Assembly (NCBI GenBank): GCA_963769815.1 | Contig: CAVYNI010000004.1 | Span: forward strand, 268,714-332,713 | Length of the DNA stretch: 64,000 nucleotides | Source: an uncultured Gammaproteobacteria bacterium | Lineage (GTDB): Bacteria; Pseudomonadota; Gammaproteobacteria; Steroidobacterales; Steroidobacteraceae | Reading direction: 5' to 3' | Shown here: one piece after another, positions 1-64,000 of the stretch | Layout: each line of letters begins with the position of its first letter | Position numbering within the stretch: the first letter of the stretch is position 1 | Program-made: the position numbers and the translations under genes | The notes under the pieces: model-generated | Seen by the model: the letters and a program-made list of their open reading frames with translations, nothing else | Databases searched by the model: none | What the model was told of the DNA's origin: nothing

Positions 1-60
1 GAGAACGCTCGTGCCGACGACACCGCCGCCGATCACGACGACTTGCGCGTGAGTCTTCAT
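1..60 (-). CDS. 5' end (20 codons) of an FAD-dependent oxidoreductase, DMGDH/sarcosine-dehydrogenase-like; the gene continues past the left edge
   Basis: The reverse strand reads MKTHAQVVVIGGGVVGTSVL, a GxGxxG FAD fold. It is nearly identical to the N-terminus of the gene at 22755 (MKTHARVVVIGGGVVGVSTL). Its ATG (60..58) overlaps the LysR stop (59..57) as ATGA. Confidence 0.55.
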   Translation of the reverse strand, partial: MKTHAQVVVIGGGVVGTSVL

Positions 61-1022
61 TGATTGGATACCGCCAGATGCAGATTGGGCGCGACGGCGC
101 CCGTGGTATTGCCGAAACGCTCGATCAACCACGACCGGAACAGGGCGATCGCCGTATCCGAAAGTCCCTCGGGATGGGTCACGAGGTAATAGCCGAAACC
201 ATCGTCCAGCACGTTGTCGAACGGCCGGACGAGCCGGCCGGAGCGGATATAGTCCCCGAACAGGTAGTTGTCGATGAGCGCGACACCCTCGCCGCTCAAC
301 GCGTACTGAACGGCCAGCAGCGCGGTGTCGAATACCAGACCCCGCTCGACGTTGAGCGCGTGCAGCCCCGCGAGATGCGCAAATTGCGTCCACAGATAAT
401 GCCGAGGCAAGTCGGAGAGGCGCACATGGATCAACTCGTTCGCCTCGATGAATTCGGTGAGACTTTTGCCCTTGTGGCGCTCGGCCACCGAGGGATGGCA
501 CAGCAGGCTCTGCCGGACGGGCCACAACAGATCCCGTACCAGGTCGGTCACGGTCGGTTTCGAATACACGACCGCGACGTCGACCTCGTTCAGCGGCGGC
601 CCCACGCCATAGGGGCTCACCAGGTCGATCTCGACGTCGGGGGCGATCTGGCGAAAGTCCCGCAGGATCGGCACCGCCAGATGCGCGGCGAACGTCGGCG
701 GCATCTGCACCCGCAGGGTGCGCACCGGGCTCACGCCCTCATTGCGGATGTCGTCGAGCGCGAACTCCAGCCGATCGAACGATTTCATCACCGCGGTGAG
801 CAGATGCTGGCCGGCCTTGGTGAGCACGAGCGCATGCGGGCGGCGCTCGAACAGCTGCACGCCGATCAGCTTCTCGAGCGCGATCACATGCCTCGACAAG
901 GCGCTCTGCGAGATGAGGAGCGCGTTCGCCGCGGCCGTGAAGCTCAGATGCTGCGCGACACCCTCGAACGCGCGCAACGCGTTCAACGGCAACCAGCGGC
1001 GATCCATCGAAGTCCTCGCCAT
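57..1022 (-). CDS. LysR-family transcriptional regulator
   Basis: 321-aa ORF. The N-terminal winged HTH LNALRAFEGVAQHLSFTAAANALLISQSALSRHVIALEKLIGVQLFERR is followed by a LysR-type effector domain. ATG at 1022. Confidence 0.9.
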   Translation of the reverse strand: MARTSMDRRWLPLNALRAFEGVAQHLSFTAAANALLISQSALSRHVIALEKLIGVQLFERRPHALVLTKAGQHLLTAVMKSFDRLEFALDDIRNEGVSPVRTLRVQMPPTFAAHLAVPILRDFRQIAPDVEIDLVSPYGVGPPLNEVDVAVVYSKPTVTDLVRDLLWPVRQSLLCHPSVAERHKGKSLTEFIEANELIHVRLSDLPRHYLWTQFAHLAGLHALNVERGLVFDTALLAVQYALSGEGVALIDNYLFGDYIRSGRLVRPFDNVLDDGFGYYLVTHPEGLSDTAIALFRSWLIERFGNTTGAVAPNLHLAVSNQ

Positions 1023-1035
1023 ACCTACCGCGGCC

Positions 1036-2391
1036 TTAAGGCGACCATGCCTTGGTGTAGCCGATCGCGCGCTTTTGATCCTCGATGATGGTGCGCGAGG
1101 CGAGCCACAGGTGATAGGCCGCCCAGAATCCGCTCGGGGCGAGAATCAGCAGCGCCAGGCGCAGCGAAGCCGCGTCCACACCGCCCGGACCCGCGAACCA
1201 GTCGCTGAGCGCGCCGACGGCCTGCGGCGCGACCACGATATTCAAGATGTTCGCGACCAAAAGCGAGATCGCGATGAACATGTTGCGCATGTGGCAGGGC
1301 GAGAGATTGTTGAGCAGCCCGAAGCACGGACCGATGTAGAAGTAGATCGCGGGAATGAACATCCAGAACATGAGCTTGCATACGAAGAGCGAATGCGTCC
1401 AATACGCGACGATCGAGGGGATGGTGGCGAAGGCGATGCCGGCGGCGAGCAGCCACACCACGCGCCGCGGATCGGCCATGCGCGGCCGCGACAGGATCCA
1501 GGCGGTGCCGATCGTGGCGAGCGAGCCGCCGATGAGATGGATATTGCCGGTAACCGCGCCTGCCTGACCGACGTCCAGATGGTAGGCGCGCTGCAAAAAA
1601 GTGGGTGTCCACCAGATCAGGCCCCAACCCCAGAGCGCGCACAGGCCGCCGCCCACCACCACGTGAAAGGCCGCTTTCTGTTGCCACAGGAATTTGAGCG
1701 ACTGGCGCAGCGATGGCCGCAGCTCGTCGAGCACGCCGTCGAGACGGCCGCGTACCGGCTCGCGCACCGTGAGATAGACGAGGATGCCCATGATCAGGCC
1801 CGGGACGCCGAGCGCGATGAAAGCGGCGCGCCAGTTGTAGAGATGCGCGACCTTGCCGGCGAAATCCGCGCCGAGGTAGGCGCCGATGGGCGCGCCGAGG
1901 GCGAGCACCGTCATCGCCATGGGGCGCCGGTCCGCCGGGAAATAATCCGACACGATGGCGGTCGAGGGCGGCGTGCCCCCCGCCTCGCCCACCCCGACAC
2001 CGATGCGCCCGAGCAGGAACTCCAGATAGTTGCGCGAGCGTCCGCAGAGGATCGTGAACGCCGACCAGACGACCAGGGATATCGCGAGGATGTTGCGCCG
2101 GTTCATCCGGTCGGCGCACCAGGAAATCGGAATCCCGAAGGCCACGTAGAACAGCGCGAGCGGCGTGCCGGTGAGGAACGCGACGCCCTTGTCGCTCAGA
2201 TGAAGCTCCAGCCGGATGGGCTCGAGCACGGTGGATACGACATAACGATCGGCGATGTTGATGGCGTAGATGAGACAGGTGAGGATCAGCACGTACCAAC
2301 GCAGGATCGACGGCGGCGACCGCGCTTCGGTGATATCGATGGTGGTGCTGCTCAAACCCGGACACCCCGTGCCTGCAATCCTCCGCACCAT
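1036..2391 (-). CDS. MFS transporter
   Basis: The frame of ORF 1036..3435 is protein-like only from the ATG at 2391 (MVRRIAG...). This gives 451 aa with many hydrophobic segments and the MFS loop motif WCADRMNRRNIL. The upstream part of the long ORF is antisense to the GMC gene. Confidence 0.85.
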   Translation of the reverse strand: MVRRIAGTGCPGLSSTTIDITEARSPPSILRWYVLILTCLIYAINIADRYVVSTVLEPIRLELHLSDKGVAFLTGTPLALFYVAFGIPISWCADRMNRRNILAISLVVWSAFTILCGRSRNYLEFLLGRIGVGVGEAGGTPPSTAIVSDYFPADRRPMAMTVLALGAPIGAYLGADFAGKVAHLYNWRAAFIALGVPGLIMGILVYLTVREPVRGRLDGVLDELRPSLRQSLKFLWQQKAAFHVVVGGGLCALWGWGLIWWTPTFLQRAYHLDVGQAGAVTGNIHLIGGSLATIGTAWILSRPRMADPRRVVWLLAAGIAFATIPSIVAYWTHSLFVCKLMFWMFIPAIYFYIGPCFGLLNNLSPCHMRNMFIAISLLVANILNIVVAPQAVGALSDWFAGPGGVDAASLRLALLILAPSGFWAAYHLWLASRTIIEDQKRAIGYTKAWSP

Positions 2392-2499
2392 ACATGTTTC
2401 GCCCGCGATATGCGACGGCCCGCGCGCGGGCCTAAAAATGACATGGGTGAATCGCGAAATGGCATAGCGCACCCCGCCGGGAGTATTAAGCTGCGCGGC

Positions 2500-4149
2500 G
2501 TGGAGAGCTTCGACTACATCATCGTCGGCGCCGGGACCGCAGGATGTGTGCTCGCGGACCGGCTGTCCGCCAGCGGGCGCAATCGGGTTCTCGTGCTCGA
2601 GGCCGGCGGCTCCGACGCGCGCTTCTGGATCAAGGCACCGATCGGCTACGGTTTCACGTTCGCCGATGAGCGCGTGAACTGGAAATATCAGGCACAGGGC
2701 AGTCCGGGGCTCAATGGCCGCGGCATGTATTGGCCGCGCGGCCGGGTCGTGGGCGGATCGAGCTCCATCAACGCGCTGGTGTACTGCCGCGGGATGCCGG
2801 GTGATTTCGACGACTGGCGGGACCTCGGCAACCCGGGGTGGGGCTGGGAAGAGGTGCGGCCGTACTTCGAGCGACTGGAGCGCCGCGTTGCGCCCGACGG
2901 GCGGGCGCGCACCGAGGGCCCGGTCGACGTCAAGGACGTGACTCCCTATCTGCACCCGATGCGCAAGGAGTGGCTCGAGGCCGCGGCCGAGCTCAAACTT
3001 CCCGTCACCGCCGATTTCAACGGCCCGAATCCCGAGGGCCTCGGCTGCTATCAACTCAATGTTCGCAACGGCCGCCGCTGGTCGGCCGCCGACGCCTTCC
3101 TTCGCCCCGCATTGAAACGCCCTAATGTGAAGCTCGAGACCGGCGCGTGGGCGAGCAAGCTGCGCTGCGAGGGAAGGCGCGTGTCGGGCGTGGAGTTCTT
3201 TCGCGATAACGAGCCGTGCTTTGCGCGAGCCGATCGCGAAGTCATCTTGTGCGCCGGCGCCGTCAACTCGCCGCAGCTCCTGCAGCTCTCGGGCATCGGC
3301 CCGGGCAGGCTCTTGAGCGAGCACGGGATCGAGACCGTGCTCGACAACTCCGCCGTGGGCGGTCATCTGCAGGATCACCTCGCCGTGGTTTATTCCTTCA
3401 AGGCGGCGCGGCCGACCCTCAACGACGAGCTGCATTCGCCCGCGCGCCAGCTGCTCGCCGGAATGCGCTATTTATTGACGCGCCGCGGGCCGGTGAGCCT
3501 CAGCGTGAATCAATTCGGCGGATTTCTGCGCGCCGACCCGCGCGCGCGCCGGCCCGACGTGCAGCTGTACTTCAATCCGGTGACCTACGGGGCCGGCGAT
3601 GCGGCGCGCAGCCGCATCACGGTCGACGCCTTCTCGGGTTTCTATTTATGCTTTCAGCCGACCCGTCCCACCAGCACCGGCCGCATCGATCTGGCGAGTG
3701 CCGACTTCCGCACCGCCCCGTGCATCGCACCGAACTATCTGTCCACCGAGAAGGACGTGAGCGACGTCCTGCATGGGGCGCGGCTGCTGCAGGCCATTGC
3801 CCGCACGCGCGCGATCCGCAGCCTCATCCGCGAGCCGCTCGAGCCCGACCTGCTCCGCATGAGCGAGCCCGATCTCATTGCCGACTTTCGCGCACGCGCC
3901 GCGACCGTCTATCACCCGGTAGGCACGTGCCGGATGGGACCGACCGCCGGAGGGCCAGGCGCGCAGGGCCGAAGCGCGCAGGGCCGAAGCCCGCAGGGCT
4001 TCGTGGTCGACGCCTCGCTTCGGGTGCACGGGATGGAGCGCCTGCGCGTCGTGGATGCCTCGGTCTTTCCCGCGGTCACATCGGCGAACACCAATGCGCC
4101 CACCTTGATGGTCGCGCAAAAGGCCGCCGATCTCATCGCGGCCGGATGA
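2500..4149 (+). CDS. GMC-family FAD oxidoreductase (choline/alcohol dehydrogenase-like)
   Basis: This is the C-terminal part of ORF 718..4149. It carries FDYIIVGAGTAGCVLADRLS, GGSSSINALVYCRG, YHPVGTCRMG and VVDASVFP. The start is placed at GTG 2500 (VESFDY...); ATG 2443 is an alternative. Confidence 0.85.
   Translation: MESFDYIIVGAGTAGCVLADRLSASGRNRVLVLEAGGSDARFWIKAPIGYGFTFADERVNWKYQAQGSPGLNGRGMYWPRGRVVGGSSSINALVYCRGMPGDFDDWRDLGNPGWGWEEVRPYFERLERRVAPDGRARTEGPVDVKDVTPYLHPMRKEWLEAAAELKLPVTADFNGPNPEGLGCYQLNVRNGRRWSAADAFLRPALKRPNVKLETGAWASKLRCEGRRVSGVEFFRDNEPCFARADREVILCAGAVNSPQLLQLSGIGPGRLLSEHGIETVLDNSAVGGHLQDHLAVVYSFKAARPTLNDELHSPARQLLAGMRYLLTRRGPVSLSVNQFGGFLRADPRARRPDVQLYFNPVTYGAGDAARSRITVDAFSGFYLCFQPTRPTSTGRIDLASADFRTAPCIAPNYLSTEKDVSDVLHGARLLQAIARTRAIRSLIREPLEPDLLRMSEPDLIADFRARAATVYHPVGTCRMGPTAGGPGAQGRSAQGRSPQGFVVDASLRVHGMERLRVVDASVFPAVTSANTNAPTLMVAQKAADLIAAG
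3961..3999 (+). repeat. 15-bp tandem repeat (GCGCAGGGCCGAAGC x2 plus a partial third copy) inside the GMC gene
   Basis: Read directly: gcgcagggccgaagc gcgcagggccgaagc ccgcagggc. It encodes AQGRS-AQGRS-PQG, inserted between the conserved HPVGTCRMG and VVD..LRVHG blocks. Confidence 0.85.
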
Positions 4150-4179
4150 CCTCGTGAAGCTCACCAGGACGGAGAACAT

Positions 4180-5367
4180 ATGAAGCTCGACAACTTGAAA
4201 GTTTTCGTGGTCGGCAACCCGCCTCCGGGCTACGGGGGCCGGTACTTCGTGTTCTTGAAGCTGCGAACCGCCTGCGGCATCGAGGGTGTGGGCGAGGTCT
4301 ACGCCGCCACCTTCGGCCCGCACGTCATTGCCTCGATGATCGAGGATGTCTTCGCGCGACGCTTCCTCGGGCAGAACCCCTTTCATATCGAGGCGCTATG
4401 GCGCGAGTGCCATGGCTCGGGATTCACCTTGCGGCCGGATCTATCGCTCATGAGCGTCGTGAGCGGCCTGGAAATGGCATGCTGGGACATCATCGGCAAG
4501 GCGGTCGATCAGCCGGTCTATCAGCTGCTCGGCGGCCGGGTGCACGAGCGGCTGCGCACCTACACGTACCTGTATCCCGCCGCGGGAGAGACCGAGGAGT
4601 TCTACCACGACGCCGAGCGCTCGGCGACGCGTGCCGCGGAATACGTAGCGCAAGGATTCACCGGGCTCAAATTCGATCCCACCGGCGGCTACTCGGTCTA
4701 CGATCCACGCCAGCCCACGCAGGAACAGATCGAGCGAACGGTGCGGCTCACACGCCTGGTGCGCGAGGCGGTCGGCGACAAGGCGGACCTCTTGATGGGC
4801 ACGCATGGCCAGTTCACGCCGTCGGGCGCCATTCGTCTCGCGAAGCGCCTCGAGCCCTACGATCCGCTCTGGTTCGAAGAGCCGGTGCCGCCCGAGATGC
4901 CGGAGCAGATGGCGCTGGTCGCCCGCGGCACGAGCATTCCGATCGCCACCGGTGAGCGCCTCACCACCAAGTACGAATTCGCGCGGGTACTGGCCGCGGG
5001 CGCCGCCAACATCCTGCAGATGAATCTCGGCCGCGTCGGGGGTCTGCTCGAGGCGAAGAAGGTGGCATCGCTCGCCGAAGTGCACTACGCGCAAATCGCA
5101 CCGCACTTGTACTGCGGTCCGGTGGTGGGTGCGGCCAACATTCAAATCGCCACCTGCTCACCGAACTTTTTGATCCTCGAAAGCATTCAGCAATGGGGCG
5201 GCTTTCACGCGAAGATTCTGAAAACGCCGATTCGTTGGGAGGCGGGCTTCGTCATTCCGCCGACCGCGCCCGGGCTCGGTGTCGAGCTCGACGAGGCGGT
5301 CGCGCTCGCGCATCCATACGCGGGCGATGGGTTGCATCTCGAGATGGAGCATCGGCCGCTCGGCTGA
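4180..5367 (+). CDS. Enolase-superfamily protein (mandelate racemase/muconate lactonizing enzyme family, acid-sugar-dehydratase-like)
   Basis: 395 aa. The capping domain is MKLDNLKVFVVG...GIEGVGEV. Likely metal ligands lie in DLLMGTHGQ, LWFEEP and IATGERL. A GGAG sits 5 nt upstream of the ATG. Confidence 0.85.
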   Translation: MKLDNLKVFVVGNPPPGYGGRYFVFLKLRTACGIEGVGEVYAATFGPHVIASMIEDVFARRFLGQNPFHIEALWRECHGSGFTLRPDLSLMSVVSGLEMACWDIIGKAVDQPVYQLLGGRVHERLRTYTYLYPAAGETEEFYHDAERSATRAAEYVAQGFTGLKFDPTGGYSVYDPRQPTQEQIERTVRLTRLVREAVGDKADLLMGTHGQFTPSGAIRLAKRLEPYDPLWFEEPVPPEMPEQMALVARGTSIPIATGERLTTKYEFARVLAAGAANILQMNLGRVGGLLEAKKVASLAEVHYAQIAPHLYCGPVVGAANIQIATCSPNFLILESIQQWGGFHAKILKTPIRWEAGFVIPPTAPGLGVELDEAVALAHPYAGDGLHLEMEHRPLG

Positions 5368-5378
5368 ACAGGAACACC

Positions 5379-6290
5379 ATGCGCTATGGATTCGTTGGCT
5401 TGGGTCATCTCGGGCGCCACCTCGCGGCCCATCTCGCCCGCGAGGGTTTCGAGCTCGGCGTCTTCGATCTCGATCGCTCCACCGCCCGTTCCGCGCTCGA
5501 AGCCGGTGCGCAGTGGGTACCCTCGGTCGCCGAGCTGGCGAGGGGTGTGGACGCGTTGATCACCTGCCTGCCTTCGCCGGCGGCGAGCATCGCCGTCATG
5601 AATCAGGCGCTGCCTGTCATGCGCTCGGGCAGTGCCTGGATCGAGATGAGCACCAACGACTTCGCCGAGATCGAGGCACTGGCGGGGCGGGCTCAAGCGG
5701 CGGGCATCGGCACCCTCGCCTGTCCCGTCACCGGCGGCGTGCATCGCGCCGAAGCGGGCGACATCACCGTACTGGTCGGCGGCCCGCAACAGCTGTTCGA
5801 GGCGCATGAACCGGCGCTGCGCGCCATGGGCGGCCGGGTCATCCACCTCGGCGGTATCGAGCAAGCGGCGGTCACCAAAGTGGTCACCAACATGCTCGCC
5901 TTCATTCATCTCATCGCCGCCGGCGAGGCCCTCATGCTGTGTGCGAAGGGCGGCGTCGAGCTGCGTGCCGCCTTCGATGCCATCGCCGCGAGCTCGGGCA
6001 ACAGCTTCGTGCACGAGACCGAGAGCCAGGTGATCCTGAATGGCAGCTATGACATTGGTTTCACGATGGATCTCGCCTGCAAGGATGCGGGATTCGCGAT
6101 CGAGTTCGCGCGCCGGTTCGGCGTGCCGCTGCGGCTCGCCTCGGTGATGGAGCAGACCTTCATCGAGGGACGTGCGCGCTACGGTGGGGCGGCGTGGTCG
6201 TCGATGATCGTCAAGCTCTTGGAGGATGCGGTCGGCACCTCGCTGCGGGCGCCCGGATTTCCCGCACGCTTGGGACCCGAGCACACCTGA
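5379..6290 (+). CDS. NAD(P)-dependent oxidoreductase of the 3-hydroxyisobutyrate/6-phosphogluconate dehydrogenase family
   Basis: 303 aa from ATG 5379 within ORF 5193..6290. It has the Rossmann motif YGFVGLGHLGRHLA and a family-typical central and C-terminal helical domain. AGGAA lies upstream. Confidence 0.85.
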   Translation: MRYGFVGLGHLGRHLAAHLAREGFELGVFDLDRSTARSALEAGAQWVPSVAELARGVDALITCLPSPAASIAVMNQALPVMRSGSAWIEMSTNDFAEIEALAGRAQAAGIGTLACPVTGGVHRAEAGDITVLVGGPQQLFEAHEPALRAMGGRVIHLGGIEQAAVTKVVTNMLAFIHLIAAGEALMLCAKGGVELRAAFDAIAASSGNSFVHETESQVILNGSYDIGFTMDLACKDAGFAIEFARRFGVPLRLASVMEQTFIEGRARYGGAAWSSMIVKLLEDAVGTSLRAPGFPARLGPEHT

Positions 6291-6365
6291 GCCCCAATTT
6301 TTGCGCCTTTTGCAGCCGGACAACGGTTCGCCTATAGTTTCAAGGGCATCGCCCGCCACTACCGG

Positions 6366-8378
6366 ATGTACGTCGAGTTGATCACCTCTCGGGATACTCC
6401 CTTACCGATCGAGACGCAGGTGCGGGAGCTGCGCGCACTTCTGGAGCAGCGGGAGTATTCAAGGGTGCTCGACGGTGCGCAGGAGCTCCTCAAGATCGTG
6501 CCCGAGAACCGGGACGCCTGGTATTGCGCTGCCGTGAGTCTGAGGTACCTCGAGCGCCTACCCGAGGCGCTCGCGACGCTCGAACGGTTGGAGGAGCTCC
6601 ATCCCGATTTCAGCCGCCTGTACCAGGAGCGCGGCCACTGCTTCGTCGCACTGCGCCGCGCGGAGCCCGCGATTCAAGCCTTCATGCGCGCCACCAGCAT
6701 CAACCCCTCGCTGCATGCGAGCTGGAACGCGCTCAAGGTTCTGTTCAAGATGACGGGCCGCCCCGCCGATGCCGATAAGGCCGCCGCGGAACTCGAAAAG
6801 CTCGCGACGCTGCCGCCGGAGATCGTGACGGCGATGAGCATGTTCGCCGATGGCGAGATCCATCCGGCGGAGAGCCTCGTCCGCAGCTATCTGTTGGCGC
6901 ATGGCGATCACGTCGAGGGCATGCGGCTGCTCGCAAAGATCGGCATGAAGCTCGAGATCTATGACGATGCCGAGTTCCTGCTCGAGCAGGCGCTGCTGCT
7001 CGAGCCGGATTATCACGCCATGCGCTACGATTACGTGCTCGCGCTCCTCGAACGGCACAAGCACGTGCAGGCGCTCGAGCAACTGGACCGCTTGCTCTTG
7101 ATCGAGCCCGACAATCGTGCCTACCGAATCACCCACGCGACCGCGAGCGTCGGCGTCGGCCGCCTCGAGCAGGCGATCGATGCCTATCGTTCGATCCTCG
7201 AGGAGATGCCCAAGGCGGCCGATCTGCATCTGTCGATCGCCCACGCCTTGAAGACGCTCGGCAGACAGCCCGAGGCGGTCGCCTCGTATCGCACCGCCTT
7301 CGAGCTGAGACCCGCCTACGGCGATGCGTACTGGAGCCTCGCCAATCTCAAAACCTACCGGTTTTCGAAAGACGATATGGCGCGGATGCGTGCGCAAGAG
7401 GAATCTCCCCGCACCGGGGAGGAAGACCGCTATCACCTGTGCTTCGCCCTCGGCAAGGCGCTCGAGGACTGCGGCGAGTACGCCGAATCGTTCCGCTATT
7501 ACGAGCGCGGCAATGCGCTCAAGAAAGCCGCTCTGCGCTTCAATATCGAGACCATCGAGAATAATGCGAAGGCCCAGCGCACGATATGCACCCGGGAGTT
7601 CTTCGCGGCTCGGTCGGGATTCGGGAGCGATGCGATCGATCCGATTTTCATCGTCGGGCTGCCGCGTGCCGGCTCGACGCTGATCGAGCAGATTCTCGCC
7701 TCGCATTCGGAGGTCGAAGGCACGATGGAGCTCCCGAACATCCTGCGCTTCGTCGGGGACCTGCAGGGCCGGGATCCGGACACCCGCGACCCGCGCTATC
7801 CGGCCATCCTCGGACGCCTCGGCGCGGAGGACTGTCGCAAGCTCGGCGAGAAGTACATTGCCGATACGCGCATTTACCGGACCGGCAAGCCGCGGTTCAT
7901 CGACAAGATGCCGAACAATTTTCGCCACATCGGGCTCATGCACCTGATCTTGCCGAACGCCCGGATCATCGATGCGCGCCGCGAGCCGATGGCCTGCTGT
8001 TTCAGCAATTTCAAGCAGCTATTCGCTTCCGGTCAGGAGTTCACTTACAGTATTGGGGACATTGCGCGTTACTATCGCAGTTACTGGGAGCTCATGGAGC
8101 ATTGGGATGCGGCATTGCCGGGGAAGATCCTGCGCGTGCAATATGAGAACGTGGTCGAGGACCTGGAGATGAACGTGCGCCGCATATTGGATTTCTGCGG
8201 TCTGCCTTTTGAGCCGGCGTGTCTGGAATTCTACAAGACCGAGCGCAGCATCCGTACCGCGAGCTCCGAACAGGTGCGCAGGCCCATTTTCAAGGAAGGT
8301 GTCGACCAATGGCGGCACTTCGAGCCTTGGCTGGGACCGCTGAAGACGGCGCTCGGCGGGTTGTGCGGCGCGGCGTGA
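6366..8378 (+). CDS. TPR-repeat protein with C-terminal sulfotransferase domain (copy 1, intact)
   Basis: 670 aa. The N-terminal ~400 aa are TPR-like helical repeats. The C-terminus has the PAPS 5'-phosphosulfate loop IFIVGLPRAGSTLIEQILASH and a sulfotransferase-type core. Confidence 0.85.
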   Translation: MYVELITSRDTPLPIETQVRELRALLEQREYSRVLDGAQELLKIVPENRDAWYCAAVSLRYLERLPEALATLERLEELHPDFSRLYQERGHCFVALRRAEPAIQAFMRATSINPSLHASWNALKVLFKMTGRPADADKAAAELEKLATLPPEIVTAMSMFADGEIHPAESLVRSYLLAHGDHVEGMRLLAKIGMKLEIYDDAEFLLEQALLLEPDYHAMRYDYVLALLERHKHVQALEQLDRLLLIEPDNRAYRITHATASVGVGRLEQAIDAYRSILEEMPKAADLHLSIAHALKTLGRQPEAVASYRTAFELRPAYGDAYWSLANLKTYRFSKDDMARMRAQEESPRTGEEDRYHLCFALGKALEDCGEYAESFRYYERGNALKKAALRFNIETIENNAKAQRTICTREFFAARSGFGSDAIDPIFIVGLPRAGSTLIEQILASHSEVEGTMELPNILRFVGDLQGRDPDTRDPRYPAILGRLGAEDCRKLGEKYIADTRIYRTGKPRFIDKMPNNFRHIGLMHLILPNARIIDARREPMACCFSNFKQLFASGQEFTYSIGDIARYYRSYWELMEHWDAALPGKILRVQYENVVEDLEMNVRRILDFCGLPFEPACLEFYKTERSIRTASSEQVRRPIFKEGVDQWRHFEPWLGPLKTALGGLCGAA

Positions 8379-8452
8379 CCGGGGGGCAAATCATGTGATC
8401 GTCGATGCCGACCAACTCTAGAAACGATTGAGACAATAAAGACGAGGGATGA

Positions 8453-11147
8453 ATGATGAATACCAATACGAAGCTGTGCTGCGCGATTGCGGCGATCCTG
8501 GGCGGCTCCTCCGCCGGCATCGCCTACGCGGGCCCGGCGACCGACACCGCGGAGGTGGGTACGACCCCCGCGAGCGACACCCTTTCCGAGATCACGGTCA
8601 CCGCACAGCGTCGCACCGAGAATATCCAAGACGTGCCGATTTCAATCCAGGCACTCACGAGCGAAACACTCCAGCAGCTCAATGTCCAGACGTTCAACGA
8701 CTATATCAAGTACTTGCCGAACGTCACGACCGCGAGTAACGGGCCGGGCCAGAACGAGGTTTTCATGCGCGGCTTGAGCGCCGGCTCGCAGGCAAGCCAG
8801 GGCAGCGGCTCGACGGGCTTGTGGCCCAACGTCGCGATCTACCTGGACAACCAGTCCGCTCAGCTTCCAAACCGCAACCTGGACATTTATGCCGCGGACA
8901 TGAACCGGATCGAGGTTCTCGAGGGTCCGCAGGGCACGCTGTTCGGCGCGGGCGCCGAGGCCGGCGTCATCCGTTACATCACCAACGAGCCGAAGCTCGA
9001 CGTCACCGAGGGGAACGTCAAGGCGGGTTACAGCGTCACGGCGCACGGCGATCCGAACAGCGATGTGACGGCGGTATTGAACGTGCCGCTGATCGAAGGC
9101 ACCTTGGCCGTGCGCGGGGTGATTTACGACGACCAACGCGGCGGCTACATCGACAACGTGCCGGCGACGTTCACGCGCAAGAACACCGACCTCGGGATCG
9201 CGGTTGAAGGCTACGGCGATTATCCGGCCGGTTGCAACGCGGTGGGCGCGCCGCCCTGCCAGGTCCCACCGGGGAGCCCCGGGCTCCAGAACAGCAGCCT
9301 CGTGGGCAACAACATCAACTCGGTCGACTATCAAGGAATGCGCGTCGAGGCGCTGTACAAGATCAACGAGGACTGGAATGTGCTGCTCTCGCAGTCCTAC
9401 CAGGACATGAATGCGCAGGGGGTGTTCTATCAGCAGCCGAATGCCTCCGATGGCGCTCCGCTCCAGCCGCTCGAGGTCACCTTGTTCAATCCGGCCTACG
9501 ACAAGGACCGGTTCGAGAGCACCGCCTGGACCCTCAACGGCAAGTTCGCCGACATCAAGGCCGTCTATACCGGTGGTTACCTCGATCGTCATGTCGAGCA
9601 GCAAGGCGATTACACCAATTACGCCCGCGGCTTTTATGCCGACTATTATCAGTGCGTCGGCCCCTCCGAGGGCGTAGCCACCTCACGCTGCTACTCGCCG
9701 AGCGCCACCTGGCATTCGACCGAACAGAACGAGCATATGCAGCATGAACTGCGCTTCAGCACGCCGGATGAATGGCGCCTGCGCGCCATCGCCGGCGCCT
9801 TCTACGAGGACAACAAGCTCTACGATCAGACCGGTTGGATGTACAAGACCCTTCCGCCGTGCACGTCGAACGGAGCGCCGGGCACACCGGGCAACTCGGG
9901 CTGCTTGTCGAACGTCGGGACGTTCCCGGGCACCTACGTTCAAAATCCGGGGGTGCAGGGCGACAGCACGTCTTTCTATCAGGACCAGTTTCGCCAGACC
10001 AAGCAGACGGCCTTCTTCGCGTCCGGCGACTTCGACATCATTCCGAAGGTGCTGACCATCACGGCGGGAACGCGCCATTTCCTCTTTCAGAACTCCATGG
10101 AAGGCAGCGTGCTCTCGAGCTTCGGCTGTTTCGAGGCGGGGGTGCCGGCCGGCGGATGCCACAATCCCGCCTACAGCTACAACCTCAACGCCGACAATCT
10201 TCGCGACACCGAATCGGGCTTCAAGAGCCGCGGCAATCTCACCTGGCACATCACGCGCGATGTGATGGTGTATTACACGTACTCACAGGGCTTTCGCCCG
10301 GGCGGTTTCAATCAGAACGGCGATGCCATGCATGCCTACGGCCCCGATCAAGTCGCGCAATACTTGATTCCGCGCTCGTACTCATCCGACAACCTGACCA
10401 ACAACGAGATCGGCTGGAAGAGCGAATGGTTCGACCATCGCCTGCAGTTCAACGGCGCCGTCTATCGTGAGAACTGGGACAATGTGCAGATCGAGTTCTT
10501 CAATCCGGGCGTGGTCGGCAACCTGTTCTACGACACCAACGGTCAGGACTTCCGCATCAAAGGTATCGAGACCCAACTGGTCGCCCGGGTCACGAGCGGG
10601 CTGACGCTGCAATACTCGGCGGCCTGGAACCAGAGCGTGCAGACGAATTCGCCCGCGCTGATCAACAACAATCCGGCCAGTGCGAACTTCGGCAAGCCGA
10701 TCACGACGGTCTGCGGCGGCTCGTATTACACGGGCAGCTGCGCTCCCGTCTCGAATCCGTTCGGCCCCGTTGGCGCGCCGAGCGCCGATGCGCCGCCGAT
10801 CCAGATGAGCGGGCGCGCGCGCTACGATTGGAACATGGGCGGCCTACTCACCGTTCGTTCAAGCAAGCTTCACCCACACCGGCCATTCCTTCACGCAGGC
10901 GGGATCGAATCCGACCATTTTGCCCGGCGGAGCCATCAATACCTCCCGCGGACGGTTCGAAGTCCCCGCCTACTCGACCGTGGATGCCTCGATCGGCGTC
11001 ACCAAGGATAACTGGTGGGTCAACCTGTACGGTCAGAACCTCGCAAATTCGAACGCGAGCACCTTCATCAGCACCGATCAGTTCATCGTCGAGCAGACGC
11101 CCCTGCGGCCTCGCATCCTCGGAGGCTCGTTCGGCTACAAGTTCTGA
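8453..11147 (+). pseudogene. TonB-dependent receptor (copy 1), one frame break near 10844 (or a sequencing error)
   Basis: Signal peptide MMNTNTKLCCAIAAILGGSSAGIAYA, plug EITVTAQRRTENIQDVPISIQAL, and RIEVLEGPQGTLFGAG. The frame starting at 8453 loses sense after ...RYDWNMGG. The protein continues in the frame of ORF 10920..11147 (YSPFVQASFTHTGHSFTQ...GGSFGYKF stop). Confidence 0.8.
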
Positions 11148-11153
11148 CGCTCG

Positions 11154-11178
11154 AAGGGTGGCAGGGATGGCCACCCTT
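11154..11178. terminator. Hairpin between convergent genes (9-bp stem AAGGGTGGC/GCCACCCTT, 7-nt loop)
   Basis: Read directly. It lies between the TonB receptor stop (11147) and the stop of the minus-strand gene (11183). The plus-strand side is followed by TGCTCTATT. Confidence 0.45.
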
Positions 11179-11182
11179 TGCT

Positions 11183-12669
11183 CTATTGCGATTGGAGGCC
11201 CGCGTCGCGCATCGCATCGAGCTTGGAGTAATCGACCAGTGCGGCGCATTGCTCGATGGCGGGCATATCGATGCCGTCCCCACTCACATCTACGGTGAAG
11301 CGCCGCGCGACGATCGCGATCACCTCCCCGTGCTTGGACCGGCTGTCGTACTTCTCGTGCACGGGCCGGCCGGCGACCGTCGCGTTCTTCTCGAATCCCG
11401 TGTCGCTTTCCGAGCTCGCATTCGCGGCCATCGCATCCGCAAGGCCGAGCAAGCCCGACACCGCCGAGGCATCCACGATCTTGATTTGCACGTGCGTGCC
11501 GCCCGCGCCCGAGTACTCCCCGGTGGCCGAAGAGGCCTTCATGCCCATGGCGCCCTGGCTGTTGCCGGCCGAGTCGGTTCGCTGCATACCGGGCAGCGCA
11601 TCGGGCAGGAGCGTCTTCAGCGTTTGAAAATCGACGGGTTCGACCCGGCGGTTCCCTGACATCGCACCGCCCAGTGCGGCGACCACCGCGGCGGTCGCCG
11701 CGGCGCCTTGAGCGCCCGCGGTCGGGGTCTGCGCGCCGGGGGCTGCCGCGGGCGTCTGCGCCGCGCCGGCGATGAGGCTGCCGATCGCGGCGGCGGCCTG
11801 CTGCTGGCGCTCCGCGCGAGTCAAGCCGCTTTGAAAGCCGTACGGGCTGGGATAGAGGCTATAACCCGTGACGCGGCCGAACACCGAGATGAGAACGCCC
11901 AGCAGCAGCACGACGAAAATGCTGCAAACCACCGCCGTTGCGGTGTAGCCGACGGCCTTGTCCTGCGAACTTCGCATGAGCACCGGCAAGCCGAGATAGA
12001 GAATATAGATGCCGTACAACGCGGCCAGGAGCTGGAGCACCCCGCCGAGCCCGGGCAACAACACGAATACGGTGCCGACCGCCGCCGGCGTGAACATGTA
12101 GGCGGCGCACTTCATTGCCTGCCGCTGATTGCGCTGCCCGCGAAGGTCGGCGCAAGCGCATCGATAATCAGTCCCACGAGATATACACCGAGGAGCGCAA
12201 AGCCGAATCGGGTGAGCGCATAGATCAGGCCGGTGATCACCGGCAGGCGCCAGAAGCCGAATCCGATGAGCGACATCCGGATGAAATTCATCACCGCGGC
12301 GAAGGCCGCCAGCGGAATGACGTAGCCCTTGAAAAGCTGCGCCACGCTGGTCGGCTCGGCCGCGATGATCGGCCACTCGGTCTTCGGCGTGATGAGGATA
12401 TTCTTGACGCGGTCGATGAGCGTGCGCGTCGATGCCGTGGAGCCCGAATCCCAGGCCGCAGTGCCGGCGCATAGCCGCCCGGCGGCATCCCCCCTCCGGT
12501 GGAGTGCCCGGCGGCGCCGTGCTGCTCGAGCACCGGCGTCGCTCACCGGACCTCGGGGCGGCTGGTCGGTCGACGCGTCGGGATTGCCGGCGGAACTCAG
12601 CGGCTGACCGCAGTGACCACAAAATCGCGCATCATCGGCCACGGACTGGTTGCACTTTGGACATAGCAT
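11183..12669 (-). pseudogene. Zinc-ribbon / Yip1-domain membrane protein with an uncharacterised C-terminal domain; frame break near 12137 (possibly more in the Pro/Gly linker)
   Basis: The N-terminus MLCPKCNQSVADDARFCGHCGQPL is a zinc ribbon. A Yip1-like region follows (TPKTEWPIIAAEPTSVAQLFKGYVIPLAAF...). The frame stops after APTFAG-SAISGRQ, and the sense continues in the frame of ORF 11183..12622 (QRNQRQAMKCAAYMFTPAAVG...LYGIYILYLGLPVLM...). Confidence 0.6.
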
Positions 12670-12753
12670 GGCGTTTTCCTTTCTATTTAGTTATTCGGCC
12701 TCGTCGCTAAAGGACTTGCTGCTCGCCGCCTATGGTACGCCTAGTCATGGGCG

Positions 12754-13292
12754 TCAGAAATCCGCGGCGATGTCCTCCACCCAGGCGAGCATATGCTCGG
12801 CGTACAGCCGATCGACGAGAAGCAGCGTGGTGGCCTCATCGAGCCGCACTGCGAGCACGGACAGGTCGGCCATGCGGCTGGTGCGAGCCTCGCCGAACCG
12901 CGGCATCGAGGCGGCCGATCCGAGTCGCGCGAGCACCTCGCGCGTACGAGCGCCAGTGATTTCCCATACCGCAGGCCTCCGGTCTGATCCACGAAGCAGC
13001 CCCAGTCACTTGCGCCGTCATGCACTGCGCAAGGCCTCCGAATAGCCCCATCGGCGCACAGCAGCAACGTCTCCGTGGGCGTGCGCCAGGCCAGGGTGAG
13101 CCGCGAGCCGCGTGCCGGGCGACTCACCGCTTGCAGCGGTGCGGGTAGCGGGCCCCCGATGATTTCGGCGACACCGTGCGGAACGCATCGCGCGGCGTTG
13201 AAATATCGCAATACAGCCGGCCATGAGCTCGGTTCTCGGGCGCATCCTAAATTCCGGCAAGGTCGATGCTGAAGCGAGTCCGGGTCAGCCAC
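12754..13292 (-). pseudogene. soxG: Sarcosine oxidase gamma subunit, operon 1; frame break near 12973
   Basis: A GTG start overlaps the soxA stop by 8 nt (GTGGCTGA), the same architecture as operon 2 (ATGGCTGA). The N-terminal two thirds lie in the frame of ORF 12741..13292. The C-terminus (AVWEITGARTREVLARLGSAASMPRFGE...LAWVEDIAADF) lies in the frame of ORF 12754..12936. It aligns by eye with SoxG of operon 2. Confidence 0.65.
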
Positions 13293-16213
13293 GCAGGCGC
13301 TCGCCCGTGGGATCGACGAAGGGGCCTTTCACGACACATGGCCTCGAGCGTCGAACCCAGGTGGTGTACCAACACCCGCTCGCCCACACGCTCGAACCCG
13401 CGGGCGAGCATGCCGAGCGCGACGGGCGCCTCGAGCCCGGACTATAGTAGCTCGAGGTCACATGGCCTTCCGTCAGGGTCGGTGGCGGCGCGGATGCAAT
13501 CTGCGCGCCAACCGGCAACCGCGTACGGCCATCTGCGGGTGCCAGCGCAACCAGCTGTAAGCGCTCCGCCGCACGTGCGGCGGGCCGAAGCAGCGATCGG
13601 CGCCCGACGAAATTCGCCTGCTTGCGCTCGATGCCGCGTGCTAAGGCCGACATCGCCCGGCAAGGTGGTGCCGTCGGTGTCCGTACCGATGTGGATGAAG
13701 CATTTCTCCGTGCGCAAGATCTCGAGCGCCTCGATGCCATAGGGCACGCCTGCACTCGCGGCGCGAGCGCCCAGAGGCGGTCGAGGAAGGGCCTCATGTG
13801 CGCGACCGGCAAATTGATCTCGTAGCCCAGCTCGCCGCTGAAGCTCGCACGCAGCACGCGCAAGGGCACCCCATCGAGCGAGGCCGCGCGCAGGGTCATA
13901 TGCTTCATGACGCCCGGTGCGAGCCGCTGGGTCGAATCCGGCCGCGGCGAGCCAGTCCCACGCTCGGGGCCCGGCCACGGTAATGTTGCCCCACCGCGAG
14001 GTAACCTGGGTGACGAGCACTTTGAGATGGGTGTACTCGCACTGCAGCCACTCCTCGAAGGCTGCGGCCGTTCGCTCGACGCCCGCGCTGGTCGTATTGA
14101 CCCAGTAATGTCCCTCGCCGAGACATGCGACGATCCCGTCGTCCACGAGGATGCCGTTCTCGTTGAGCAGCACGCCGTAGCGCGCCTGACCCGGTGCGAG
14201 CGTCGACATCGTGCCCACATACATGAGATCGAGAAACTCGGCGGCGTCGACGCCGAATACCTCGAGCTTGCCGAGCGGCGAGCCGTCGAGCAGCCCCGCG
14301 CTTCGGCGCACCGCCAGAGCCTCACGCCGCGCCGCGGACTCGAGGTCTTCGCCCGCCCGAGGATAGGCCGCGGGCCGGTACCAGGAGCCGAATTGCTCGA
14401 ACAGCGCACCTCGCTCGCGGTGCCACTGCTCGTCGGGCAGTCGCTTCAAGGGACGGTAGAGCTCGCCACGGCGCCGGCCCACGAGCGCCCCCAAGGTCAC
14501 GGGGGCAAAGGGTGGACGAAATTTCGTCGTGCCGACCTCGCCCGGTGCGCGACCCGTGAGATCGCCCATGGAAACCAAGGCATTCACGTTGCTGGTCTTG
14601 CCCTGATCGGTTCCCATGCCGGTGGTCGTGTAGCGCTTGAGATGCTCGATCGAGCGATAATTCTCCCGCGCGGCGAGCGCGACGTCGTCCAGGGTCACAT
14701 CGTTCTGCAGATCCACGAAACGCTTGCCCGCCCGCAAGCGGTGGCGCGCACCGTCCGGCGCCTGCGTGAGGGCGAGCGATCGGCCGGCGCCGCCGACGGG
14801 CGCAGGCGGCGCAGGTGCGCCGCGCGCCAATGCCTCGCCGACTGCGGCGCCGTGCAGGCGCGCGGACTCGACGTCGAAGACACCGGCGCACGCCCCGACG
14901 CTGAACAGGCCGCGTGCCGCACCGTCGGGCACGAACATCGCGCACTCCTCGACCCATCGGAGCTTGCCCCCCGCCTGAGAGTGCAAATGCACGGCGGGCG
15001 CATGACCTCCGGCGCTCAAGACGGCATCGCACTCGAGCGCGACCGGCGCACGGCGCTCGCCGCTCTGCACGGTACAGCCCGCGACCGCGCGGACGCCGGC
15101 GACCCGCACGATGCTCGCCGACTCGAAGACGCGCACGCCCTTCGGCGCCGCGCCCCGGGCGCCGGGGTCGGCAGGTTCCCGGCGATCGACGATCGCAGCG
15201 ACGTCGATCCCGGCGGCCGCCAAAAACTCGGCCATTTGGTAAGCGGAGTCGCTGTTCGCGGCAATCACCACGCGGCGGCCGCAGGCCACGCCGAACCGTG
15301 CCGCGTATTTTTGGGCTGCGCCGGCGAGCATCACACCCGGCCGGTCATTGTCCGGAAAAAGCATCGGGCGCTCGATGGCGCCCGTCGCCGCCACGATGGC
15401 CCGGGCACGAATCTTCCAGAGGCGCTCGCGCAAACGCCCCGACTCCGGATTGCCGCTGCGGTCCTCGAGATTCTCGCGCGCGCACAACAGGTTGTGATCG
15501 TACACGCCGAAGCCGAGCGCACGGGGGAGCATGCGAACGCCCGCATTGGCCGCGGCCGCGAGGAGCTCGGCGATTCGCGCATCGCTCCCTGAGCGCAGCG
15601 CGCCGCCGAAATGCGCACCGCTTGTCATCAAGATCGTGCGCGCCCCTGCGCGCGCCGCGGCGGATGCAGCCGCAAGCCCCGCGATGCCGCCGCCGACCAC
15701 CGCGACGTCCGCCTCGATGGATGTCTCATCGTAGCGGTCGGGATCGAGCTCGCGTGTCCCACGGCCCAAGCCCGCCATACGGCGGATCGAGGGCTCGAAC
15801 AGATGCCAGCTCGGCCACTTGAACGTTTTGTAATAGAAGCCGGCGGGCAAGAGCGCGGAGAAGAAGCCGTTGAGTGCACCCAAGTCGAAGCCAACGCTCG
15901 GCCAGCAATTGACGCTGCGCGCCTCGAGACCGGGATGGAGCTCGAGGAGCGTTGCGCGCACGTTCGGCGTGCGCCGGCCTCCCGAGCCGATGTCGACCAG
16001 TCCGGTCGGCTCCTCGACGCCGCAGGAGATAATTCCGCGCGGTCGGTGCAGCTTGAAGCTTCGACCCACGAGCTGCACGCCGTTGGCGAGCAGCGCCGAT
16101 GCGAGCGTATCGCCCGCGAACCCCGTGAAGGCCTCGCCGTTGAATCGAAATGCGATGCTCGATGAGCGGTCGAGACGCTCGCCGGCCGGTGCGGGCAGAC
16201 GATAGGAGCTCAT
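13285..16213 (-). pseudogene. soxA: Sarcosine oxidase alpha subunit, operon 1; about 5 frame breaks in the last ~650 nt (near 13930, 13762, 13641, 13437, 13337)
   Basis: MSSYRLPAPAGERLDRSSSIAFRFNGEAFTGFAGDTLASALLANGV..., with an NAD/FAD fold and a GcvT-like C-terminal domain. The sense alternates between three frames: ...AAAGFDP / LAPGVMKHMTLRAASLDGVPLRVLRASFSGELGYEINLP / AGVPYGIEALEILRTEKCFIHIGTDTDG / ARGIERKQANFVGRRSL...GHVTSSYYSPG / LEAPVALGMLARGFERVGERVLVHHLGSTLEA / VVKGPFVDPTGERLRG stop. It is colinear with SoxA of operon 2. Confidence 0.85.
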
Positions 16214-16476
16214 GGGTCTGCCGCATCCGTCATGGCGTACACGCGCACGATCTCGTGGGTGACGGTGTCGCGCACGAGGTTGAACCATTGGCCGCAGCCG
16301 TACGAATGGCGCCAGCGCTCGCGGTGCAGTCCCTTCGGATTGTCGCGGAAGAACAGATACTCGCCCCAGGCGGCATCGTCGGCCGAAAGTGCGGGCCGCG
16401 CAATGTGCGAGGTGCCGCCGCAGACGAATTCGCTCTCATCGCGCGGGCCGCAGTAAATGCAAGGGATCAGCATCAT
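16210..16476 (-). CDS. soxD: Sarcosine oxidase delta subunit, operon 1
   Basis: 88 aa: MMLIPCIYCGPRDESEFVCGGTSHIARP...RERWRHSYGCGQWFNLVRDTVTHEI. The stop overlaps the soxA ATG (ATGA). Confidence 0.9.
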   Translation of the reverse strand: MMLIPCIYCGPRDESEFVCGGTSHIARPALSADDAAWGEYLFFRDNPKGLHRERWRHSYGCGQWFNLVRDTVTHEIVRVYAMTDAADP

Positions 16477-16491
16477 GTCGAACGCTCCGGC

Positions 16492-17718
16492 CTAGTGTGC
16501 GATGCCGGAGGCGGCTGCCTCGTCGATCAGACGTCCGGAGATGAATCGCTCCAGCTGAAAGGGCTCCGCCAGCGCATGATTGACCCCGGTTGCGAGCACA
16601 TGCGCGAACGTCCAACCGCCGACGGGAATGGCCTTGAAGCCGCCGGTACCCCAGCCGCAGTTGATGTACAGGCCCGGGATGGGCGTCGGCCCGATGATGG
16701 GGCTCGAGTCATGCACGACGTCCACGATGCCCGCCCACTGGCGCATCAAGCTCAAGCGGCTGAACGACGGAAAGAGCGCCAGTGTCGCCGCCAGGATCGA
16801 CTGCTTGACGGCGAAACTGCCGCGCTGTGCGTAAGAGGGAAACAAATCGAGCATCGCGCCGATCACGATCTCGCCTTTATCGGACTGGCTCACGTAGGCG
16901 CCGGTACCGGGGGACAGGATCACGGTGTCCAAGATCGGTTTGATGGGCTCGCTCACCATGGCCTGCAAGGCGTAGCTCGTGACCGGCAACCGGAATCCCG
17001 CGAGCTTCGCGAGCACCGAGCTGTGACCGGCCGCCGCAATGCCGATGCGCTCGGCGCGGATCGTGCCGCGCGTGGTCTTCACGCCGCTCACGCGGCCGCC
17101 CTCCTGAATGAACTCCTGCACCTCGCAGTTCTGGATGATGTCGACGCCGAGCGCCGCGGCTGCGCGGGCATAGCCCCAGGCCACCGCATCGTGCCGGGCG
17201 CAGCCCGCGCGGCGCTGGCAGAAGCCGCCGAGTACGGGGAAGCGTCCGTGAGGCGATACCGCGAGCGAGGGCGCGAGCGCCGCGATCTCGGCCGCGGTCA
17301 GCATCTCCGCCGCGACGCCGTTCATGCGCATGGCATTCGCCCAGCGCGCCATCGCGTCGAGGTCGTGACGGCTGTGCGCGAGAAGAATGAGGCCGCGCTG
17401 ACTCAGCATGATGTTGAAATTCAGCTCACGCGACAATCCCTCGTACAGCTTGAGGGAGAAGTCGTAGAGCCGCGCACTTTCCGGATAAAGGTAGTTGGAG
17501 CGAACGATGGTGGTGTTGCGCCCGGTGTTGCCGCCGCCGATCCAGCCGCGCTCGAGCACCGCGACGCGCTTCGCACCGTGATTCTTCGCGAGGTAATAGG
17601 CGGTGGCGAGCCCATGACCGCCGCCGCCCACGATCAGAACGTCATAGCGCGGTGAAGGCTCGGAATCGCGCCATGCCGGGCGCCAGAATTCATCTCCCGC
17701 AAGGGCGCCGCGCAGCAA
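16492..17718 (-). CDS. soxB: Sarcosine oxidase beta subunit, operon 1 (intact; start uncertain)
   Basis: [40 protein letters not shown] and a C-terminal [11 protein letters not shown]. The ORF-track start at 17718 is a TTG. Similarity to SoxB of operon 2 (MSRQAFSAFALIQRGLSG...) continues upstream as PYSRNYSAWGLLRGALAG. The only upstream in-frame candidate is CTG 17751, 7 nt after GAGGGG. Confidence 0.88.
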   Translation of the reverse strand: MLRGALAGDEFWRPAWRDSEPSPRYDVLIVGGGGHGLATAYYLAKNHGAKRVAVLERGWIGGGNTGRNTTIVRSNYLYPESARLYDFSLKLYEGLSRELNFNIMLSQRGLILLAHSRHDLDAMARWANAMRMNGVAAEMLTAAEIAALAPSLAVSPHGRFPVLGGFCQRRAGCARHDAVAWGYARAAAALGVDIIQNCEVQEFIQEGGRVSGVKTTRGTIRAERIGIAAAGHSSVLAKLAGFRLPVTSYALQAMVSEPIKPILDTVILSPGTGAYVSQSDKGEIVIGAMLDLFPSYAQRGSFAVKQSILAATLALFPSFSRLSLMRQWAGIVDVVHDSSPIIGPTPIPGLYINCGWGTGGFKAIPVGGWTFAHVLATGVNHALAEPFQLERFISGRLIDEAAASGIAH

Positions 17719-17762
17719 CCCCCAGGCGGAGTAATTTCTCGAGTATGGCAGCGGCGGACCCC

Positions 17763-19013
17763 TCAGCGCTCGGGCGAGCAGGCGCGCTGTTGTGCCGCTT
17801 GCTCGAGCCGGTCCTCAAGCTCCGTGCAGTACCAATCCACGAACTGGATGACGCCGCCCTCGTGCACGGGCGAGTACGGCGCGGGATCGTAGGCGGGAGA
17901 GTTCACACCGATTTGGTTTTCCTGGCATACGCGCCGGTCCGCCTCGTTCGTCGCGAGCCATACCTCGGTCATGCGCTTCAGGTCGTAATCGACGCCCTCC
18001 ACGGCATCCTTGTGAACCAGCCACTTCGTGGTGAGCAGCGTCTCGGTCGGGCTCACCGGCAACAGTCGAAACGAGATCGCGTGATCGGCGAGCACGTGGT
18101 TCCAGGTGCTCGGATAGTGAAACAGCAGCAAGGTGCCGAGGTCGGGCTCGGCGATGCTGTCGATCAGCGGCCGGCGCACCGCCGCCCTGCCGTCCATGGT
18201 GAAGCTCACCGCCCCTTCGACCAGCGGCATGCGCGAGGTGCGGTACTGGCCGTTCTCCGCAAGATGGAACCGGCTCGGCAAGCCGAGGGATTCCCAGTGA
18301 CTCCACTTGTTGGTGATCAAGGGATTCTTCTCCGCGCCTTCGACGCCGGTGACGGTCGGGGTCTCCGGAAAGGTGCGAATGAGCTCGGGGTGATTGGCGG
18401 AGCAGTGATAGCACTCGCGATTGTTCTCCCACACGAGCTTCCAGTTGGCGCGCTCGACGATGGTGGTCTCGAAGGCCACCTTCGTCTGGTGCAGCTTGTG
18501 CGGCAAGAAGTAGGGCTCGATGTGCCGGCGGATCACCTCGAAATCCGGGGCCACCTTGGCAAGACACACCCAGATGTAGCCGCCGACGCTCGCGCAGTGC
18601 ACGACATGCAGACCGTATTGCGAGCGGTCGAATCCGGCGCCCATGTCGCGCGCGGCGAACAAGCGCCCGTCGAGATGATAGGTCCATTGATGATACGGAC
18701 ACACCAGCCGGGTCACCGAGCCGCGCTCGGCGGAGCAAATCCGCGAGCCGCGATGCCGGCAGGCATTGTGAAACGCATGCAGCTCACCGCTGCGGTCGCG
18801 AACCACGACGACCGGGTATTCGCCGATCTGCACCGTCAGGTAATCGCCGGGATTCGGCACCTCGCAGTCATGACCGACGAACAGCCAGTCCCGATACCAG
18901 ATCATCTCGAGGTCGACCCGATGCTCTTCCTCGCCGCAGTAAAATTCCCGCTCGAGGGCGGTCTCGTGCTTGCGGCGCCGCAGCCGGTCGAGCATGACCT
19001 CGCGCGCGCTCAT
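17763..19013 (-). CDS. Rieske [2Fe-2S] non-heme-iron oxygenase alpha subunit, GbcA/Stc2-like (candidate betaine N-demethylase)
   Basis: 416 aa. Rieske motif CRHRGSRICSAERGSVTRLVCPYHQW. The catalytic domain contains NNRECYHCSANHPEL. It lies directly upstream of soxB on the same strand. No partner reductase gene is present in the window. Confidence 0.85.
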   Translation of the reverse strand: MSAREVMLDRLRRRKHETALEREFYCGEEEHRVDLEMIWYRDWLFVGHDCEVPNPGDYLTVQIGEYPVVVVRDRSGELHAFHNACRHRGSRICSAERGSVTRLVCPYHQWTYHLDGRLFAARDMGAGFDRSQYGLHVVHCASVGGYIWVCLAKVAPDFEVIRRHIEPYFLPHKLHQTKVAFETTIVERANWKLVWENNRECYHCSANHPELIRTFPETPTVTGVEGAEKNPLITNKWSHWESLGLPSRFHLAENGQYRTSRMPLVEGAVSFTMDGRAAVRRPLIDSIAEPDLGTLLLFHYPSTWNHVLADHAISFRLLPVSPTETLLTTKWLVHKDAVEGVDYDLKRMTEVWLATNEADRRVCQENQIGVNSPAYDPAPYSPVHEGGVIQFVDWYCTELEDRLEQAAQQRACSPER

Positions 19014-19154
19014 ATGGACTTTTGCAATGGGCTCGATCCCCTCAATCAGCGGGCACTCAGTCTAGCAGCAGCCCTTTGGCGCGGCATGACTGCGCGCGAC
19101 GTGTTCCACCGGGGAAGCGACCGCCTCGCGTGCATTCTGGGTAAACTGCGCTGC

Positions 19155-21293
19155 ATGATGCCTCACGCGCGCGCGATGATCCTGTGCCGTTTCATACTCG
19201 GCCTCGCGAGCCTGGCAGCGCTGGCTGCACCCGCCTCGGCGAGAACCGCGCGCGCGGCTACGCCGCCGCAGTCCAAGCGAGTGGGCCGCATGATGCTCGA
19301 GCGCTGCGCGGCGGGGCCGGTCTACTGCGGCCGAATCGACCGTCCGCTCGACCCCACCGGCGCGATCGCCGGCCGGATCGCGATTTATTTCGAGTTCTAC
19401 CCGCACACATCGGCGGCCCCGTCCGAGGGGACGCTGGTCGCGACCGAGGGCGGCCCCGGCTATCCGGCCACCGAATCGCGGGCGGACTATCTGGCGTTGT
19501 TCGCGCCGTTTCGGACCTCACGCGACGTCGTGCTCATGGACAACCGCGGAACCGGCAAATCCGGCGCCATCGACTGTCCGCAGCTTCAGCGTGCGGACCG
19601 GTGGACGGTGGAGCTGGTGGGAGCGTGCGGCGCTTCCTTGGGTGAGCGCTCGGCCCTCTACAGCACGGCCTACGCCGCCGACGATCTGGCCGCCATCCTC
19701 GAGTCCCTCGGGACCGGACCGATCGATCTCTACGGCGACTCCTACGGCACGTACTTCGAGCAGGTGTTCGCGCTGCTGCATCCCGACGCCTTGCGCAGCG
19801 TGGTGCTCGACGGGGCCTATCCATTGGACGGTCCCGACTATGCGTGGTACCCGACCTATGCACCGGCGATGCGCGACAAGTTCGACATCGCCTGCCGCCG
19901 CTCAGCGACCTGTTCGCGCTTCCCCGGCAGCTCCGTGGCGCACGTCCAGCCGGTGCTCGAGCAGTTGCGCCGCGAGCCGTTCCCCGCGCGCGCCTTCGAC
20001 AGCGACGGCCAGGCGCGCACCTTCGAAGCCAATGCCGCGGAGCTCGCCATCGTCATGTTCGGCAGCGCCCCGCCCCTCGCGACCGTCAAGGAGGTCGATG
20101 CCGCGGCGCGCGCCTTCGAGCGCGGCGATCGGCAGCCGCTGCTGCGGCTCATGGCCGAGACCGCGAGCGGTGTCGATTCCAGGGACCCTGAGGCCGATCC
20201 GAAGCACTGGAGCGCCGGACTCGCCGCCGCTGTCATGTGCCAGGATCCGCCGCAGATCTTCGACATGCGCTTGGCGCCCATGGAGCGCCGAGCGCAGCGC
20301 GATCGTATCATCGCCGAACGGCGCCGCGCCTTTCCGAAAACCTACGCACCCTTCACCATCGACGAGTATCGGGCGATGCCGCTCGACTACAGCTTTATCG
20401 ATCAATGCGTCGATTGGCCGGTCGCACCCGCGAGCCACCCCGCCTCGCACGTCGTGCCCGCGACCGCACCGTATCCGGACGTGCCGGCGCTCATCGTCTC
20501 CGGAGAGCTCGACAACATGACCACGGTCGCGGACGGCGCCGCGGTCGCGCGCGCCTTTCCGCATGGCCGGCAAGTGATCGTTGCAAACAGCTTTCACGTC
20601 AATGCGCTGCCGCGGGCCCGCAGCCCGTGTGCCGCCGAGCTCGTGCGCCAGTTCATCAAGACCCACGAGGTCGGCGACACGCGCTGCGCCTCCGAAGTGC
20701 CGCCGGTGCGGCTGGTGCCGGGCTTTGCGACCAGCGCCCGCGATCTCGCCCCCGCGGAGGCTCTCCCGTCGAATACCGCCTCCGAGCTGCAACTGCGGTT
20801 CGCGAGCGCCGCCGTGCTCACTGCGGGCGATGTGGTGACGCGGCTTCGCATGAACTCGAGCGGCCACGGCGTGGGCCTTCGCGGCGGCCGCTTCACCATC
20901 GCCGCGCACGGCGGCATGCGGGTGATCGAACTGAATAAGGTGCGCTGGACGGAGGACCTCGCGGTATCGGGGATGATACGCAAAGCGCGCGGTCCTGCGG
21001 GCAACGTCCGTGCTCACCTCGTTCTCGCAGGGGCCGAACGGCTGTCGGGCGCGCTCGAGGTCGCATGGGACGACGATGCGGCGGTTGCGCCGCCTCCGGC
21101 GCGCCCGGCGCCGCCGCGGGCGCGCTCGCCGAAATTCGCGGCACGATGGCGGGGCGCGGGTGGCGGCGCGGATGCCCGCGCCCTGAAACGATCCCGGCCA
21201 GGATCTCTGCATGGCCGCGCACCGGGCATTTTTGCGCAATGCCAGCCGATTGACCGCATTGACAGCCCCGGCGCCGCGGCAGGTGATATATAG
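19155..21293 (+). CDS. Secreted alpha/beta hydrolase (TAP-like/prolyl-aminopeptidase-like fold); C-terminus uncertain
   Basis: Real part of ORF 17652..21293, starting at ATG 19155. Signal peptide MMPHARAMILCRFILGLASLAALAAPASA. Nucleophile elbow LYGDSYGTYF and the block MDNRGTGKSG. After ...LEVAWDDDAAVA the frame becomes Arg/Pro-rich. Other frames read ...ALAEIRGTMAGRG and VAARMPAP stop (TGA 21184..21186), so one or two 3' frame breaks are possible. Confidence 0.7.
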   Translation: MMPHARAMILCRFILGLASLAALAAPASARTARAATPPQSKRVGRMMLERCAAGPVYCGRIDRPLDPTGAIAGRIAIYFEFYPHTSAAPSEGTLVATEGGPGYPATESRADYLALFAPFRTSRDVVLMDNRGTGKSGAIDCPQLQRADRWTVELVGACGASLGERSALYSTAYAADDLAAILESLGTGPIDLYGDSYGTYFEQVFALLHPDALRSVVLDGAYPLDGPDYAWYPTYAPAMRDKFDIACRRSATCSRFPGSSVAHVQPVLEQLRREPFPARAFDSDGQARTFEANAAELAIVMFGSAPPLATVKEVDAAARAFERGDRQPLLRLMAETASGVDSRDPEADPKHWSAGLAAAVMCQDPPQIFDMRLAPMERRAQRDRIIAERRRAFPKTYAPFTIDEYRAMPLDYSFIDQCVDWPVAPASHPASHVVPATAPYPDVPALIVSGELDNMTTVADGAAVARAFPHGRQVIVANSFHVNALPRARSPCAAELVRQFIKTHEVGDTRCASEVPPVRLVPGFATSARDLAPAEALPSNTASELQLRFASAAVLTAGDVVTRLRMNSSGHGVGLRGGRFTIAAHGGMRVIELNKVRWTEDLAVSGMIRKARGPAGNVRAHLVLAGAERLSGALEVAWDDDAAVAPPPARPAPPRARSPKFAARWRGAGGGADARALKRSRPGSLHGRAPGIFAQCQPIDRIDSPGAAAGDI

Positions 21294-21520
21294 CTGAAGC
21301 GGAATTGCTACCCACTCAAGCCATGAAGAGCATCGACCGGTAAGGGCAGTCGGCCGCTTCGGGCCTTGATCCCTTCGACCACACCCGCGCCGTCCGGCCT
21401 CCCGCGGGTAGCGAATTTTAGTCCAGCTGAATCCCGGTGGTGGCGCTCGGCGACTTGAGGCTGCGCGGGCGCCGGCTTCTACGCGGCCCCGCCCGGCAGG
21501 GCTCGCGGCGCTTGCCTCGG

Positions 21521-22538
21521 TCATTGCGCGGGTCTCGCCGATTTTGCGCTCCGCGCTCGGCGGATAGCCGTATTGATTGCGATAGCACTTGGAGAAGTGC
21601 GGCGGTGACTGAAAACCGCACGCGGCCGTGATATCCATGATCGGCATCGCCGTCTGCAGCAAGAGCTCGCGGGCGCGGCGCAGACGCATCTCGAGGTAAT
21701 ATCGCTTCGGCACGCAATTGAGGTCGCGTTTGAAGAGCCGCTCGATCTGACGGCGCGAGAGTCCCGTGGTGCGGGCGATCTTCTCGAGCGACAGCGGCTT
21801 CTCGATGTTTTCTTCCATGAGCTGGGCCACGCGAATGAGTCCGCGATGAGAGACGCCCACCCGGGCGCGCAGCGGAATGTACTGGCGGTCCTTGTCCTTG
21901 CGGACCCGGTCGACGATGAATTGCTCGGAAACGCGCTGCGAGACGCGCGAGCCGAGCTTCGCCTCGATGAGATTCAGCATCAAATCGAGCGGCGCCGTGC
22001 CGCCCGAGCAGGTAAACCGATTGCGATCGATGGTGAAGAGCTGATCGCTGATCAGCACGCGGGGAAATTCCTCGCGCAGCGCCGAGATGTTCTCCCAGTG
22101 GATGGTCGCGCGGTAGTTGTCGAGAAGTCCTGCACGTGCGAGCGCATAACCGCCCGTGCACAGCGCGCCGAGCGCGACGCGGCGGTCGGCCATGCGCCGC
22201 AACGCCATGAGCAGCGCCGGGGAGACGGCCTCGCGGATATTCACCCCGCCGCAGACGAACAGAATGTCGATGGGCTCGAGCTTGTCGAGCATCGCGGTCG
22301 GGTCGAGCTTCAGTCCGCCGCTCGACTCGGTCGGTGAGCCATCGAGACTGATGACCGACCATTCATAGACGTCCTTGCCGACCAGACGATTCGCCATCCG
22401 CAGAGGCTCGATGGCATTGGCGACGGCGATGAGGGAATAGTTCGCGAGCGTGAGGAACGCGTACTTGCACTTGCGCAAAACGGCCGGCGATTCCAAGCAA
22501 ATCTCCCGAAAGCCGGAATCCCACCCGGCAGGCGCCAT
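21521..22538 (-). CDS. GlxA-family (DJ-1/PfpI-like domain + AraC HTH) transcriptional regulator, GbdR/CdhR-like; the natural stop appears lost
   Basis: ATG 22538 (MAPAGWDSGF...KYAFLTLANYSLIAVANAIEPLRMANRL...). The C-terminal AraC HTH ends ...GFQSPPHFSKCYRNQYGYPPSAERKIGETRA. The frame then runs on for more than 500 codons, antisense to the hydrolase gene (ORF 19902..22610). A TGA one nucleotide out of frame sits at 21523..21521 (gcaATGAcc). Confidence 0.75.
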
Positions 22539-22571
22539 TATGCCACCAGGGCAGGCCGAAAGTTCTATTTC

Positions 22572-22586
22572 CGACACATTGTGTCG
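22572..22586. promoter_or_regulatory. Perfect 7-1-7 palindrome CGACACA-T-TGTGTCG followed by TTTTT, in the divergent regulator/DMGDH-like intergenic region
   Basis: Read directly at 22572..22586, with a T-run at 22587..22591. It lies between ATG 22538 (minus strand) and ATG 22755 (plus strand). It is a candidate operator. Confidence 0.3.
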
Positions 22587-22754
22587 TTTTTCAGACAGCG
22601 CGCCGCCCAAGAAGGTCCCCGCGGACGCGTGCGGCGGATCGGCTCGGGGGCGCCGGCCGGGTGGCGCATTTGCGCAAGTGCTTGTCGCTATTAGCGTCTT
22701 GTTTGCGTGGGCGCTCGCTACACTGCGGTGCGCATTCGCAGTCGGGGATCGTCA

Positions 22755-25211
22755 ATGAAAACTCATGCCCGCGTCGTGGTGATCGGTGGCGGCGTCGTCG
22801 GCGTCAGCACGCTCTACCATCTCGCCCATAAAGGCTGGTCGGACGCGGTGCTCCTGGAGCGCTCCGAATTGACCGCCGGATCGACCTGGCATGCTGCCGG
22901 TCTTCTGCCGCTGTTCAACATGAGCTACACGGTCGGGCAGCTCCACAAATATTCGGTGGATCTGTACAAGCGCTTGCCCGCCGAGACCGGCCAGGACGTG
23001 AGCTTCCACGTGACCGGGAATCTGCGCCTCGCCACGTGCCGTGAGCGCATGGACGAATATCAGAAGTATTGCGGGACCGCGAACACCATCGGCGTGCCGT
23101 TTCAGATCATCACGCCCCAAGAGGTCAAGAAACTCTGGCCGCTGGTCGGAGATCGGCAACGGCGGCGACACGCCGAACATCATCGGCGCGCTCTACCATC
23201 CCGACGACGGCCACATCGCCCCGGCCGATCTCACCATGGCGCTGCGCAAGGGCGCGCGTACCCTCGGGGCGGAAATCTACGAGCAGACCGAAGTAACCGG
23301 CGTGAAACGCACAGCGTCGGGCGAGTGGCAGCTCACGACCAACAAAGGCGACATCGTTGCGGAGCATGTGGTGTGCGCCACGGGAAACTACGCCCGTCAG
23401 ATGGGGCGGCTGTTCGGCTTGAACATTCCCTCCATCCCGGTGGAGCACCAATACATCGTTTACGATGAGTCTCCGGACCTCAAATCTTACCGCAAGGGCG
23501 GCGGGCGGGAGCTCGCCGTGCTGCGCGAGTCGGACCAGTCGTATTACCTGCGCGAGGAGCGCATGGGATGGATCCTGGGCCCGTACGAGGCCGGAGCTCC
23601 GGCGCGATTCGCGGACGGCGTGCCCGATTGGTTCGGCAAGAGTCTCTTCGAAGGCGATCTCGAGCGTCTGCTTCCGCACGTGGAAGCGGCGCAGCGACGC
23701 GTGCCCTCCCTCGCCACGTGCGGCATCAAGGACATCGTGAACGGGCCCATCCCGTACTCGCCGGACGGCAGTCCCCTCATCGGGCCGGCGTGGGGCGTGC
23801 GGAATCTCTGGATGAACGAGGGCCACAGCTTCGGCATCACTGCGGCGGGCGGGTCGGGCTGGCAACTGGCGGAATGGATCGTCGAGGGCGAGCCGGGCAT
23901 CGACATGATGGCGGTCGATCCGCGCCGCTATGGCCCTTACACCAGCAAGCGCTATGTGGTCCAGAAGAACGAGGAGACATATCGCAACGTCTTCGTCATC
24001 CACTTTCCCGACGAAGAGCGGCCGATGCGCGGCCGGCCAAGACGAGTCCGGTCTATGACAAGCTCAAGCGCATGGGCGCCGTGTTCGGCCAGCGTTATGG
24101 CTGGGAGCGCGCCAATTGGTTCGCGCCCCCGGGGGTCGAGGCCAAGGATAAGTGGAGCTTCCGGCGCTCGAACTACTTCGAGCATGTCGGCCGCGAGGCG
24201 TTGAACCTGCGGCGACACGTGGGCGTGATCGATCTGACGCCGTTCACCAAGCACGAGGTCACGGGACCCGGGGCCGAAGCGTGGCTCGATGGTCTCGTCG
24301 CCAACAAGGTGCCGAGCAAGATCGGCCGCATGGCGCTCTCCCATGCGCTGACGCGTCGCGGCGGCATCCGCTCCGAGTTCACCATCACGAAGATCGCCGA
24401 GGAGCATTTCTACGTGGTGAGCGCGGGCGCGGCAGAACGCTACGACAGCGATTACTTGGTCAGCATGCTGCCGAAAGACGGCGTGACGTTGCGCAACATC
24501 ACGGCAAGCCGCGGCTGCTTCGTGGTCGCGGGGCCGCGCTCGCGCGACGTGCTCTCCAAGCTCGTCGACGCGCCGCTCGACAATGCCGCGTTCCCTGGCT
24601 CACCGGCCAGGTGGCCGAGGTCGGTCTCGCGACCGATGTCTATCTGTTGCGCGTCAACTTTGTCGGGGCGCTCGGCTGGGAGCTGCACTTCCCGATCGAG
24701 TACGCCCATCATTTGTTCGACGCGATCTTCGAGGTCAGGTGCCGAGCACCACATCTCCATGGTCGGCATGCGAGCCATGGAATCGCTGCGCCTGGAGAAA
24801 TCCTATCGCATGTGGGGCACGGACCTGACGCCCGACTACACGCCCTACGAGGCGGGTCTCGACCGCTTCGTGCGGCTGAACAAGGGACCTTTCGTCGGCA
24901 AAGAGGCCTTGCAGCAGCAGCTTGGCGAAGGCGTGCCGAACCGGTTCGTGACCTTCGAGGTGCATGGCGTCAAAGACGCGGATCCGCTGGGCAATGAGCC
25001 GCTGTTCGACGCCAAAGGCCGCCTCGTCGGTCGGGCAACAGCGGGCTATTACGGCCACGCCCTGCGCAAGAGTCTCGGCTTGGGATACATCAAGCCCGAG
25101 TTCGCGAGCGTGGGCACGGAGTTCCAGATCGAGATTCTGGGCGAGCGCAAGGCCGCCACGGTGCTCATCGATTCTCCTTACGACCCGGAGAACAAGGAGC
25201 TGCGGGCCTGA
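22755..25211 (+). pseudogene. Dimethylglycine/sarcosine dehydrogenase-type enzyme (FAD domain + GcvT folate domain); 4 frame breaks (near 23148, 24030, 24595, 24737)
   Basis: MKTHARVVVIGGGVVGVSTLYHLAHKGW... / EIGNGGDTPNIIGALYHPDDGHIAPADLT...IHFPDEERP / ARPAKTSPVYDKLKRMGAVFGQRYGWERANWF...DNAAFP / WLTGQVAEVGLATDVYLLRVNFVGALGWELHFPIEY...IFE / GAEHHISMVGMRAMESLRLEKSYRMWG...YDPENKELRA stop. It is colinear over about 818 codons when the frames are joined. Confidence 0.85.
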
Positions 25212-25241
25212 CCGGGTCACGCTGACCGAGGCCCCACCGTC

Positions 25242-26506
25242 ATGAGCCGGCAAGCGTTCTCCGCCTTCGCGCTCATCCAGCGCGGCCTTTCGGGTCATCG
25301 CAGCTGGCAGCCGCAATGGCGCAAAGCCTCGCCGAAGCCGAGCTATGATGCCGCTCATCGTCGGCGGCGGCGGTCACGGTCTCGGGGACCGCCTATTATC
25401 TGGCGAAGGAGCACGGTCTCGCCAATATCGCGGTGCTCGAGAAAGGCTGGATCGGCGGCGGCAATACCGGCCGCAACACCACCATCATCCGTTCCAACTA
25501 TCTCTTCGACGAAAGCGCCGCGCTGTATGACCACGCGGTCAAGCTCTGGGAGGATCTCTCCCAGGTCTTGAATTACAACGTCATGTTCTCCCCACGCGGC
25601 GTGATGATGCTCGCCCACACGGTGCACGACATTCAGGTCTTCAAGCGCCACGTCCACGCGAACCGCTGCAACGGCGTCGACAACGAATGGCTCGAGCCGG
25701 AGCAGGCCAAGGCGTTCTGCCCCCCCCTCAACATTCGAGAAGCAACATCCGCTATCCGGTGCTCGGCGCGGCGCTGCAGCGCCGCGGCGGCACCGCGCGC
25801 CACGATGCCGTGGCCTGGGGCTATGCGCGCGCCGCCGATGCGCTCGGCGTCGACATCATCGAGAACTGCGAGGTGACCGGCATCCGCAAGGACGCAAGCG
25901 GCGCGGTCGAAGCGGTCGAGACGACGCGTGGCCTCATTCGCACGCGCAAGGTCGGCGTGTCCGCCGCGGGCTCGACGAGCGTCGTAATGAAGCTAGCAGG
26001 GGTGCGCCTGCCGCTCGAGAGCTATCCGCTGCAGGCCCTCGTCTCCGAGCCGGTGAAGCCGATTTTTCCCTTGCGTCGTGATGTCGAACACGATTCACGC
26101 CTACATCAGCCAGTCGGACAAGGGCGAGCTGGTGATCGGCGCGGGCACGGATGCGTACACCTCGTATACGCAGCGCGGCGCCTTGCACGTGAATACGCAC
26201 ACCCTGGATGCGATCTGCGAGCTGTTCCCGCAATTCCGGCGGCTGCGGATGCTGCGCAACTGGGGCGGCATCGTCGATGTCACGCCCGACCGCTCTCCGA
26301 TCATCGCCAAGACCCCCGTGCCGGGGCTTTACGTCAACTGCGGATGGGGCACGGGCGGATTCAAGGCAACACCGGGCTCGGCGCATGTGTTTGCGTGGAC
26401 GATTGCCCGCGATGAGCCTCATCCCATCAACGCGCCTTTCACCATCGAGCGCTTTCGCGACGGCTTCCTGATCGATGAGGCCGCAGCCGCGGCCGTGGCC
26501 CACTGA
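25242..26506 (+). pseudogene. soxB: Sarcosine oxidase beta subunit, operon 2; 4 frame breaks (near 25352, 25385, 25735, 26063)
   Basis: [37 protein letters not shown] / [10 protein letters not shown] / [41 protein letters not shown]...CPPLNI / [31 protein letters not shown]...SEPVKPIFP / [23 protein letters not shown]...[11 protein letters not shown]...AAAAVAH stop. The stop overlaps the soxD ATG (TGATG). Confidence 0.85.
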
Positions 26507-26805
26507 TGCTCCTCATCGCCTGCCCCTACTGCGGCGAACGCCCCGAGCTCGAGTTCGCTTACGGGGGCCAAGCGCACATCGCGCGACCTGCGCGACCGGC
26601 CGAGCTCGACGATGCGGCATGGAGCGAATTTCTCTACATGCGCGAGAACACCAAGGGCATCCACGCCGAGCGCTGGCGGCATGCGCGCGGCTGCGGGCGG
26701 TTTTTCAATGCGCTGCGCGATACGACCACCGACCGCATCCTCGCCACCTACGAGACCGGCAAGCCTCGGCCGTCGCTCGAGGAAATGCAGGAACGCTCAC
26801 CGTGA
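26506..26805 (+). CDS. soxD: Sarcosine oxidase delta subunit, operon 2
   Basis: 99 aa: MLLIACPYCGERPELEFAYGGQAHIARP...AERWRHARGCGRFFNALRDTTTDRI. Confidence 0.9.
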   Translation: MLLIACPYCGERPELEFAYGGQAHIARPARPAELDDAAWSEFLYMRENTKGIHAERWRHARGCGRFFNALRDTTTDRILATYETGKPRPSLEEMQERSP

Positions 26806-29804
26806 GTTTTCGTACGTGCGGCGCACGGGCGAATCGACCGCAGCCGGCCGCTGCGCTTCACGTTCGATGGCCGCTCGTATGAAGGCTTCGCCGGCGATAC
26901 GCTCGCATCGGCGCTGCTTGCCAACGGCGTGCACCTCATGGGCCGCTCGTTCAAGTATCACCGACCGCGCGGCATTCTCGGTGCCGGATCCGAGGAGCCG
27001 AATGCCCTGGTGACGGTGACGCGCGACGAGGCGCGCCGGACACCGAATCTGCGTGCGACGCAGGTCGAGCTCTACGACGGCCTGGCGGCGCACAGCCAGA
27101 ACCGCTGGCCCGAGTCTTCGGACCGACGTCGGCCGCGTCAACGATTGGCTGTCGCGCTTCTTCCCCGCCGGCTTTTACTACAAGACATTCATGTGGCCGC
27201 GCAAGGCGTGGAAGGCGCTGTATGAGCCCCTCATCCGGCGCGCCGCGGGCCTCGGCGTCGCCCCGACCCGCCCCGACCCGGACCGCTACGCGCAGCGCTA
27301 CGCGCATTGCGAGGTGCTCGTGGTGGGCGGCGGACCCGCGGGCCTTGCCGCAGCACTCGCTGCGGCCGCAACCGGTGTACGCGTCATGCTGTGCGACGAG
27401 TCTTCCGAATTCGGCGGAAGCCTCCTCGGCGATGGTGCGGCACGAATCGAGGGCATCGCGGGGACCGAATGGGTGCAGCGTTCGCTCGCCGTGCTGCGCG
27501 CGAGTCCCGCGCGTGACGCTGCTGCCTCGTACCACGGCGTTCGGCTATTTTCCGCACAATATGCTCGGCTTGAGCGAGCGCATCACGGATCATCTGGCGG
27601 ACCCGCCCGCGCATCTGCCGCGCGAGCGCCTGTGGCAAGTGCGTGCCCGGCGGGTGGTGCTCGCCACCGGCTCGATCGAGCGTCCGCTGGTGTTTCCGGG
27701 CAATGACCGGCCGGGCATCTTGCTCGCGGGCGCGGCACAGACCTACCTCAACCGCTACGGAGCGCAAGTCGGGCGTCGCGTCGTGATCGTCACGACCGAT
27801 GACGCCGCGTATCAGGCCGCCCTCGACCTGCACACGGCCGGAACGGTCGTCGCGGCCATCGCCGATCTGCGCACGGATCCGGCGGGTGAATTACCGCAGG
27901 CGGCCCGCCGCGCTGGGCTGCCCGTGCTGCCGGGAACCACGGTCGAGGCGACGGAAGGCAACCTGAGACTGAGCGCGGTCACCTTGGCCCCCACCGGGAG
28001 CGGTACCAGTCGTGGATCGCAGCGCTTCGAATGCGATGCGCTGCTCATGTCGGGCGGATTCACGCCGAGCGTGCACCTGTTCTCGCAATCGCGCGGCAAG
28101 CTTGCATGGGACGAGGCGCTGCAGGCATTCGTGCCGCGGGAGTCCGCCGAGAATGAGCGGTCGGCCGGCGCGTGCCGCGGCCTCATGGACCTGGCGGAGG
28201 CCATGGCAGACGGCGCTGCCGCGGGCGCCGCCGCGGCGGGAATCGCGAGCGCGGCGGATGGCTCGAATCGGCCGGCGCTGCGCTTCGAGGTCGAGGCCGC
28301 GAGCCGCCATGCCGGCGCCCACTTGGGCGCCCTCCCCGCGGCTGCGCCAAGCCATCAGAAGTCCTTCGTCGACTGGCAGCACGATGTCACGACGCGCGAC
28401 GTGAAGCTCGCGGCGCGCGAAGGCTTTCAGTCGATCGAGCACGTCAAGCGCTATACCACCACCGGCATGGCGACCGATCAAGGCAAGACCTCGAACATGA
28501 ATGCCCTCGCCATCGTCGCGCAAGACCTGGCGAGCTCCATCCCGCGGGTCGGTCTTACCACCTTTCGCGCCCCGTACACGCCGACGACGTTCGGCACATT
28601 CGCCGGCATCTCGCGCGGCGATCTGTTCGATCCGAAACGTACGACGCCGACGCACGCGTGGGCGGAGGCTCAAGGCGCCGTGTTCGAGAATGTCGGCCTG
28701 TGGATGCGCGCGCGTTATTTTCCCCGCGCGGGCGAGGATATGCACGCGGCGGTCGCGCGCGAATGCCTCGCGGTGCGCAGCGCCTGCGGCATCTTCGACG
28801 CCTCCACGCTCGGCAAGATCGAGGTGGTCGGCGCGGATGCCGCGGAGTTCATGAACCGGCTCTACCTCAACAGCTGGACGGGGCTCGCGCCCGGCCGCGC
28901 CCGCTACGGCATCCTGTGCCGCGACGATGGCTTCATCTACGACGATGGCGTGGTTGCACGCCTCGCTGCCGATCGCTTCCACGTGACGACGACCACCGGC
29001 GGTGCACCGCGCGTGCTCGCCCTCATGGAAGATTACCGGCAGACCGAATGGCCCGATCTCAAGGTGTGGCTCACCTCCACCACCGAGCAATGGGCCGTGA
29101 TCGCGGTCCAGGGGCCCCAGGCGCGCCGGGTCCTCGAGCCGCTCGTCTCGGACGTCGACTTGAGCGCGGCCGCCCTGCCCCACATGGGCGTCGCGCGCGG
29201 CCGGATCGCGGGCGTGCCGATGCTACTGTTCCGCGTGAGCTTCACGGGCGAGCTCGGCTTCGAAATCAACGTCCCCGCCGATTATGGCGCCGCCGTGTGG
29301 GAGCGCGTACACGCCGCCGGACAGGCGCACGGCATGGTGGCGTACGGCACCGAAACCATGCACGTGCTGCGCGCGGAAAAGGGCTACATCATCGTGGGTC
29401 AGGATACCGACGGCACGGTTACGCCGGACGATGCAGGCCTCTCCTGGGCGGTCGGCAAGAACAAGGCGGACTTCGTGGGCAAGCGCTCGCTCGAGCGGCC
29501 ATCGATGAGGGCCGCGAACCGCAAACAGCTCGTCGGGCTGCGGGCGCGCGGCGGCGCCTTGCTCGAAGAGGGCGCGCAAGTCACGGCGAGTCCGGGCCAA
29601 AAGCCGCCCATGAAATTAATCGGGCACGTGACTTCCGCGTACTTCAGCAGCGTACACAAGACGCCGATCGCGCTGGCCCTGGTCGCCGGCGGCAGAGCGC
29701 TCATGGGTCAGACGCTTTACGTGCCCATGCCGGACGGCGACATCGAGGTCGAAGTCACCTCGCCCGTTTTCTATGACCCGAAGGGAGAGCGGTTGAATGG
29801 CTGA
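26802..29804 (+). pseudogene. soxA: Sarcosine oxidase alpha subunit, operon 2; about 3 frame breaks in the first ~700 nt (near 26820, 27107, 27503)
   Basis: A GTG at 26802 overlaps the soxD stop (GTGA). VSFRT... / GRIDRSRPLRFTFDGRSYEGFAGDTLASALLANGVHLMGRSFKYHRPRGI...HSQNRWP / SLRTDVGRVNDWLSRFFPAGFYYKTFMWP...EVLVVGGGPAGLAAAL...VLRASP / RVTLLPRTTAFGYFPHNML... It is then intact through to ...VTSPVFYDPKGERLNG stop. Confidence 0.85.
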
Positions 29805-30363
29805 ACCCGCCCTGCGCCAGCCGCCGATCATCGCCGAGACCGATTGGCTGAACACCTTGCCGCCGGCGGCCCGCTGGGTGCTGCACGGCGATGCCCGGGT
29901 ACGCGCCCTGGCAGCCCCCGTATGGGGCGTGGAATTTCCCGATGCGCCGTGCCGCGCGGCCCTCTCCGGAACCCGCGCAGCGCTCTGGCTCGGCCCCGAT
30001 GAGCGGTTGCTGCTCGATTTCGCCTTGCTGGATGGCAGCTCCGAGGCCGCACGCACTTTAAGCGCCGCGCTCGAGCGGGCGACCGCCGAGGCAGGACACG
30101 CGCTGGTCGACGTCAGCCACCGCCAATTCGCGCTCGAAGTGCGGGGCGCACACGCGGAAACCATTCTGCGCGGCGGCTGCCCGCTCGATTTGGACTTAAG
30201 TCAATTCCCGGTGGGCATGTGCACGCGCACCGTCTTCGCCAAGGCCGATATCACGCTCTGGCGGACGCGCGAGGATGCGTTCCACCTCGAGGTGTGGCGC
30301 TCGTTCGCCGGCTATGTCGGCGGATTGCTGCGCGAGATCGCGCGGGAGTTTTATCCCGCATAG
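29797..30363 (+). CDS. soxG: Sarcosine oxidase gamma subunit, operon 2
   Basis: 188 aa. The start overlaps the soxA stop (ATGGCTGA). It has ALWLGPDERLLL and a C-terminal DITLWRTREDAFHLEVWRSFAGYV, as in SoxG proteins. Confidence 0.85.
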   Translation: MAEPALRQPPIIAETDWLNTLPPAARWVLHGDARVRALAAPVWGVEFPDAPCRAALSGTRAALWLGPDERLLLDFALLDGSSEAARTLSAALERATAEAGHALVDVSHRQFALEVRGAHAETILRGGCPLDLDLSQFPVGMCTRTVFAKADITLWRTREDAFHLEVWRSFAGYVGGLLREIAREFYPA

Positions 30364-30405
30364 CGCGGCTCGATTTGCGCCGCTCGAGACTCTAAGCTGC
30401 AGGGC

Positions 30406-32431
30406 ATGTTGAGCAACAAAGACTCCGAGGCCTTGCGCGCGGCCTATACCGAGGCGCGGAAGATGCTGCGCCTTGGGCGAGCCGCCACGGCCGAGCGGCA
30501 GCTGCGCGCCATCCAGGCGGCCGCGCCCGGCGAGGTGCAGAGCCTGCGACTGCTCGGTGTCGCATTCCTCGACCAAGACAAGACCTCCGCGGCCGTCCAG
30601 GCGCTCGAGCACGTCGTGGTCGCGGAGCCTGCGTTCGCCGACGCGCGCGTTGATCTTGCGCGCGCTTATCGTCGCGCCGGGCAGCCTGCGCGGGCGCGCG
30701 AGGAAATACGGCACGTGCTTGATTCCCAACCGAACCACCACCGCGCGTGGCTCGCGTACGGGGATGTGCTCGCCGAGCTCGAAAAGTACCCGGATGCGCT
30801 CGTGGCCTTCGAGCGCGCGCGACTGACCGACCCGCAGCGGACACGGATCGAGGCGGCGACGGCCGCCCTCGTGGCGGACGAGCGCCGCAAACCCGAGGAG
30901 CTGTTCCGCGAGATCCTCAGTGAGGAACCGGATCATGTGGCAGCGCTTTGTGGACTTGCGGCGCTCGCCTTGAGTGCCGATCGCCCAGCCGACGCCGAGC
31001 GACTTCTGCGCCACGCATTGCGGCAGTCCGCCTATATCCCGCTCGCCTATCGGGGGCTGGGTCCCGCGTTGGTGCGACTCGGGCGCCTCAAGGAGGCGGA
31101 GGCGGCCGTGCGATATCTCGAGAAGATCGAGCCTGACAGCCCGCAAACCTGGGTTGCGATCGCCTCCGTCGCCACGCGCATGATGCGCCAGGAAGAGGCG
31201 CTTGACGCGTATGAGCGCGCGGCGCTTCTCAAGCCCGATGAGGCGGGCCTGCGCATCTCCGCCGGGCATCTGCAGAAGACCCTTGGCCGGCGCCGCGAGA
31301 GCGAGGCGTCCTACAAGGCGGCGCTCGAGGTCGATCCCGGCCGAGCGGAGGCGTGGTGGTGCCTCGCCGACCTCAAGAATTATGTCTTCAGCGACGCGGA
31401 CATCGCCGCGATGCAGCGGCAGTTGTCGAACGAGGAGCTGCAACGCTCCACCGAGGCGCAGCTGCACTTTGCGCTCGGCAAGGCGCTGGAGCAGCGCGAG
31501 GCCTACGCGCAATCCTTCGCGCACTACGCTTCGGGTAATACGTTGCGCCGTCTGGATGAGCCGTTCGACATCGAGGTCTTCGAGCGCCGCTGTGCACGCA
31601 TCAGGGCGTTCTTCGACGCCGACTTCTTCGCAGCGCATCGCGGCGCGCCACCCGAGTCCCGCGCCGATCTTCATCGTCGGCTTGCCTCGCTCCGGCTCGA
31701 CGCTGCTCGAGCAGATCCTCGCCAGCCACTCGCAGGTGCAAGGCACCATGGAGCTGCCGAACATCCTCAACATGGTGGCGCAGTTCGACGACCTGACCCC
31801 CGGCCGTGACGGCTATCCCGAGACGGTCAGCCGCGCATCCTTCGCGCAGCTCGCCGCGCTCGGCGACCGCTATCTCGAGGAGACCGCGCCGCTGCGCTCG
31901 GGACGTCCGCACTTCACCGACAAGCTGCCCAACAATTTCAGCCATATCGGCCTGATACACACGATCCTGCCAAATGCCACCCTCATCGACGCGCGCCGGC
32001 ACCCGATGGATGCGTGCTTCAGCGCCTTCAAGCAGCACTTTGCCGAAGGACAGACCTTCAGCTACGACTTGACAGACCTAGGTCTCTATTACCGCTGCTA
32101 CCTGTCTCTTATGGACCACTGGGACACCGTGTTGCCGGGCAAGGTGCTGCGAGTGCAATACGAGGCACTGGTACGTGAGCCGGAGGCGCAAATTCGCCGC
32201 CTGCTGGCGCACTGCGGCCTCGCTTTCGAGCCCGCCTGTCTGAATTTTCACGCCACGCGCCGCGCGGTGCGCACGGCGAGCGCCGAGCAGGTTCGCCAGC
32301 CGTTGTACAGCTCGGGGGTCGACTATTGGCGCCATTTCGAGCGCGAGCTCGAGCCCCTGCGTCGCGCGCTCGGTGACTGCTTGGGGCGTTTCGCGGAGCC
32401 GTCGGCCGAGACGGTACTGAACGGGCGTTGA
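30406..32431 (+). pseudogene. TPR-repeat / sulfotransferase protein (copy 2); one frame break near 31659
   Basis: The TPR part lies in ORF 30406..31809 up to ...FFAAHRGAPPES. The sulfotransferase part lies in the frame of ORF 31202..32431 (APIFIVGLPRSGSTLLEQILASHSQVQGTMELPNI...). It is colinear with copy 1. The break is at a short C run (gagtcccgcg). Confidence 0.8.
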
Positions 32432-32519
32432 CTAACGGCCGTCACAGCGACGATCATCACGCAGGTCGTCCGTAGGTGCGACCGAATCAATAAATAGCAT
32501 CAATCGAGAGGGATAGTCC

Positions 32520-34961
32520 ATGGGGTCGAAGCCAAAGCTACGGGCGAGCAGGGTAAATGGTGTCCCGGTGGGAGGCTCGCGCCTCCGGTTTGCCGTTGCC
32601 GCGGCGCTGGCCGGCGCCGCACTCCCACACGCGTTGCCGAGCTTCGCCCAGGTGGCACCTGGAGCGTCCGAGCCGTCCGCATCCGGCGGCCTCGCGGAAA
32701 TCGTAGTCACGGCGCGCAAGGTCGCGGAGAACCTGCAGGAAGTTCCCATCAGTATCGACGTCTTCACTGCGAAGGACATGAAAAACCTCGGCATCGCCAG
32801 CATGGACGACTACTTGCAGAAGACGCCGTCCATCTCGTACATCAGCACAGGTCCCGGCACCCAGCTGTTCGTGATGCGCGGGGTGTCCGACGGCAGCAAC
32901 CCCAACTATCCGAACACCGCCTCGACGGGCTTCTTCGTCGATGACCTGTCGATGAACTACGAGCGGTGGCGCAGCCCGACCTGCATCTCTACGACATCGA
33001 GCGCATCGAGGTGCTGAACGGACCACAGGGCACGACCTACGGCGCGGCCGCCATGTCCGGTGCGATTCGCTACATCACCAACAAGCCGGACCTGCACGCC
33101 TTCAGCGCCGGCGTCGACACCGACGTCGGCCGTATCCAGTCCGCCGCGCACCAATCAGACCTACGAGGCGTTCGTCAACATTCCGCTGATCGACGGCGTC
33201 CTGGGCTTCAGGGCATCGGCCTTCAGTGTCTCCAACGGCGGCTTCATCAACAACCAGTTGACGACACGCACCTGGGTCAACGGTGCCGTGTCGAACAATG
33301 CGGAGTGGGCGGGCCACGACTACAACCATGAGAACGTCAAGGGCGGCCGCCTGGCGCTCAAGGCGCAGTTCGGCGAGGACTGGAACGCGCTGCTCACCTA
33401 TGGCTTCCAGCAACAGCACACCAACGGTGCGTGGGACGAGGATCCGACCCTGGCGCCGCGCACCGTGGCGCGCTTCGGCCCGGAGCAGAACCTGTTCGAG
33501 ACCAACATGGTCGATTTCCACCTCGATGGCGATGTCGGCATCGGCGATCTGGTGTTCGCCAGCGCGTTCTGGAACCAGGAACGGCGGCAGTGGAACGAAT
33601 ATTCCGAATACGAGCAGAACTACAACGGGGGCACCCAGGAAGGCTTTACCTGCCTGAACGACCCCTATTACGGAGGCGGCCCCTTCACGGGCTGCAACCC
33701 GGCGACGCAGTTCTACTCGTACAACGTCAATCCGCAGCGCTGGTCGAACGAGCTGCGCCTCTCGTCCAAGGTGGGCGGACGATTCCATTGGCTCGTGGGC
33801 GGATATTGGCAGGTCACCAACGATCACAACTACAGCAATACGTACTACATGCCCGGGCTGCAATACAAGGGTGCGGCGTTCCAGTACGAGCTCAACGCCT
33901 ATCATCTTACTCAGGCTTCGCTGCCGCCCGGTGTCTGGTACACCTACACCGAGACCAGCCACGACCTCGAGACCAGCGAATTCGCCAACATCAGTTTCGA
34001 CGTGACCGACAAGCTGAATGTGGAAGCGGGCGCCGTCTACTTCCACTCCTATTCGAACTTACGACACGCCGGTATTGGGCTTTGCCTACGCGCCCAACAC
34101 GCCGAGCGACTTCAGCGAGACCTCGCACAAGACGGACGGCAAGGCCGGCGTCAACTACAAAATCACCGATCACGTGCTGGCCTACGCCGATTGGGCGCAG
34201 GGCTTCCGGCCGGGTGGCAGCAATTCCGGATTACCTTCCGGTTGCTACAGCAATGGCGTGACCCAAACCTATACTCCGGACACGCTCAATAACTACGAGG
34301 TTGGCTGGAAGACGACCAGCCAGGGCGGGCGCCTGCTTGTGGAACGGCGCGGCCTACTACATGGACTGGAAAAATCTGCAGGCGCTCATCTATGACGCCG
34401 CGGTCTGTCCCACTTCGAGCTACAACATCAACGTCGGCGACGCGCGCATCTACGGCATGGAATCGAACGTCGACTACAAGATCGACGAGCACTTGACGCT
34501 CCAGGCATCGGTCAACTATACCGACGCCCGCGTAACATCCGCATCCACGGCCGCCTACGACAGTTACGTCAATGAACGGCTGCCGTTTGCGCCGTACTTC
34601 AGCTGGAGCTGGAACGGCGCGCTACCAGAGACACGTCGCCAGCGACCTGCAGGGCTACCTGCAGTTCGATATGGCGGACAAGGGCGACATGTTCAACGGC
34701 CTCAATCCGGACGACAAGAACACGGGATTGCCGCGCATTCTGCAGCCCTCGTACATCATCATGAACCTGCGCATGGGGGTCAACCCCGTCGGTGAGGCTT
34801 GGTTTGCGGAGTTCTACGTCACCAATCTCGCGAACAAGAACGCGATCGTTTACAGCAATACCGGCAACTTCGACCTGCGGCTCACCACCAACGAGCCGCG
34901 CGTCTTCGGCGTGAGGTTGTCCTATCGCTGGGGCAAGGCGACGGCCAACAACACCGAATGA
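32520..34961 (+). pseudogene. TonB-dependent receptor (copy 2); about 5 frame breaks (near 32967, 33145, 34057, 34338, 34622)
   Basis: Signal peptide and plug (EIVVTARKVAENLQEVPISIDVF...), then AQPDLHLYDIERIEVLNGPQGTTYGAAAMSGAIRYITNKP / TNQTYEAFVNIPLIDG... (about 300 codons) / YDTPVLGFAYAP...GFRPGGSN...NNYEVGWK / WNGAAYYMDWKNLQALIYD... / RYQRHVASDLQGYLQF...FGVRLSYRW... stop. It is spread over six listed ORFs and is colinear with copy 1. Confidence 0.8.
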
Positions 34962-34986
34962 ACGCGGCCGGGCAAGCGCCGAGCGT

Positions 34987-35991
34987 TCAACAACGAGGAC
35001 TGACGAGCTCCGCGATCCGCAGCGCCATGGGGTAAGGCCCGGGCGCATCGCGGTTGGTGAGCACGAGCACCGTCACGCGGCGCCCGGGGAAGCGCACCAC
35101 GGCGTTGCGGAATCCGATCGATTCGCCCGAGTGCCACACGTGATCGCCGGTGATGCGCCACCCGAACCCATAATCGACCGTCGGATCATCGGTGGGCGTC
35201 GCCGCCGTGAAGGCGAGACGCAACGACTCCGGGCTTAGCAGCCGGCCGTCCGAAAGCGCCCCATCCCATTTCTGCCAATCCTCGACCGACGAGTAGATCC
35301 CGCCGTCGCCGAGCACTGCGCTCGTGAGGCTCTGGTCCGTTCGCAGCCAGCGGCCATCCCGCTCGCTGTAGCCGTACGCGCGCTCGAGCACGGTCGATAC
35401 GCCTTCTTCGTGCGCCACCGTCTGACGCATGTCGAGCGGTGCGAAGATGCGGGTACGCAGCAGTGTGGCGAAATCGAGGCCCGACGCGGCGGCGGCGGCG
35501 AGCGCGAGCAGCGCATAACCGCTGTTGCTGTATCGGTAGCGGCTGCCGGGCGGAAAATAGGTTCGATCCACGGATTCCAGCAATCGCAGCACATCGGCAT
35601 CGCGCAGTTGATTCCGGCGGCTCGCGGGGATGAGATCCTCGTAGTCGATGATTCCGGAGGTGTGCGTGAGCAGATGGCGCAGCGTCACCGCATCCGCCCA
35701 TGTCGGCAGGCTCGGCAGCCACGCGCGGATGCTGGCATCGAAACGCAAGCGCGACTCTTCCATGAGCAGAAGCACGGCCGCCGCCGTGAACTGCTTGGTC
35801 AGCGAGGCGAGACGGTAGTTGGTCGCGGTGCTTGCCGTGACCCGATGCTCGAGATCCGAATAGCCGTAAGCCCGGCGCGCGACTGACCTTCCCTCACGCA
35901 CGACCAACACCGAAGCCCCGGGCACCTCGCCCTGATAGGCCTGCATCAGCGAATCGATGTGCGCGGTGACCTCGTCGGGGCGATTTGCCAC
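34987..35991 (-). CDS. Serine hydrolase of the beta-lactamase/esterase (class C-like) family, no signal peptide
   Basis: 334 aa. S-x-x-K motif in YRLASLTKQFTAAAVLLL, and a YSNSGY block. GTG start at 35991; the exact start is uncertain. Confidence 0.8.
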   Translation of the reverse strand: MANRPDEVTAHIDSLMQAYQGEVPGASVLVVREGRSVARRAYGYSDLEHRVTASTATNYRLASLTKQFTAAAVLLLMEESRLRFDASIRAWLPSLPTWADAVTLRHLLTHTSGIIDYEDLIPASRRNQLRDADVLRLLESVDRTYFPPGSRYRYSNSGYALLALAAAAASGLDFATLLRTRIFAPLDMRQTVAHEEGVSTVLERAYGYSERDGRWLRTDQSLTSAVLGDGGIYSSVEDWQKWDGALSDGRLLSPESLRLAFTAATPTDDPTVDYGFGWRITGDHVWHSGESIGFRNAVVRFPGRRVTVLVLTNRDAPGPYPMALRIAELVSPRC

Positions 35992-36000
35992 GCCGGCGCC

Positions 36001-36742
36001 TCAGTTCATTTTCATGGCCGGCATGCCCGAGCTGTCCATGTTGTCATGCCCGGCATCGTCGTCGGTCGTGGACCAGCACGAGCTTGGGATCTTTCTCCAG
36101 GGGGTACACGTGCACCATCCAGCCGAAGATGTGCGGATAGAACGTGCCGCCCGCGGCATCGCACGTCTCTTTCGTGTCGATTGAGCCCAACAGGCCGTAT
36201 TTCGCGTTGGGGCCGAAGTACTCGGCCTTGTGCCCCGCGGGCGCCCTGCAAAAATTGACGTGCTGGTGCCACCGGGCAATGCTCAAGGGAATTCGATCGT
36301 CGATCTCGGCGAGAGGGGCGTCGACGCGATCGGTGTACATCACGCCCACGAGCCGGTATCCGCCATCCGTCGTCTTCTTGTACAGGAGCGAGGTGGGCTT
36401 CGAGGGATCGAACTGCGAGCGGGCCGCCAACGCATTCGCCGTGTTGGTGAAGTGATACTGGGGCTGCGGGACATTCGGCAGAAAAATCTCGTAGCCATCC
36501 GCGATCGCCTTGCGATAGTCCTCGTACGGCGCCATCGCCTTCTTGGCGGCGGCAACGATGGCGTCCGCTTTCTGCGCATCGCCCGGAGCCTGGGGTCGAA
36601 GCTCGGTCATGTGCATGTGACCCGCCATGCCCGACATCTCGGACCCGCCGGGCGGCGACGCATCGGCGGCGAGCGCGACCAGCGCTCCCGAGAAAACGCG
36701 AACCCAGAACCGACGATGGCAGCGGACCCGATGGATCGGCAT
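36001..36742 (-). pseudogene. Secreted protein of unknown function with Met/His-rich termini; frame break near 36076
   Basis: ATG 36742 (MPIHRVRCHRRFWVRVFSGALVALAADA signal-like). The mature N-terminus is GGSEMSGMAGHMHM. The body lies in the frame of ORF 36044..37480 up to ...HVYPLEKDPKLV. The C-terminus WSTTDDDAGHDNMDSSGMPAMKMN stop lies in the frame of ORF 36001..36279. Confidence 0.55.
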
Positions 36743-36847
36743 GTGGCACCTCGAGCAAGGCCGGGCACGAGGCCGCGGCGCAGTCTGTGGAATTGGGCAA
36801 AGCGAGGTTATCATGGGCGTCGCCCGCCGCCGGCACAAAGGATCGCG

Positions 36848-37945
36848 TTGACGTACCGCCCGCTCCGCGCCGAATGGTTTTTGGTGGCCAGCGTCGCCAC
36901 CAGCCTCGCATTCCTCCTGCTCGGGGATAAGCTCCACGATGATTCTCTCGGGCCCGCGGCGCAGTCGGTGGTGTTCGTCTGGCTTTTCGCCTCGATTCTG
37001 GGCTCGGCGATGGCGGTCGTGCGTCACGCCGAGCACCTTGCCCAACGGCTCGGCGAACCGCTCGGCACGCTCATCCTCACGCTGGCCGTGACGGTCATCG
37101 AAGCGGCGAGCATCCTGGCCGTGATGCTGCATTCGCGCGATCAGCCCACCGTGATGCGCGACACGGTGTTCGCCGTCATCATGATCATCCTCAATGGCAT
37201 GGTCGGAACCTCGCTCCTGGTGGGCGCCTTGCGGCATCGTGAGCAGTCTTACAATCTGCGGGGAGCGAACACTTATCTCAGCGTGATCATTCCGCTCGCG
37301 GTGCTGAGCCTCATCATGCCCGACTTCACGCAAACCACCCCGGGACCGACGCTCTCGTTTGCGCAGCAGGTGTTCCTCGCCGTCATGTTCCTTGGCTTGT
37401 ATGCCGCCTTTCTCGCGGTGCAGACCGGCCGCCATCGCGGATACTTCATGTTGGAATCCGAAGGGGATGCGGCGCACCACCTCGCCGGCGGCTCATCGAC
37501 CACCACGCATGCGGTGCTTCTCGTCGCTTACATGATTCCCGTCGTGTATCTCGCCGAGCAATTCGGTCAACCGATCGTCGCGATGATCGCGCGGCTCAAC
37601 GCACCGGTGGCGCTCGGCGGCATCATCATCGCGGCGCTGGTGGCCACACCCGAAGCGATCGGTGCCGTGCGGTCGGCGCTTGCAAATCAATTGCAGCGAT
37701 CGATCAATATTTGCCTCGGGTCCCTCCTTGCCACCATCAGCCTCACGATTCCCCTCATGCTTCTGGTCAACCATTTTTTGGGAGCGCCGATCTTTCTCGG
37801 TCTTCAGAACACGAGCTTCGTGATGCTGGTGCTGACGCTCGCGCTCAGCATCGTGACCTTCTCGAGCGGACGCACCAACGTCCTTCAAGGGGCGGTGCAC
37901 CTGCTCCTGTTCATCGCGTACATCCTGCTGACCTTTCAGGGCTGA
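36848..37945 (+). CDS. Cation (Ca2+)/H+ antiporter family membrane protein (CaCA/ChaA-like)
   Basis: Protein-like part of ORF 36230..37945. About 11 hydrophobic segments and two internally repeated alpha-repeat-like regions (GEPLGTLILTLAVTVIEAA; ALVATPEAIGAV). There is no in-frame ATG. TTG 36848 is chosen, and the start is uncertain. Confidence 0.75.
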   Translation: MTYRPLRAEWFLVASVATSLAFLLLGDKLHDDSLGPAAQSVVFVWLFASILGSAMAVVRHAEHLAQRLGEPLGTLILTLAVTVIEAASILAVMLHSRDQPTVMRDTVFAVIMIILNGMVGTSLLVGALRHREQSYNLRGANTYLSVIIPLAVLSLIMPDFTQTTPGPTLSFAQQVFLAVMFLGLYAAFLAVQTGRHRGYFMLESEGDAAHHLAGGSSTTTHAVLLVAYMIPVVYLAEQFGQPIVAMIARLNAPVALGGIIIAALVATPEAIGAVRSALANQLQRSINICLGSLLATISLTIPLMLLVNHFLGAPIFLGLQNTSFVMLVLTLALSIVTFSSGRTNVLQGAVHLLLFIAYILLTFQG

Positions 37946-37982
37946 TGCGCGGGCCCTTAAGGGATTGTGATGCAAGCGGCAG

Positions 37983-38013
37983 TATGTAAACCCTTAATGC
38001 AACTTATGTAAAC
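37983..38013 (+). repeat. Direct repeat TATGTAAAC x2, 22 bp apart start to start, in an AT-richer intergenic region
   Basis: Read directly at 37983..37991 and 38005..38013. The 10-bp palindrome CCCTTAAGGG lies just upstream at 37954..37963. Confidence 0.5.
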
Positions 38014-38054
38014 TTGGCCGCCGTGTCGCACGGAGGTCGGATAATTTCGGTCAT

Positions 38055-38375
38055 ATGCTGATCGAGACAGGGAATAGTCCGGACGAGACCACGGCCAAGG
38101 GCCCAAAGCGGGGCCCGAACAAGCAATGGCATGCAGTGGCGATCGTCCCCGGCGCGAGAGCCTGCGCGGCCGCAGAAGGCTGCAGGGGGCGCCGCTTTCT
38201 GTCCAAGGAGGCGCCGCGGCTACCGCTGCAAGAGTGCAACACCGCGGAATGTCGCTGCAAATACCGCCACTACGAGGATCGTCGCGGCCCACCCCGGCGG
38301 GGCGAGGGAAAGAAAGGTGCCCCGCGCACGACCGACGATCGCCGTCAAACTCGCGGCCGCCGCGAGACCGACTGA
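38055..38375 (+). CDS. Hypothetical small basic Cys-containing protein (106 aa)
   Basis: High third-position GC across the ORF. The sequence ...WHAVAIVPGARACAAAEGCRGRRFLSKEAPRLPLQECNTAECRCKYRHYEDRRGPPRR... reads as protein-like. There is no convincing Shine-Dalgarno sequence. The stop is 1 nt from the convergent aldolase stop. Confidence 0.4.
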   Translation: MLIETGNSPDETTAKGPKRGPNKQWHAVAIVPGARACAAAEGCRGRRFLSKEAPRLPLQECNTAECRCKYRHYEDRRGPPRRGEGKKGAPRTTDDRRQTRGRRETD

Positions 38376-38376
38376 T

Positions 38377-39435
38377 TCACGCGAGCTCGCGGATCTCCCG
38401 CAGAAAATCCTCCACGTCCGCCTCGGTGGTGGCATACGACGTCACGAGCCGGACCGCCGCGCCTTCGGGGACTTCGCAGAGCGGCCAGCGATAGAAATGA
38501 AAGCCCGCCTTCTCGAGACGCTCGATCAGCTTATCCGGCAGCGCGACGAATAGCTCGTTCGCCTCGACGCTCTGCAGCAGACGCGCGGCACCGATATCCG
38601 CCAGACCTCGAGCGAGCCGCGCGGCCATTGCATTCGCCTGCCTCGCATTGCGCAGCCACAGGCCATCCTCGAGGTAAGCGAGGAGTTGGCAGCTCAGGTA
38701 ACGCAGCTTCGACCACAGATGCCCCGCCTGCTTGCGCCGTCGCTCGAAGTCCCCGGCGAGCGAGCGATCGAAGAATACGACCGCCTCCGCGCATAGCGCA
38801 CCGTTCTTCGAGGCGCCGAGCGAGAGCACGTCCACGCCGCGCTTCCAAGTCGCTTCCGCCGGCGTGCAATCGAGGCTCGCCAGCGCATTCGCAAAGCGTG
38901 CGCCGTCCATATGCACGTGCAGCCCATGCTGCTTCGCTGCGGCCGTGAGCGCCGACAGCTCCTCGAGCCCGTAGACGGTCCCGAACTCGGTCGCCTGCGT
39001 CACGCTGAGCGCCGAAGGGCGCACATGATGCACGCCCATCTCCTCGGCGAACGCAACGGCTGCGGCGAGCGCCTGCGGGGCGACCTTGCCCGTCGGCGAG
39101 GGCAACCCGAGCAGCTTTGCGCCGCCGGTGTAGAACTCCGGCGCGCCGCACTCGTCGGTCACGATGTGCGCGGTGGCATGACAATAGATGCCGCCGTACG
39201 GGGGCACGATCTGCGACAAGGCGAGCGCGTTGGCCGCCGTGCCGGTCGACACGGGGTAGATCAAGACCTCCGTCTCGAATACGGCGGACGCCACCTGGGT
39301 CAAGCGCTCGGTAAAGGGATCGGCGCCGTAGGATCCGGAGGGAGCCGCGTTCGCCGCTTGAATCGCGGACATGATGGGCGCGCAGACCGGAGACACATTG
39401 TCGCTGCCGAAGTTACGAGTCAACGGGTCTGCCAT
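38377..39435 (-). CDS. PLP-dependent low-specificity threonine aldolase (beta-eliminating lyase family)
   Basis: 352 aa. NFGSDNVSPV N-terminus, STGTAANALAL, HVHMDGARFANA, and the PLP-lysine block VLSLGASKNG. Confidence 0.85.
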   Translation of the reverse strand: MADPLTRNFGSDNVSPVCAPIMSAIQAANAAPSGSYGADPFTERLTQVASAVFETEVLIYPVSTGTAANALALSQIVPPYGGIYCHATAHIVTDECGAPEFYTGGAKLLGLPSPTGKVAPQALAAAVAFAEEMGVHHVRPSALSVTQATEFGTVYGLEELSALTAAAKQHGLHVHMDGARFANALASLDCTPAEATWKRGVDVLSLGASKNGALCAEAVVFFDRSLAGDFERRRKQAGHLWSKLRYLSCQLLAYLEDGLWLRNARQANAMAARLARGLADIGAARLLQSVEANELFVALPDKLIERLEKAGFHFYRWPLCEVPEGAAVRLVTSYATTEADVEDFLREIRELA

Positions 39436-39438
39436 CGT

Positions 39439-40590
39439 TCACCTCGCCGCGCGTAGCACCCGCAGCTTGCTTTCGAAGTCTTCCTTGTTCAAATAGGCAC
39501 CGCACAGCCGGCGATAGCCGCGGTATGCACGCCGCCCATGGAGCAGCCGCCAGTTATCGAACAGCAGCGCCGTGCCGGGCGCCAGGCGCATCATGATTTC
39601 GTTCGCGGGATCATTGACCATGCGATTGAATATCTTCAGTGCCCGGTAAAAGGCGCTCATCCTTGCGCTCGGCAAGCTGAACGGAGCCCGATCGTAGTTA
39701 TTGTAGGCGATCTGAATCGGATCGCCATGCGTATCGAGCTCGATGATGGGGTGCTCGGCCCGCAGATGCACCCCGTCGCCCAAGTATTGCGCCGGCACTT
39801 TGACGCTCGAGAGAACCTCGAACGCTTGCGGATCGCTTCGGCGGATGTCGTCGGCCACTTTGAATCCGTCCACCAAGGTGCTGTCGCCGCCCTCGCCGTC
39901 GAACTGCAGGCAATGAAACATCTGAAATCCGGGCGAATCAAAGCTGTAGGTGCCATCGGTGTGAGGGCCGATGGCCGCAGACGTATACGCCGTGTCCTTG
40001 AAGGCGAGATTGGCGGTGAAATCCCACATCCCGCCGAATATCGTCTCGCGTACATAGCCGATGCGCGTGGCGAGCTCGCGAGTCGCCTCGAGAGTTGCGG
40101 GAACGCCGGTCGCCAGCGCGAAGCCGTACTCTTCCACGAGCGTGAGCCAGCGCGAGAGCGGCGCATCCCCGGACATGATCTCCTCGTGTGTCATGGCCGG
40201 GAAAGCCTCGCCGAGAGTCCGCCGGTTCCAGAGCGAGCGGCGCGGTGCCGGCGGCTGCCGCCGGCGTTGCGCGACATCCCACAGAAACGAGGCAGGCCAG
40301 ACGCTCGCGCTGCCATCGTGCTTCCAGACGATGCGCAAGGTGGCTCCGCCCTCCTCGACAGCCAGCCGTTCCGGTGCGATATCCGCCGGGATCTCGAAGG
40401 TGTCGACCTGCCGCTGCAGCGTGTCCGGATGGAGGCTGTCGCGCGAATGACAATGATCGCGCAGCCAGAACGGGGAGAATCGCTCGGCCGAGGGATATCC
40501 CCGCCACGACACCTCCACATCTCCCTCGATGACCTGAGCACCCGCCAGAAGTGCCGCACCCGAAATCTCGCGTTGTGTCGCCTTCATCAT
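39439..40590 (-). CDS. Fe(II)/2-oxoglutarate dioxygenase of the gamma-butyrobetaine hydroxylase / trimethyllysine hydroxylase (BBOX/TMLH) family
   Basis: DUF971-like N-terminus (FSPFWLRDHCHSRDSLHPDTLQR). TauD-type core with HxD in IGPHTDGTY and a distal His in NWRLLHGRRAY. The start is set at ATG 40590 (GGAGA 5-6 nt upstream) rather than the TTG at 40623. The stop is 3 nt from the aldolase ATG. Confidence 0.85.
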   Translation of the reverse strand: MMKATQREISGAALLAGAQVIEGDVEVSWRGYPSAERFSPFWLRDHCHSRDSLHPDTLQRQVDTFEIPADIAPERLAVEEGGATLRIVWKHDGSASVWPASFLWDVAQRRRQPPAPRRSLWNRRTLGEAFPAMTHEEIMSGDAPLSRWLTLVEEYGFALATGVPATLEATRELATRIGYVRETIFGGMWDFTANLAFKDTAYTSAAIGPHTDGTYSFDSPGFQMFHCLQFDGEGGDSTLVDGFKVADDIRRSDPQAFEVLSSVKVPAQYLGDGVHLRAEHPIIELDTHGDPIQIAYNNYDRAPFSLPSARMSAFYRALKIFNRMVNDPANEIMMRLAPGTALLFDNWRLLHGRRAYRGYRRLCGAYLNKEDFESKLRVLRAAR

Positions 40591-40671
40591 TTGCCGTCTC
40601 CGGATCCATCGCTTGTTGAACAAGTGTATAACAACGCCGGATGCAGGGTCAAACCGCGGCGCAGAGGTCGG

Positions 40672-41787
40672 TCAGGATGCCGGATCGGTCAGGCGGATCA
40701 CCTCGATATCGAGCGCCTTCAGCGCATCGAGGTAGCTCTGCAGATCGATCAAGTCGAGGCAAGGCCGTGCACCCCTCGCCGTGATGCGGCCGTTCGCCAA
40801 TCCCTTGGCCAGCAGGATGGACGGAATGCAAGGAATGAAGGGACCATGGCCCGATCCCGCCAGCATGAAGAATCGCTCGGTGCGGGGCATCCCGTCGCGG
40901 TCGAGCCCGGACAGACACATGTGAAAGCCGCTGCGGTTCGACCCGAATCGGTCGAGCAACGAAGCGAGCGACAGCAGGCGCGGCGCGAATCGACCCGGCA
41001 TCGACAGCATTCTCAGCCGGACCTGCCAGCTGAGAAGCCAGAGCCCGATATGCAGAACGGACAATTCCGTGCCGGCGGAAAACCGGAGCGTTTTGAGGTC
41101 CGGGTATCTGCCCGGAAAGAGCTCAAGATCCGGAATGTCGCAGTAGCCGAACCATCGCCGGCCGAGCCGCGGATAGCGCTGGGCGTGCAGACCCTGCCAG
41201 CCGTACACGATCCGCTCGCGACCCTCTTGCAGCGATTTGAAGGGCTTGCCGACATAGCTCAGGATCGCGGTGAGCGTTGCCGGGCCGCCATTCGTCCGCT
41301 GCGCGGCGCTGATGCCATAGTCGATCTTTTGCAGAGACTGGAATTTTTCCCGGTAGTGATCGATGACGGCGGCGCTCAGACAGGGCACCGAGCTCGCGCC
41401 GCTGACGATGAGCACATCGCGATCACGGGCCTCTCGATCGTACCGTTCGATGCCGGCGACGAAGCCTCGCGCATCGGCGAGGTCGATGTAATGGCAGCCC
41501 TGCTGCAGGCAAGCCTCCGCCACCGCGTAGCTCTGGCCTTGAAAGGGACCGGTGGTGTGCACGACGATGTCCGGGCTCGTCTCGGCGAGCACCGTCCGCA
41601 GATTCGTGCCGATGTCGAGCGCGACCGGCAACGCCTCGCGGTTGCCCGGGAGTTGTGCGATGAATCGCTGCGCTTTATCGAGGGAGCGTCCGGCAATACG
41701 CAGCTGGATGCCGGGATCGGAGGCGAGCGAGCGGGCGATGTGTCCGCCGAAATTCCCGTAGCCGCCGATGATCAGAACGCGTTTCAC
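40672..41787 (-). CDS. Saccharopine-dehydrogenase-like NAD(P)-binding protein
   Basis: GTG 41787 (VKRVLIIGGYGNFGGHIARSL Rossmann fold), with AAGG upstream. 371 aa. The remainder of ORF 40672..42057 overlaps betA and was rejected. Confidence 0.8.
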   Translation of the reverse strand: MKRVLIIGGYGNFGGHIARSLASDPGIQLRIAGRSLDKAQRFIAQLPGNREALPVALDIGTNLRTVLAETSPDIVVHTTGPFQGQSYAVAEACLQQGCHYIDLADARGFVAGIERYDREARDRDVLIVSGASSVPCLSAAVIDHYREKFQSLQKIDYGISAAQRTNGGPATLTAILSYVGKPFKSLQEGRERIVYGWQGLHAQRYPRLGRRWFGYCDIPDLELFPGRYPDLKTLRFSAGTELSVLHIGLWLLSWQVRLRMLSMPGRFAPRLLSLASLLDRFGSNRSGFHMCLSGLDRDGMPRTERFFMLAGSGHGPFIPCIPSILLAKGLANGRITARGARPCLDLIDLQSYLDALKALDIEVIRLTDPAS

Positions 41788-41807
41788 CGGCCTTGGCGGC
41801 TCACCCT

Positions 41808-43469
41808 TCAGCGCTGCGCGCTTTGCCAGCGGGCGGCGCGATGGAAAGGCGCATCGTCCGCGGGCAGCATTCCGCGGCCCAGGATGTGATCGGCGGCTTT
41901 CTCGGCGAGCATGATGGTGGGCGCGTTGAGGTTGCCGGTGGTGATCGAGGGCATGATGGAGGAATCGACCACACGCAGGCCCTCGAGGCCGCGGACGCGG
42001 GCCTGGGGGTCCACCACCGCCATCCGGTCGCCGGGCGCCCCCATTTTGCACGAGCACGACGGGTGATACGCGCTTTCCGCCTTGGCACGCACGAAGGCAT
42101 CGATCTGCTCATCGGTTTGCACCCCCGATCCGGGCTGCAGCTCGCGGCCGCGGTAGCGATCGAAGGCCGGCTGCGCAAAGATCTCCCGGGTCAGCCGCAC
42201 GCAGGCCCGCATCTCGGTCCGGTCATCGGGCGCGCTCAAGTAGTTGAACAGGATCTTGGGCTTCTCGAACGGATCTTTCGAGGCAAGCCGCACCCAGCCG
42301 CGGCTCTTCGAGCGCATGGGGCCGACGTGCGCTTGAAACCCATGTTCCTGCGCGAGCGTCGAGCCGTCGTACGCAACGGCCATCGGCAGGAAGTGATATT
42401 GGATGTCCGGATATTCGACTCCGGGGCGGCTGCGGATGAAGCCGCAGGTCTCGAAGTGATTGGTCGCCCCGAGGCCGTCCTTGCGCAGGATCCAGCGCGC
42501 ACCGATGAGCGCCCGGCTCCAGGGGTTGATCGAGGAATACAGCGTGATCGGCTCCGTGCAGGCGACCTGAAAGTAAAATTCCAAATGGTCCTGAAGATTC
42601 TCGCCGACGCCCGGCAGATCCTGCACGACCTCGATGCCGAGCCCCTGCAGCTCGGCGCCAGGCCCGACGCCCGACAGCTTGAGCAGCTGCGGCGAGTTGA
42701 TCGGGCCGCCGCAGAGGATCAGCTCCTGGTCGATGCGCACCTGATGGGTTTTTCCGCCTTGGATGTAGCAGAGCCCGTGAGCGCGCCGCCCTTCGAACAG
42801 CACGCGAGTCGCCAAGGCGCCGGTGATCACCTTCAAGTTCGGCCGGCGCATCGCCGGATGCAGATAGGCGCGGGCCGCGCTCCAGCGTCGGCCCTCCCCG
42901 ACCGTCATGTCCATGCGGCCGAATCCCTCCTGCTGGAAACCGTTGACGTCACTCGTGCGCGGATAGCCCGCCTGCTCGCCCGCGGCGAGCCAAGCCGCAT
43001 GCAGCGGGTTGCGTAATGCACCGTAGCTCGTCATCAAAGGGCCGGAGGCGCCGCGGTACTGATCGCCCCCCTCCTCGCGACGCTCGGCGCGTTTGAAGTA
43101 AGGCAATACGTCGCGGTACGCCCACCCCGTCGCTCCTTCCTGTGCCCAGCGCTCGAAATCCTGCGGGTTCCCGCGAATGTAGACGAGCCCGTTGATGGAC
43201 GAGGAGCCGCCCAGCACCTTGCCGCGCGGCGTGTGCATGCGCCGGCCGTCCAGATGCGGCTCGGGCTCGGTATGGTAGAACCAGTTGTACTTCGGCATGT
43301 TCATCGGAATGGACAGCGCCGAGGGCATCTGAATATAGATCGACCCGTCCGCCCCGCCATACTCGATCAAGAGGACGCGGTGGGCGCCGCTCGCGCTCAG
43401 CCGGTCCGCCAGCACGCACCCTGCCGAGCCCGCCCCGACGATGACGTAGTCGAAATTTGGTTCCGCCAA
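41808..43469 (-). CDS. betA: Choline dehydrogenase
   Basis: 553 aa. MAEPNFDYVIVGAGSAGCVLADRLS, GKVLGGSSSINGLVYIRG, and C-terminal YHPSCSCKMG and VVDSSIMP. It lies next to betB/betI. Confidence 0.9.
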   Translation of the reverse strand: MAEPNFDYVIVGAGSAGCVLADRLSASGAHRVLLIEYGGADGSIYIQMPSALSIPMNMPKYNWFYHTEPEPHLDGRRMHTPRGKVLGGSSSINGLVYIRGNPQDFERWAQEGATGWAYRDVLPYFKRAERREEGGDQYRGASGPLMTSYGALRNPLHAAWLAAGEQAGYPRTSDVNGFQQEGFGRMDMTVGEGRRWSAARAYLHPAMRRPNLKVITGALATRVLFEGRRAHGLCYIQGGKTHQVRIDQELILCGGPINSPQLLKLSGVGPGAELQGLGIEVVQDLPGVGENLQDHLEFYFQVACTEPITLYSSINPWSRALIGARWILRKDGLGATNHFETCGFIRSRPGVEYPDIQYHFLPMAVAYDGSTLAQEHGFQAHVGPMRSKSRGWVRLASKDPFEKPKILFNYLSAPDDRTEMRACVRLTREIFAQPAFDRYRGRELQPGSGVQTDEQIDAFVRAKAESAYHPSCSCKMGAPGDRMAVVDPQARVRGLEGLRVVDSSIMPSITTGNLNAPTIMLAEKAADHILGRGMLPADDAPFHRAARWQSAQR

Positions 43470-43481
43470 GATGAGCTCCGG

Positions 43482-44941
43482 TCAATAAGGGGCGTCGACA
43501 TCGCCCATCGCGACGTAGACGCTTTTCAGCTGCGTGTAATGCTCGATGGCCGCGCGCCCATTCTCGCGCCCGAGACCCGACATCTTCACGCCCCCGAACG
43601 GCAGCTCGATCGGAGTGACGTTGTAGTGGTTGATCCAGCAGGTGCCCGCCTGCAGCTGCGCGATGACGCGATGCCCGCGGGTGAGATCGTTGGTGAATAC
43701 CCCCGCGGCAAGACCGAACTCGGTGGCGTTCGCGCGCTCGATGACCTCGGCCTCGGTCTTGAACGTGAGCAGCGACATGACCGGCCCGAATATCTCCTCG
43801 CGCACGATGGACATCGTGTCGCTGCAGCCATCGAACACGGTCGGCGCGACAAAGTATCCCTTCGCGAGCTCCCCGTCCGTGACGCGATGGCCGCCGACGA
43901 GCACGCGCGCACCTTCGGCACGGCCGCGTGCGATGTAGCCGAGCACCTTCTGCATGTGCTGTTCCGAAACCAGCGGTCCAACCTGAGTTTGCGGATCCAT
44001 CGGGTCACCGATGCGCATGGCGCTCACGCGCCTGAGGAGCCGCTCGAGGAACGCCGGTTTGATCGACTCGTGCACGAACACGCGCGTGGCGTTCGAGCAT
44101 ACCTGTCCGGAGGAGTAGAAATTGGCGAGCAGCGCACCCGATACGGCATTGTCGAGGTGGGCATCTTCGAAGACGATCAGCGGCGATTTGCCGCCGAGCT
44201 CGAGCGTCACGTTCTTGAGCGTCGCGGCCGCATCGCTCATGACGGCCTTTCCGGTTCCCACCTCACCGGTGAGCGAGACCTTGCGGATGTCCGGATGGCG
44301 CGTCAGCAATTGGCCGGTTTCCGCGAAGCCCTGCACCACCTGGAACACGCCCGGCGGCAGTCCGGCCTCGAGCAGAATCTGCTCGAGCTTCACGGCGCTG
44401 AACGGCGTGAGCTCGGCGGGCTTGAAGATCATGGCATTGCCGCAGGCGAGCGCGGGCGCCGCCTTCCAGCAGGCGATCTGCAGCGGATAGTTCCACGCGC
44501 CGATGCCCGCGACCACGCCGAGGGGCTCGCGGCGCGTATAGCCGAAGGCCTGCTTGCCGAGGTCGATGTGCTCGCCGCTCAAGGATTGCGCGAGGCTCGC
44601 GAAGTACTCGAAGCAGTCCGCCCCGGAGATGACGTCGACGACCAGCGTCTCCTGAACCGGCTTGCCGGTGTCTCGCGACTCGAGCTCGGCGAGCTCGCGG
44701 TTGCGGGAGCGCAGAATCTGCGCGGCCTGGCGCAAGATGCGGGCGCGCTCGGCTCCGCTCATCGCCGCCCAGCGAGCCTGGCCGCGCTGCGCATCGCGCA
44801 CGGCAGCATTGACCTCCGCGGCACCCGCGACGTTGACGTAGCCGAGCACCGCACCGGTGGCCGGATTGATGGACGCGAAACGCTGCTGCGCACCCGCTCG
44901 GGCACTCGCGGATGCACGGGCCTTGTCTGACTTGAGCTCAT
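43482..44941 (-). CDS. betB: Betaine aldehyde dehydrogenase portion of the continuous 695-codon ORF 43482..45569
   Basis: ...[13 protein letters not shown]...[13 protein letters not shown]...DTGKP...FKPAELTP...[10 protein letters not shown]...CSNATRVFV...EEIFGPV...[14 protein letters not shown] candidate ATG at 44941 lies 25 codons before INPATG but is in a different frame from the downstream body. Confidence 0.85.
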
Positions 44942-45569
44942 CCTCGGAGCCGATGCGCCCCGCATTCAGGCGCCGGTCGACGAACTCGGTCAAGAGCGCA
45001 CGAGCGCTCGCGCTATCGGCCTCGCGCCAGCCCGACAGCGCGGCCCGCAACCACACCCCGTCGATCATCGCGGCAATCATGGCCGCGAGACTCTGCGACT
45101 CCTCGCGCGGCACGAGCTTTTTGAGCGAGCTCTTGAGGTTGCTGAGGGTGCGGCGCTGATACACCGACTGCACGCGCCTCAAGCTCTTCACCTGCAGCAC
45201 CTGGCCCCAGAACGCGAGCCACGCCGTGCCGGTGCGCTGATCGAATTCCTCCGGCGCCAGGTTGGCATCGATGATCGCCTGGATGCGGGCGCGCGGCGTG
45301 CTGATCGTCTTCAGGCGCGCGCGCACCTGGTCGCTCACGCGCCGCGCGAGCGAGCGGAAAGCGGCGTCCAGCAGCCCGTCCTTGTCGCCGAAGTAATGGG
45401 CGACCAATCCGGGCGAGACACCGGCGCGGCCGGCAATCTGCGCGAGCGTCGTGCCCACATAGCCGACTTCGGCTAGGCTATCGATCGTGACTTCGATGAG
45501 CTGGGACCGTCGCGACTCCTCCGGGAGCTCCCCGGGCAGATCCACCGACCCCGTTGATTGGTTGTTCAA
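44938..45569 (-). CDS. betI: TetR-family repressor BetI portion of the same continuous ORF
   Basis: [32 protein letters not shown] and the C-terminal block [12 protein letters not shown]. No in-frame stop exists. An out-of-frame TGA at 44940..44938 overlaps the candidate betB ATG (ATGA), just downstream of a G4 run at 44958..44961. Confidence 0.75.
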
Positions 45570-45681
45570 TGCAGTCGTCCTCGCGGTGTCGGCGTGCGTG
45601 CGGATGGACGCGCGGACGCGCCACCGCTTAAGATGAGGCCAATAGAATTATACTTTTATATCAGCTCTTTAGGGATACAAG

Positions 45682-46777
45682 GTGAGCGCTGACCACAGCC
45701 CGTTGAACAGTCATTCAAAGTCACCTCGCACGAGCTCATCATGCCGCCCGCCGGCGCAGCGGGTCAAGCCTCGGTATGGGCTGACCTGGGTCGCGGCCGT
45801 CGCCGCGTCCCTTGCCGCCGCCCTCGCCGCGCCGGCAGTTCCAGCGCACGCGGCGGACGCCCCGGCTACGACCGCCGACCCGGCCGCTTGCCGCACGGTG
45901 CGGTTCTCCGATGTGGGCTGGACCGACGTGACCTCGACCACGGCGCTGACGGCGCAGCTCCTGCGGCGCATCGGCTACACGCCCACCATCACGGTGCTTT
46001 CGGTGCCGGTCACGTTCGCCTCCCTGAAGAACAAGGACATCGACGTATTCCTGGGCAACTGGATGCCCGCCGAGGCCGCCGATCGCGCACCCTATGACGC
46101 CGACGGCTCGGTCGTGGTGGTGGGCCCGAACCTGTTCGGTGCGAAATACACGCTCGCCGTACCCCGGTATCTCTACGAGGAGGGTCTCAAGGATTTCAGC
46201 GACATCCATCGCTTTGCGGACCGGCTCAACCATTCTATCTACGGCATCGAGCCGGGCAACGATGGAAACCGCCTGGTGCTCAAGATGCTGAAGGAGAATC
46301 AATTCGGCCTGGGCGATTTCAAGCTGATCGAATCGAGCGAGCAAGGCATGCTGGCCCAGGTCGACCGCGCCTATCGCGACAGGCAGCCGATCGTGTTCCT
46401 GGCGTGGGAGCCGCATCCCATGAACATGCGCTTCGACATCAAGTATCTCGCCGGCGGCGATGCCGTGTTCGGCGCGAACTTCGGAGGCGCCACCGTTTAT
46501 ACCAATACCCGCAAGGGCTACTCGAGCGAATGCCCGAACGTCGGCCGGCTGCTCGCGAACCTCAAATTCAACCTGCGCGGCGAGAGCGAGATGATGGCGG
46601 CGATACTCGATCGGCACGAGCAACCCGCCATCGCCGCCGATACATGGCTGAACGCGCATCGCGACGTGGTCAAGGGCTGGCTCGAGGGCGTGCGCTCCTT
46701 CGACGGACGTCCCGCCTATGCGGCGCTCGCGGGCGTCTCGCAGCACCGCGCCGCCGGCTTCGAGGACTGGGTGGTGA
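45682..46777 (+). CDS. Periplasmic choline/glycine-betaine-binding protein (OpuAC/ChoX-like) portion of the continuous 637-codon ORF 45682..47595
   Basis: Signal-like GLTWVAAVAASLAAALAAPAVPAHA, then VRFSDVGWTDVTSTTALTAQLL...DVFLGNWMP...IVFLAWEPHPMN. No in-frame stop exists. An out-of-frame TGA at 46775..46777 overlaps an in-frame GTG at 46774 (GTGA). Confidence 0.7.
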
Positions 46778-47595
46778 GCCACAAGATTCCGGTGGGCGAT
46801 GCCATGACGGTCGCGATCGACACCGTGAAGGCGCACGGCACCCTGCTGTTCGACGGGATCTCGATCGTCATCCGCGGCACGGTCGACGGTGTGACGGCGC
46901 TGCTGCGCGCATTGCCCTCGCCCTTGCTGATTGCGCTCGTCGCCGCGCTCGCCTGGATCTTGCGCCGCTCCTGGTCTCTCACGGTATTCGTGGTGCTCGC
47001 CCTGCTCTTCATCTTGAATCAAGGCTACTGGGACGCGACCCTCGAGACGCTCTCGCTGGTGGTGGTCGCGACCGTGGCCTCGGCGCTGATCGGCGTCCCG
47101 TTGGGGATCGCCTCGGCGCACCGCCCGCGGCTGTACGCGGCGATGCGCCCGGTGCTCGACCTGATGCAGACCTTGCCGACGTTCGTCTATCTGATCCCCA
47201 CCTTGGTGTTGTTCGGGCTGGGCGTCGTTCCGGGGCTCATCTCGACCGTCATATTCGCGTTGCCCGCTCCCATCCGTCTCACCCATCTCGGGATCTCCTC
47301 GGTGCCGCGGCCGCTGATCGAGGCGGGAGAGGCATTCGGAGCGACCCCCATGCAGCTCCTCTGGAAGGTCGAGCTGCCGAGCGCGGCGGGCACCATCATT
47401 GCCGGCATCACCCAATGCATCATGCTCAGCCTGTCGATGGTCGTGATCGCGGCGCTGGTCGGCGCCGGCGGACTCGGGGTCCCGGTGGTGCGCGCGCTCA
47501 ACTCCGTGCAGGTGGGCATGGGCTTCGAGGCGGGCTTCACCATCGTGCTGCTCGCCATCATTCTCGATCGAATCAGCCGCCCGAAAGAGCACTAG
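46774..47595 (+). CDS. ABC transporter permease (ChoW/ProW-like) portion of the same ORF
   Basis: VSHKIPVGDAMTVAIDTVKAHG..., as in ChoW/CbcW N-termini (…KIPLG…). It carries the EAA-type loop region LDLMQTLPTFVYLIPTLVLFGLGVVPGLISTVIFALPAPIRLT. Confidence 0.8.
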   Translation: MSHKIPVGDAMTVAIDTVKAHGTLLFDGISIVIRGTVDGVTALLRALPSPLLIALVAALAWILRRSWSLTVFVVLALLFILNQGYWDATLETLSLVVVATVASALIGVPLGIASAHRPRLYAAMRPVLDLMQTLPTFVYLIPTLVLFGLGVVPGLISTVIFALPAPIRLTHLGISSVPRPLIEAGEAFGATPMQLLWKVELPSAAGTIIAGITQCIMLSLSMVVIAALVGAGGLGVPVVRALNSVQVGMGFEAGFTIVLLAIILDRISRPKEH

Positions 47596-47603
47596 GAAAC
47601 CCG

Positions 47604-48807
47604 ATGAGCGCAGCGGTGGAGTTTCAAGACGTCGACATTCTGTTCCCGCGCGGGCCGGGACGCAGCGGCCGGACGGCCCTGCGCGAGGCGCTTTCGGCCC
47701 TCGACGGCGGTGCGAGCCGGGCCGATATTCAAAGCAAGTACGGCGTGATCGTGGGTGTCGCGGGCGCCACTTTGAGCGTCGCACAGGGCGAGATCTCCGT
47801 GCTCATGGGATTGTCGGGATCGGGCAAGTCGACACTGCTGCGCGCCGCCAATGGGCTGAACCGCGTGACCCGAGGTCATGTGCGCATTCGCGACGGCGAA
47901 TCGGATGTGGACGTGGCGACCTGCGACACGGCGCAACTGCGCCGGGTGCGCCGCGAGCGCGTCGCCATGGTATTTCAGCAATTCGGGCTGCTCCCCTGGC
48001 GCACGGTCCGCGACAACGTCGGGTTGGGGCTCGAGCTGCGCGGCGAGCCGGCGGCGACCCGCAAAAGCATCGTCGCCGAGAAGCTCGAGCTGGTGGGCCT
48101 CTCGCAATGGGCCGACCGCCACGTGAGCGAGCTCTCGGGCGGCATGCAGCAGCGCGTCGGTCTTGCGCGCGCTTTCGCCACCGATGCCGATATTCTGCTG
48201 ATGGACGAGCCCTTTTCCGCGCTCGATCCGCTGATCCGCGGCAAGCTCCAGGGCGAGCTCCTGGCGCTGCAGGAACGAGTCAAGAAGACCATCCTGTTCG
48301 TGAGCCACGACCTTGATGAGGCCCTGCGTCTCGGCGATCGGATCTCGATTCTGCAGAACGGGCGGATCATCCAGACCGGAACGGCGGAGGACATCGTGCT
48401 CGCGCCGGCGGACGATTATGTCGCGGAGTTCGTCCGTCATATGAACCCGCTCGACGTGCTGACCGGCAGCATGATCATGTGCGAGCGGGCGCGCATGAGC
48501 GCGGAGGACGGCAGCCTTTGGCTCGACCCGCGGCGACGCTACCGTCTGTCCGTGGGCGGCACCGGCGAGGCGCTCGCCCTGCACCTCGATGGGGTCGAGC
48601 AGACCTTGCGCCACCTGCGCGACGAGGCCGGGCTCGCCGCCCTCGAGCCCGGGCCTTGCGGTGGTGCCGGCGTCGTTTTCCCTGCAATCCATCATCCGGC
48701 TGCGCCAGCTCACCGGCCACCCGGTACTGCTCGCCGATGAGGGCAGGATCGTCGGGGTGTGCGATGAGGCCGAGATCATCCGCGCGCTCGCAGGCAGCCG
48801 CCACTAA
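47604..48807 (+). pseudogene. ABC transporter ATP-binding protein (ProV/ChoV-like with CBS-type C-terminal region); frame break near 48652
   Basis: ATG 47604. Walker A GLSGSGKST, signature LSGGMQQRVGLARA, Walker B ILLMDEPFSALD. After ...RDEAGLAALEPG the sense moves to the frame of ORF 48589..48807 (LAVVPASFSLQSIIRLRQLTGHPVLLADEGRIVGVCDEAEIIRALAGSRH stop). Confidence 0.8.
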
Positions 48808-48887
48808 GCGGGCGCAGGCCGCAACACCCGGGTAGCCGCCGCCTGCCTCCCCCCGATCCACGGCGCAGTTGCCGGCGCGCGTTTTAA

Positions 48888-48908
48888 ATATTATCATCGA
48901 GATAATAT
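48888..48908. promoter_or_regulatory. Perfect 8-bp inverted repeat ATATTATC-N5-GATAATAT in an AT-rich patch 35 nt upstream of the BKACE start
   Basis: Read directly (ttttaaATATTATCatcgaGATAATATaaacc). It is the only AT-rich patch in this intergenic region. It is a candidate operator overlapping a -10-like element. Confidence 0.4.
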
Positions 48909-48942
48909 AAACCGACTCCCGCTCCGTCACGAGGCACCCGCC

Positions 48943-49849
48943 ATGGCCATGAATCACGACGTCATCATCTCCTGCGCCGTCACCGGCGACGATACCAAGG
49001 TCACCAAGAGCCCGTACTGCGCCATTACCCCGGAGCAGATCGCGGCGACGGCGATCGAAGCCGCCCAGGCAGGCGCAGCCATCGTTCACATTCATGTGCG
49101 CAATCCGGAGACGGGCGCATTCAGCATGGAAACCAAGTACTACCGCGAGGTGGTCAAGCGCATTCGGGAAAGCAACGTCGATGTGCTGGTGAATCTCACG
49201 TGCGGCATGGGCGGGTACATCGTCATCGGCGAGCACGGCCTGAAAGATACGCCTGCGCCGGGCAGCGATTTCGTCACCCAGGAAGAGCGCATGCGGCACA
49301 TCATCGACCTGTGCCACGAGGGCAAGTACCGTCCCGACATCGCGACCCTCGACTGCGGAAGCTTGAACTTCGGCGACTCGCAACCGTGCGTACATTTCCA
49401 CGCCGAACTATCTGCGCCAGGGAACCGCGATCGCCCGCGACCTGAAGGTCAAGCCGGAGCTCGAGATATTCGACACCGGCAACTTGTGGTTCGTGAAGCA
49501 GATGATCAAGGAGGGCCTGCTCGATGCTCCCGCGCTGATTCAGCTCTGCATGGGCATCCCGTACGGCGTTCCCGCCGATGTGGGCCATTTGATCGCGATG
49601 GTCAACGAGCTGCCCGAGAACTGCAACTGGGGCAGCTTCGCCATCAGCCGCATGCAGATGCCCTGGGTCGCGCAATCGGTGCTCCTCGGCGGCAACGTGC
49701 GCGTCGGCCTCGAGGACAACCTGTATTTGAGCAAAGGCGTCTATGCGAGCAATGCCCAGCTGGTGCAGAAGGCCCGCACCATCGTCGAGGCCATGGGGGC
49801 GCGCATTCTCACCCCGGCGCAGGCCCGCGAGCGCCTGAAGCTTCATTGA
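48943..49849 (+). pseudogene. Beta-keto acid cleavage enzyme (BKACE/DUF849; 3-dehydrocarnitine-cleavage-type); frame break near 49381
   Basis: MAMNHDVIISCAVTGD...AAIVHIHVRNPETG...LDCGSLNFGDS / NRAYISTPNYLRQGTAIARDLKVKPELEIFDTGNLWFVKQ...NVRVGLEDNLYLSKG...RERLKLH stop. The second half lies in the frame of ORF 49484..49849. Confidence 0.8.
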
Positions 49850-49858
49850 GAAGATCCG

Positions 49859-50335
49859 GTGACCGCGCTGCCGCCCTATCGAGCGACCATCGAATCCGAT
49901 TGGATCGATTACAACGGCCATCTGCGGGATGCGTTTTATTGCGTGGTGATGAGCTACGCCATCGATGACGTCATGGAGCATCTCGGACTCGATGCCGCGT
50001 ACCGCGAGCGCACCCACTGCACGCTCTACACGGTCGAGCTGCACATGCATTACCTGCACGAGATCAAGGGCTCCGATGAGCTCTCCGTCGTGACCTCGAT
50101 CGTGAATGCGGACCGCAAGCGCATCCACGCGGCCTGCGATTTTCTGTGCCCTGGAATCGAGGGCCCCGCGGCAACGGCCGAGGTCATGCTGTTGCATGTG
50201 CATCAGGGCGAGAAACCGAGCGTCGTTTCCTTCCCGCCGGAGATCGCCGCACGCCTCGAGGCGTTGAGGCTCTCGCCCGAGACCCTCGAGAAGCGTGGAC
50301 CGGGCTCCCGCAAGATCGAGCTCAAGCCGCGATAG
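49859..50335 (+). CDS. Hotdog-fold (4HBT-type) thioesterase, betainyl-CoA-thioesterase-like
   Basis: 158 aa. IDYNGHLRDAFY motif. It lies immediately after the BKACE gene, as in carnitine catabolic operons. Confidence 0.75.
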   Translation: MTALPPYRATIESDWIDYNGHLRDAFYCVVMSYAIDDVMEHLGLDAAYRERTHCTLYTVELHMHYLHEIKGSDELSVVTSIVNADRKRIHAACDFLCPGIEGPAATAEVMLLHVHQGEKPSVVSFPPEIAARLEALRLSPETLEKRGPGSRKIELKPR

Positions 50336-50340
50336 ACACC

Positions 50341-52420
50341 ATGCCGTCTTATGATCTACGACGTTTGATCGCGCCGCGCAGCATCGCGCTCATCGGCGCG
50401 AGCGCCTGGACGGACGCCGTGGCGGTCGGCAATGCCGCCATCGGCTATCGCGGGCTGATATGGCGCGTGCATCCGACCCGCGCCTCGACGCCCGAGCGAC
50501 CGGTCTACCGCTCCGTCGCCGAGCTCCCGGGCTCCCCCGACGCCGCTTTCATAGCCGTCCCCAATCAGGAGGCGCCGGCGGTCGCCGCGGCGCTCGCCGC
50601 GCGGGATGCCGGAGGATTCGTCTGCTTCAGCTCGGGGTTCGGCGAGCTCGGCACGCCGCTTGGGCGAGAGCTCGCCCATGAGCTCGTGGTGCGATCCGGG
50701 AGCCTGCCCTTCTTCGGCCCGAACTGTTATGGCTTCGTGAACTTCTTCGACCAGGCGGCGATGCTGCCCGACCAGGTCGTCGGAGAGCCGCTCGAGCGCG
50801 GCGTTGCGCTGATCTGCCAGAGCGGCACCATCTCCCTCAGCTTGAGCTTCAACGAGCGCTCCGTGCCGATCGGCTATCTCTTCTCGGTGGGCAACCAGAG
50901 CCGCCTCGCCGTCGAGGATCTCATCGAGACCCTGTGCGACGATCCGCGCGTGACGGCGTTCGGCCTGTACCTCGAGGGAATCAAGGACGCGGAGCGGTTC
51001 GCCGCCGCGGCGGACAAAGCGCGGCGAGCCGGGAAGCCGATCGCCGTGATCAAGACCGGCCGCACCGCCGCCGCGGCGCGCACCGTTCACAGCCACACGG
51101 GCGCACTCGCCGGGGCCGACAGCGTGTTCGATGCGTTTTGCCGTCAAGCCGGGCTCGCGCGCTGCGATACCCTCGGCGGGCTGTGCGAGACGCTCAAGCT
51201 GTTCCACGCGGGCGGCGCGCTCGCGGGCCGCAAAGTGCTGATCATGGGCGCCTCGGGCGGCGACATGGCGATGACGGCGGACGTGGCGCGCACCGTCGAG
51301 CTCGATTTCGCACCGATTCCGCTCGAGCAGGCGCGCACGCTGCAAGCACTGCTTACCGAGCGCGTGACCGTCGCGAATCCGCTCGATATTCACACCTATT
51401 TGTGGTTCGACCCGCCGGCGCTCAAGCGCGTATTCACCACCGCGATGCGCTCAGGCTACGATGCCGTCGGCTTCATGCTCGACTTCCCGCCGGAAGGCAA
51501 GGCCGACGCCTCCTCCTTCGACGCCGCGATCGATGCCTACATCGAGGCCTCGCACGGCGCACCCTCGCGGGTTGCGCTGATCTCCTCGCTGCCGGAGACA
51601 TTGAGCGCGCGCGTGCGCAAGCATTGTCTCGCCGGCGGTGTCGTGCCGCTGCAGGGCCAGCGCGAGGCCTTGGAGGCGCTCGCCGCCGCGGCCGCCGTCG
51701 GCAGCGCGTGGCGCGCGGGTCCCGGCGTTCAGCTCGCCCTGCCGGGCGCCGCCGCAGCCGGCTTGCGGCACGGACGAGGGCCGCAGTCTGACCGAATCGG
51801 ACGCGAAGGCCGCGCTCGCCGCTTTCGGGGTCGCGGTGCCCCGCAGTCATCTGGTCGCACCGGCCGCCGCGGCAAGCTGCGCCGAGACCATGGGCTTCCC
51901 GGTGGTGATCAAGGCCGTCGGGGCGCATCTCGAGCACAAGACCGAAGTCGGCGGCGTCGCGCTCAATCTGCGCAGCGCCGCCGAGGCCGCCGCCGCCGCG
52001 CAGCGCCTGAGCGCACTGTCCGAAACCCTGCTGGTCGAGGAAATGATCGGCGACGGAGTCGCGGAGATTCTCGTCGGCCTCATCCGCGATCCGCAGTTCG
52101 GGCAAGTCCTCGTGCTCGGCGCCGGCGGCGTGCTCACCGAGCTGCTCGCCGACTCGGCGACCCTTCTGCCGCCCTTCACGCGCGATGCGATCCGCGGCGC
52201 ATTGCGGGGACTGAAAGTCGCGAAACTCCTCGACGGGTTTCGCGGCAAGCCGCGCGGCGATGTCGAGGCGCTGGTCGATGTCGTGGCCGCCATCGCGCGC
52301 TACGCGGCAGCGAACAGCGCAACGCTATTGGAGATTGACGTCAATCCCGTGATCGTGCGGGCCGCCGGGCGCGGTGCCGTCGCGGTCGATGCGCTGATCC
52401 GTCTCAAACAACCCGGTTAA
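50341..52420 (+). pseudogene. ADP-forming acyl-CoA synthetase-like protein (CoA-binding + ligase-CoA + ATP-grasp domains); frame break near 51760
   Basis: MPSYDLRRLIAPRSIALIGAS..., FGPNCYGF and SHTGALAG lie in ORF 50146..52338. The ATP-grasp part (SLTESDAKAALAAFGVAVPRS...GFPVVIKAVGAHLEHKTEVGGVALNL...LEIDVNPVIV) lies in the frame of ORF 51638..52420. Confidence 0.75.
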
Positions 52421-52438
52421 CACCAGAAGAGGTCCGCC

Positions 52439-53215
52439 ATGTCCGATGGAGTCAAGACCGTCAAAGACGGCAGCATTCTCGAAGTCACGATCGACCGGCC
52501 CAAGGCGAACGCGATCGATCTTGCCACCAGCCGGCGGCTGAACGAGGTATTCGTCAATTTTCGCGACGACAAGTCCCTGCGCATCGCCATCATCACCGGT
52601 GCCGGCGAGAAGTTCTTCTCTCCCGGCTGGGATCTGAAGGCGGCAGCGGGCGGCGAGAAATCGGACGAGGATTGGGGCGTGAGTGGTTTCGGGGGGCTCA
52701 ACTATCCGCGCAACCTCAACAAACCCATCATTGCCGCCGTCAACGGCATCGCCTGCGGCGGCGGGTTCGAGGTCGTGCTCGGCACGGACATCATCGTGAT
52801 GGAAGAGCACGCGAAGTTCGCGCTGCCGGAAATCAATGTCGGGGTGCTCGCCGATGCCGGCACCATCAAGCTGCGCAGACGCATTCCCTACCATGTCGCG
52901 CTGGAATTCTTGCTGACCGGGCGCTGGATGGACGCCGCGGAGGCCAAGCATTGGGGGCTCGCCAACCACGTGGTGCCCAAGGGACAAAGCCTTGCCAAAG
53001 CCCGCGAAATCGCGCATCAGCTCGCCGAAGGTCCGCCGCTGCTGTTTCCGGCGATCAAGCAGCTTCTGCGTCACACCGAGATGGTCCCCGAGCACGAGGC
53101 CTTCGAGTTGCACGACTCGCTCGACATCGTCCAGCAGGTCATCCGGTCGGAGGATCTCATCGAGGGCACGCGCGCATTCACGGAGAAGCGCAAGCCGCGC
53201 TGGACCGGCCGCTGA
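52439..53215 (+). CDS. caiD: Carnitinyl-CoA dehydratase / crotonobetainyl-CoA hydratase (crotonase family)
   Basis: 258 aa. By eye it aligns closely with E. coli CaiD as I recall it (GSILEVTIDRPKANAID, RIAIITGAGEKFFSPGWDLKAAA, KPIIAAVNG, EDLIEGTRAFTEKRKPRWTGR). Confidence 0.88.
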   Translation: MSDGVKTVKDGSILEVTIDRPKANAIDLATSRRLNEVFVNFRDDKSLRIAIITGAGEKFFSPGWDLKAAAGGEKSDEDWGVSGFGGLNYPRNLNKPIIAAVNGIACGGGFEVVLGTDIIVMEEHAKFALPEINVGVLADAGTIKLRRRIPYHVALEFLLTGRWMDAAEAKHWGLANHVVPKGQSLAKAREIAHQLAEGPPLLFPAIKQLLRHTEMVPEHEAFELHDSLDIVQQVIRSEDLIEGTRAFTEKRKPRWTGR

Positions 53216-53310
53216 TTCCAGGGGTCGCTGATTCGAGGGCACACTGCTCGCCGCCGATATTTCTGGCGCACTCTAGCCATGCGCGGCATTTGCGTCCATG
53301 CTTCCGCTCA

Positions 53311-53721
53311 ATGGAAGTTTTGCTCGTTGAAGATAATTCTGAGGTAAGCCTGATAACCGTTGAATATCTAACGGAATTAGGCCACTCCGCCGTTGCGGTT
53401 CCGGCCGCGGAATCGGCGCTCGCACGCCTCGCCGAGCGCAATTTCGACGCCGTCATGACCGACGTCAGCCTGCCCGGGATGTCAGGTATCGACCTGGCCA
53501 AAGAGCTCTCCCGGCAATACCCGAACCTGCCGGTCGTGATTTCCTCCGGCTACGGTTCCGTGAAACTGGAGTTCGGCATGGGCCCTCGCCACCCCAATGT
53601 ATTCTTCCTGCCGAAGCCCTACGACTTGCCGATGCTCGAAAAGACGTTGAGCGACGCGGCCGCCTCTCGGGAATCCAGCGTCAGATCAGTCGAAGGGCCG
53701 GCGGCTCCTCCGCGGCTCTGA
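53311..53721 (+). CDS. Stand-alone response-regulator receiver domain protein (CheY-like)
   Basis: MEVLLVEDNSEV...FDAVMTDVSLPGMSG...PVVISSGY...LPKPY. There is no output domain and no kinase gene in the window. The first ~90 nt are conspicuously AT-rich. Confidence 0.8.
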   Translation: MEVLLVEDNSEVSLITVEYLTELGHSAVAVPAAESALARLAERNFDAVMTDVSLPGMSGIDLAKELSRQYPNLPVVISSGYGSVKLEFGMGPRHPNVFFLPKPYDLPMLEKTLSDAAASRESSVRSVEGPAAPPRL

Positions 53722-53977
53722 CCGCGGCACCCGGACAATGCGGGCAAGTATTCGGCACTGAGCCGATGGTCTCGCTCAACAGATCCGTGAGTGCGTGCGC
53801 ATCGTCGCGGAACTCATCGACGTAGGGCTTGTGCTGCCGCACCAGTTCCACCGCCAACGCGAAGGCGCTCGAGGGATCCACCTCGTCGTCGTAGAAAACC
53901 TCGTTATGCACCGGACAGGTCTGCAGCACGTGCGTCTGCAGCGCGATCTCAAACGCAATGGCTTGCTTGTGTTCCAT
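53681..53977 (-). CDS. Hypothetical protein (98 aa) with CPVH...CPHC motif
   Basis: ORF 53681..54025, trimmed to ATG 53977 (MEHKQAIAFEIALQTHVLQTCPVHNEVFYDDE...). Codon usage looks coding. Its 3' end overlaps the convergent receiver gene by 41 nt. Confidence 0.4.
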   Translation of the reverse strand: MEHKQAIAFEIALQTHVLQTCPVHNEVFYDDEVDPSSAFALAVELVRQHKPYVDEFRDDAHALTDLLSETIGSVPNTCPHCPGAAVRAAEEPPALRLI

Positions 53978-54030
53978 GACGCCGTTGCTCTCGGTGACCA
54001 CCCCTCTCGATGTACGCATACCCATGGCGC

Positions 54031-54273
54031 TCAGTGTCCGCGTGCGCGCTTCGCGACCGCCCGCCCGCGCTTGTTGGTTCTCCAGGTGCGCCCTCGGGCC
54101 GAGGGATCGCCCGGATGGTGCACGCTTTCCGTGAAAATCACCCGCAGCGCCCGATCCCAGGCCGCAGCTTGCGGCGCCGGATCCGGCGGGTCGTGAGGCG
54201 CCAGCGGCGGGCGTTCCGGACTCGGGGGCGGCGGGACGCCTTCCTGACCCCGTGGGACATGAATGCTGGACAT
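54031..54273 (-). CDS. Hypothetical Pro-rich protein with basic C-terminus (80 aa)
   Basis: The ATG at 54273 is preceded by a perfect AGGAGG 5 nt upstream (gcgcatcAGGAGGccgccATG). The product is MSSIHVPRGQEGVPPPPSPERPPLAPHDPPDPAP...RTNKRGRAVAKRARGH. Confidence 0.5.
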   Translation of the reverse strand: MSSIHVPRGQEGVPPPPSPERPPLAPHDPPDPAPQAAAWDRALRVIFTESVHHPGDPSARGRTWRTNKRGRAVAKRARGH

Positions 54274-54368
54274 GGCGGCCTCCTGATGCGCTGCAATTCG
54301 CGGCGTCATTATGGGAGAGCCTCCGGGCGGCGTGGATCGGTTCAGGGCCTCGCCGGCTGTAGGAAAAG

Positions 54369-55070
54369 TCAGACGCCCAGGCGACTCGTCACGGGTGGAA
54401 ACGCCGCACCTTGAACCTGCGCGCGCCGCTCGCGCACGCAGTCGAGGATGTGATGCTCGATCGCCGCATCGAGCAACTCGATCGAATCCGATTCGAGCAT
54501 GACCCGCAATCGCTCGTGCTCGGCAATCCAGGCGTCGAACGCGACCTCGGTCTCCTGCTCTCTCATGAGGAAAACCAGCAAGCCGCGGGACAGGAGCCGC
54601 CAGGTGGGCTTGAGCACGGGACTTTCCGCAAGGGCAATGATGCGATCGTGAAACCAAAGATCCGCCTGGCAAAGCGCCAGTCGATCACCCAATTCAGCCG
54701 CTCGGCGCATGGCGTCGATGGCCTCGCAGAGCTGGCTTGCAATGTGCGTCTTCGGGGTCCGCCGCTCGACGATGCGACGCAAAGCAATGCGCTCCACGGC
54801 GAGGCGCATCTCCTGGACTTCCAGCATCTCATCGGAGGTGTACTCGGTGACGTACGTGCCGCGATTGGGCTCCGTGCGCACGACCCCTTGGGCCTGCAGC
54901 AGCCGCAACGCCTCCCGCACGGGAATGCGGCTGACGCCTTTCATCTCGCAGATCTTTTTCTCGAAGATGCGCTGGCCGGGCTCGAGCTCGCCCGTCGCGA
55001 TCATGATGACCAGCTGGTCCGCCAGCTGATCCGGCAGGTTCCGGGCGTCCAATGCTGCCTGTCCGTGCAC
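54369..55070 (-). CDS. GntR-family transcriptional regulator (FadR/FCD subfamily)
   Basis: 233 aa. wHTH in EKKICEMKGVSRIPVREALRLLQAQGVVRTEPNRGTYV, followed by an all-helical FCD-like domain. GTG start. Confidence 0.85.
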   Translation of the reverse strand: MHGQAALDARNLPDQLADQLVIMIATGELEPGQRIFEKKICEMKGVSRIPVREALRLLQAQGVVRTEPNRGTYVTEYTSDEMLEVQEMRLAVERIALRRIVERRTPKTHIASQLCEAIDAMRRAAELGDRLALCQADLWFHDRIIALAESPVLKPTWRLLSRGLLVFLMREQETEVAFDAWIAEHERLRVMLESDSIELLDAAIEHHILDCVRERRAQVQGAAFPPVTSRLGV

Positions 55071-55143
55071 GCGCTACCCCGCTCCATCGGTCCCAAGCGC
55101 AACATCATACGCGATTCGCGCAAAGGCGGCACGGCGCGGCAAT

Positions 55144-57342
55144 TTAGGACATTACTTTATCGAGCGTGATCGGCAAATCCCTCACCCTTACGCCGGTCGC
55201 GTGGTACACGGCATTCGCGATGGCCGCGCCGACTCCGGTAATGCCGATCTCACCGATGCCGCGGGCACCGAGCGGGTCGATATGCGGATCCGCCTCGCCG
55301 ATCACGTCGACGTCGATCAGACCGATGTCCGCATTCGTGGGCACGTGATACTCCGCCAGGTTGGCGTTCAGGATGCGCCCGGTGCGCTCATCGAGGACCG
55401 ATTCCTCCATGAGGGCGAGCCCCACGCCCATGACCACGCCCCCCATGAGCTGACTGCGCCCGGTCTTCGCATTCAAGAGCCGGCCGATATCGTACCGCGC
55501 GACGATTCTCGGAACGCGGATGACGCCAAGATCCCGATCGATGCGCACTTCCGCGAACACCGCGCCGAAAGAATGCATCGAGAACTGCTTTTTCTCATCC
55601 CCGGGCTTGGCGGTCACCTGGGCTTCCAGATCGCCACCGCCGCTGCGGGCGAGCGCCGCCTCCACCGGCTCGCGACGTCCGCGACCGCGTCGCCCGATCG
55701 CCCCGTCCTCGATGAGCACCTCCTCGATCGGCGCTTGGAAGACAGGCGAGGACTCATCGCGGACGGCGAGCTGTATCAGCTGCGAACGCAGCTCCTCGAC
55801 CGCGGCCTGCACGGCCGGCGCCACGCTCGCCGCGCTCTGCGAGCCCCCGGAAACGGGTGCCTGCGGAAACTGGCTGTCGCCCAGCTCGAAGCGAACGCGG
55901 TTCAAGGGGAAGCCCATGGTCTGGGCCGCGACCTGCGTCATGATGGTGTAAGTGCCGGTGCCGAGATCCTGGGTGCCGCTTTGCACGGTGAGCACGCCGT
56001 CGCGGGAAAGCCGCGCGCGGGCCGTCGCGGCGGAGCGATTTGCCGGATAGGTCGCGCTCGCCATGCCGAGCCCGATCCACTCCCGGCCGCGGCGCATCGA
56101 ACGCGGTTCGGCCGAGCGCGCGGTCCAGTTGAAGGCCTTGGCGGCGCTGTCGTAGCACGCCAGCACGTGCCGCGAAGACCACGGAATCCGCTTGTCTTCG
56201 TCGATGCGCGGCTCATTCCGGCGCCGCAGCTCCACCGGATCGATTTTCAGCCGGTACGCGAGCTCATCGATGGCCGATTCCAGGGCGAAGGTACCGGTGG
56301 CCTCGCCCGGGGCGCGCTGGAATGTCGGTGTGCCGACCGAGAGCTGCACCAGCCGGTGCGAGGTCTTGACGTTCGCGCAGCTGTACTGCATCCGGGTCTG
56401 CAACGCCGAGGGCTCGGTGAAGTCCTCGAACAGGGAGGTGTGCGAGAACACGGCATGCTCGATCCCGGAGAGATGGGCATCCCGATCCGCCGAAATCGAC
56501 AGGTGCTGCTCGGTGCGGGGGCGTCCGCCGACCGGGCCGAACATCTGCGGTCGTTCGAGCGTCAGCTTGACCGGACGTCCGACTTGACGTGCCGCCATCG
56601 CGGCGAGGACGACATGCGACCACACCGAGCCTTTGCAGCCGAATCCCCCGCCGACGAAAGGACATATTACGCGCACGTTCTCCTTGGGAATGCCCAAGGT
56701 CTTGGCGACCGTGCTCTGGCAGCCGCTGATGTATTGGGTGGCATCGTACAAGGTGAGCTGATCGCCCTGCCACTTGGCGAGGGTCGCATGCGGCTCCATC
56801 GGATTGTGGTGCTCCATGGGCGTCGTATAGACCGCCTTCATCTGCGCAAAGGATTGCGCTGGCAAGCTGCCGCGCTCGCTATCGGTCGGCTCTTGATTCG
56901 CTTTCTCGGGTGCATGTGCCGCAGAGCGTGCCGACTCGAAATTCAGCGGCGCGGCTTGCTCCAAGTAACTCGCGACGATGCGGGCGGCGGCATCGGTGGC
57001 TTGATCGAGCGTTTCCGCTACGACCACGGCAATCGGCTGGCGGTTGTAATGCACCACATCGTCCTGGAGCAACGACAGCACGCGCCCCGCCGGCGGGTTC
57101 ACACCGGCGCGTCCCCCATCCGGCAACTTCGCCGCATTGAGATGTGTCAATACGGCGAGGACCCCCGGCATGCGCTCGGCGCGCGCGCTTTCGATGCGCT
57201 GGATGCGGCCGCTCGGGATTGTGGACAGCACCATCACGGCGTGCGCGAGGCGCGGCACCGTGAAGTCGCCGCTGTAGGACGCCTGGCCCGTGACTTTGAG
57301 CACGCCGTCGACCCGATCGATTCCCGCACCGATGAATTCCAT
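55144..57342 (-). CDS. Molybdopterin-binding large subunit of a xanthine-dehydrogenase-family aldehyde oxidoreductase (PaoC-like)
   Basis: ATG 57342 with GGGAGG 6 nt upstream. MEFIGAGIDRVDGVLKVTGQASYSGDF... 732 aa. It is the last gene of a three-subunit operon. Confidence 0.85.
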   Translation of the reverse strand: MEFIGAGIDRVDGVLKVTGQASYSGDFTVPRLAHAVMVLSTIPSGRIQRIESARAERMPGVLAVLTHLNAAKLPDGGRAGVNPPAGRVLSLLQDDVVHYNRQPIAVVVAETLDQATDAAARIVASYLEQAAPLNFESARSAAHAPEKANQEPTDSERGSLPAQSFAQMKAVYTTPMEHHNPMEPHATLAKWQGDQLTLYDATQYISGCQSTVAKTLGIPKENVRVICPFVGGGFGCKGSVWSHVVLAAMAARQVGRPVKLTLERPQMFGPVGGRPRTEQHLSISADRDAHLSGIEHAVFSHTSLFEDFTEPSALQTRMQYSCANVKTSHRLVQLSVGTPTFQRAPGEATGTFALESAIDELAYRLKIDPVELRRRNEPRIDEDKRIPWSSRHVLACYDSAAKAFNWTARSAEPRSMRRGREWIGLGMASATYPANRSAATARARLSRDGVLTVQSGTQDLGTGTYTIMTQVAAQTMGFPLNRVRFELGDSQFPQAPVSGGSQSAASVAPAVQAAVEELRSQLIQLAVRDESSPVFQAPIEEVLIEDGAIGRRGRGRREPVEAALARSGGGDLEAQVTAKPGDEKKQFSMHSFGAVFAEVRIDRDLGVIRVPRIVARYDIGRLLNAKTGRSQLMGGVVMGVGLALMEESVLDERTGRILNANLAEYHVPTNADIGLIDVDVIGEADPHIDPLGARGIGEIGITGVGAAIANAVYHATGVRVRDLPITLDKVMS

Positions 57343-57343
57343 G

Positions 57344-58354
57344 TCAGCCTCCCGTGCGCGCACCGCTCGCAGGCTGCGCGGCCTCGTCGAGCGCACGCAC
57401 GATGGCACGGCGGGCGAGCTCGATCTTGAATTCGTTGTAGCGATACCCTTTCGCGCCGCTGAGCGCGCTCTGCGCGAGGGCATCCGCAGCCTTCGAGTCG
57501 TAGCGCATGCCGCTCAAGTGCTGCTGCGCCTCCTCGACGATCCAGGGCTTGTGCGCTACGCCGCCGAGGACGAGACGAACGTCCTTGACGAGCTCGTTCT
57601 CGAAACTCATCGCCGCCGCCACCGATACCAGGGCGAAGGCGTAGCTCGCACGATCCCGCACCTTGAGATAATGCGAATGCGACGCGAACCCGTTCGGCGG
57701 CAGATCAATGGCGAGGACGATTTCGCCGGCCGCCAGGTTTGTATCCTGCTGCGGCGTATCGCCCGGCAAGCGGTGAAATTCAGCGAGCGCGAGCTGCCGG
57801 GCGCCGCGCGCCGATCGCAGCTGCACGACCGCATCGAGGGCGGCGAGCGCGACCGACATGTCGGAGGGGTTGACGGCGATGCAGCGCTCACTCGCCCCGA
57901 GGATGGCGTGCTGCCGGTTGAAGCCATTGAGCGCCGCGCAGCCCGATCCAGGGTCGCGCTTGTTGCATTCGCTAAACCCGGTGTCGTAAAAGAACGAGCA
58001 TCGCGTTCGCTGCAATAGGTTGCCGCCGGCCGTCGCCATATTCCGCAGCTGCGGGGAGGCTCCGGACAGGAGCGCCTGCGACAGCAACGGATAGCGCTGT
58101 CGAATCAGCGGGTGAATGGCCGTATCGGCATTCGATGCCAACGCGCCGATACGCACGCCGCCTTGCGGCAGCTCCTGAATCGCTGCAAGCCCACCGAGTT
58201 GTGTGATGTCGATGAGGCGGGTTGGAGACTCGACGCCCCCTTTCATGAGATCGACGAGATTTGTGCCTCCGGCGATCAGGCTCGCGCCGGGCTGGCCGAT
58301 CAGGTGCAGCGCCGCGTCCAGATCGCGCGGCCGCGCATAGCCGAAGTTATGCAC
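57344..58354 (-). CDS. FAD-binding medium subunit (PaoB/CoxM-like)
   Basis: GTG 58354 overlaps the small-subunit stop (GTGCATAA). HNFGYARPRDLDAALHLIGQPGASLIAGGTNLVDLMK and ATAGGNLLQRTRC. Confidence 0.85.
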   Translation of the reverse strand: MHNFGYARPRDLDAALHLIGQPGASLIAGGTNLVDLMKGGVESPTRLIDITQLGGLAAIQELPQGGVRIGALASNADTAIHPLIRQRYPLLSQALLSGASPQLRNMATAGGNLLQRTRCSFFYDTGFSECNKRDPGSGCAALNGFNRQHAILGASERCIAVNPSDMSVALAALDAVVQLRSARGARQLALAEFHRLPGDTPQQDTNLAAGEIVLAIDLPPNGFASHSHYLKVRDRASYAFALVSVAAAMSFENELVKDVRLVLGGVAHKPWIVEEAQQHLSGMRYDSKAADALAQSALSGAKGYRYNEFKIELARRAIVRALDEAAQPASGARTGG

Positions 58355-58994
58355 CCTCGAGCACCTCGCGCACGCACGCAACGATGTTCGGGTAGGCCCC
58401 GCACCGGCATATGTTGCCGCTCATGCGCTCGCGGATCTCATCGTCGGTCAGTTGCGCGCTCGAGCCACCCGCGTCTCGGTGCTCCTGCACCAGCGCGACT
58501 GCCGAGCAGATCTGCCCCGGAGTGCAATATCCGCATTGAAACCCATCATGGTGCAGAAACGCGGCCTGCATGGGATGCAGAGCCCCGTCGGCGGACGTCA
58601 ACCCTTCGATGGTCGTGATCTCGTCATCGACATGCATGATCGCGAGCGCAAGGCAGGCGTTGATGCGGCGGCCGTTCACGAGCACGGTACATGCGCCGCA
58701 TTGGCCCCGATCACAGCCCTTCTTGGTCCCCGCCAGCGACAGATGCTCGCGCAAGGCGTCGAGCAGCGTGAGTCGCGGTTCGACCGTGAGCTCGTGCACC
58801 TGCTTGTTGACCCGCAGGGTGATGCCGACCGCGGCGGGTACCGGCGGCTCGGCGGGCCGGGGGTCGCGCGCTACCGCCGCGGCCGCAGTTCCGGCGCCGA
58901 GCGCCGGCAGCGTGGCCACTCCGGCGGCGGTGGCCGCGGACTGCAGGAAATGCCGCCGGCTGACCCGGGTCGGCGCTGATTTGATCGGGTCCAT
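58347..58994 (-). CDS. [2Fe-2S]-binding small subunit with twin-arginine signal (PaoA-like)
   Basis: MDPIKSAPTRVSRRHFLQSAATAAGVATLPALG (Tat motif SRRHFL). It also has GCDRGQCGACTV and CGYCTPGQ...CRCGAY. Confidence 0.85.
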   Translation of the reverse strand: MDPIKSAPTRVSRRHFLQSAATAAGVATLPALGAGTAAAAVARDPRPAEPPVPAAVGITLRVNKQVHELTVEPRLTLLDALREHLSLAGTKKGCDRGQCGACTVLVNGRRINACLALAIMHVDDEITTIEGLTSADGALHPMQAAFLHHDGFQCGYCTPGQICSAVALVQEHRDAGGSSAQLTDDEIRERMSGNICRCGAYPNIVACVREVLEGA

Positions 58995-59293
58995 CGTTGT
59001 GACGATGACTGCCGCCCGGACATCGCGCACTCGGCGGTTGCGCAGAAGGCCCGTCAGAAAGCGCTGATGACCGCCGTCGAGTTCCAGCCCGCGCGCGGGC
59101 GGTGGAGCAGCATGGTGGGGTTTGGCAGCTGCCGCGCAGCCGGCACGCGGCCGTGCTTCAGTAACGACAGTTCTTTACACGGCTAATTGACTGATTGGCT
59201 TTAAAATTCTGGCTCGGCAGGTTACTATCCCGTTGCCTTTCTGCGTTCATCTTCAGCGCCGCCAAATCGCGAAGAGCGCGCTTCGGCATTGAT

Positions 59294-59347
59294 CTAAATC
59301 CGTCCGCGCAGTTGATCGCGCGGCGCATGCCGGCGTCCCGGATTTAG
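59294..59347 (+). promoter_or_regulatory. Nested inverted repeat (outer CTAAATCCG/CGGATTTAG, inner CCGCGC/GCGCGG) 29 nt upstream of moxR
   Basis: Read directly. The outer 9-bp arms are at 59294..59302 and 59339..59347. The inner 6-bp arms are at 59304..59309 and 59318..59323. It lies in a 380-bp, relatively AT-rich divergent intergenic region. Confidence 0.3.
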
Positions 59348-59375
59348 CCACTTCATCATGAAGGATTAGCGCTGA

Positions 59376-60455
<1,080 letters not shown>

Positions 60456-60470
60456 GCGGGGAGACTCCGG

Positions 60471-61388
60471 ATGGCGGACGCCCCGAAATCGACCAAGGCG
60501 CTGCTCAGCAGCATGCGTCAGCTGGAGATCCGCACCCGCCGCATGGTGGATGACAGCATGGCGGGCGCCTATCACTCCGTCTTCAAGGGCCGCGGGATGG
60601 ATTTCGACGAGGTGCGCGAATACAGCCCGGGAGATGAGGTTCGGACCATCGATTGGAACGTGACGGCACGTGCCGGCCGCGCATTCGTCAAGAAATTTAC
60701 CGAAGAACGCGAGCTCACCCTGTTCCTGGTGGTCGACATCAGCGCCTCGGGCAACTTCGGTTCGGGCGCGATGGCCAAGCGGGATCTCGCCGCGGAGGTG
60801 GCGAGCGTGCTGGCCTTTTCCGCCATTCGCAACAGCGACAAAGTCGGCTTGATCCTGTACACCGATCGCGTCGAGCGGTATCTGCCGCCGAGGAAGGGTC
60901 GGCGCCACGTACTGCGGGTCGTTCGTGACATTCTCTATCATGAGCCGCAGGGCATCGGTACCGATACCGTGAAGATGCTCGATGTAGTGAACCACGTGCT
61001 GCACCGGCGCGCCGTCGTGTTCCTGATCTCCGATTTCGAATCGAGCGGCGACCCCGCTTCAGCCCGGGCGCAGCTGCGACGAGCGGTCCGACAGACCAAT
61101 CGCCGCCACGACCTGATCGCGGTTCACATCGAGGATCCGCGCGAGAAGGAGCTCCCGAACGTCGGGATCATCGCCCTGGAAGATGCCGAGACGGGCGAAC
61201 TCATTGAGCTCGACACTGCGCGTACCGCCGTGCGTGAAGGCTTCGCCAAGCTCGCCTCCGAGCGTGCGCTGCGGTTGACGAGCGATCTGCGGGCCGAAGG
61301 GGTCGACACCGTGCAGCTGCGGACGGACATGCCGTACATTGCGCCGCTGCAACGATTCTTCAAATCCCGCGGCCGACCGCGCGTATGA
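60471..61388 (+). CDS. DUF58 domain protein (MoxR-associated, VWA-like)
   Basis: 305 aa. GAYHSVFKGRGMDFDEVREYSPGDEVRTIDWNVTAR and LVVDISASG. Confidence 0.85.
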   Translation: MADAPKSTKALLSSMRQLEIRTRRMVDDSMAGAYHSVFKGRGMDFDEVREYSPGDEVRTIDWNVTARAGRAFVKKFTEERELTLFLVVDISASGNFGSGAMAKRDLAAEVASVLAFSAIRNSDKVGLILYTDRVERYLPPRKGRRHVLRVVRDILYHEPQGIGTDTVKMLDVVNHVLHRRAVVFLISDFESSGDPASARAQLRRAVRQTNRRHDLIAVHIEDPREKELPNVGIIALEDAETGELIELDTARTAVREGFAKLASERALRLTSDLRAEGVDTVQLRTDMPYIAPLQRFFKSRGRPRV

Positions 61389-61960
61389 GGATGCTCGAAC
61401 GCGCCCGCCGTGGCATGCCGACAGGGCCCGCGCTCGCGCTGCTGCTATTCGCCGCGCTCGCCGAATCTGCCGAGGATATCCGTGACATTCGCGGTCCAAA
61501 GGCCGTGCCTGCATCCTCGATGCTGCCCGCGCTGCTGACCGGCGCGATCCTCGCAGCGCTCCTCGTCTATGCCCTCTGGCGCCGGCGTCATCGGGAACCT
61601 CGCCGCCGCGAGCTGAGCCTCTCAGAACAAACCCTGGCGCGTTTGGAGGCGACACGAACCCTGATGCGTCCGGCCACGGCCCGGGAGTTCGGTATCGCCG
61701 CATCGGAGGTGATCCGAGACTACATCGAGAAGCGCTTTCAGGTCATCGCGACGCAACGAACGACCGAGGAATTTCTGCAGTCGCTGCTGCAGAGCTCGAA
61801 TCAGGCGCTCGCGCGCCACCGCTCGCTGCTCGCCGATTTCTTGCATCAATGCGACTTCGTCAAATTCGCCGGCACCTCGCTGGCGGCTGAGGACCTGGAG
61901 TCGCTCCTGCATCACGCCCGCGGTTTCGTGCGGGAGACCGCCGAGCCACGCCCCGCATGA
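61385..61960 (+). CDS. DUF4381-like membrane protein
   Basis: 191 aa. DIRDIRGP followed by one TM segment and a helical C-terminus. ATGA overlaps occur at both ends (61385 and 61957). Confidence 0.75.
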   Translation: MRMLERARRGMPTGPALALLLFAALAESAEDIRDIRGPKAVPASSMLPALLTGAILAALLVYALWRRRHREPRRRELSLSEQTLARLEATRTLMRPATAREFGIAASEVIRDYIEKRFQVIATQRTTEEFLQSLLQSSNQALARHRSLLADFLHQCDFVKFAGTSLAAEDLESLLHHARGFVRETAEPRPA

Positions 61961-62959
61961 TCCGGTTTCTTCAGCCCGAGTGGCTATGGGCATTGAGCCT
62001 GCTGCCGCTCGCGGTTCTGTGGCGGGGCCGGCGCGGACCGGTCGCCGCCGTCGAATATTCCGACGTGAGCCTGGCGCGCGACATCGCACGCCGCACTCGG
62101 AGCCGTATCGGCGGAGTACTCTGGCTGCTGCCGATCATCGCGGCGGCGCTCATGATCGTCGGATTGGCCAGACCGCAGCGCACCCACAGCCGTACCGAAG
62201 TCACCGTGAACGGAATCGACATCGTTCTTGGACTGGACGTCTCCGGATCGATGCAGGCGCTCGACTTCATGGTGGACAATTACCGGGTCAACCGCATCGC
62301 CGTGGTCAAGTCGGTCGTCTCCCAATTCATCGACGAGCGCCCCAATGACCGCATCGGTCTCATCGCTTTTGCGGCGGCTCCCTATATCGTGAGTCCACTC
62401 ACCCTGGATCATGACTGGCTGCTGCAGAATCTCGAGCGAGTCAACGTCGGCATCGGCGATGACGATGGCACCGCCATCGGTTCGGCCATTGCGGCCGCCG
62501 TGAATCACTTGCGCACCACGAGGGCAAAATCCAAGGTCGTCATTCTCTTGACCGATGGCGTCAACAACAGCGGAAAGATATCGCCGTTCGCCGCCGCGGA
62601 GGCCGCACGCGCCTTGGGCGTGAAGGTCTACACCGTCGGCGTCGGCGTGCGCGGCAAGGCGCCCATCCCCGTGCGGGATGAATCCGGCAGGACCCGCGTG
62701 ATCATGATGAACGTGGACGTCGATGAGAAGACACTGCAGGCGGTCGCCCATGAGACCGGCGGACAGTTCTATCGCGCGACCGATACGGACTCGCTGAAAA
62801 AAATATACGAGCAGATCAACCGTTACGAGACCTCGGCCCAAACGGTTCAGAAATTCGAGCACGTCGAAGAGCTCTATCGGTGGACCCTCTTTCCGTCGCT
62901 GGGCTTTCTTGGGCTTTGGCGTGCTCTTGCAGCAAACCCGATATCGCAGGCTACCGTGA
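61957..62959 (+). pseudogene. VWA-domain membrane protein BatA-like; frame break near 62913 just before its natural stop
   Basis: This ORF is not in the supplied track because the frame is open to the window edge. MIRFLQPEWLWALSLLPLAVLW..., VWA MIDAS in IVLGLDVSGSM, and ILLTDGVNNSG. The canonical C-terminus FLGFGVLLQQTRYRRLP stop (TGA 62957..62959) is in a different frame from the body. Confidence 0.75.
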
Positions 62960-64000
62960 GATTCGCCTATCCTTATTTTCTGCTGGCGGGTGTGCTGACG
63001 TGCATCGTGCTCATCGGGCTGTGGCGCTACCATGACCGTCGGCAACGGGCGGCGCTGGCCAAATTCGTCGCACCGCACCTTCGGGGCAGCCTTACCAGCT
63101 CGGTGTCCCGGACCGGCCGCATCGTGCAGCGCGGCCTGTTCTGCGCCTCTGCGTTGTTTCTGTTCGCGGCACTGGCGGGCCCGCAGATCGGATATCACTG
63201 GGAGAGAATCAGCCGCCGCGGCAACGAAGTCATCTTCGCGATCGATACGTCGCGCAGTATGTTGACGCCCGACAGCAAACCCAATCGCTTGACGCGCGCA
63301 AAGCTGGCGATCGATGACATGGCGAGTCAGTTGCAAGGCGACGGCATCGGCATCGTCGCTTTTGCAGGCAGCGCGTTTCTCGTCTGTCCGATCACGCTCG
63401 ACTACGGCGCCTTCCACGAATCCTTGGATGCCATCGATATTCACACGATTCCACGAGGCGGCACCAATATCTCGAGTGCCATTCTCGAGGCGCGCGCGGC
63501 ACTGCGGCGCCATCCCGGCGGCGACAAGATCCTGATATTGGTCACGGATGGGGAGGACCTGGAGGGAGAATCCTTGGCTGCCGCATTGCAGGCTGCGAAG
63601 CAGGACGGCCTCAAGATCTACACGGTCGGCATCGGGTCCGCGGAAGGCGACCTGATCCCTCTGCCGCCCGATCTCGGGGGCGGCTTCGTCCGGGATGAAA
63701 CGGGTGCTTTGGTCAAGTCCCATCTCGATGAGGCTGCATTGAAGGCGATCGCATCCGCGACGGGTGGCGCGTATGTGCATCTCGGAAGCCAGGGCGATGA
63801 TTTCGAAGTATTTCTGCGAACCGTATTCGGCGCGGTGTCGCAGCATGATTTGAGTTACCGACAGCAGAGGATTTATACCGAGCGCTATCAATGGCCTCTC
63901 GCCGCCTCATGTCTGCTGTTGTTGGGGAGCCTCGTGGTGGGCACGCGGCGGGCACGGCGCAATCGATCGGTAGCGATGCCTCACGCGGCCGCGATATCCA
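62956..64000 (+). CDS. VWA-domain protein BatB-like, 3' end beyond the window
   Basis: GTG 62956 overlaps the out-of-frame batA stop (GTGA). VRFAYPYFLLAGVLTCIVLIGLW..., VIFAIDTSRSM and ILILVTDGEDLEGE. It is still open at 64000 and is in the same frame as the batA body. Confidence 0.75.
   Translation, partial: MRFAYPYFLLAGVLTCIVLIGLWRYHDRRQRAALAKFVAPHLRGSLTSSVSRTGRIVQRGLFCASALFLFAALAGPQIGYHWERISRRGNEVIFAIDTSRSMLTPDSKPNRLTRAKLAIDDMASQLQGDGIGIVAFAGSAFLVCPITLDYGAFHESLDAIDIHTIPRGGTNISSAILEARAALRRHPGGDKILILVTDGEDLEGESLAAALQAAKQDGLKIYTVGIGSAEGDLIPLPPDLGGGFVRDETGALVKSHLDEAALKAIASATGGAYVHLGSQGDDFEVFLRTVFGAVSQHDLSYRQQRIYTERYQWPLAASCLLLLGSLVVGTRRARRNRSVAMPHAAAIS

Follow-up and report, generated by a model that had tools for sequence, protein, structure and literature searches.

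Are the many reading-frame breaks in this stretch of DNA mutations of the organism, or were they introduced when its genome was assembled? The window (the whole stretch analysed, 64,000 nucleotides) belongs to the study genome, G000, an assembly of 5.2 Mb in 9 contigs with 64% G+C. The initial annotation offered two readings and chose neither: uncorrected indel errors, or real decay of the genes for methylamine catabolism along with their paralogues. The first fits all of the evidence gathered here. Judging from sequence comparisons, we put at roughly 90% the probability that the breaks are indel errors left in the consensus of a long-read or hybrid assembly rather than mutations of the organism.

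The breaks were pinned with a custom frameshift-aware aligner, run against orthologous proteins as the initial annotation had suggested. Alignments to relatives, protein and DNA together, located 23 of the roughly 37 breaks that had been claimed, each to within 11 nt or better. Four further claims were backed by Pfam profiles or domain sets that are split between pieces (12136, 49378 and 51766) or by inspection of the frames (48652). The breaks in the dimethylglycine dehydrogenase (DMGDH) gene, soxB-2 and soxA-2 were pinned again in DNA alignments of seven same-genus genomes covering 4.7 kb of coding DNA, and the site at 26824 in soxA-2 was added. In addition, every one of the 18 switches that an independent codon-usage HMM called in the window coincides with a verified site. 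The claim that the lesions are 1-nt indels holds for the protein-guided placements, in which each alignment-verified event is a one-base shift, but not at 25741, where the DNA alignment gives +2 nt. The relevant features of the window are as follows.

10844 to 13924, both strands: putative error patch 1, with at least seven frame breaks within 3.1 kb
10844, plus strand: insertion in the 3' end of TonB receptor 1 (orthologue-guided alignment)
12136, minus strand: break in a Yip1-domain gene, the Yip1 profile being divided between two adjacent pieces (positions 2-91 and 93-172)
13336, 13436, 13642, 13754 and 13924, minus strand: insertion, deletion, insertion, deletion and insertion in soxA-1 (orthologue-guided alignment)
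13925 to 21400: clean stretch without a frame break, comprising the 5' part of soxA-1, soxD-1, soxB-1 and neighbours (alignment and HMM)
21480 to 22496, minus strand: GlxA/AraC-type regulator, 338 aa aligned without a frameshift (78% identity, one additional codon)
22734 to 25208, plus strand: DMGDH gene, breaks at 23148 (+1), about 24023 (-1), about 24592 (-1) and about 24734 (+1)
25242 to 26503, plus strand: soxB-2, breaks at 25354 (+1), 25383 (+1), 25741 (+2) and 26063 (+1; T4 read as T5)
26806 to 29804, plus strand: soxA-2, breaks at 26824, 27109 and 27505, all +1
31648 to 36070, both strands: putative error patch 3, comprising sulfotransferase-2, TonB receptor 2 and a possible break near 36070
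31648: +1 in sulfotransferase-2 (alignment to G012 proteins)
32965 (-1) and 33149, 34053, 34339 and 34619 (+1): TonB receptor 2 (alignment to G012 proteins)
About 36070, minus strand: possible break (claimed earlier at 36076), visible solely where the HMM segmentation changes frame and absent from the scored break candidates
43482 to 45569, minus strand: BetI and BetB, two normally separate genes in one ORF (Pfam domain layout)
45682 to 47595, plus strand: OpuAC and permease (ProX/ProW), two normally separate genes in one ORF (Pfam domain layout)
48652 to 51766, plus strand: scattered breaks in three genes, for which HMM calls add to the evidence
About 48652, plus strand: break in the C-terminus of a ProV-like ABC ATPase (three-frame inspection)
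49378, plus strand: break in a BKACE-family gene, with BKACE profile positions 2-114 and 119-274 on separate pieces
51766, plus strand: break in an ADP-forming acyl-CoA synthetase-like gene, with CoA-binding and Succ_CoA_lig on one piece and ATP-grasp_5 on the next
61957 to 63999, plus strand: BatA-like and BatB-like VWA genes in one ORF (Pfam)

Not every break that had been proposed is a break. The supposed loss of a stop codon at 21523 dissolves on alignment, the regulator being aligned without interruption across its 338 aa. The sites placed at 44890-44961, about 46760 and 62913 lie at gene-gene junctions in the BetI/BetB, ProX/ProW and BatA/BatB ORFs, where the three frames are compatible with either an indel or a natural fusion. 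Pfam searches of the pieces around 12973, the break claimed in soxG-1 (which sits within patch 1), and around 36076 returned no matches.

The breaks had been described as unevenly distributed, and they are. Binned at 2 kb, the 28 sites have a variance-to-mean ratio of 3.05, a value not attained in any of 20,000 simulations with uniform placement (p<1e-4). The edges of the clusters can be seen within single genes. All five soxA-1 breaks fall in the last 640 nt (13291-13930, or 22% of the gene's length; p=5e-4), with codons 1-758 aligned without a shift, and all three soxA-2 breaks fall in the first 700 nt (the first 23%; p=0.013), leaving the other 2.3 kb clean. Between 13925 and 21400 the HMM made no break calls, and SoxB-1 was aligned over 415 of 415 codons, free of shifts. 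Patch boundaries cut genes (soxA-1 and soxA-2), patches extend over genes of both strands, and the breaks group by DNA stretch rather than by gene.

How far does this pattern extend beyond the window? The HMM, in which a call is a same-strand frame switch without a terminating stop, found 657 switches genome-wide, with all 9 contigs represented. Given its precision (18/18) and sensitivity (18/28) in the window, the true total would be about 1,000. The genome-wide calls are clustered as well (variance-to-mean 3.25 in 10-kb bins, with 52% of bins empty), and 15 patches carry 6-26 breaks apiece over about 1-12 kb, at a spacing of one break per 270-950 nt. Dense patches elsewhere in the genome affect the canonical uvrA, a CzcA-like efflux pump, treY, degP, and genes of methionine salvage, the homogentisate pathway and cofactor F420, and the joined translations of the genes in these patches read through. 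Two of the dense patches span C5:1002831-1015209 and C5:268848-271881. Break density is also 6-fold greater in the highest local G+C class than in the lowest, a trend that partly reflects better detection by the HMM at high G+C and to which we therefore give no weight.

Among the same-genus genomes, G000 (9 contigs) carries 11 private indels that break the frame over the 4.7 kb of aligned coding DNA. G007 (10 contigs) and G010 (20 contigs) carry 3 each, with no site recurring between genomes, while the four assemblies of 110-350 contigs (G005, G006, G012 and G001) have none. The indels of the many-contig genomes are in-frame: they are deletions of 3 nt, plus a +5/-2 pair in G006 with a net change of +3. 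The few-contig assemblies are presumably long-read assemblies, a platform that we infer from contig number only. An exact-protein look-up with soxD-2 for an independent copy from the same species gave no matches, and a homologue search of a protein collection with the read-through DMGDH gave a best match of 91% identity and no same-species record.

Protein-guided alignment allowed 22 events to be typed, of which 16 are insertions and 6 are deletions, and genome-wide the insertion-like and deletion-like calls stand at 457 to 200 (p=4.5e-24); natural bacterial indel spectra are deletion-biased. The frame-corrected aligned genes are free of in-frame stops, and after correction the alignment-verified genes share 62-90% amino-acid identity with their orthologues. 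A search for lesions other than 1-2-nt indels (nonsense mutations, large deletions, excess non-synonymous change) found none.

Taken together, these observations point to an assembly artefact: the breaks are spread genome-wide, clustered, and found in unrelated genes within patches that respect neither gene boundaries nor strand; many-contig relatives lack them, and few-contig ones have theirs at other sites; and they come with no other lesions, a normal dN/dS and an insertion bias. Gene-fragmenting indel errors are a documented failure of long-read bacterial and metagenome assemblies (PMC12007338, PMC9262707, PMC8442456). As in those cases, 1-2-nt indels in G000 split conserved genes into adjacent ORFs, occur throughout the genome, are missing from accurate assemblies of relatives, and are unaccompanied by nonsense or other lesions. 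Most of the G000 consensus would then be accurate, with stretches of about 1-12 kb in which there may be one spurious inserted or missing base per 270-950 nt. Most likely, coverage was low in these stretches, polishing failed there, or gaps were filled with long reads, although we infer both the sequencing technology and the cause of the patches. Each indel would shift the frame, so that intact genes look like strings of short ORFs.

Perhaps the consensus instead mixes metagenome reads of co-existing strains or close relatives, with indels placed where the haplotypes differ. The sharp boundaries of the patches (1-12 kb) would suit such a collapse, as would the varying synteny among relatives of the accessory catabolic and transport genes in the window. 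Mixed haplotypes should also add mismatches, however, and the substitutions private to G000 in the dense DMGDH patch are not elevated relative to other genomes. We regard this explanation as improbable; if it were true, the breaks would still be artefacts, but they would flag strain-variable regions.

It is a little harder still to believe that, in the living organism, frameshift mutations are eroding the genes for catabolism of glycine betaine, dimethylglycine and sarcosine, those for the TonB receptors, and the paralogues of these genes. Breaks are concentrated in certain genes with neighbours free of them, several of the affected genes have in-genome paralogues, and core genes (rpoB and rpoC, for example) are unbroken. 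The absence of breaks from rpoB, rpoC, gyrA, gyrB and dnaK must indeed be counted against the artefact reading. But the clustering follows the DNA stretch and not the gene, similar patches lie genome-wide in unrelated single-copy genes (the canonical uvrA among them), and paralogous sequence is not enriched in the patches (p=0.35). The corrected genes also evolve like intact orthologues. When the DMGDH gene is read through its breaks, the protein matches more than 100 full-length DMGDH proteins along 100% of its length, at 84-91% identity; its homologues carry the label of Steroidobacteraceae MAGs. The dN/dS of the gene against six orthologues is 0.07-0.11, no different from intact pairs (0.07-0.15), and its G000-private substitutions are distributed 14/5/27 by codon position, a pattern of purifying selection, though both measures are weak tests for very recent inactivation. 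Orthologues of the same genes carry private breaks in other few-contig assemblies and none in many-contig ones. True pseudogene sets show mixed lesions (nonsense mutations, deletions, insertion sequences), a deletional bias, relaxed selection and a per-gene distribution. With its many frameshifted genes and some intact housekeeping genes, G000 resembles recently host-restricted bacteria undergoing reductive evolution, but it shows none of these hallmarks; every event is 1-2 nt and the set is insertion-biased.

Less credible again is that the indels are real and present in the cells. Such a Steroidobacteraceae population would carry kilobase-scale patches of dense, insertion-biased 1-nt frameshifts, for example from localised error-prone DNA synthesis with uvrA itself broken, caught before other decay set in. 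Patchy, insertion-biased frameshift mutagenesis of this sort would be a new mutational phenomenon, and no finding favours real indels. Biological recoding, by programmed ribosomal frameshifting or transcriptional slippage, is very unlikely: the corrected frames do encode conserved proteins, but nothing further speaks for it, the break sites share no slippery motif or homopolymer, a single gene would need up to five shifts in both directions, and the orthologues lack the shifts and have uninterrupted frames.

Returning to the artefact reading, its value is as a quality flag and not as biology. With about 1,000 frame-breaking errors left by the HMM estimate, automatic annotation would yield many false pseudogenes, truncated proteins and spurious fusions. 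In the window, the affected genes include those for dimethylglycine and sarcosine oxidation and two TonB-dependent receptors. Gene loss, pathway incompleteness or "erosion" inferred from G000 is unsafe before polishing, and the same caution applies to the few-contig assemblies G007 and G010.

What kind of error might this be? The initial annotation had placed the breaks at short runs, a description that did not hold up. Around 559 break sites, whose positions are good to some 10 nt, the longest run inside a 12-nt distance has the same distribution as around 10,307 coding background sites. The lack of a homopolymer link argues that the errors are not of the classic homopolymer type and counts against the artefact reading, since it sets G000 apart from typical Nanopore R9 residual errors; such Nanopore errors are described as homopolymer-linked. 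Nor does a uniform basecalling bias match breaks that are insertion-biased and strongly patchy; this combination suggests stretches that had low coverage, went unpolished or were filled in across gaps, or else another platform. No k-mer near the 559 break sites is enriched more than 3-fold. As a side observation, GACTC (a GANTC-type motif) is 1.9-fold enriched at break sites, with p=7e-4 before correction for multiple tests.

The assembly under study (G000) comprises 5.21 Mb in 9 contigs, with 64% G+C and an estimated completeness of 96%, and the window (C4:268714-332713) has no Ns. A catabolic cluster in the window leads from glycine-betaine through dimethylglycine to sarcosine; its members are a betI/betB-like ORF, proXWV-like transporter genes, the dimethylglycine dehydrogenase gene (DMGDH) and two sets of sarcosine oxidase genes (soxBDAG). 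Two TonB-dependent receptors and sulfotransferase-like genes are also present. The soxBDAG-type sets (12650-29804) lie on the minus strand at 12.7-17.7 kb and, after DMGDH, on the plus strand at 25.2-30.4 kb; they share about 65% nucleotide identity, and the duplication is also found in relatives.

The initial annotation listed at least 30 single-nucleotide frame breaks, and offered either uncorrected assembly indels or real gene erosion as the cause. When same-genus orthologous proteins were aligned to the window with a purpose-written, frameshift-aware dynamic-programming aligner, every break so located, in seven genes, fell within 11 nt of its proposed position. In two seven-genome nucleotide alignments the DMGDH, soxB-2 and soxA-2 events could be placed with single-base precision, and an extra soxA-2 break emerged.

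Frame breaks in the window (located by protein-guided alignment except where stated)
10844: TonB receptor 1
12136: Yip1 (one Pfam profile over adjacent frames, positions 2-91, then 93-172)
13336, 13436, 13642, 13754, 13924, minus strand: soxA-1
23148, 24023, 24592, 24734: DMGDH
25356, 25390, 25740, 26065, plus strand: soxB-2
26824, plus strand: soxA-2 (seven-genome nucleotide alignments)
27115, 27506, plus strand: soxA-2
31648: sulfotransferase 2
32965, 33149, 34053, 34339, 34619: TonB receptor 2
~48652: ProV-like gene (CBS-like C-terminus carries on in the next frame; frame inspection)
49378: BKACE (one Pfam profile over adjacent frames, positions 2-114, then 119-274)
51766: CoA-binding and ligase domains, then ATP-grasp (Pfam domain set over adjacent frames)

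A regulator "stop loss" proposed at 21523 proved to be no break, as 338 residues align there without a shift. The proposed breaks at 12973 and 36076 are candidates, with no Pfam matches on the adjoining pieces. The uneven distribution was borne out: the 28 sites gave a variance-to-mean ratio of 3.05 in 2-kb bins, with 21 of 32 bins empty, and none of 20,000 uniform simulations attained either value. Overall, the initial observation is correct and its breaks are well located, and their clustering is real.

What produces them? With a probability of roughly 0.9, we attribute the breaks to residual consensus indel error in a long-read-type assembly, a known failure mode (PMC12007338, PMC9262707, PMC8442456). 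Low depth could have produced the affected patches (stretches dense in breaks), as could failed polishing or gap filling with long reads. The patches follow the DNA and not the genes. Patch 1 (10844-13924) affects a plus-strand gene at its 3' end and one or more minus-strand genes, and reaches just the final 640 nt of soxA-1. The first 758 codons of soxA-1 are clean, its five breaks all falling within its final 22% (p=5e-4). Patch 2 (23148-27505) stops 700 nt into soxA-2, leaving the other 2.3 kb clean. Such edges would be heeded by a process working on stretches of consensus, but not by one working on genes.

The breaks extend far beyond the window. A codon-usage model trained on 417 long G000 ORFs was used in an HMM of seven states, one for each of the six reading frames and one for non-coding sequence, to decode all contigs; a break was called at a same-strand frame switch where the upstream frame stayed open for at least 30 nt past the switch. 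In the window, all 18 calls fell at verified sites, recovering 18 of 28; genome-wide there were 657 calls, present on every contig, or about 1,000 breaks after correction for sensitivity. These were strongly clustered (variance-to-mean ratio 3.25 in 10-kb bins; 52% of bins empty vs 28% expected), with 41 patches of at least 4 breaks. Fifteen dense patches, two of them in the window, hold 6-26 breaks each over 1.3-12.4 kb, one per 270-950 nt. In the others, the pieces once joined translate into ordinary conserved proteins whose functions are unrelated: canonical UvrA, a CzcA-like efflux pump, methionine-salvage enzymes, TreY, homogentisate-pathway enzymes, cofactor F420 biosynthesis enzymes, DegP and sugar-nucleotide enzymes. 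The genes rpoB, rpoC, gyrA, gyrB and dnaK are free of breaks. The canonical uvrA (C5:268848-271881) has about 7 switches within one patch; the densest patch (C5:1002831-1015209) has 26 in 12.4 kb, and a translation-GTPase-like gene near it (C5, ~1,046,638) has two.

Bacterial indels in nature are deletion-biased. Protein-guided alignment typed 22 events as 16 insertions and 6 deletions; by DNA alignment, one of the six is really a +2 insertion and a further +1 insertion lies at 26824. The reassigned event, at 25741, is an inserted AG that the protein-guided aligner had scored as a 1-nt deletion. Genome-wide, 457 switches were insertion-like vs 200 deletion-like (p=4.5e-24). Break sites showed no enrichment for homopolymers or any 4-6-mer, and the "short runs" seen at them initially occur everywhere in 64% G+C DNA. 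The errors are therefore not of the classic Nanopore kind, which is homopolymer-linked. Paralogous sequence was not enriched in patches. Break density climbs with local G+C, but the HMM itself has greater sensitivity at high G+C.

In seven same-genus genomes, private frame-breaking indels were counted across 4.7 kb of coding alignment spanning DMGDH, soxB, soxD and soxA (5' part).

Private frame-breaking indels by assembly
G000: 9 contigs, 11 indels
G007: 10 contigs, 3 indels
G010: 20 contigs, 3 indels
G005, G006, G012, G001: 110-350 contigs, 0 indels

The events in G000, G007 and G010 are all at different positions, and indels in the other four preserve frame (3-nt deletions, and a +5/-2 pair, net +3, in G006). 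Since private events occur only in genomes with few contigs, which would reflect long reads, they track assembly type and not lineage. G007 (C4, L004) carries -1, +2 and +1 in DMGDH; G010 (C13, L008) carries +1 and +1 in DMGDH and +1 in soxA. Both probably need polishing too, and all three assemblies should be polished before any gene loss is claimed. Another relative, G011 (4.7 Mb, 7 contigs), scores just 63% completeness, which suggests that like errors break many of its marker genes.

It is very improbable that the methylamine and betaine catabolic genes are truly eroding. No frame-corrected gene contains an in-frame stop. Compared with six orthologues, corrected DMGDH gives dN/dS values of 0.07-0.11, and intact pairs give 0.07-0.15; this measure is weak at detecting very recent inactivation. 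At otherwise invariant columns, private G000 substitutions fall 14/5/27 by codon position; their total of 46 lies inside the 29-76 of other genomes, and so there is no substitution excess, whether error or neutral. Over its whole length, read-through DMGDH is 84-91% identical to upwards of 100 proteins (807-845 residues), labelled as from Steroidobacteraceae or Gammaproteobacteria MAGs; neither an exact-protein look-up nor a DMGDH homologue search found same-species sequence in the protein collection. Neutral decay does not leave a gene with four to five independent indels and nothing else wrong, and there is no biological novelty here.

Three ORFs each join what look like two genes, and breaks proposed at 44890-44961, ~46760 and 62913 fall at their junctions:

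43482-45569, minus strand: 695-aa ORF with TetR_N and BetI-type TetR_C_6 (aa 24-201), then a complete aldehyde dehydrogenase domain (aa 226-684)
45682-47595, plus strand: OpuAC substrate-binding domain joined to ABC permease
61957-63999, plus strand: BatA_N and VWA joined to a second VWA (BatA/BatB-like)

From its domains, the first reads BetI and BetB as one protein; the cause is a natural fusion or else an indel close to where betI stops.

Follow-up and report, generated by a model that had tools for sequence, protein, structure and literature searches.

Genes at the locus

The 64,000 nucleotides analysed here (the window) come from a soil or peat gammaproteobacterium, and many other carriers of the dioxygenase described below are metagenome-assembled genomes (MAGs) from peat and soil. 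On the minus strand, the choline dehydrogenase gene betA (41808..43469; TIGR01810, 814 bits) is followed by three intact genes, as the first-pass annotation had reported. They encode a saccharopine-dehydrogenase-like (SDH-like) NAD(P)-binding oxidoreductase of 371 aa with a GTG start (40672..41787), a Fe(II)/2-oxoglutarate (2OG) dioxygenase of 383 aa resembling trimethyllysine hydroxylase (TMLH; 39439..40590), and a PLP-dependent protein of the L-threonine aldolase family of 352 aa (38377..39435), the proposed 3-hydroxy-trimethyllysine aldolase. Upstream of betA on the same strand, betI and betB form an in-frame fusion of 695 aa (43482..45569), a single ORF with Pfam TetR_N, TetR_C_6 and Aldedh domains that is also stop-free in 9 other genomes. 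Indels are present elsewhere in the window in this assembly; the SDH-like, dioxygenase and aldolase proteins are 100% identical across two independent ENA assemblies and one Logan assembly and are therefore not assembly artefacts.

At its full extent, the dioxygenase reading frame covers 39439-40623. Translation most likely begins at the ATG at 40590: public gene calls agree on it, a GGAG lies 7-10 nt upstream, and the alternative TTG at 40623 is itself part of the predicted -10 hexamer.

A gap of 20 nt separates the SDH-like gene from the betA stop, and one of 81 nt separates it from the dioxygenase; the gene is upstream of the conserved promoter and operator of the two genes that follow. Its product matches Pfam only at the N-terminus (Sacchrp_dh_NADP, PF03435), with no Pfam match to the saccharopine-dehydrogenase C-terminal domain, and its best PDB match is a carboxyspermidine dehydrogenase (E=1.8e-4). 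The common strand, the short spacing and this distant similarity to saccharopine and carboxyspermidine dehydrogenases favour the three-gene operon proposed earlier, in which a lysine-pathway-type dehydrogenase, the dioxygenase and the aldolase would together process a compound derived from lysine. However, among about 80 related loci, the gene stands beside the dioxygenase only in this strain (L001-L003); in an 87%-identical relative it is missing, and the dioxygenase promoter comes directly after betA. The nearest homologue of the protein is 70% identical, and the family is found in unrelated contexts, usually next to DUF2269 and twice overlapping the DUF2269 gene; its neighbourhoods gave no link to lysine or quaternary amines. 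Because the gene is unconserved at the locus, the three-gene model is largely refuted, and a lysine-related role for the dehydrogenase is hardly credible. We interpret the gene as a recent strain-specific insertion, unrelated to its neighbours and with no role in their pathway, since it is found only in this strain and its family normally pairs with DUF2269.

A gene pair with its own promoter and putative operator

The dioxygenase and aldolase genes are preceded by a sigma-70-like promoter identified by consensus scan (TTGACC-18-TACACT; 40623..40652, minus strand). Its -35 TTGAC and -10 elements are kept when 9 loci that differ in their upstream genes are aligned. Overlapping the -10 is a 22-bp imperfect palindrome, TTGTTATACACTTGTTCAACAA (40613..40634, minus strand), a putative BetI/TetR-family operator. 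The palindrome occurs only once in the window, with a PWM score of 40.7 where shuffled sequences reach at most 11. Allowing up to 5 mismatches, 42 of 80 loci, some of them from Alphaproteobacteria, have it in the 140 nt preceding the dioxygenase, and its conservation holds across differing flanking contexts. The pair thus has its own conserved promoter and operator, so membership of the bet transcript is not required.

The regulator acting at the palindrome would be a repressor of the BetI/TetR family. As in betIBA operons, a BetI-type TetR gene adjoins the dioxygenase in distant relatives (about 22 loci), the operator has a TTCAA-type half-site in common with the conserved bet box of the window, TTGAAC(A/G)GTCATTCAA, and betI-betB and betA directly precede the module. 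There are also differences from betIBA operons: the operator has a sequence of its own that occurs only at the dioxygenase promoter, the module does not keep a fixed position relative to the bet genes, and BetI is fused to BetB in this lineage.

Conservation of the pairing

The aldolase adjoins the dioxygenase (within 1.5 kb) in 25 of 78 related genome loci, and the genes flanking the pair there differ, with at least 10 kinds upstream and 9 downstream. The stop-to-start spacing ranges from -30 to +46 nt (median about 4); in two loci the genes are instead divergent. In the window it is exactly 3 nt (TGA ACG ATG), as first noted, with a GAGG within the 3' end of the dioxygenase gene. Examined from the aldolase side, 25 of 29 members of the aldolase subclade are linked to the dioxygenase and four are not, compared with 0 of 19 outside the subclade. 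Eight dioxygenases of 72-75% identity that fall within the same clade have no aldolase next to them, nor has any member of the 62-68% sister clade. Linkage to bet genes is seen in only about 10 of the 25 aldolase-linked loci, and the pair recurs in unrelated contexts; in a second one, it lies beside secreted peptidases and an MttB-family quaternary-amine methyltransferase. The proposed conservation of the neighbourhood therefore holds for the dioxygenase-aldolase pair, whose genetic coupling extends over many genomes and contexts, but fails for the trio with the SDH-like gene.

Family and active site of the dioxygenase

The dioxygenase matches Pfam TauD (155 bits) and, above the cut-off of 22.8 bits, GBBH-like_N/DUF971 (27.6 bits), so that the suggested DUF971-like N-terminus is real. 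So is the 2-His-1-carboxylate motif (GPHTDG ... LLHGRR), which supplies the facial triad H210/D212/H351. The 2OG arginines R353/R360 are present, as are D199, an aromatic cage (F185/W189/Y202) and N297, the equivalent of N334 of human TMLH. D199 corresponds to D231 of human TMLH, which binds the alpha-ammonium of trimethyllysine (TML; residue roles per PMC7764450), and the same position is Asn in gamma-butyrobetaine hydroxylase (BBOX) and TmpA. Of the three BBOX zinc cysteines, the dioxygenase indeed keeps C47 alone (DHCHSRDS, versus DNCPCSDC in BBOX and DHCRSASC in TMLH), and the fourth zinc ligand of BBOX/TMLH, a His, is also missing.

Several comparisons bear out the view that the enzyme is TMLH-like rather than BBOX-like. 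Against NCBIfam, it passes the trimethyllysine dioxygenase equivalog TIGR02410 (327.6 bits, cut-off 268.3), and it fails the BBOX (275 bits, cut-off 415) and TmpA (276 bits, cut-off 400) models. The motifs KDTAYT, HTDGTY, YNNYDRAP and GYRRLCGAYL are common to the dioxygenase and to animal and fungal TMLH and are missing from BBOX/TmpA. Its nearest named homologues are fungal TMLH (38-41% identity), and in quartet bootstraps it joins TMLH against BBOX and TmpA in 83-87% of replicates. Further quartets unite fungal and vertebrate TMLH and leave the bacterial clade outside (96-100%), so it may have acquired a different specificity. Most of the wider family (111 of 130 representatives) also has the diagnostic Asp, which excludes binding in the BBOX manner better than it establishes TML as substrate. 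Human TMLH accepts shorter and longer TML analogues (PMC7764450), so the chain length of the substrate is unreadable from sequence.

Family of the aldolase

The aldolase carries Pfam PF01212 (Beta_elim_lyase, 171 bits) and matches the solved L-threonine/phenylserine aldolases 7yvr (346 bits), 1v72 (333 bits) and 5vye (299 bits). Its PLP-lysine motif GASKNG aligns with theirs, and K210 is invariant in 17 dioxygenase-linked orthologues. Judged by these matches, it is a member of the Pseudomonas-type L-threonine/phenylserine aldolase family. With the solved members (7yvr, 9l9g, 1v72, 5vye), which are broad-specificity beta-hydroxy-alpha-amino-acid aldolases, it has about 55% full-length identity and the motifs surrounding the PLP-lysine in common; unlike them, the aldolases here form a distinct subclade, 86% of it dioxygenase-linked. 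Generic threonine aldolases, E. coli eTA and mouse Tha1, cleave 3-hydroxy-TML efficiently (PMC11016064).

Proposed pathway and alternatives

With moderate confidence, we propose that the dioxygenase and aldolase genes function together as a module of two, under a promoter and a repressor operator of their own. The dioxygenase would hydroxylate C3 of free N6,N6,N6-trimethyl-L-lysine, and the translationally coupled aldolase would split 3-hydroxy-TML into glycine and 4-trimethylaminobutyraldehyde. In this lineage, the BetB domain encoded just upstream probably oxidises the aldehyde to gamma-butyrobetaine, which may then enter the carnitine, glycine betaine and sarcosine catabolic genes of the window. 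Such a module would serve catabolism and not carnitine biosynthesis, scavenging C and N from protein- or plant-derived TML. The family membership of both enzymes, the conservation of their active-site residues, the conserved pairing and the conserved operator are directly supported; from these we infer the substrate, the order of the reactions, what becomes of the aldehyde and which regulator acts.

The earlier suggestion that all downstream enzymes are encoded in the window is only partly borne out. The BetB domain scores 782 bits against the betaine aldehyde dehydrogenase (BADH) equivalog, and human TMABA dehydrogenase ALDH9A1 (572 bits) nearly equals bacterial BADHs (593-604 bits) as a match. 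Genes for a BKACE protein (frameshifted in this assembly), a 4HBT thioesterase, an ADP-forming acyl-CoA ligase and an enoyl-CoA hydratase are present on the plus strand (48943..53215), possibly as an incomplete gamma-butyrobetaine/carnitine module, but neither a carnitine dehydrogenase/3-hydroxyacyl-CoA dehydrogenase nor an acyl-CoA dehydrogenase turned up in the window. No TML transporter was identified.

The literature searched yielded no characterised bacterial pathway of this composition, in line with the first-pass annotation. If the proposal is true, a hydroxylase-aldolase route otherwise known only from eukaryotic carnitine synthesis exists here as a bacterial gene pair. The first eukaryotic step (TMLH/TMLHE) resembles that proposed here in enzyme family, substrate-binding Asp, aromatic cage, Asn, Fe triad and N-terminal GBBH-like domain; the second (human SHMT1/2, mouse Tha1) is the same chemistry by a PLP threonine-aldolase-type enzyme, and for the third a BADH/ALDH9-type dehydrogenase is available. 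What differs from the eukaryotic route is the bacterial host, the coupling of the two genes under a repressor operator, and the probably catabolic setting. The hydroxylase clade lies outside eukaryotic TMLH (35-41% identity), with one zinc-site cysteine kept and no mitochondrial targeting extension, and the aldolase falls in the Pseudomonas L-TA/phenylserine-aldolase subfamily, outside the Tha1/LtaE and SHMT subfamilies.

The same beta-hydroxylation and retro-aldol logic could act on another omega-trimethylammonio-alpha-amino acid, such as N-delta-trimethylornithine or a C4 analogue, from which the aldolase would release betaine aldehyde, the native substrate of BetB. Conservation with TMLH covers the residues of the cation cage and of the amino-acid-binding end but does not fix the chain length, and the latitude of human TMLH and the outlying position of the bacterial clade both leave room for such a substrate. 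In addition, the module directly follows betI-betB and betA in this lineage, and trimethylornithine lipids have been reported from peat- and soil-type habitats, where many carriers live. Yet no other free amino acid of this type is known to be nearly as common as TML, the limited bet linkage weakens the argument from BetB, and the peptidase neighbours in the second context fit a protein-derived substrate; we consider this alternative rather unlikely. Less likely still is that the two reactions, identical to those that open eukaryotic carnitine biosynthesis, make carnitine or gamma-butyrobetaine as an osmoprotectant, a function that the nearby bet genes also serve. Against it, neither a BBOX-type paralogue nor a lysine methyltransferase is found in the window, the neighbouring genes are catabolic (two sets of sarcosine oxidase genes, a GbcA-like Rieske gene, BKACE and thioesterase), and control by a repressor at a BetI-like operator would be typical of substrate-induced catabolism.

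It is highly improbable that the dioxygenase is a gamma-butyrobetaine or trimethylaminoethylphosphonate hydroxylase and the aldolase a mere neighbouring glycine/threonine enzyme. The window is rich in carnitine/betaine genes, and the best solved-structure matches are TmpA (6npb, 189 bits) and then BBOX (162 bits), TMLH itself having no solved structure. BBOX (human 3ms5/3o2g) resembles the dioxygenase in fold, Fe/2OG chemistry, trimethylammonium aromatic cage and N-terminal domain. TmpA, also bacterial, of the same hydroxylase family and long misannotated, acts in Leisingera caerulea with the HD-domain oxygenase TmpB to degrade 2-(trimethylammonio)ethylphosphonate, so that there, too, a trimethylammonium compound is hydroxylated and a second enzyme then cleaves. 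However, the dioxygenase falls below the curated cut-offs of both families and has Asp in place of Asn191 (BBOX) and Asn193 (TmpA). It further differs from BBOX in HTDGTY for HTDYPA, YNNYDRA for FNNATRD and the loss of two of three zinc cysteines. An HD-domain TmpB partner occurs in none of the neighbourhoods examined; the partner here is instead a PLP aldolase, and this pairing recurs in many contexts with a spacing near zero.

Organization and integrity of the locus

On the minus strand, the betI-betB fusion gene (43482-45569) is followed by betA (41808-43469), after which come three intact open reading frames on the same strand: a saccharopine-dehydrogenase-like (SDH-like) gene with a GTG start (40672-41787), a gene for an Fe/2-oxoglutarate (2OG) dioxygenase (ORF 39439-40623) and a gene for a PLP-dependent aldolase of 352 aa (38377-39435). 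The dioxygenase most likely starts at the ATG at 40590 (383 aa), and its stop lies 3 nt from the aldolase ATG (TGA ACG ATG), with GAGG immediately upstream. In Pfam the dioxygenase comprises TauD and GBBH-like_N (DUF971) and the aldolase Beta_elim_lyase. All three proteins are 100% identical in two ENA metagenome contigs (540-590 kb) and a Logan contig of the same strain; between the window and the ENA contigs (L001 and L002) there are 10-28 indels per 21 kb, and the three genes are intact in every copy. Elsewhere, several ORFs broken in the window are whole in the 99.7%-identical L002, namely those for BKACE (48943-49968), a TonB-dependent receptor (32520-34961), a soxB-like protein (25433-26506) and an ABC ATPase (~47600-48800), and such split ORFs are probably assembly errors and not pseudogenes.

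Family and active site of the dioxygenase

Against the NCBIfam model for trimethyllysine dioxygenase (TIGR02410, EC 1.14.11.8) the dioxygenase scores 327.6 bits and passes the curated cut-off of 268.3, while its scores against the models for gamma-butyrobetaine hydroxylase (BBOX; TIGR02409, 275.3 bits, cut-off 414.75) and 2-trimethylaminoethylphosphonate hydroxylase (TmpA; NF049936, 276.5 bits, cut-off 400) fall below theirs. Owing to such model scores, close homologues are already labelled 'trimethyllysine dioxygenase' by JGI and NCBI. Trimethyllysine hydroxylase (TMLH) itself is not represented among solved structures, of which TmpA (189 bits) comes closest to the dioxygenase, followed by human BBOX (162 bits).

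The dioxygenase was aligned with vertebrate and fungal TMLH, BBOX, TmpA and 79 bacterial homologues; the human TMLHE sequence was validated by a search with it, which returned named vertebrate TMLH proteins. Residues important in human TMLH by mutagenesis include H242/D244/H389, R391/R398, Asp231 and Asn334 (PMC7764450), and every mutagenesis-backed residue of that study has a counterpart in the aligned dioxygenase, with one cage Tyr replaced by Phe. The Fe ligands (H210/D212/H351) and the 2OG arginines (R353/R360) are invariant across the 79 bacterial homologues. The aromatic cage consists of F185/W189/Y202, where human TMLH has Y217, W221 and Y234, and the change at F185 is conservative and fixed throughout the bacterial clade. 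D199 and N297 are the equivalents of human Asp231 and Asn334. Asp231 is the presumed contact for the alpha-ammonium group of N6-trimethyl-L-lysine (TML) in the human enzyme (PMC7764450), and the position of D199 is occupied by Asn in BBOX (N191) and TmpA (N193). As Asp is also the majority state of the wider family at this diagnostic position (111 of 130 representatives), D199 rules out substrate binding in the manner of BBOX more securely than it establishes TML as the substrate. Further, the motifs KDTAYT, HTDGTY, YNNYDRAP and GYRRLCGAYL agree with TMLH, unlike BBOX and TmpA, and one of the three BBOX zinc cysteines remains, as the first-pass annotation had read from the sequence. An HD-domain partner gene of the TmpB/PhnZ type was absent from the neighbourhoods examined. 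C3 hydroxylation of TML is the activity predicted from these features.

Identity of the dioxygenase is 38-41% to fungal TMLH, 35-39% to vertebrate TMLH, 35% to TmpA and 33% to BBOX. A midpoint-rooted NJ tree has a star-like backbone that does not resolve the deep branching, and quartet bootstraps were therefore used. The bacterial clade sided with TMLH against BBOX and TmpA in 83-87% of replicates, and fungal and vertebrate TMLH grouped together to its exclusion in 96-100%. Because it sides with TMLH yet falls outside the fungal and vertebrate enzymes, the clade is best read as a sister group, in bacteria, to the TMLH of eukaryotes and not as the product of a recent transfer.

Affiliation of the aldolase

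The aldolase matches Pfam PF01212 (171.5 bits) and, at about 55% identity, the solved L-threonine/phenylserine aldolases 7yvr (346 bits), 1v72 (333 bits) and 5vye (299 bits). Its PLP-lysine motif GA(S/T)KNG aligns with these solved aldolases, and K210 is invariant. Its scores lie under the NCBIfam cut-offs for LtaE (51 vs 312) and GntG (76 vs 230), and it therefore belongs to another subfamily; the E. coli LtaE and Tha1 type is only distantly related. Judged by these matches, it is a member of the L-threonine aldolase family of the Pseudomonas L-TA/phenylserine aldolase type. E. coli threonine aldolase and mouse Tha1 split 3-hydroxy-TML (HTML) efficiently (PMC11016064). By analogy with this published activity of other threonine aldolases, and by its pairing with the dioxygenase, the enzyme is a candidate HTML aldolase (HTMLA) that would release glycine and 4-trimethylaminobutyraldehyde (TMABA) from the (2S,3S) form of HTML.

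Conservation of the dioxygenase-aldolase pair

When one genome was scanned per GTDB species, dioxygenases of 48-87% identity turned up at 80 loci; the nearest relatives are Steroidobacteraceae and MAGs of uncultured gammaproteobacteria recovered from soil and peat. In 25 of 78 usable loci, no more than 1.5 kb separates the aldolase from the dioxygenase. The aldolase comes directly after the dioxygenase, in the same orientation, in 23 of them and is divergent in two distant ones (about 50% identity); the distance from dioxygenase stop to aldolase start ranges from -30 to +46 nt, with a median of about 4. The surroundings of the pair vary, both upstream (betA, a PotF-like SBP, a TAP-like hydrolase, an HlyD-family gene, a kinase) and downstream (a Na/Ca exchanger, a glutaryl-CoA-dehydrogenase-like gene), and when some 1150 ORFs of these 80 loci were clustered, no third gene proved constant. 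The PotF-like SBP, the Na/Ca exchanger, the glutaryl-CoA-dehydrogenase-like gene, MacAB-type efflux and the kinase were each rejected as module members, being lineage-specific.

In the dioxygenase tree, the aldolase-linked genes make up the clade of the query (at least 69% identity), and a nested subclade of eight and a sister clade at 62-68% are without aldolase. Neither SHMT nor any other aldolase was found beside the aldolase-less dioxygenases, next to which MFS transporters, peptidases (M28, S8), a hydantoinase and an AMP-ligase are seen. The association was also assessed in reverse with 80 metagenome aldolase homologues: the aldolases linked to a dioxygenase cluster in a single subclade, within which the dioxygenase is present at 25 of the 29 loci whose upstream sequence is long enough, compared with 0 of 19 aldolases outside it. 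One exception (L094, 1776-5202) keeps the PotF-like SBP / aldolase / Na-Ca exchanger context of several dioxygenase-linked loci but has only 85 nt between SBP and aldolase and no dioxygenase, an apparent case of hydroxylase loss with retention of the aldolase.

The adjacent SDH-like gene

The first-pass annotation had joined the SDH-like gene to the pair as a three-gene operon and had taken it to fit a lysine-derived substrate; the first view was rejected and the second finds no support. By tblastn over the 80 loci, the gene is adjacent in the contigs of this strain only, and the other match is an unrelated one of 37% identity, 3.5 kb from a locus without aldolase. In the 87%-identical relative, only about 145 nt separate betA from the dioxygenase and the SDH-like gene is absent; in the window the gene sits between the betA stop and the promoter of the pair itself. 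The protein has only the PF03435 N-terminal Rossmann domain (Sacchrp_dh_NADP; residues 4-104, 53 bits) and no NCBIfam equivalog, and its best relatives in the PDB, carboxyspermidine and saccharopine dehydrogenases, reach an E value of only about 2e-4. The family has more than 5000 members, the closest just 70% identical, and its usual neighbour is DUF2269: homologues overlap a DUF2269 membrane-protein gene in two unrelated contigs and precede a DCC1-like gene in a third, with no lysine or betaine genes nearby in these three neighbourhoods. With neither a C-terminal domain, a significant characterised match nor conserved linkage, its role as a saccharopine or lysine-pathway dehydrogenase was rejected, which corrects the idea of a lysine-type dehydrogenase as a pathway member. 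We conclude that the gene encodes an uncharacterised oxidoreductase and was inserted here in this strain alone.

Predicted promoter and operator of the pair

The 81-nt spacer upstream of the dioxygenase holds a sigma-70-like promoter (TTGACC-18-TACACT), the -10 of which is overlapped by a 22-bp imperfect palindrome, TTGTTATACACTTGTTCAACAA, at 40613-40634. This block is kept in loci with unrelated upstream genes. The palindrome is single-copy in the 64-kb window (PWM score 40.7 vs a shuffle maximum of 11), with no further copy at the bet promoter or elsewhere in it, and occurs in 42 of the 80 loci (at most 5 mismatches, at most 140 nt upstream of the dioxygenase). Its carriers include alphaproteobacterial (Dongiaceae) loci, which have a cleaner form, TTATTATACA-NN-TGTACAACAA. 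At about 22 distant loci the dioxygenase is adjoined, often divergently, by a BetI-like TetR gene whose product is 34% identical to the BetI domain encoded in the window; a Dongiaceae example is L057 9243-9881. We infer that the pair is transcribed as a unit of its own under the control of a repressor, with the palindrome as putative operator. A distinct palindrome, TTGAAC(A/G)GTCATTCAA, is conserved at ~45703-45718, between betI-betB and the OpuAC-permease gene, and every relative that carries the bet genes has it ahead of betI-betB; it presumably serves as the BetI box and differs from the operator of the dioxygenase. An Rfam scan of the whole window detected no RNA elements.

Proposed pathway

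In the proposed pathway, the dioxygenase would hydroxylate TML at C3, the aldolase would split the resulting HTML into glycine and TMABA, a BetB-type dehydrogenase would turn TMABA into gamma-butyrobetaine, and existing betaine pathways would break the latter down further. The BetB domain appears equipped for the third step: it scores 782 bits against the betaine-aldehyde dehydrogenase (BADH) equivalog PRK13252 (cut-off 593), 593-604 bits to bacterial BADHs and 572 bits to human ALDH9A1, the TMABA dehydrogenase (6vr6/6qak), which places it in the ALDH9-BADH group and predicts TMABA oxidation. The whole four-step model with TML as the substrate seems to us somewhat more probable than not. The main rival would have the same two enzymes act with the same logic on another omega-trimethylammonio amino acid. 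Chain length is not readable from sequence, and human TMLH tolerates substrate analogues (PMC7764450), both of which leave room for such a compound; we regard the rival as unlikely.

The first two steps of eukaryotic carnitine biosynthesis have the same enzymology as that proposed for the pair, which differs from that route in being bacterial, operonic, separately regulated and probably catabolic, and in having a dedicated aldolase subclade. HTML aldolase, the second enzyme of the route, was identified in mammals only in 2024. Reviews and recent primary papers state the TML-to-carnitine route to be absent from bacteria. The first-pass annotation knew of no characterised bacterial pathway of this composition, and in the openly accessible full-text literature we likewise found no bacterial TML hydroxylase/aldolase pathway; bacteria are said to lack carnitine biosynthesis (PMC11016064). 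The broader proposal is a first prokaryotic TML pathway, in which a dedicated TML 3-hydroxylase and a co-evolved HTML aldolase form a mobile two-gene module under a BetI-family repressor and the 22-bp operator, widespread in soil and peat Steroidobacteraceae and mineralising TML of proteins and plants via gamma-butyrobetaine and glycine betaine; we consider this proposal evenly poised. If true, it would show recycling in soil and peat of TML, a common methylated amino acid of proteins and plants, and would offer soluble, readily expressed enzymes for 3-hydroxy-TML, gamma-butyrobetaine or carnitine precursors. Threonine-aldolase-family enzymes would gain independent genetic support as natural HTML aldolases, and the BetI family a new effector/operator pair.

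Quaternary-amine context

As a whole, the window represents a large island for the catabolism of quaternary amines (13442-30363 and 45682-53215). Besides betI-betB and betA, it contains two sets of genes for heterotetrameric sarcosine oxidases, a Rieske GbcA-like oxygenase (17763-19013), a DJ-1/AraC GbdR-like regulator (within 19902-22610), a GCV_T-domain protein (23568-25211), an ABC system with an OpuAC-permease fusion, and BKACE, a 4HBT thioesterase, an ADP-forming CoA ligase and an enoyl-CoA hydratase. Neither carnitine dehydrogenase nor acyl-CoA dehydrogenase was found in the window, nor, by tblastn, a BBOX/TMLH paralogue, and the downstream route is therefore incomplete here. At two places (6366-11011 and 30414-34962), each beside a sarcosine-oxidase cluster, a TonB-dependent receptor gene comes after a TPR-sulfotransferase gene. 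BetI (TetR_N and TetR_C_6) and BetB are encoded by a single 695-aa ORF (43482-45569, minus strand), and the in-frame fusion is kept in nine other species-level genomes with a low-complexity, variable linker of 25-45 aa without stop; a repressor fused to an enzyme of its own operon is unusual.

In a second lineage (L021-L023 and L032, ~4.8-9.9 kb), genes for a TAP-like alpha/beta hydrolase, described as secreted, an aminopeptidase P (M24) and an MttB-superfamily methyltransferase (761 bits to PF06253) are divergent from the pair, a context that fits a protein-derived quaternary amine. Five loci of Dongiaceae and other Alphaproteobacteria (L055, L057, L063, L065 and L066, around 8-14 kb) encode dioxygenases of 50-57% identity with the TMLH-type Asp and without aldolase. 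Their neighbours are a divergent BetI-like TetR, a BetB-like aldehyde dehydrogenase, an Fe-alcohol dehydrogenase, a cupin and a sarcosine-oxidase-like alpha/beta/gamma set, and these gene sets may represent another uncharacterised betaine pathway. At other distant dioxygenase loci, an M20 amidohydrolase or an M24 creatinase-like peptidase takes the place of these neighbours. Dongia, Kiloniella and Leisingera, which are culturable, possess the dioxygenase alone.

A molybdenum hydroxylase set in the window (large, FAD and 2Fe-2S subunits, CoxLMS-like; 55144-61388), beside a GntR regulator, a MoxR AAA ATPase and a DUF58/VWA gene, appears unrelated to the pair. Further, a second GMC oxidoreductase (2506-4137, plus strand) is 41% identical to BetA and has mandelate-racemase-family and 3-hydroxyisobutyrate-dehydrogenase-like genes nearby.
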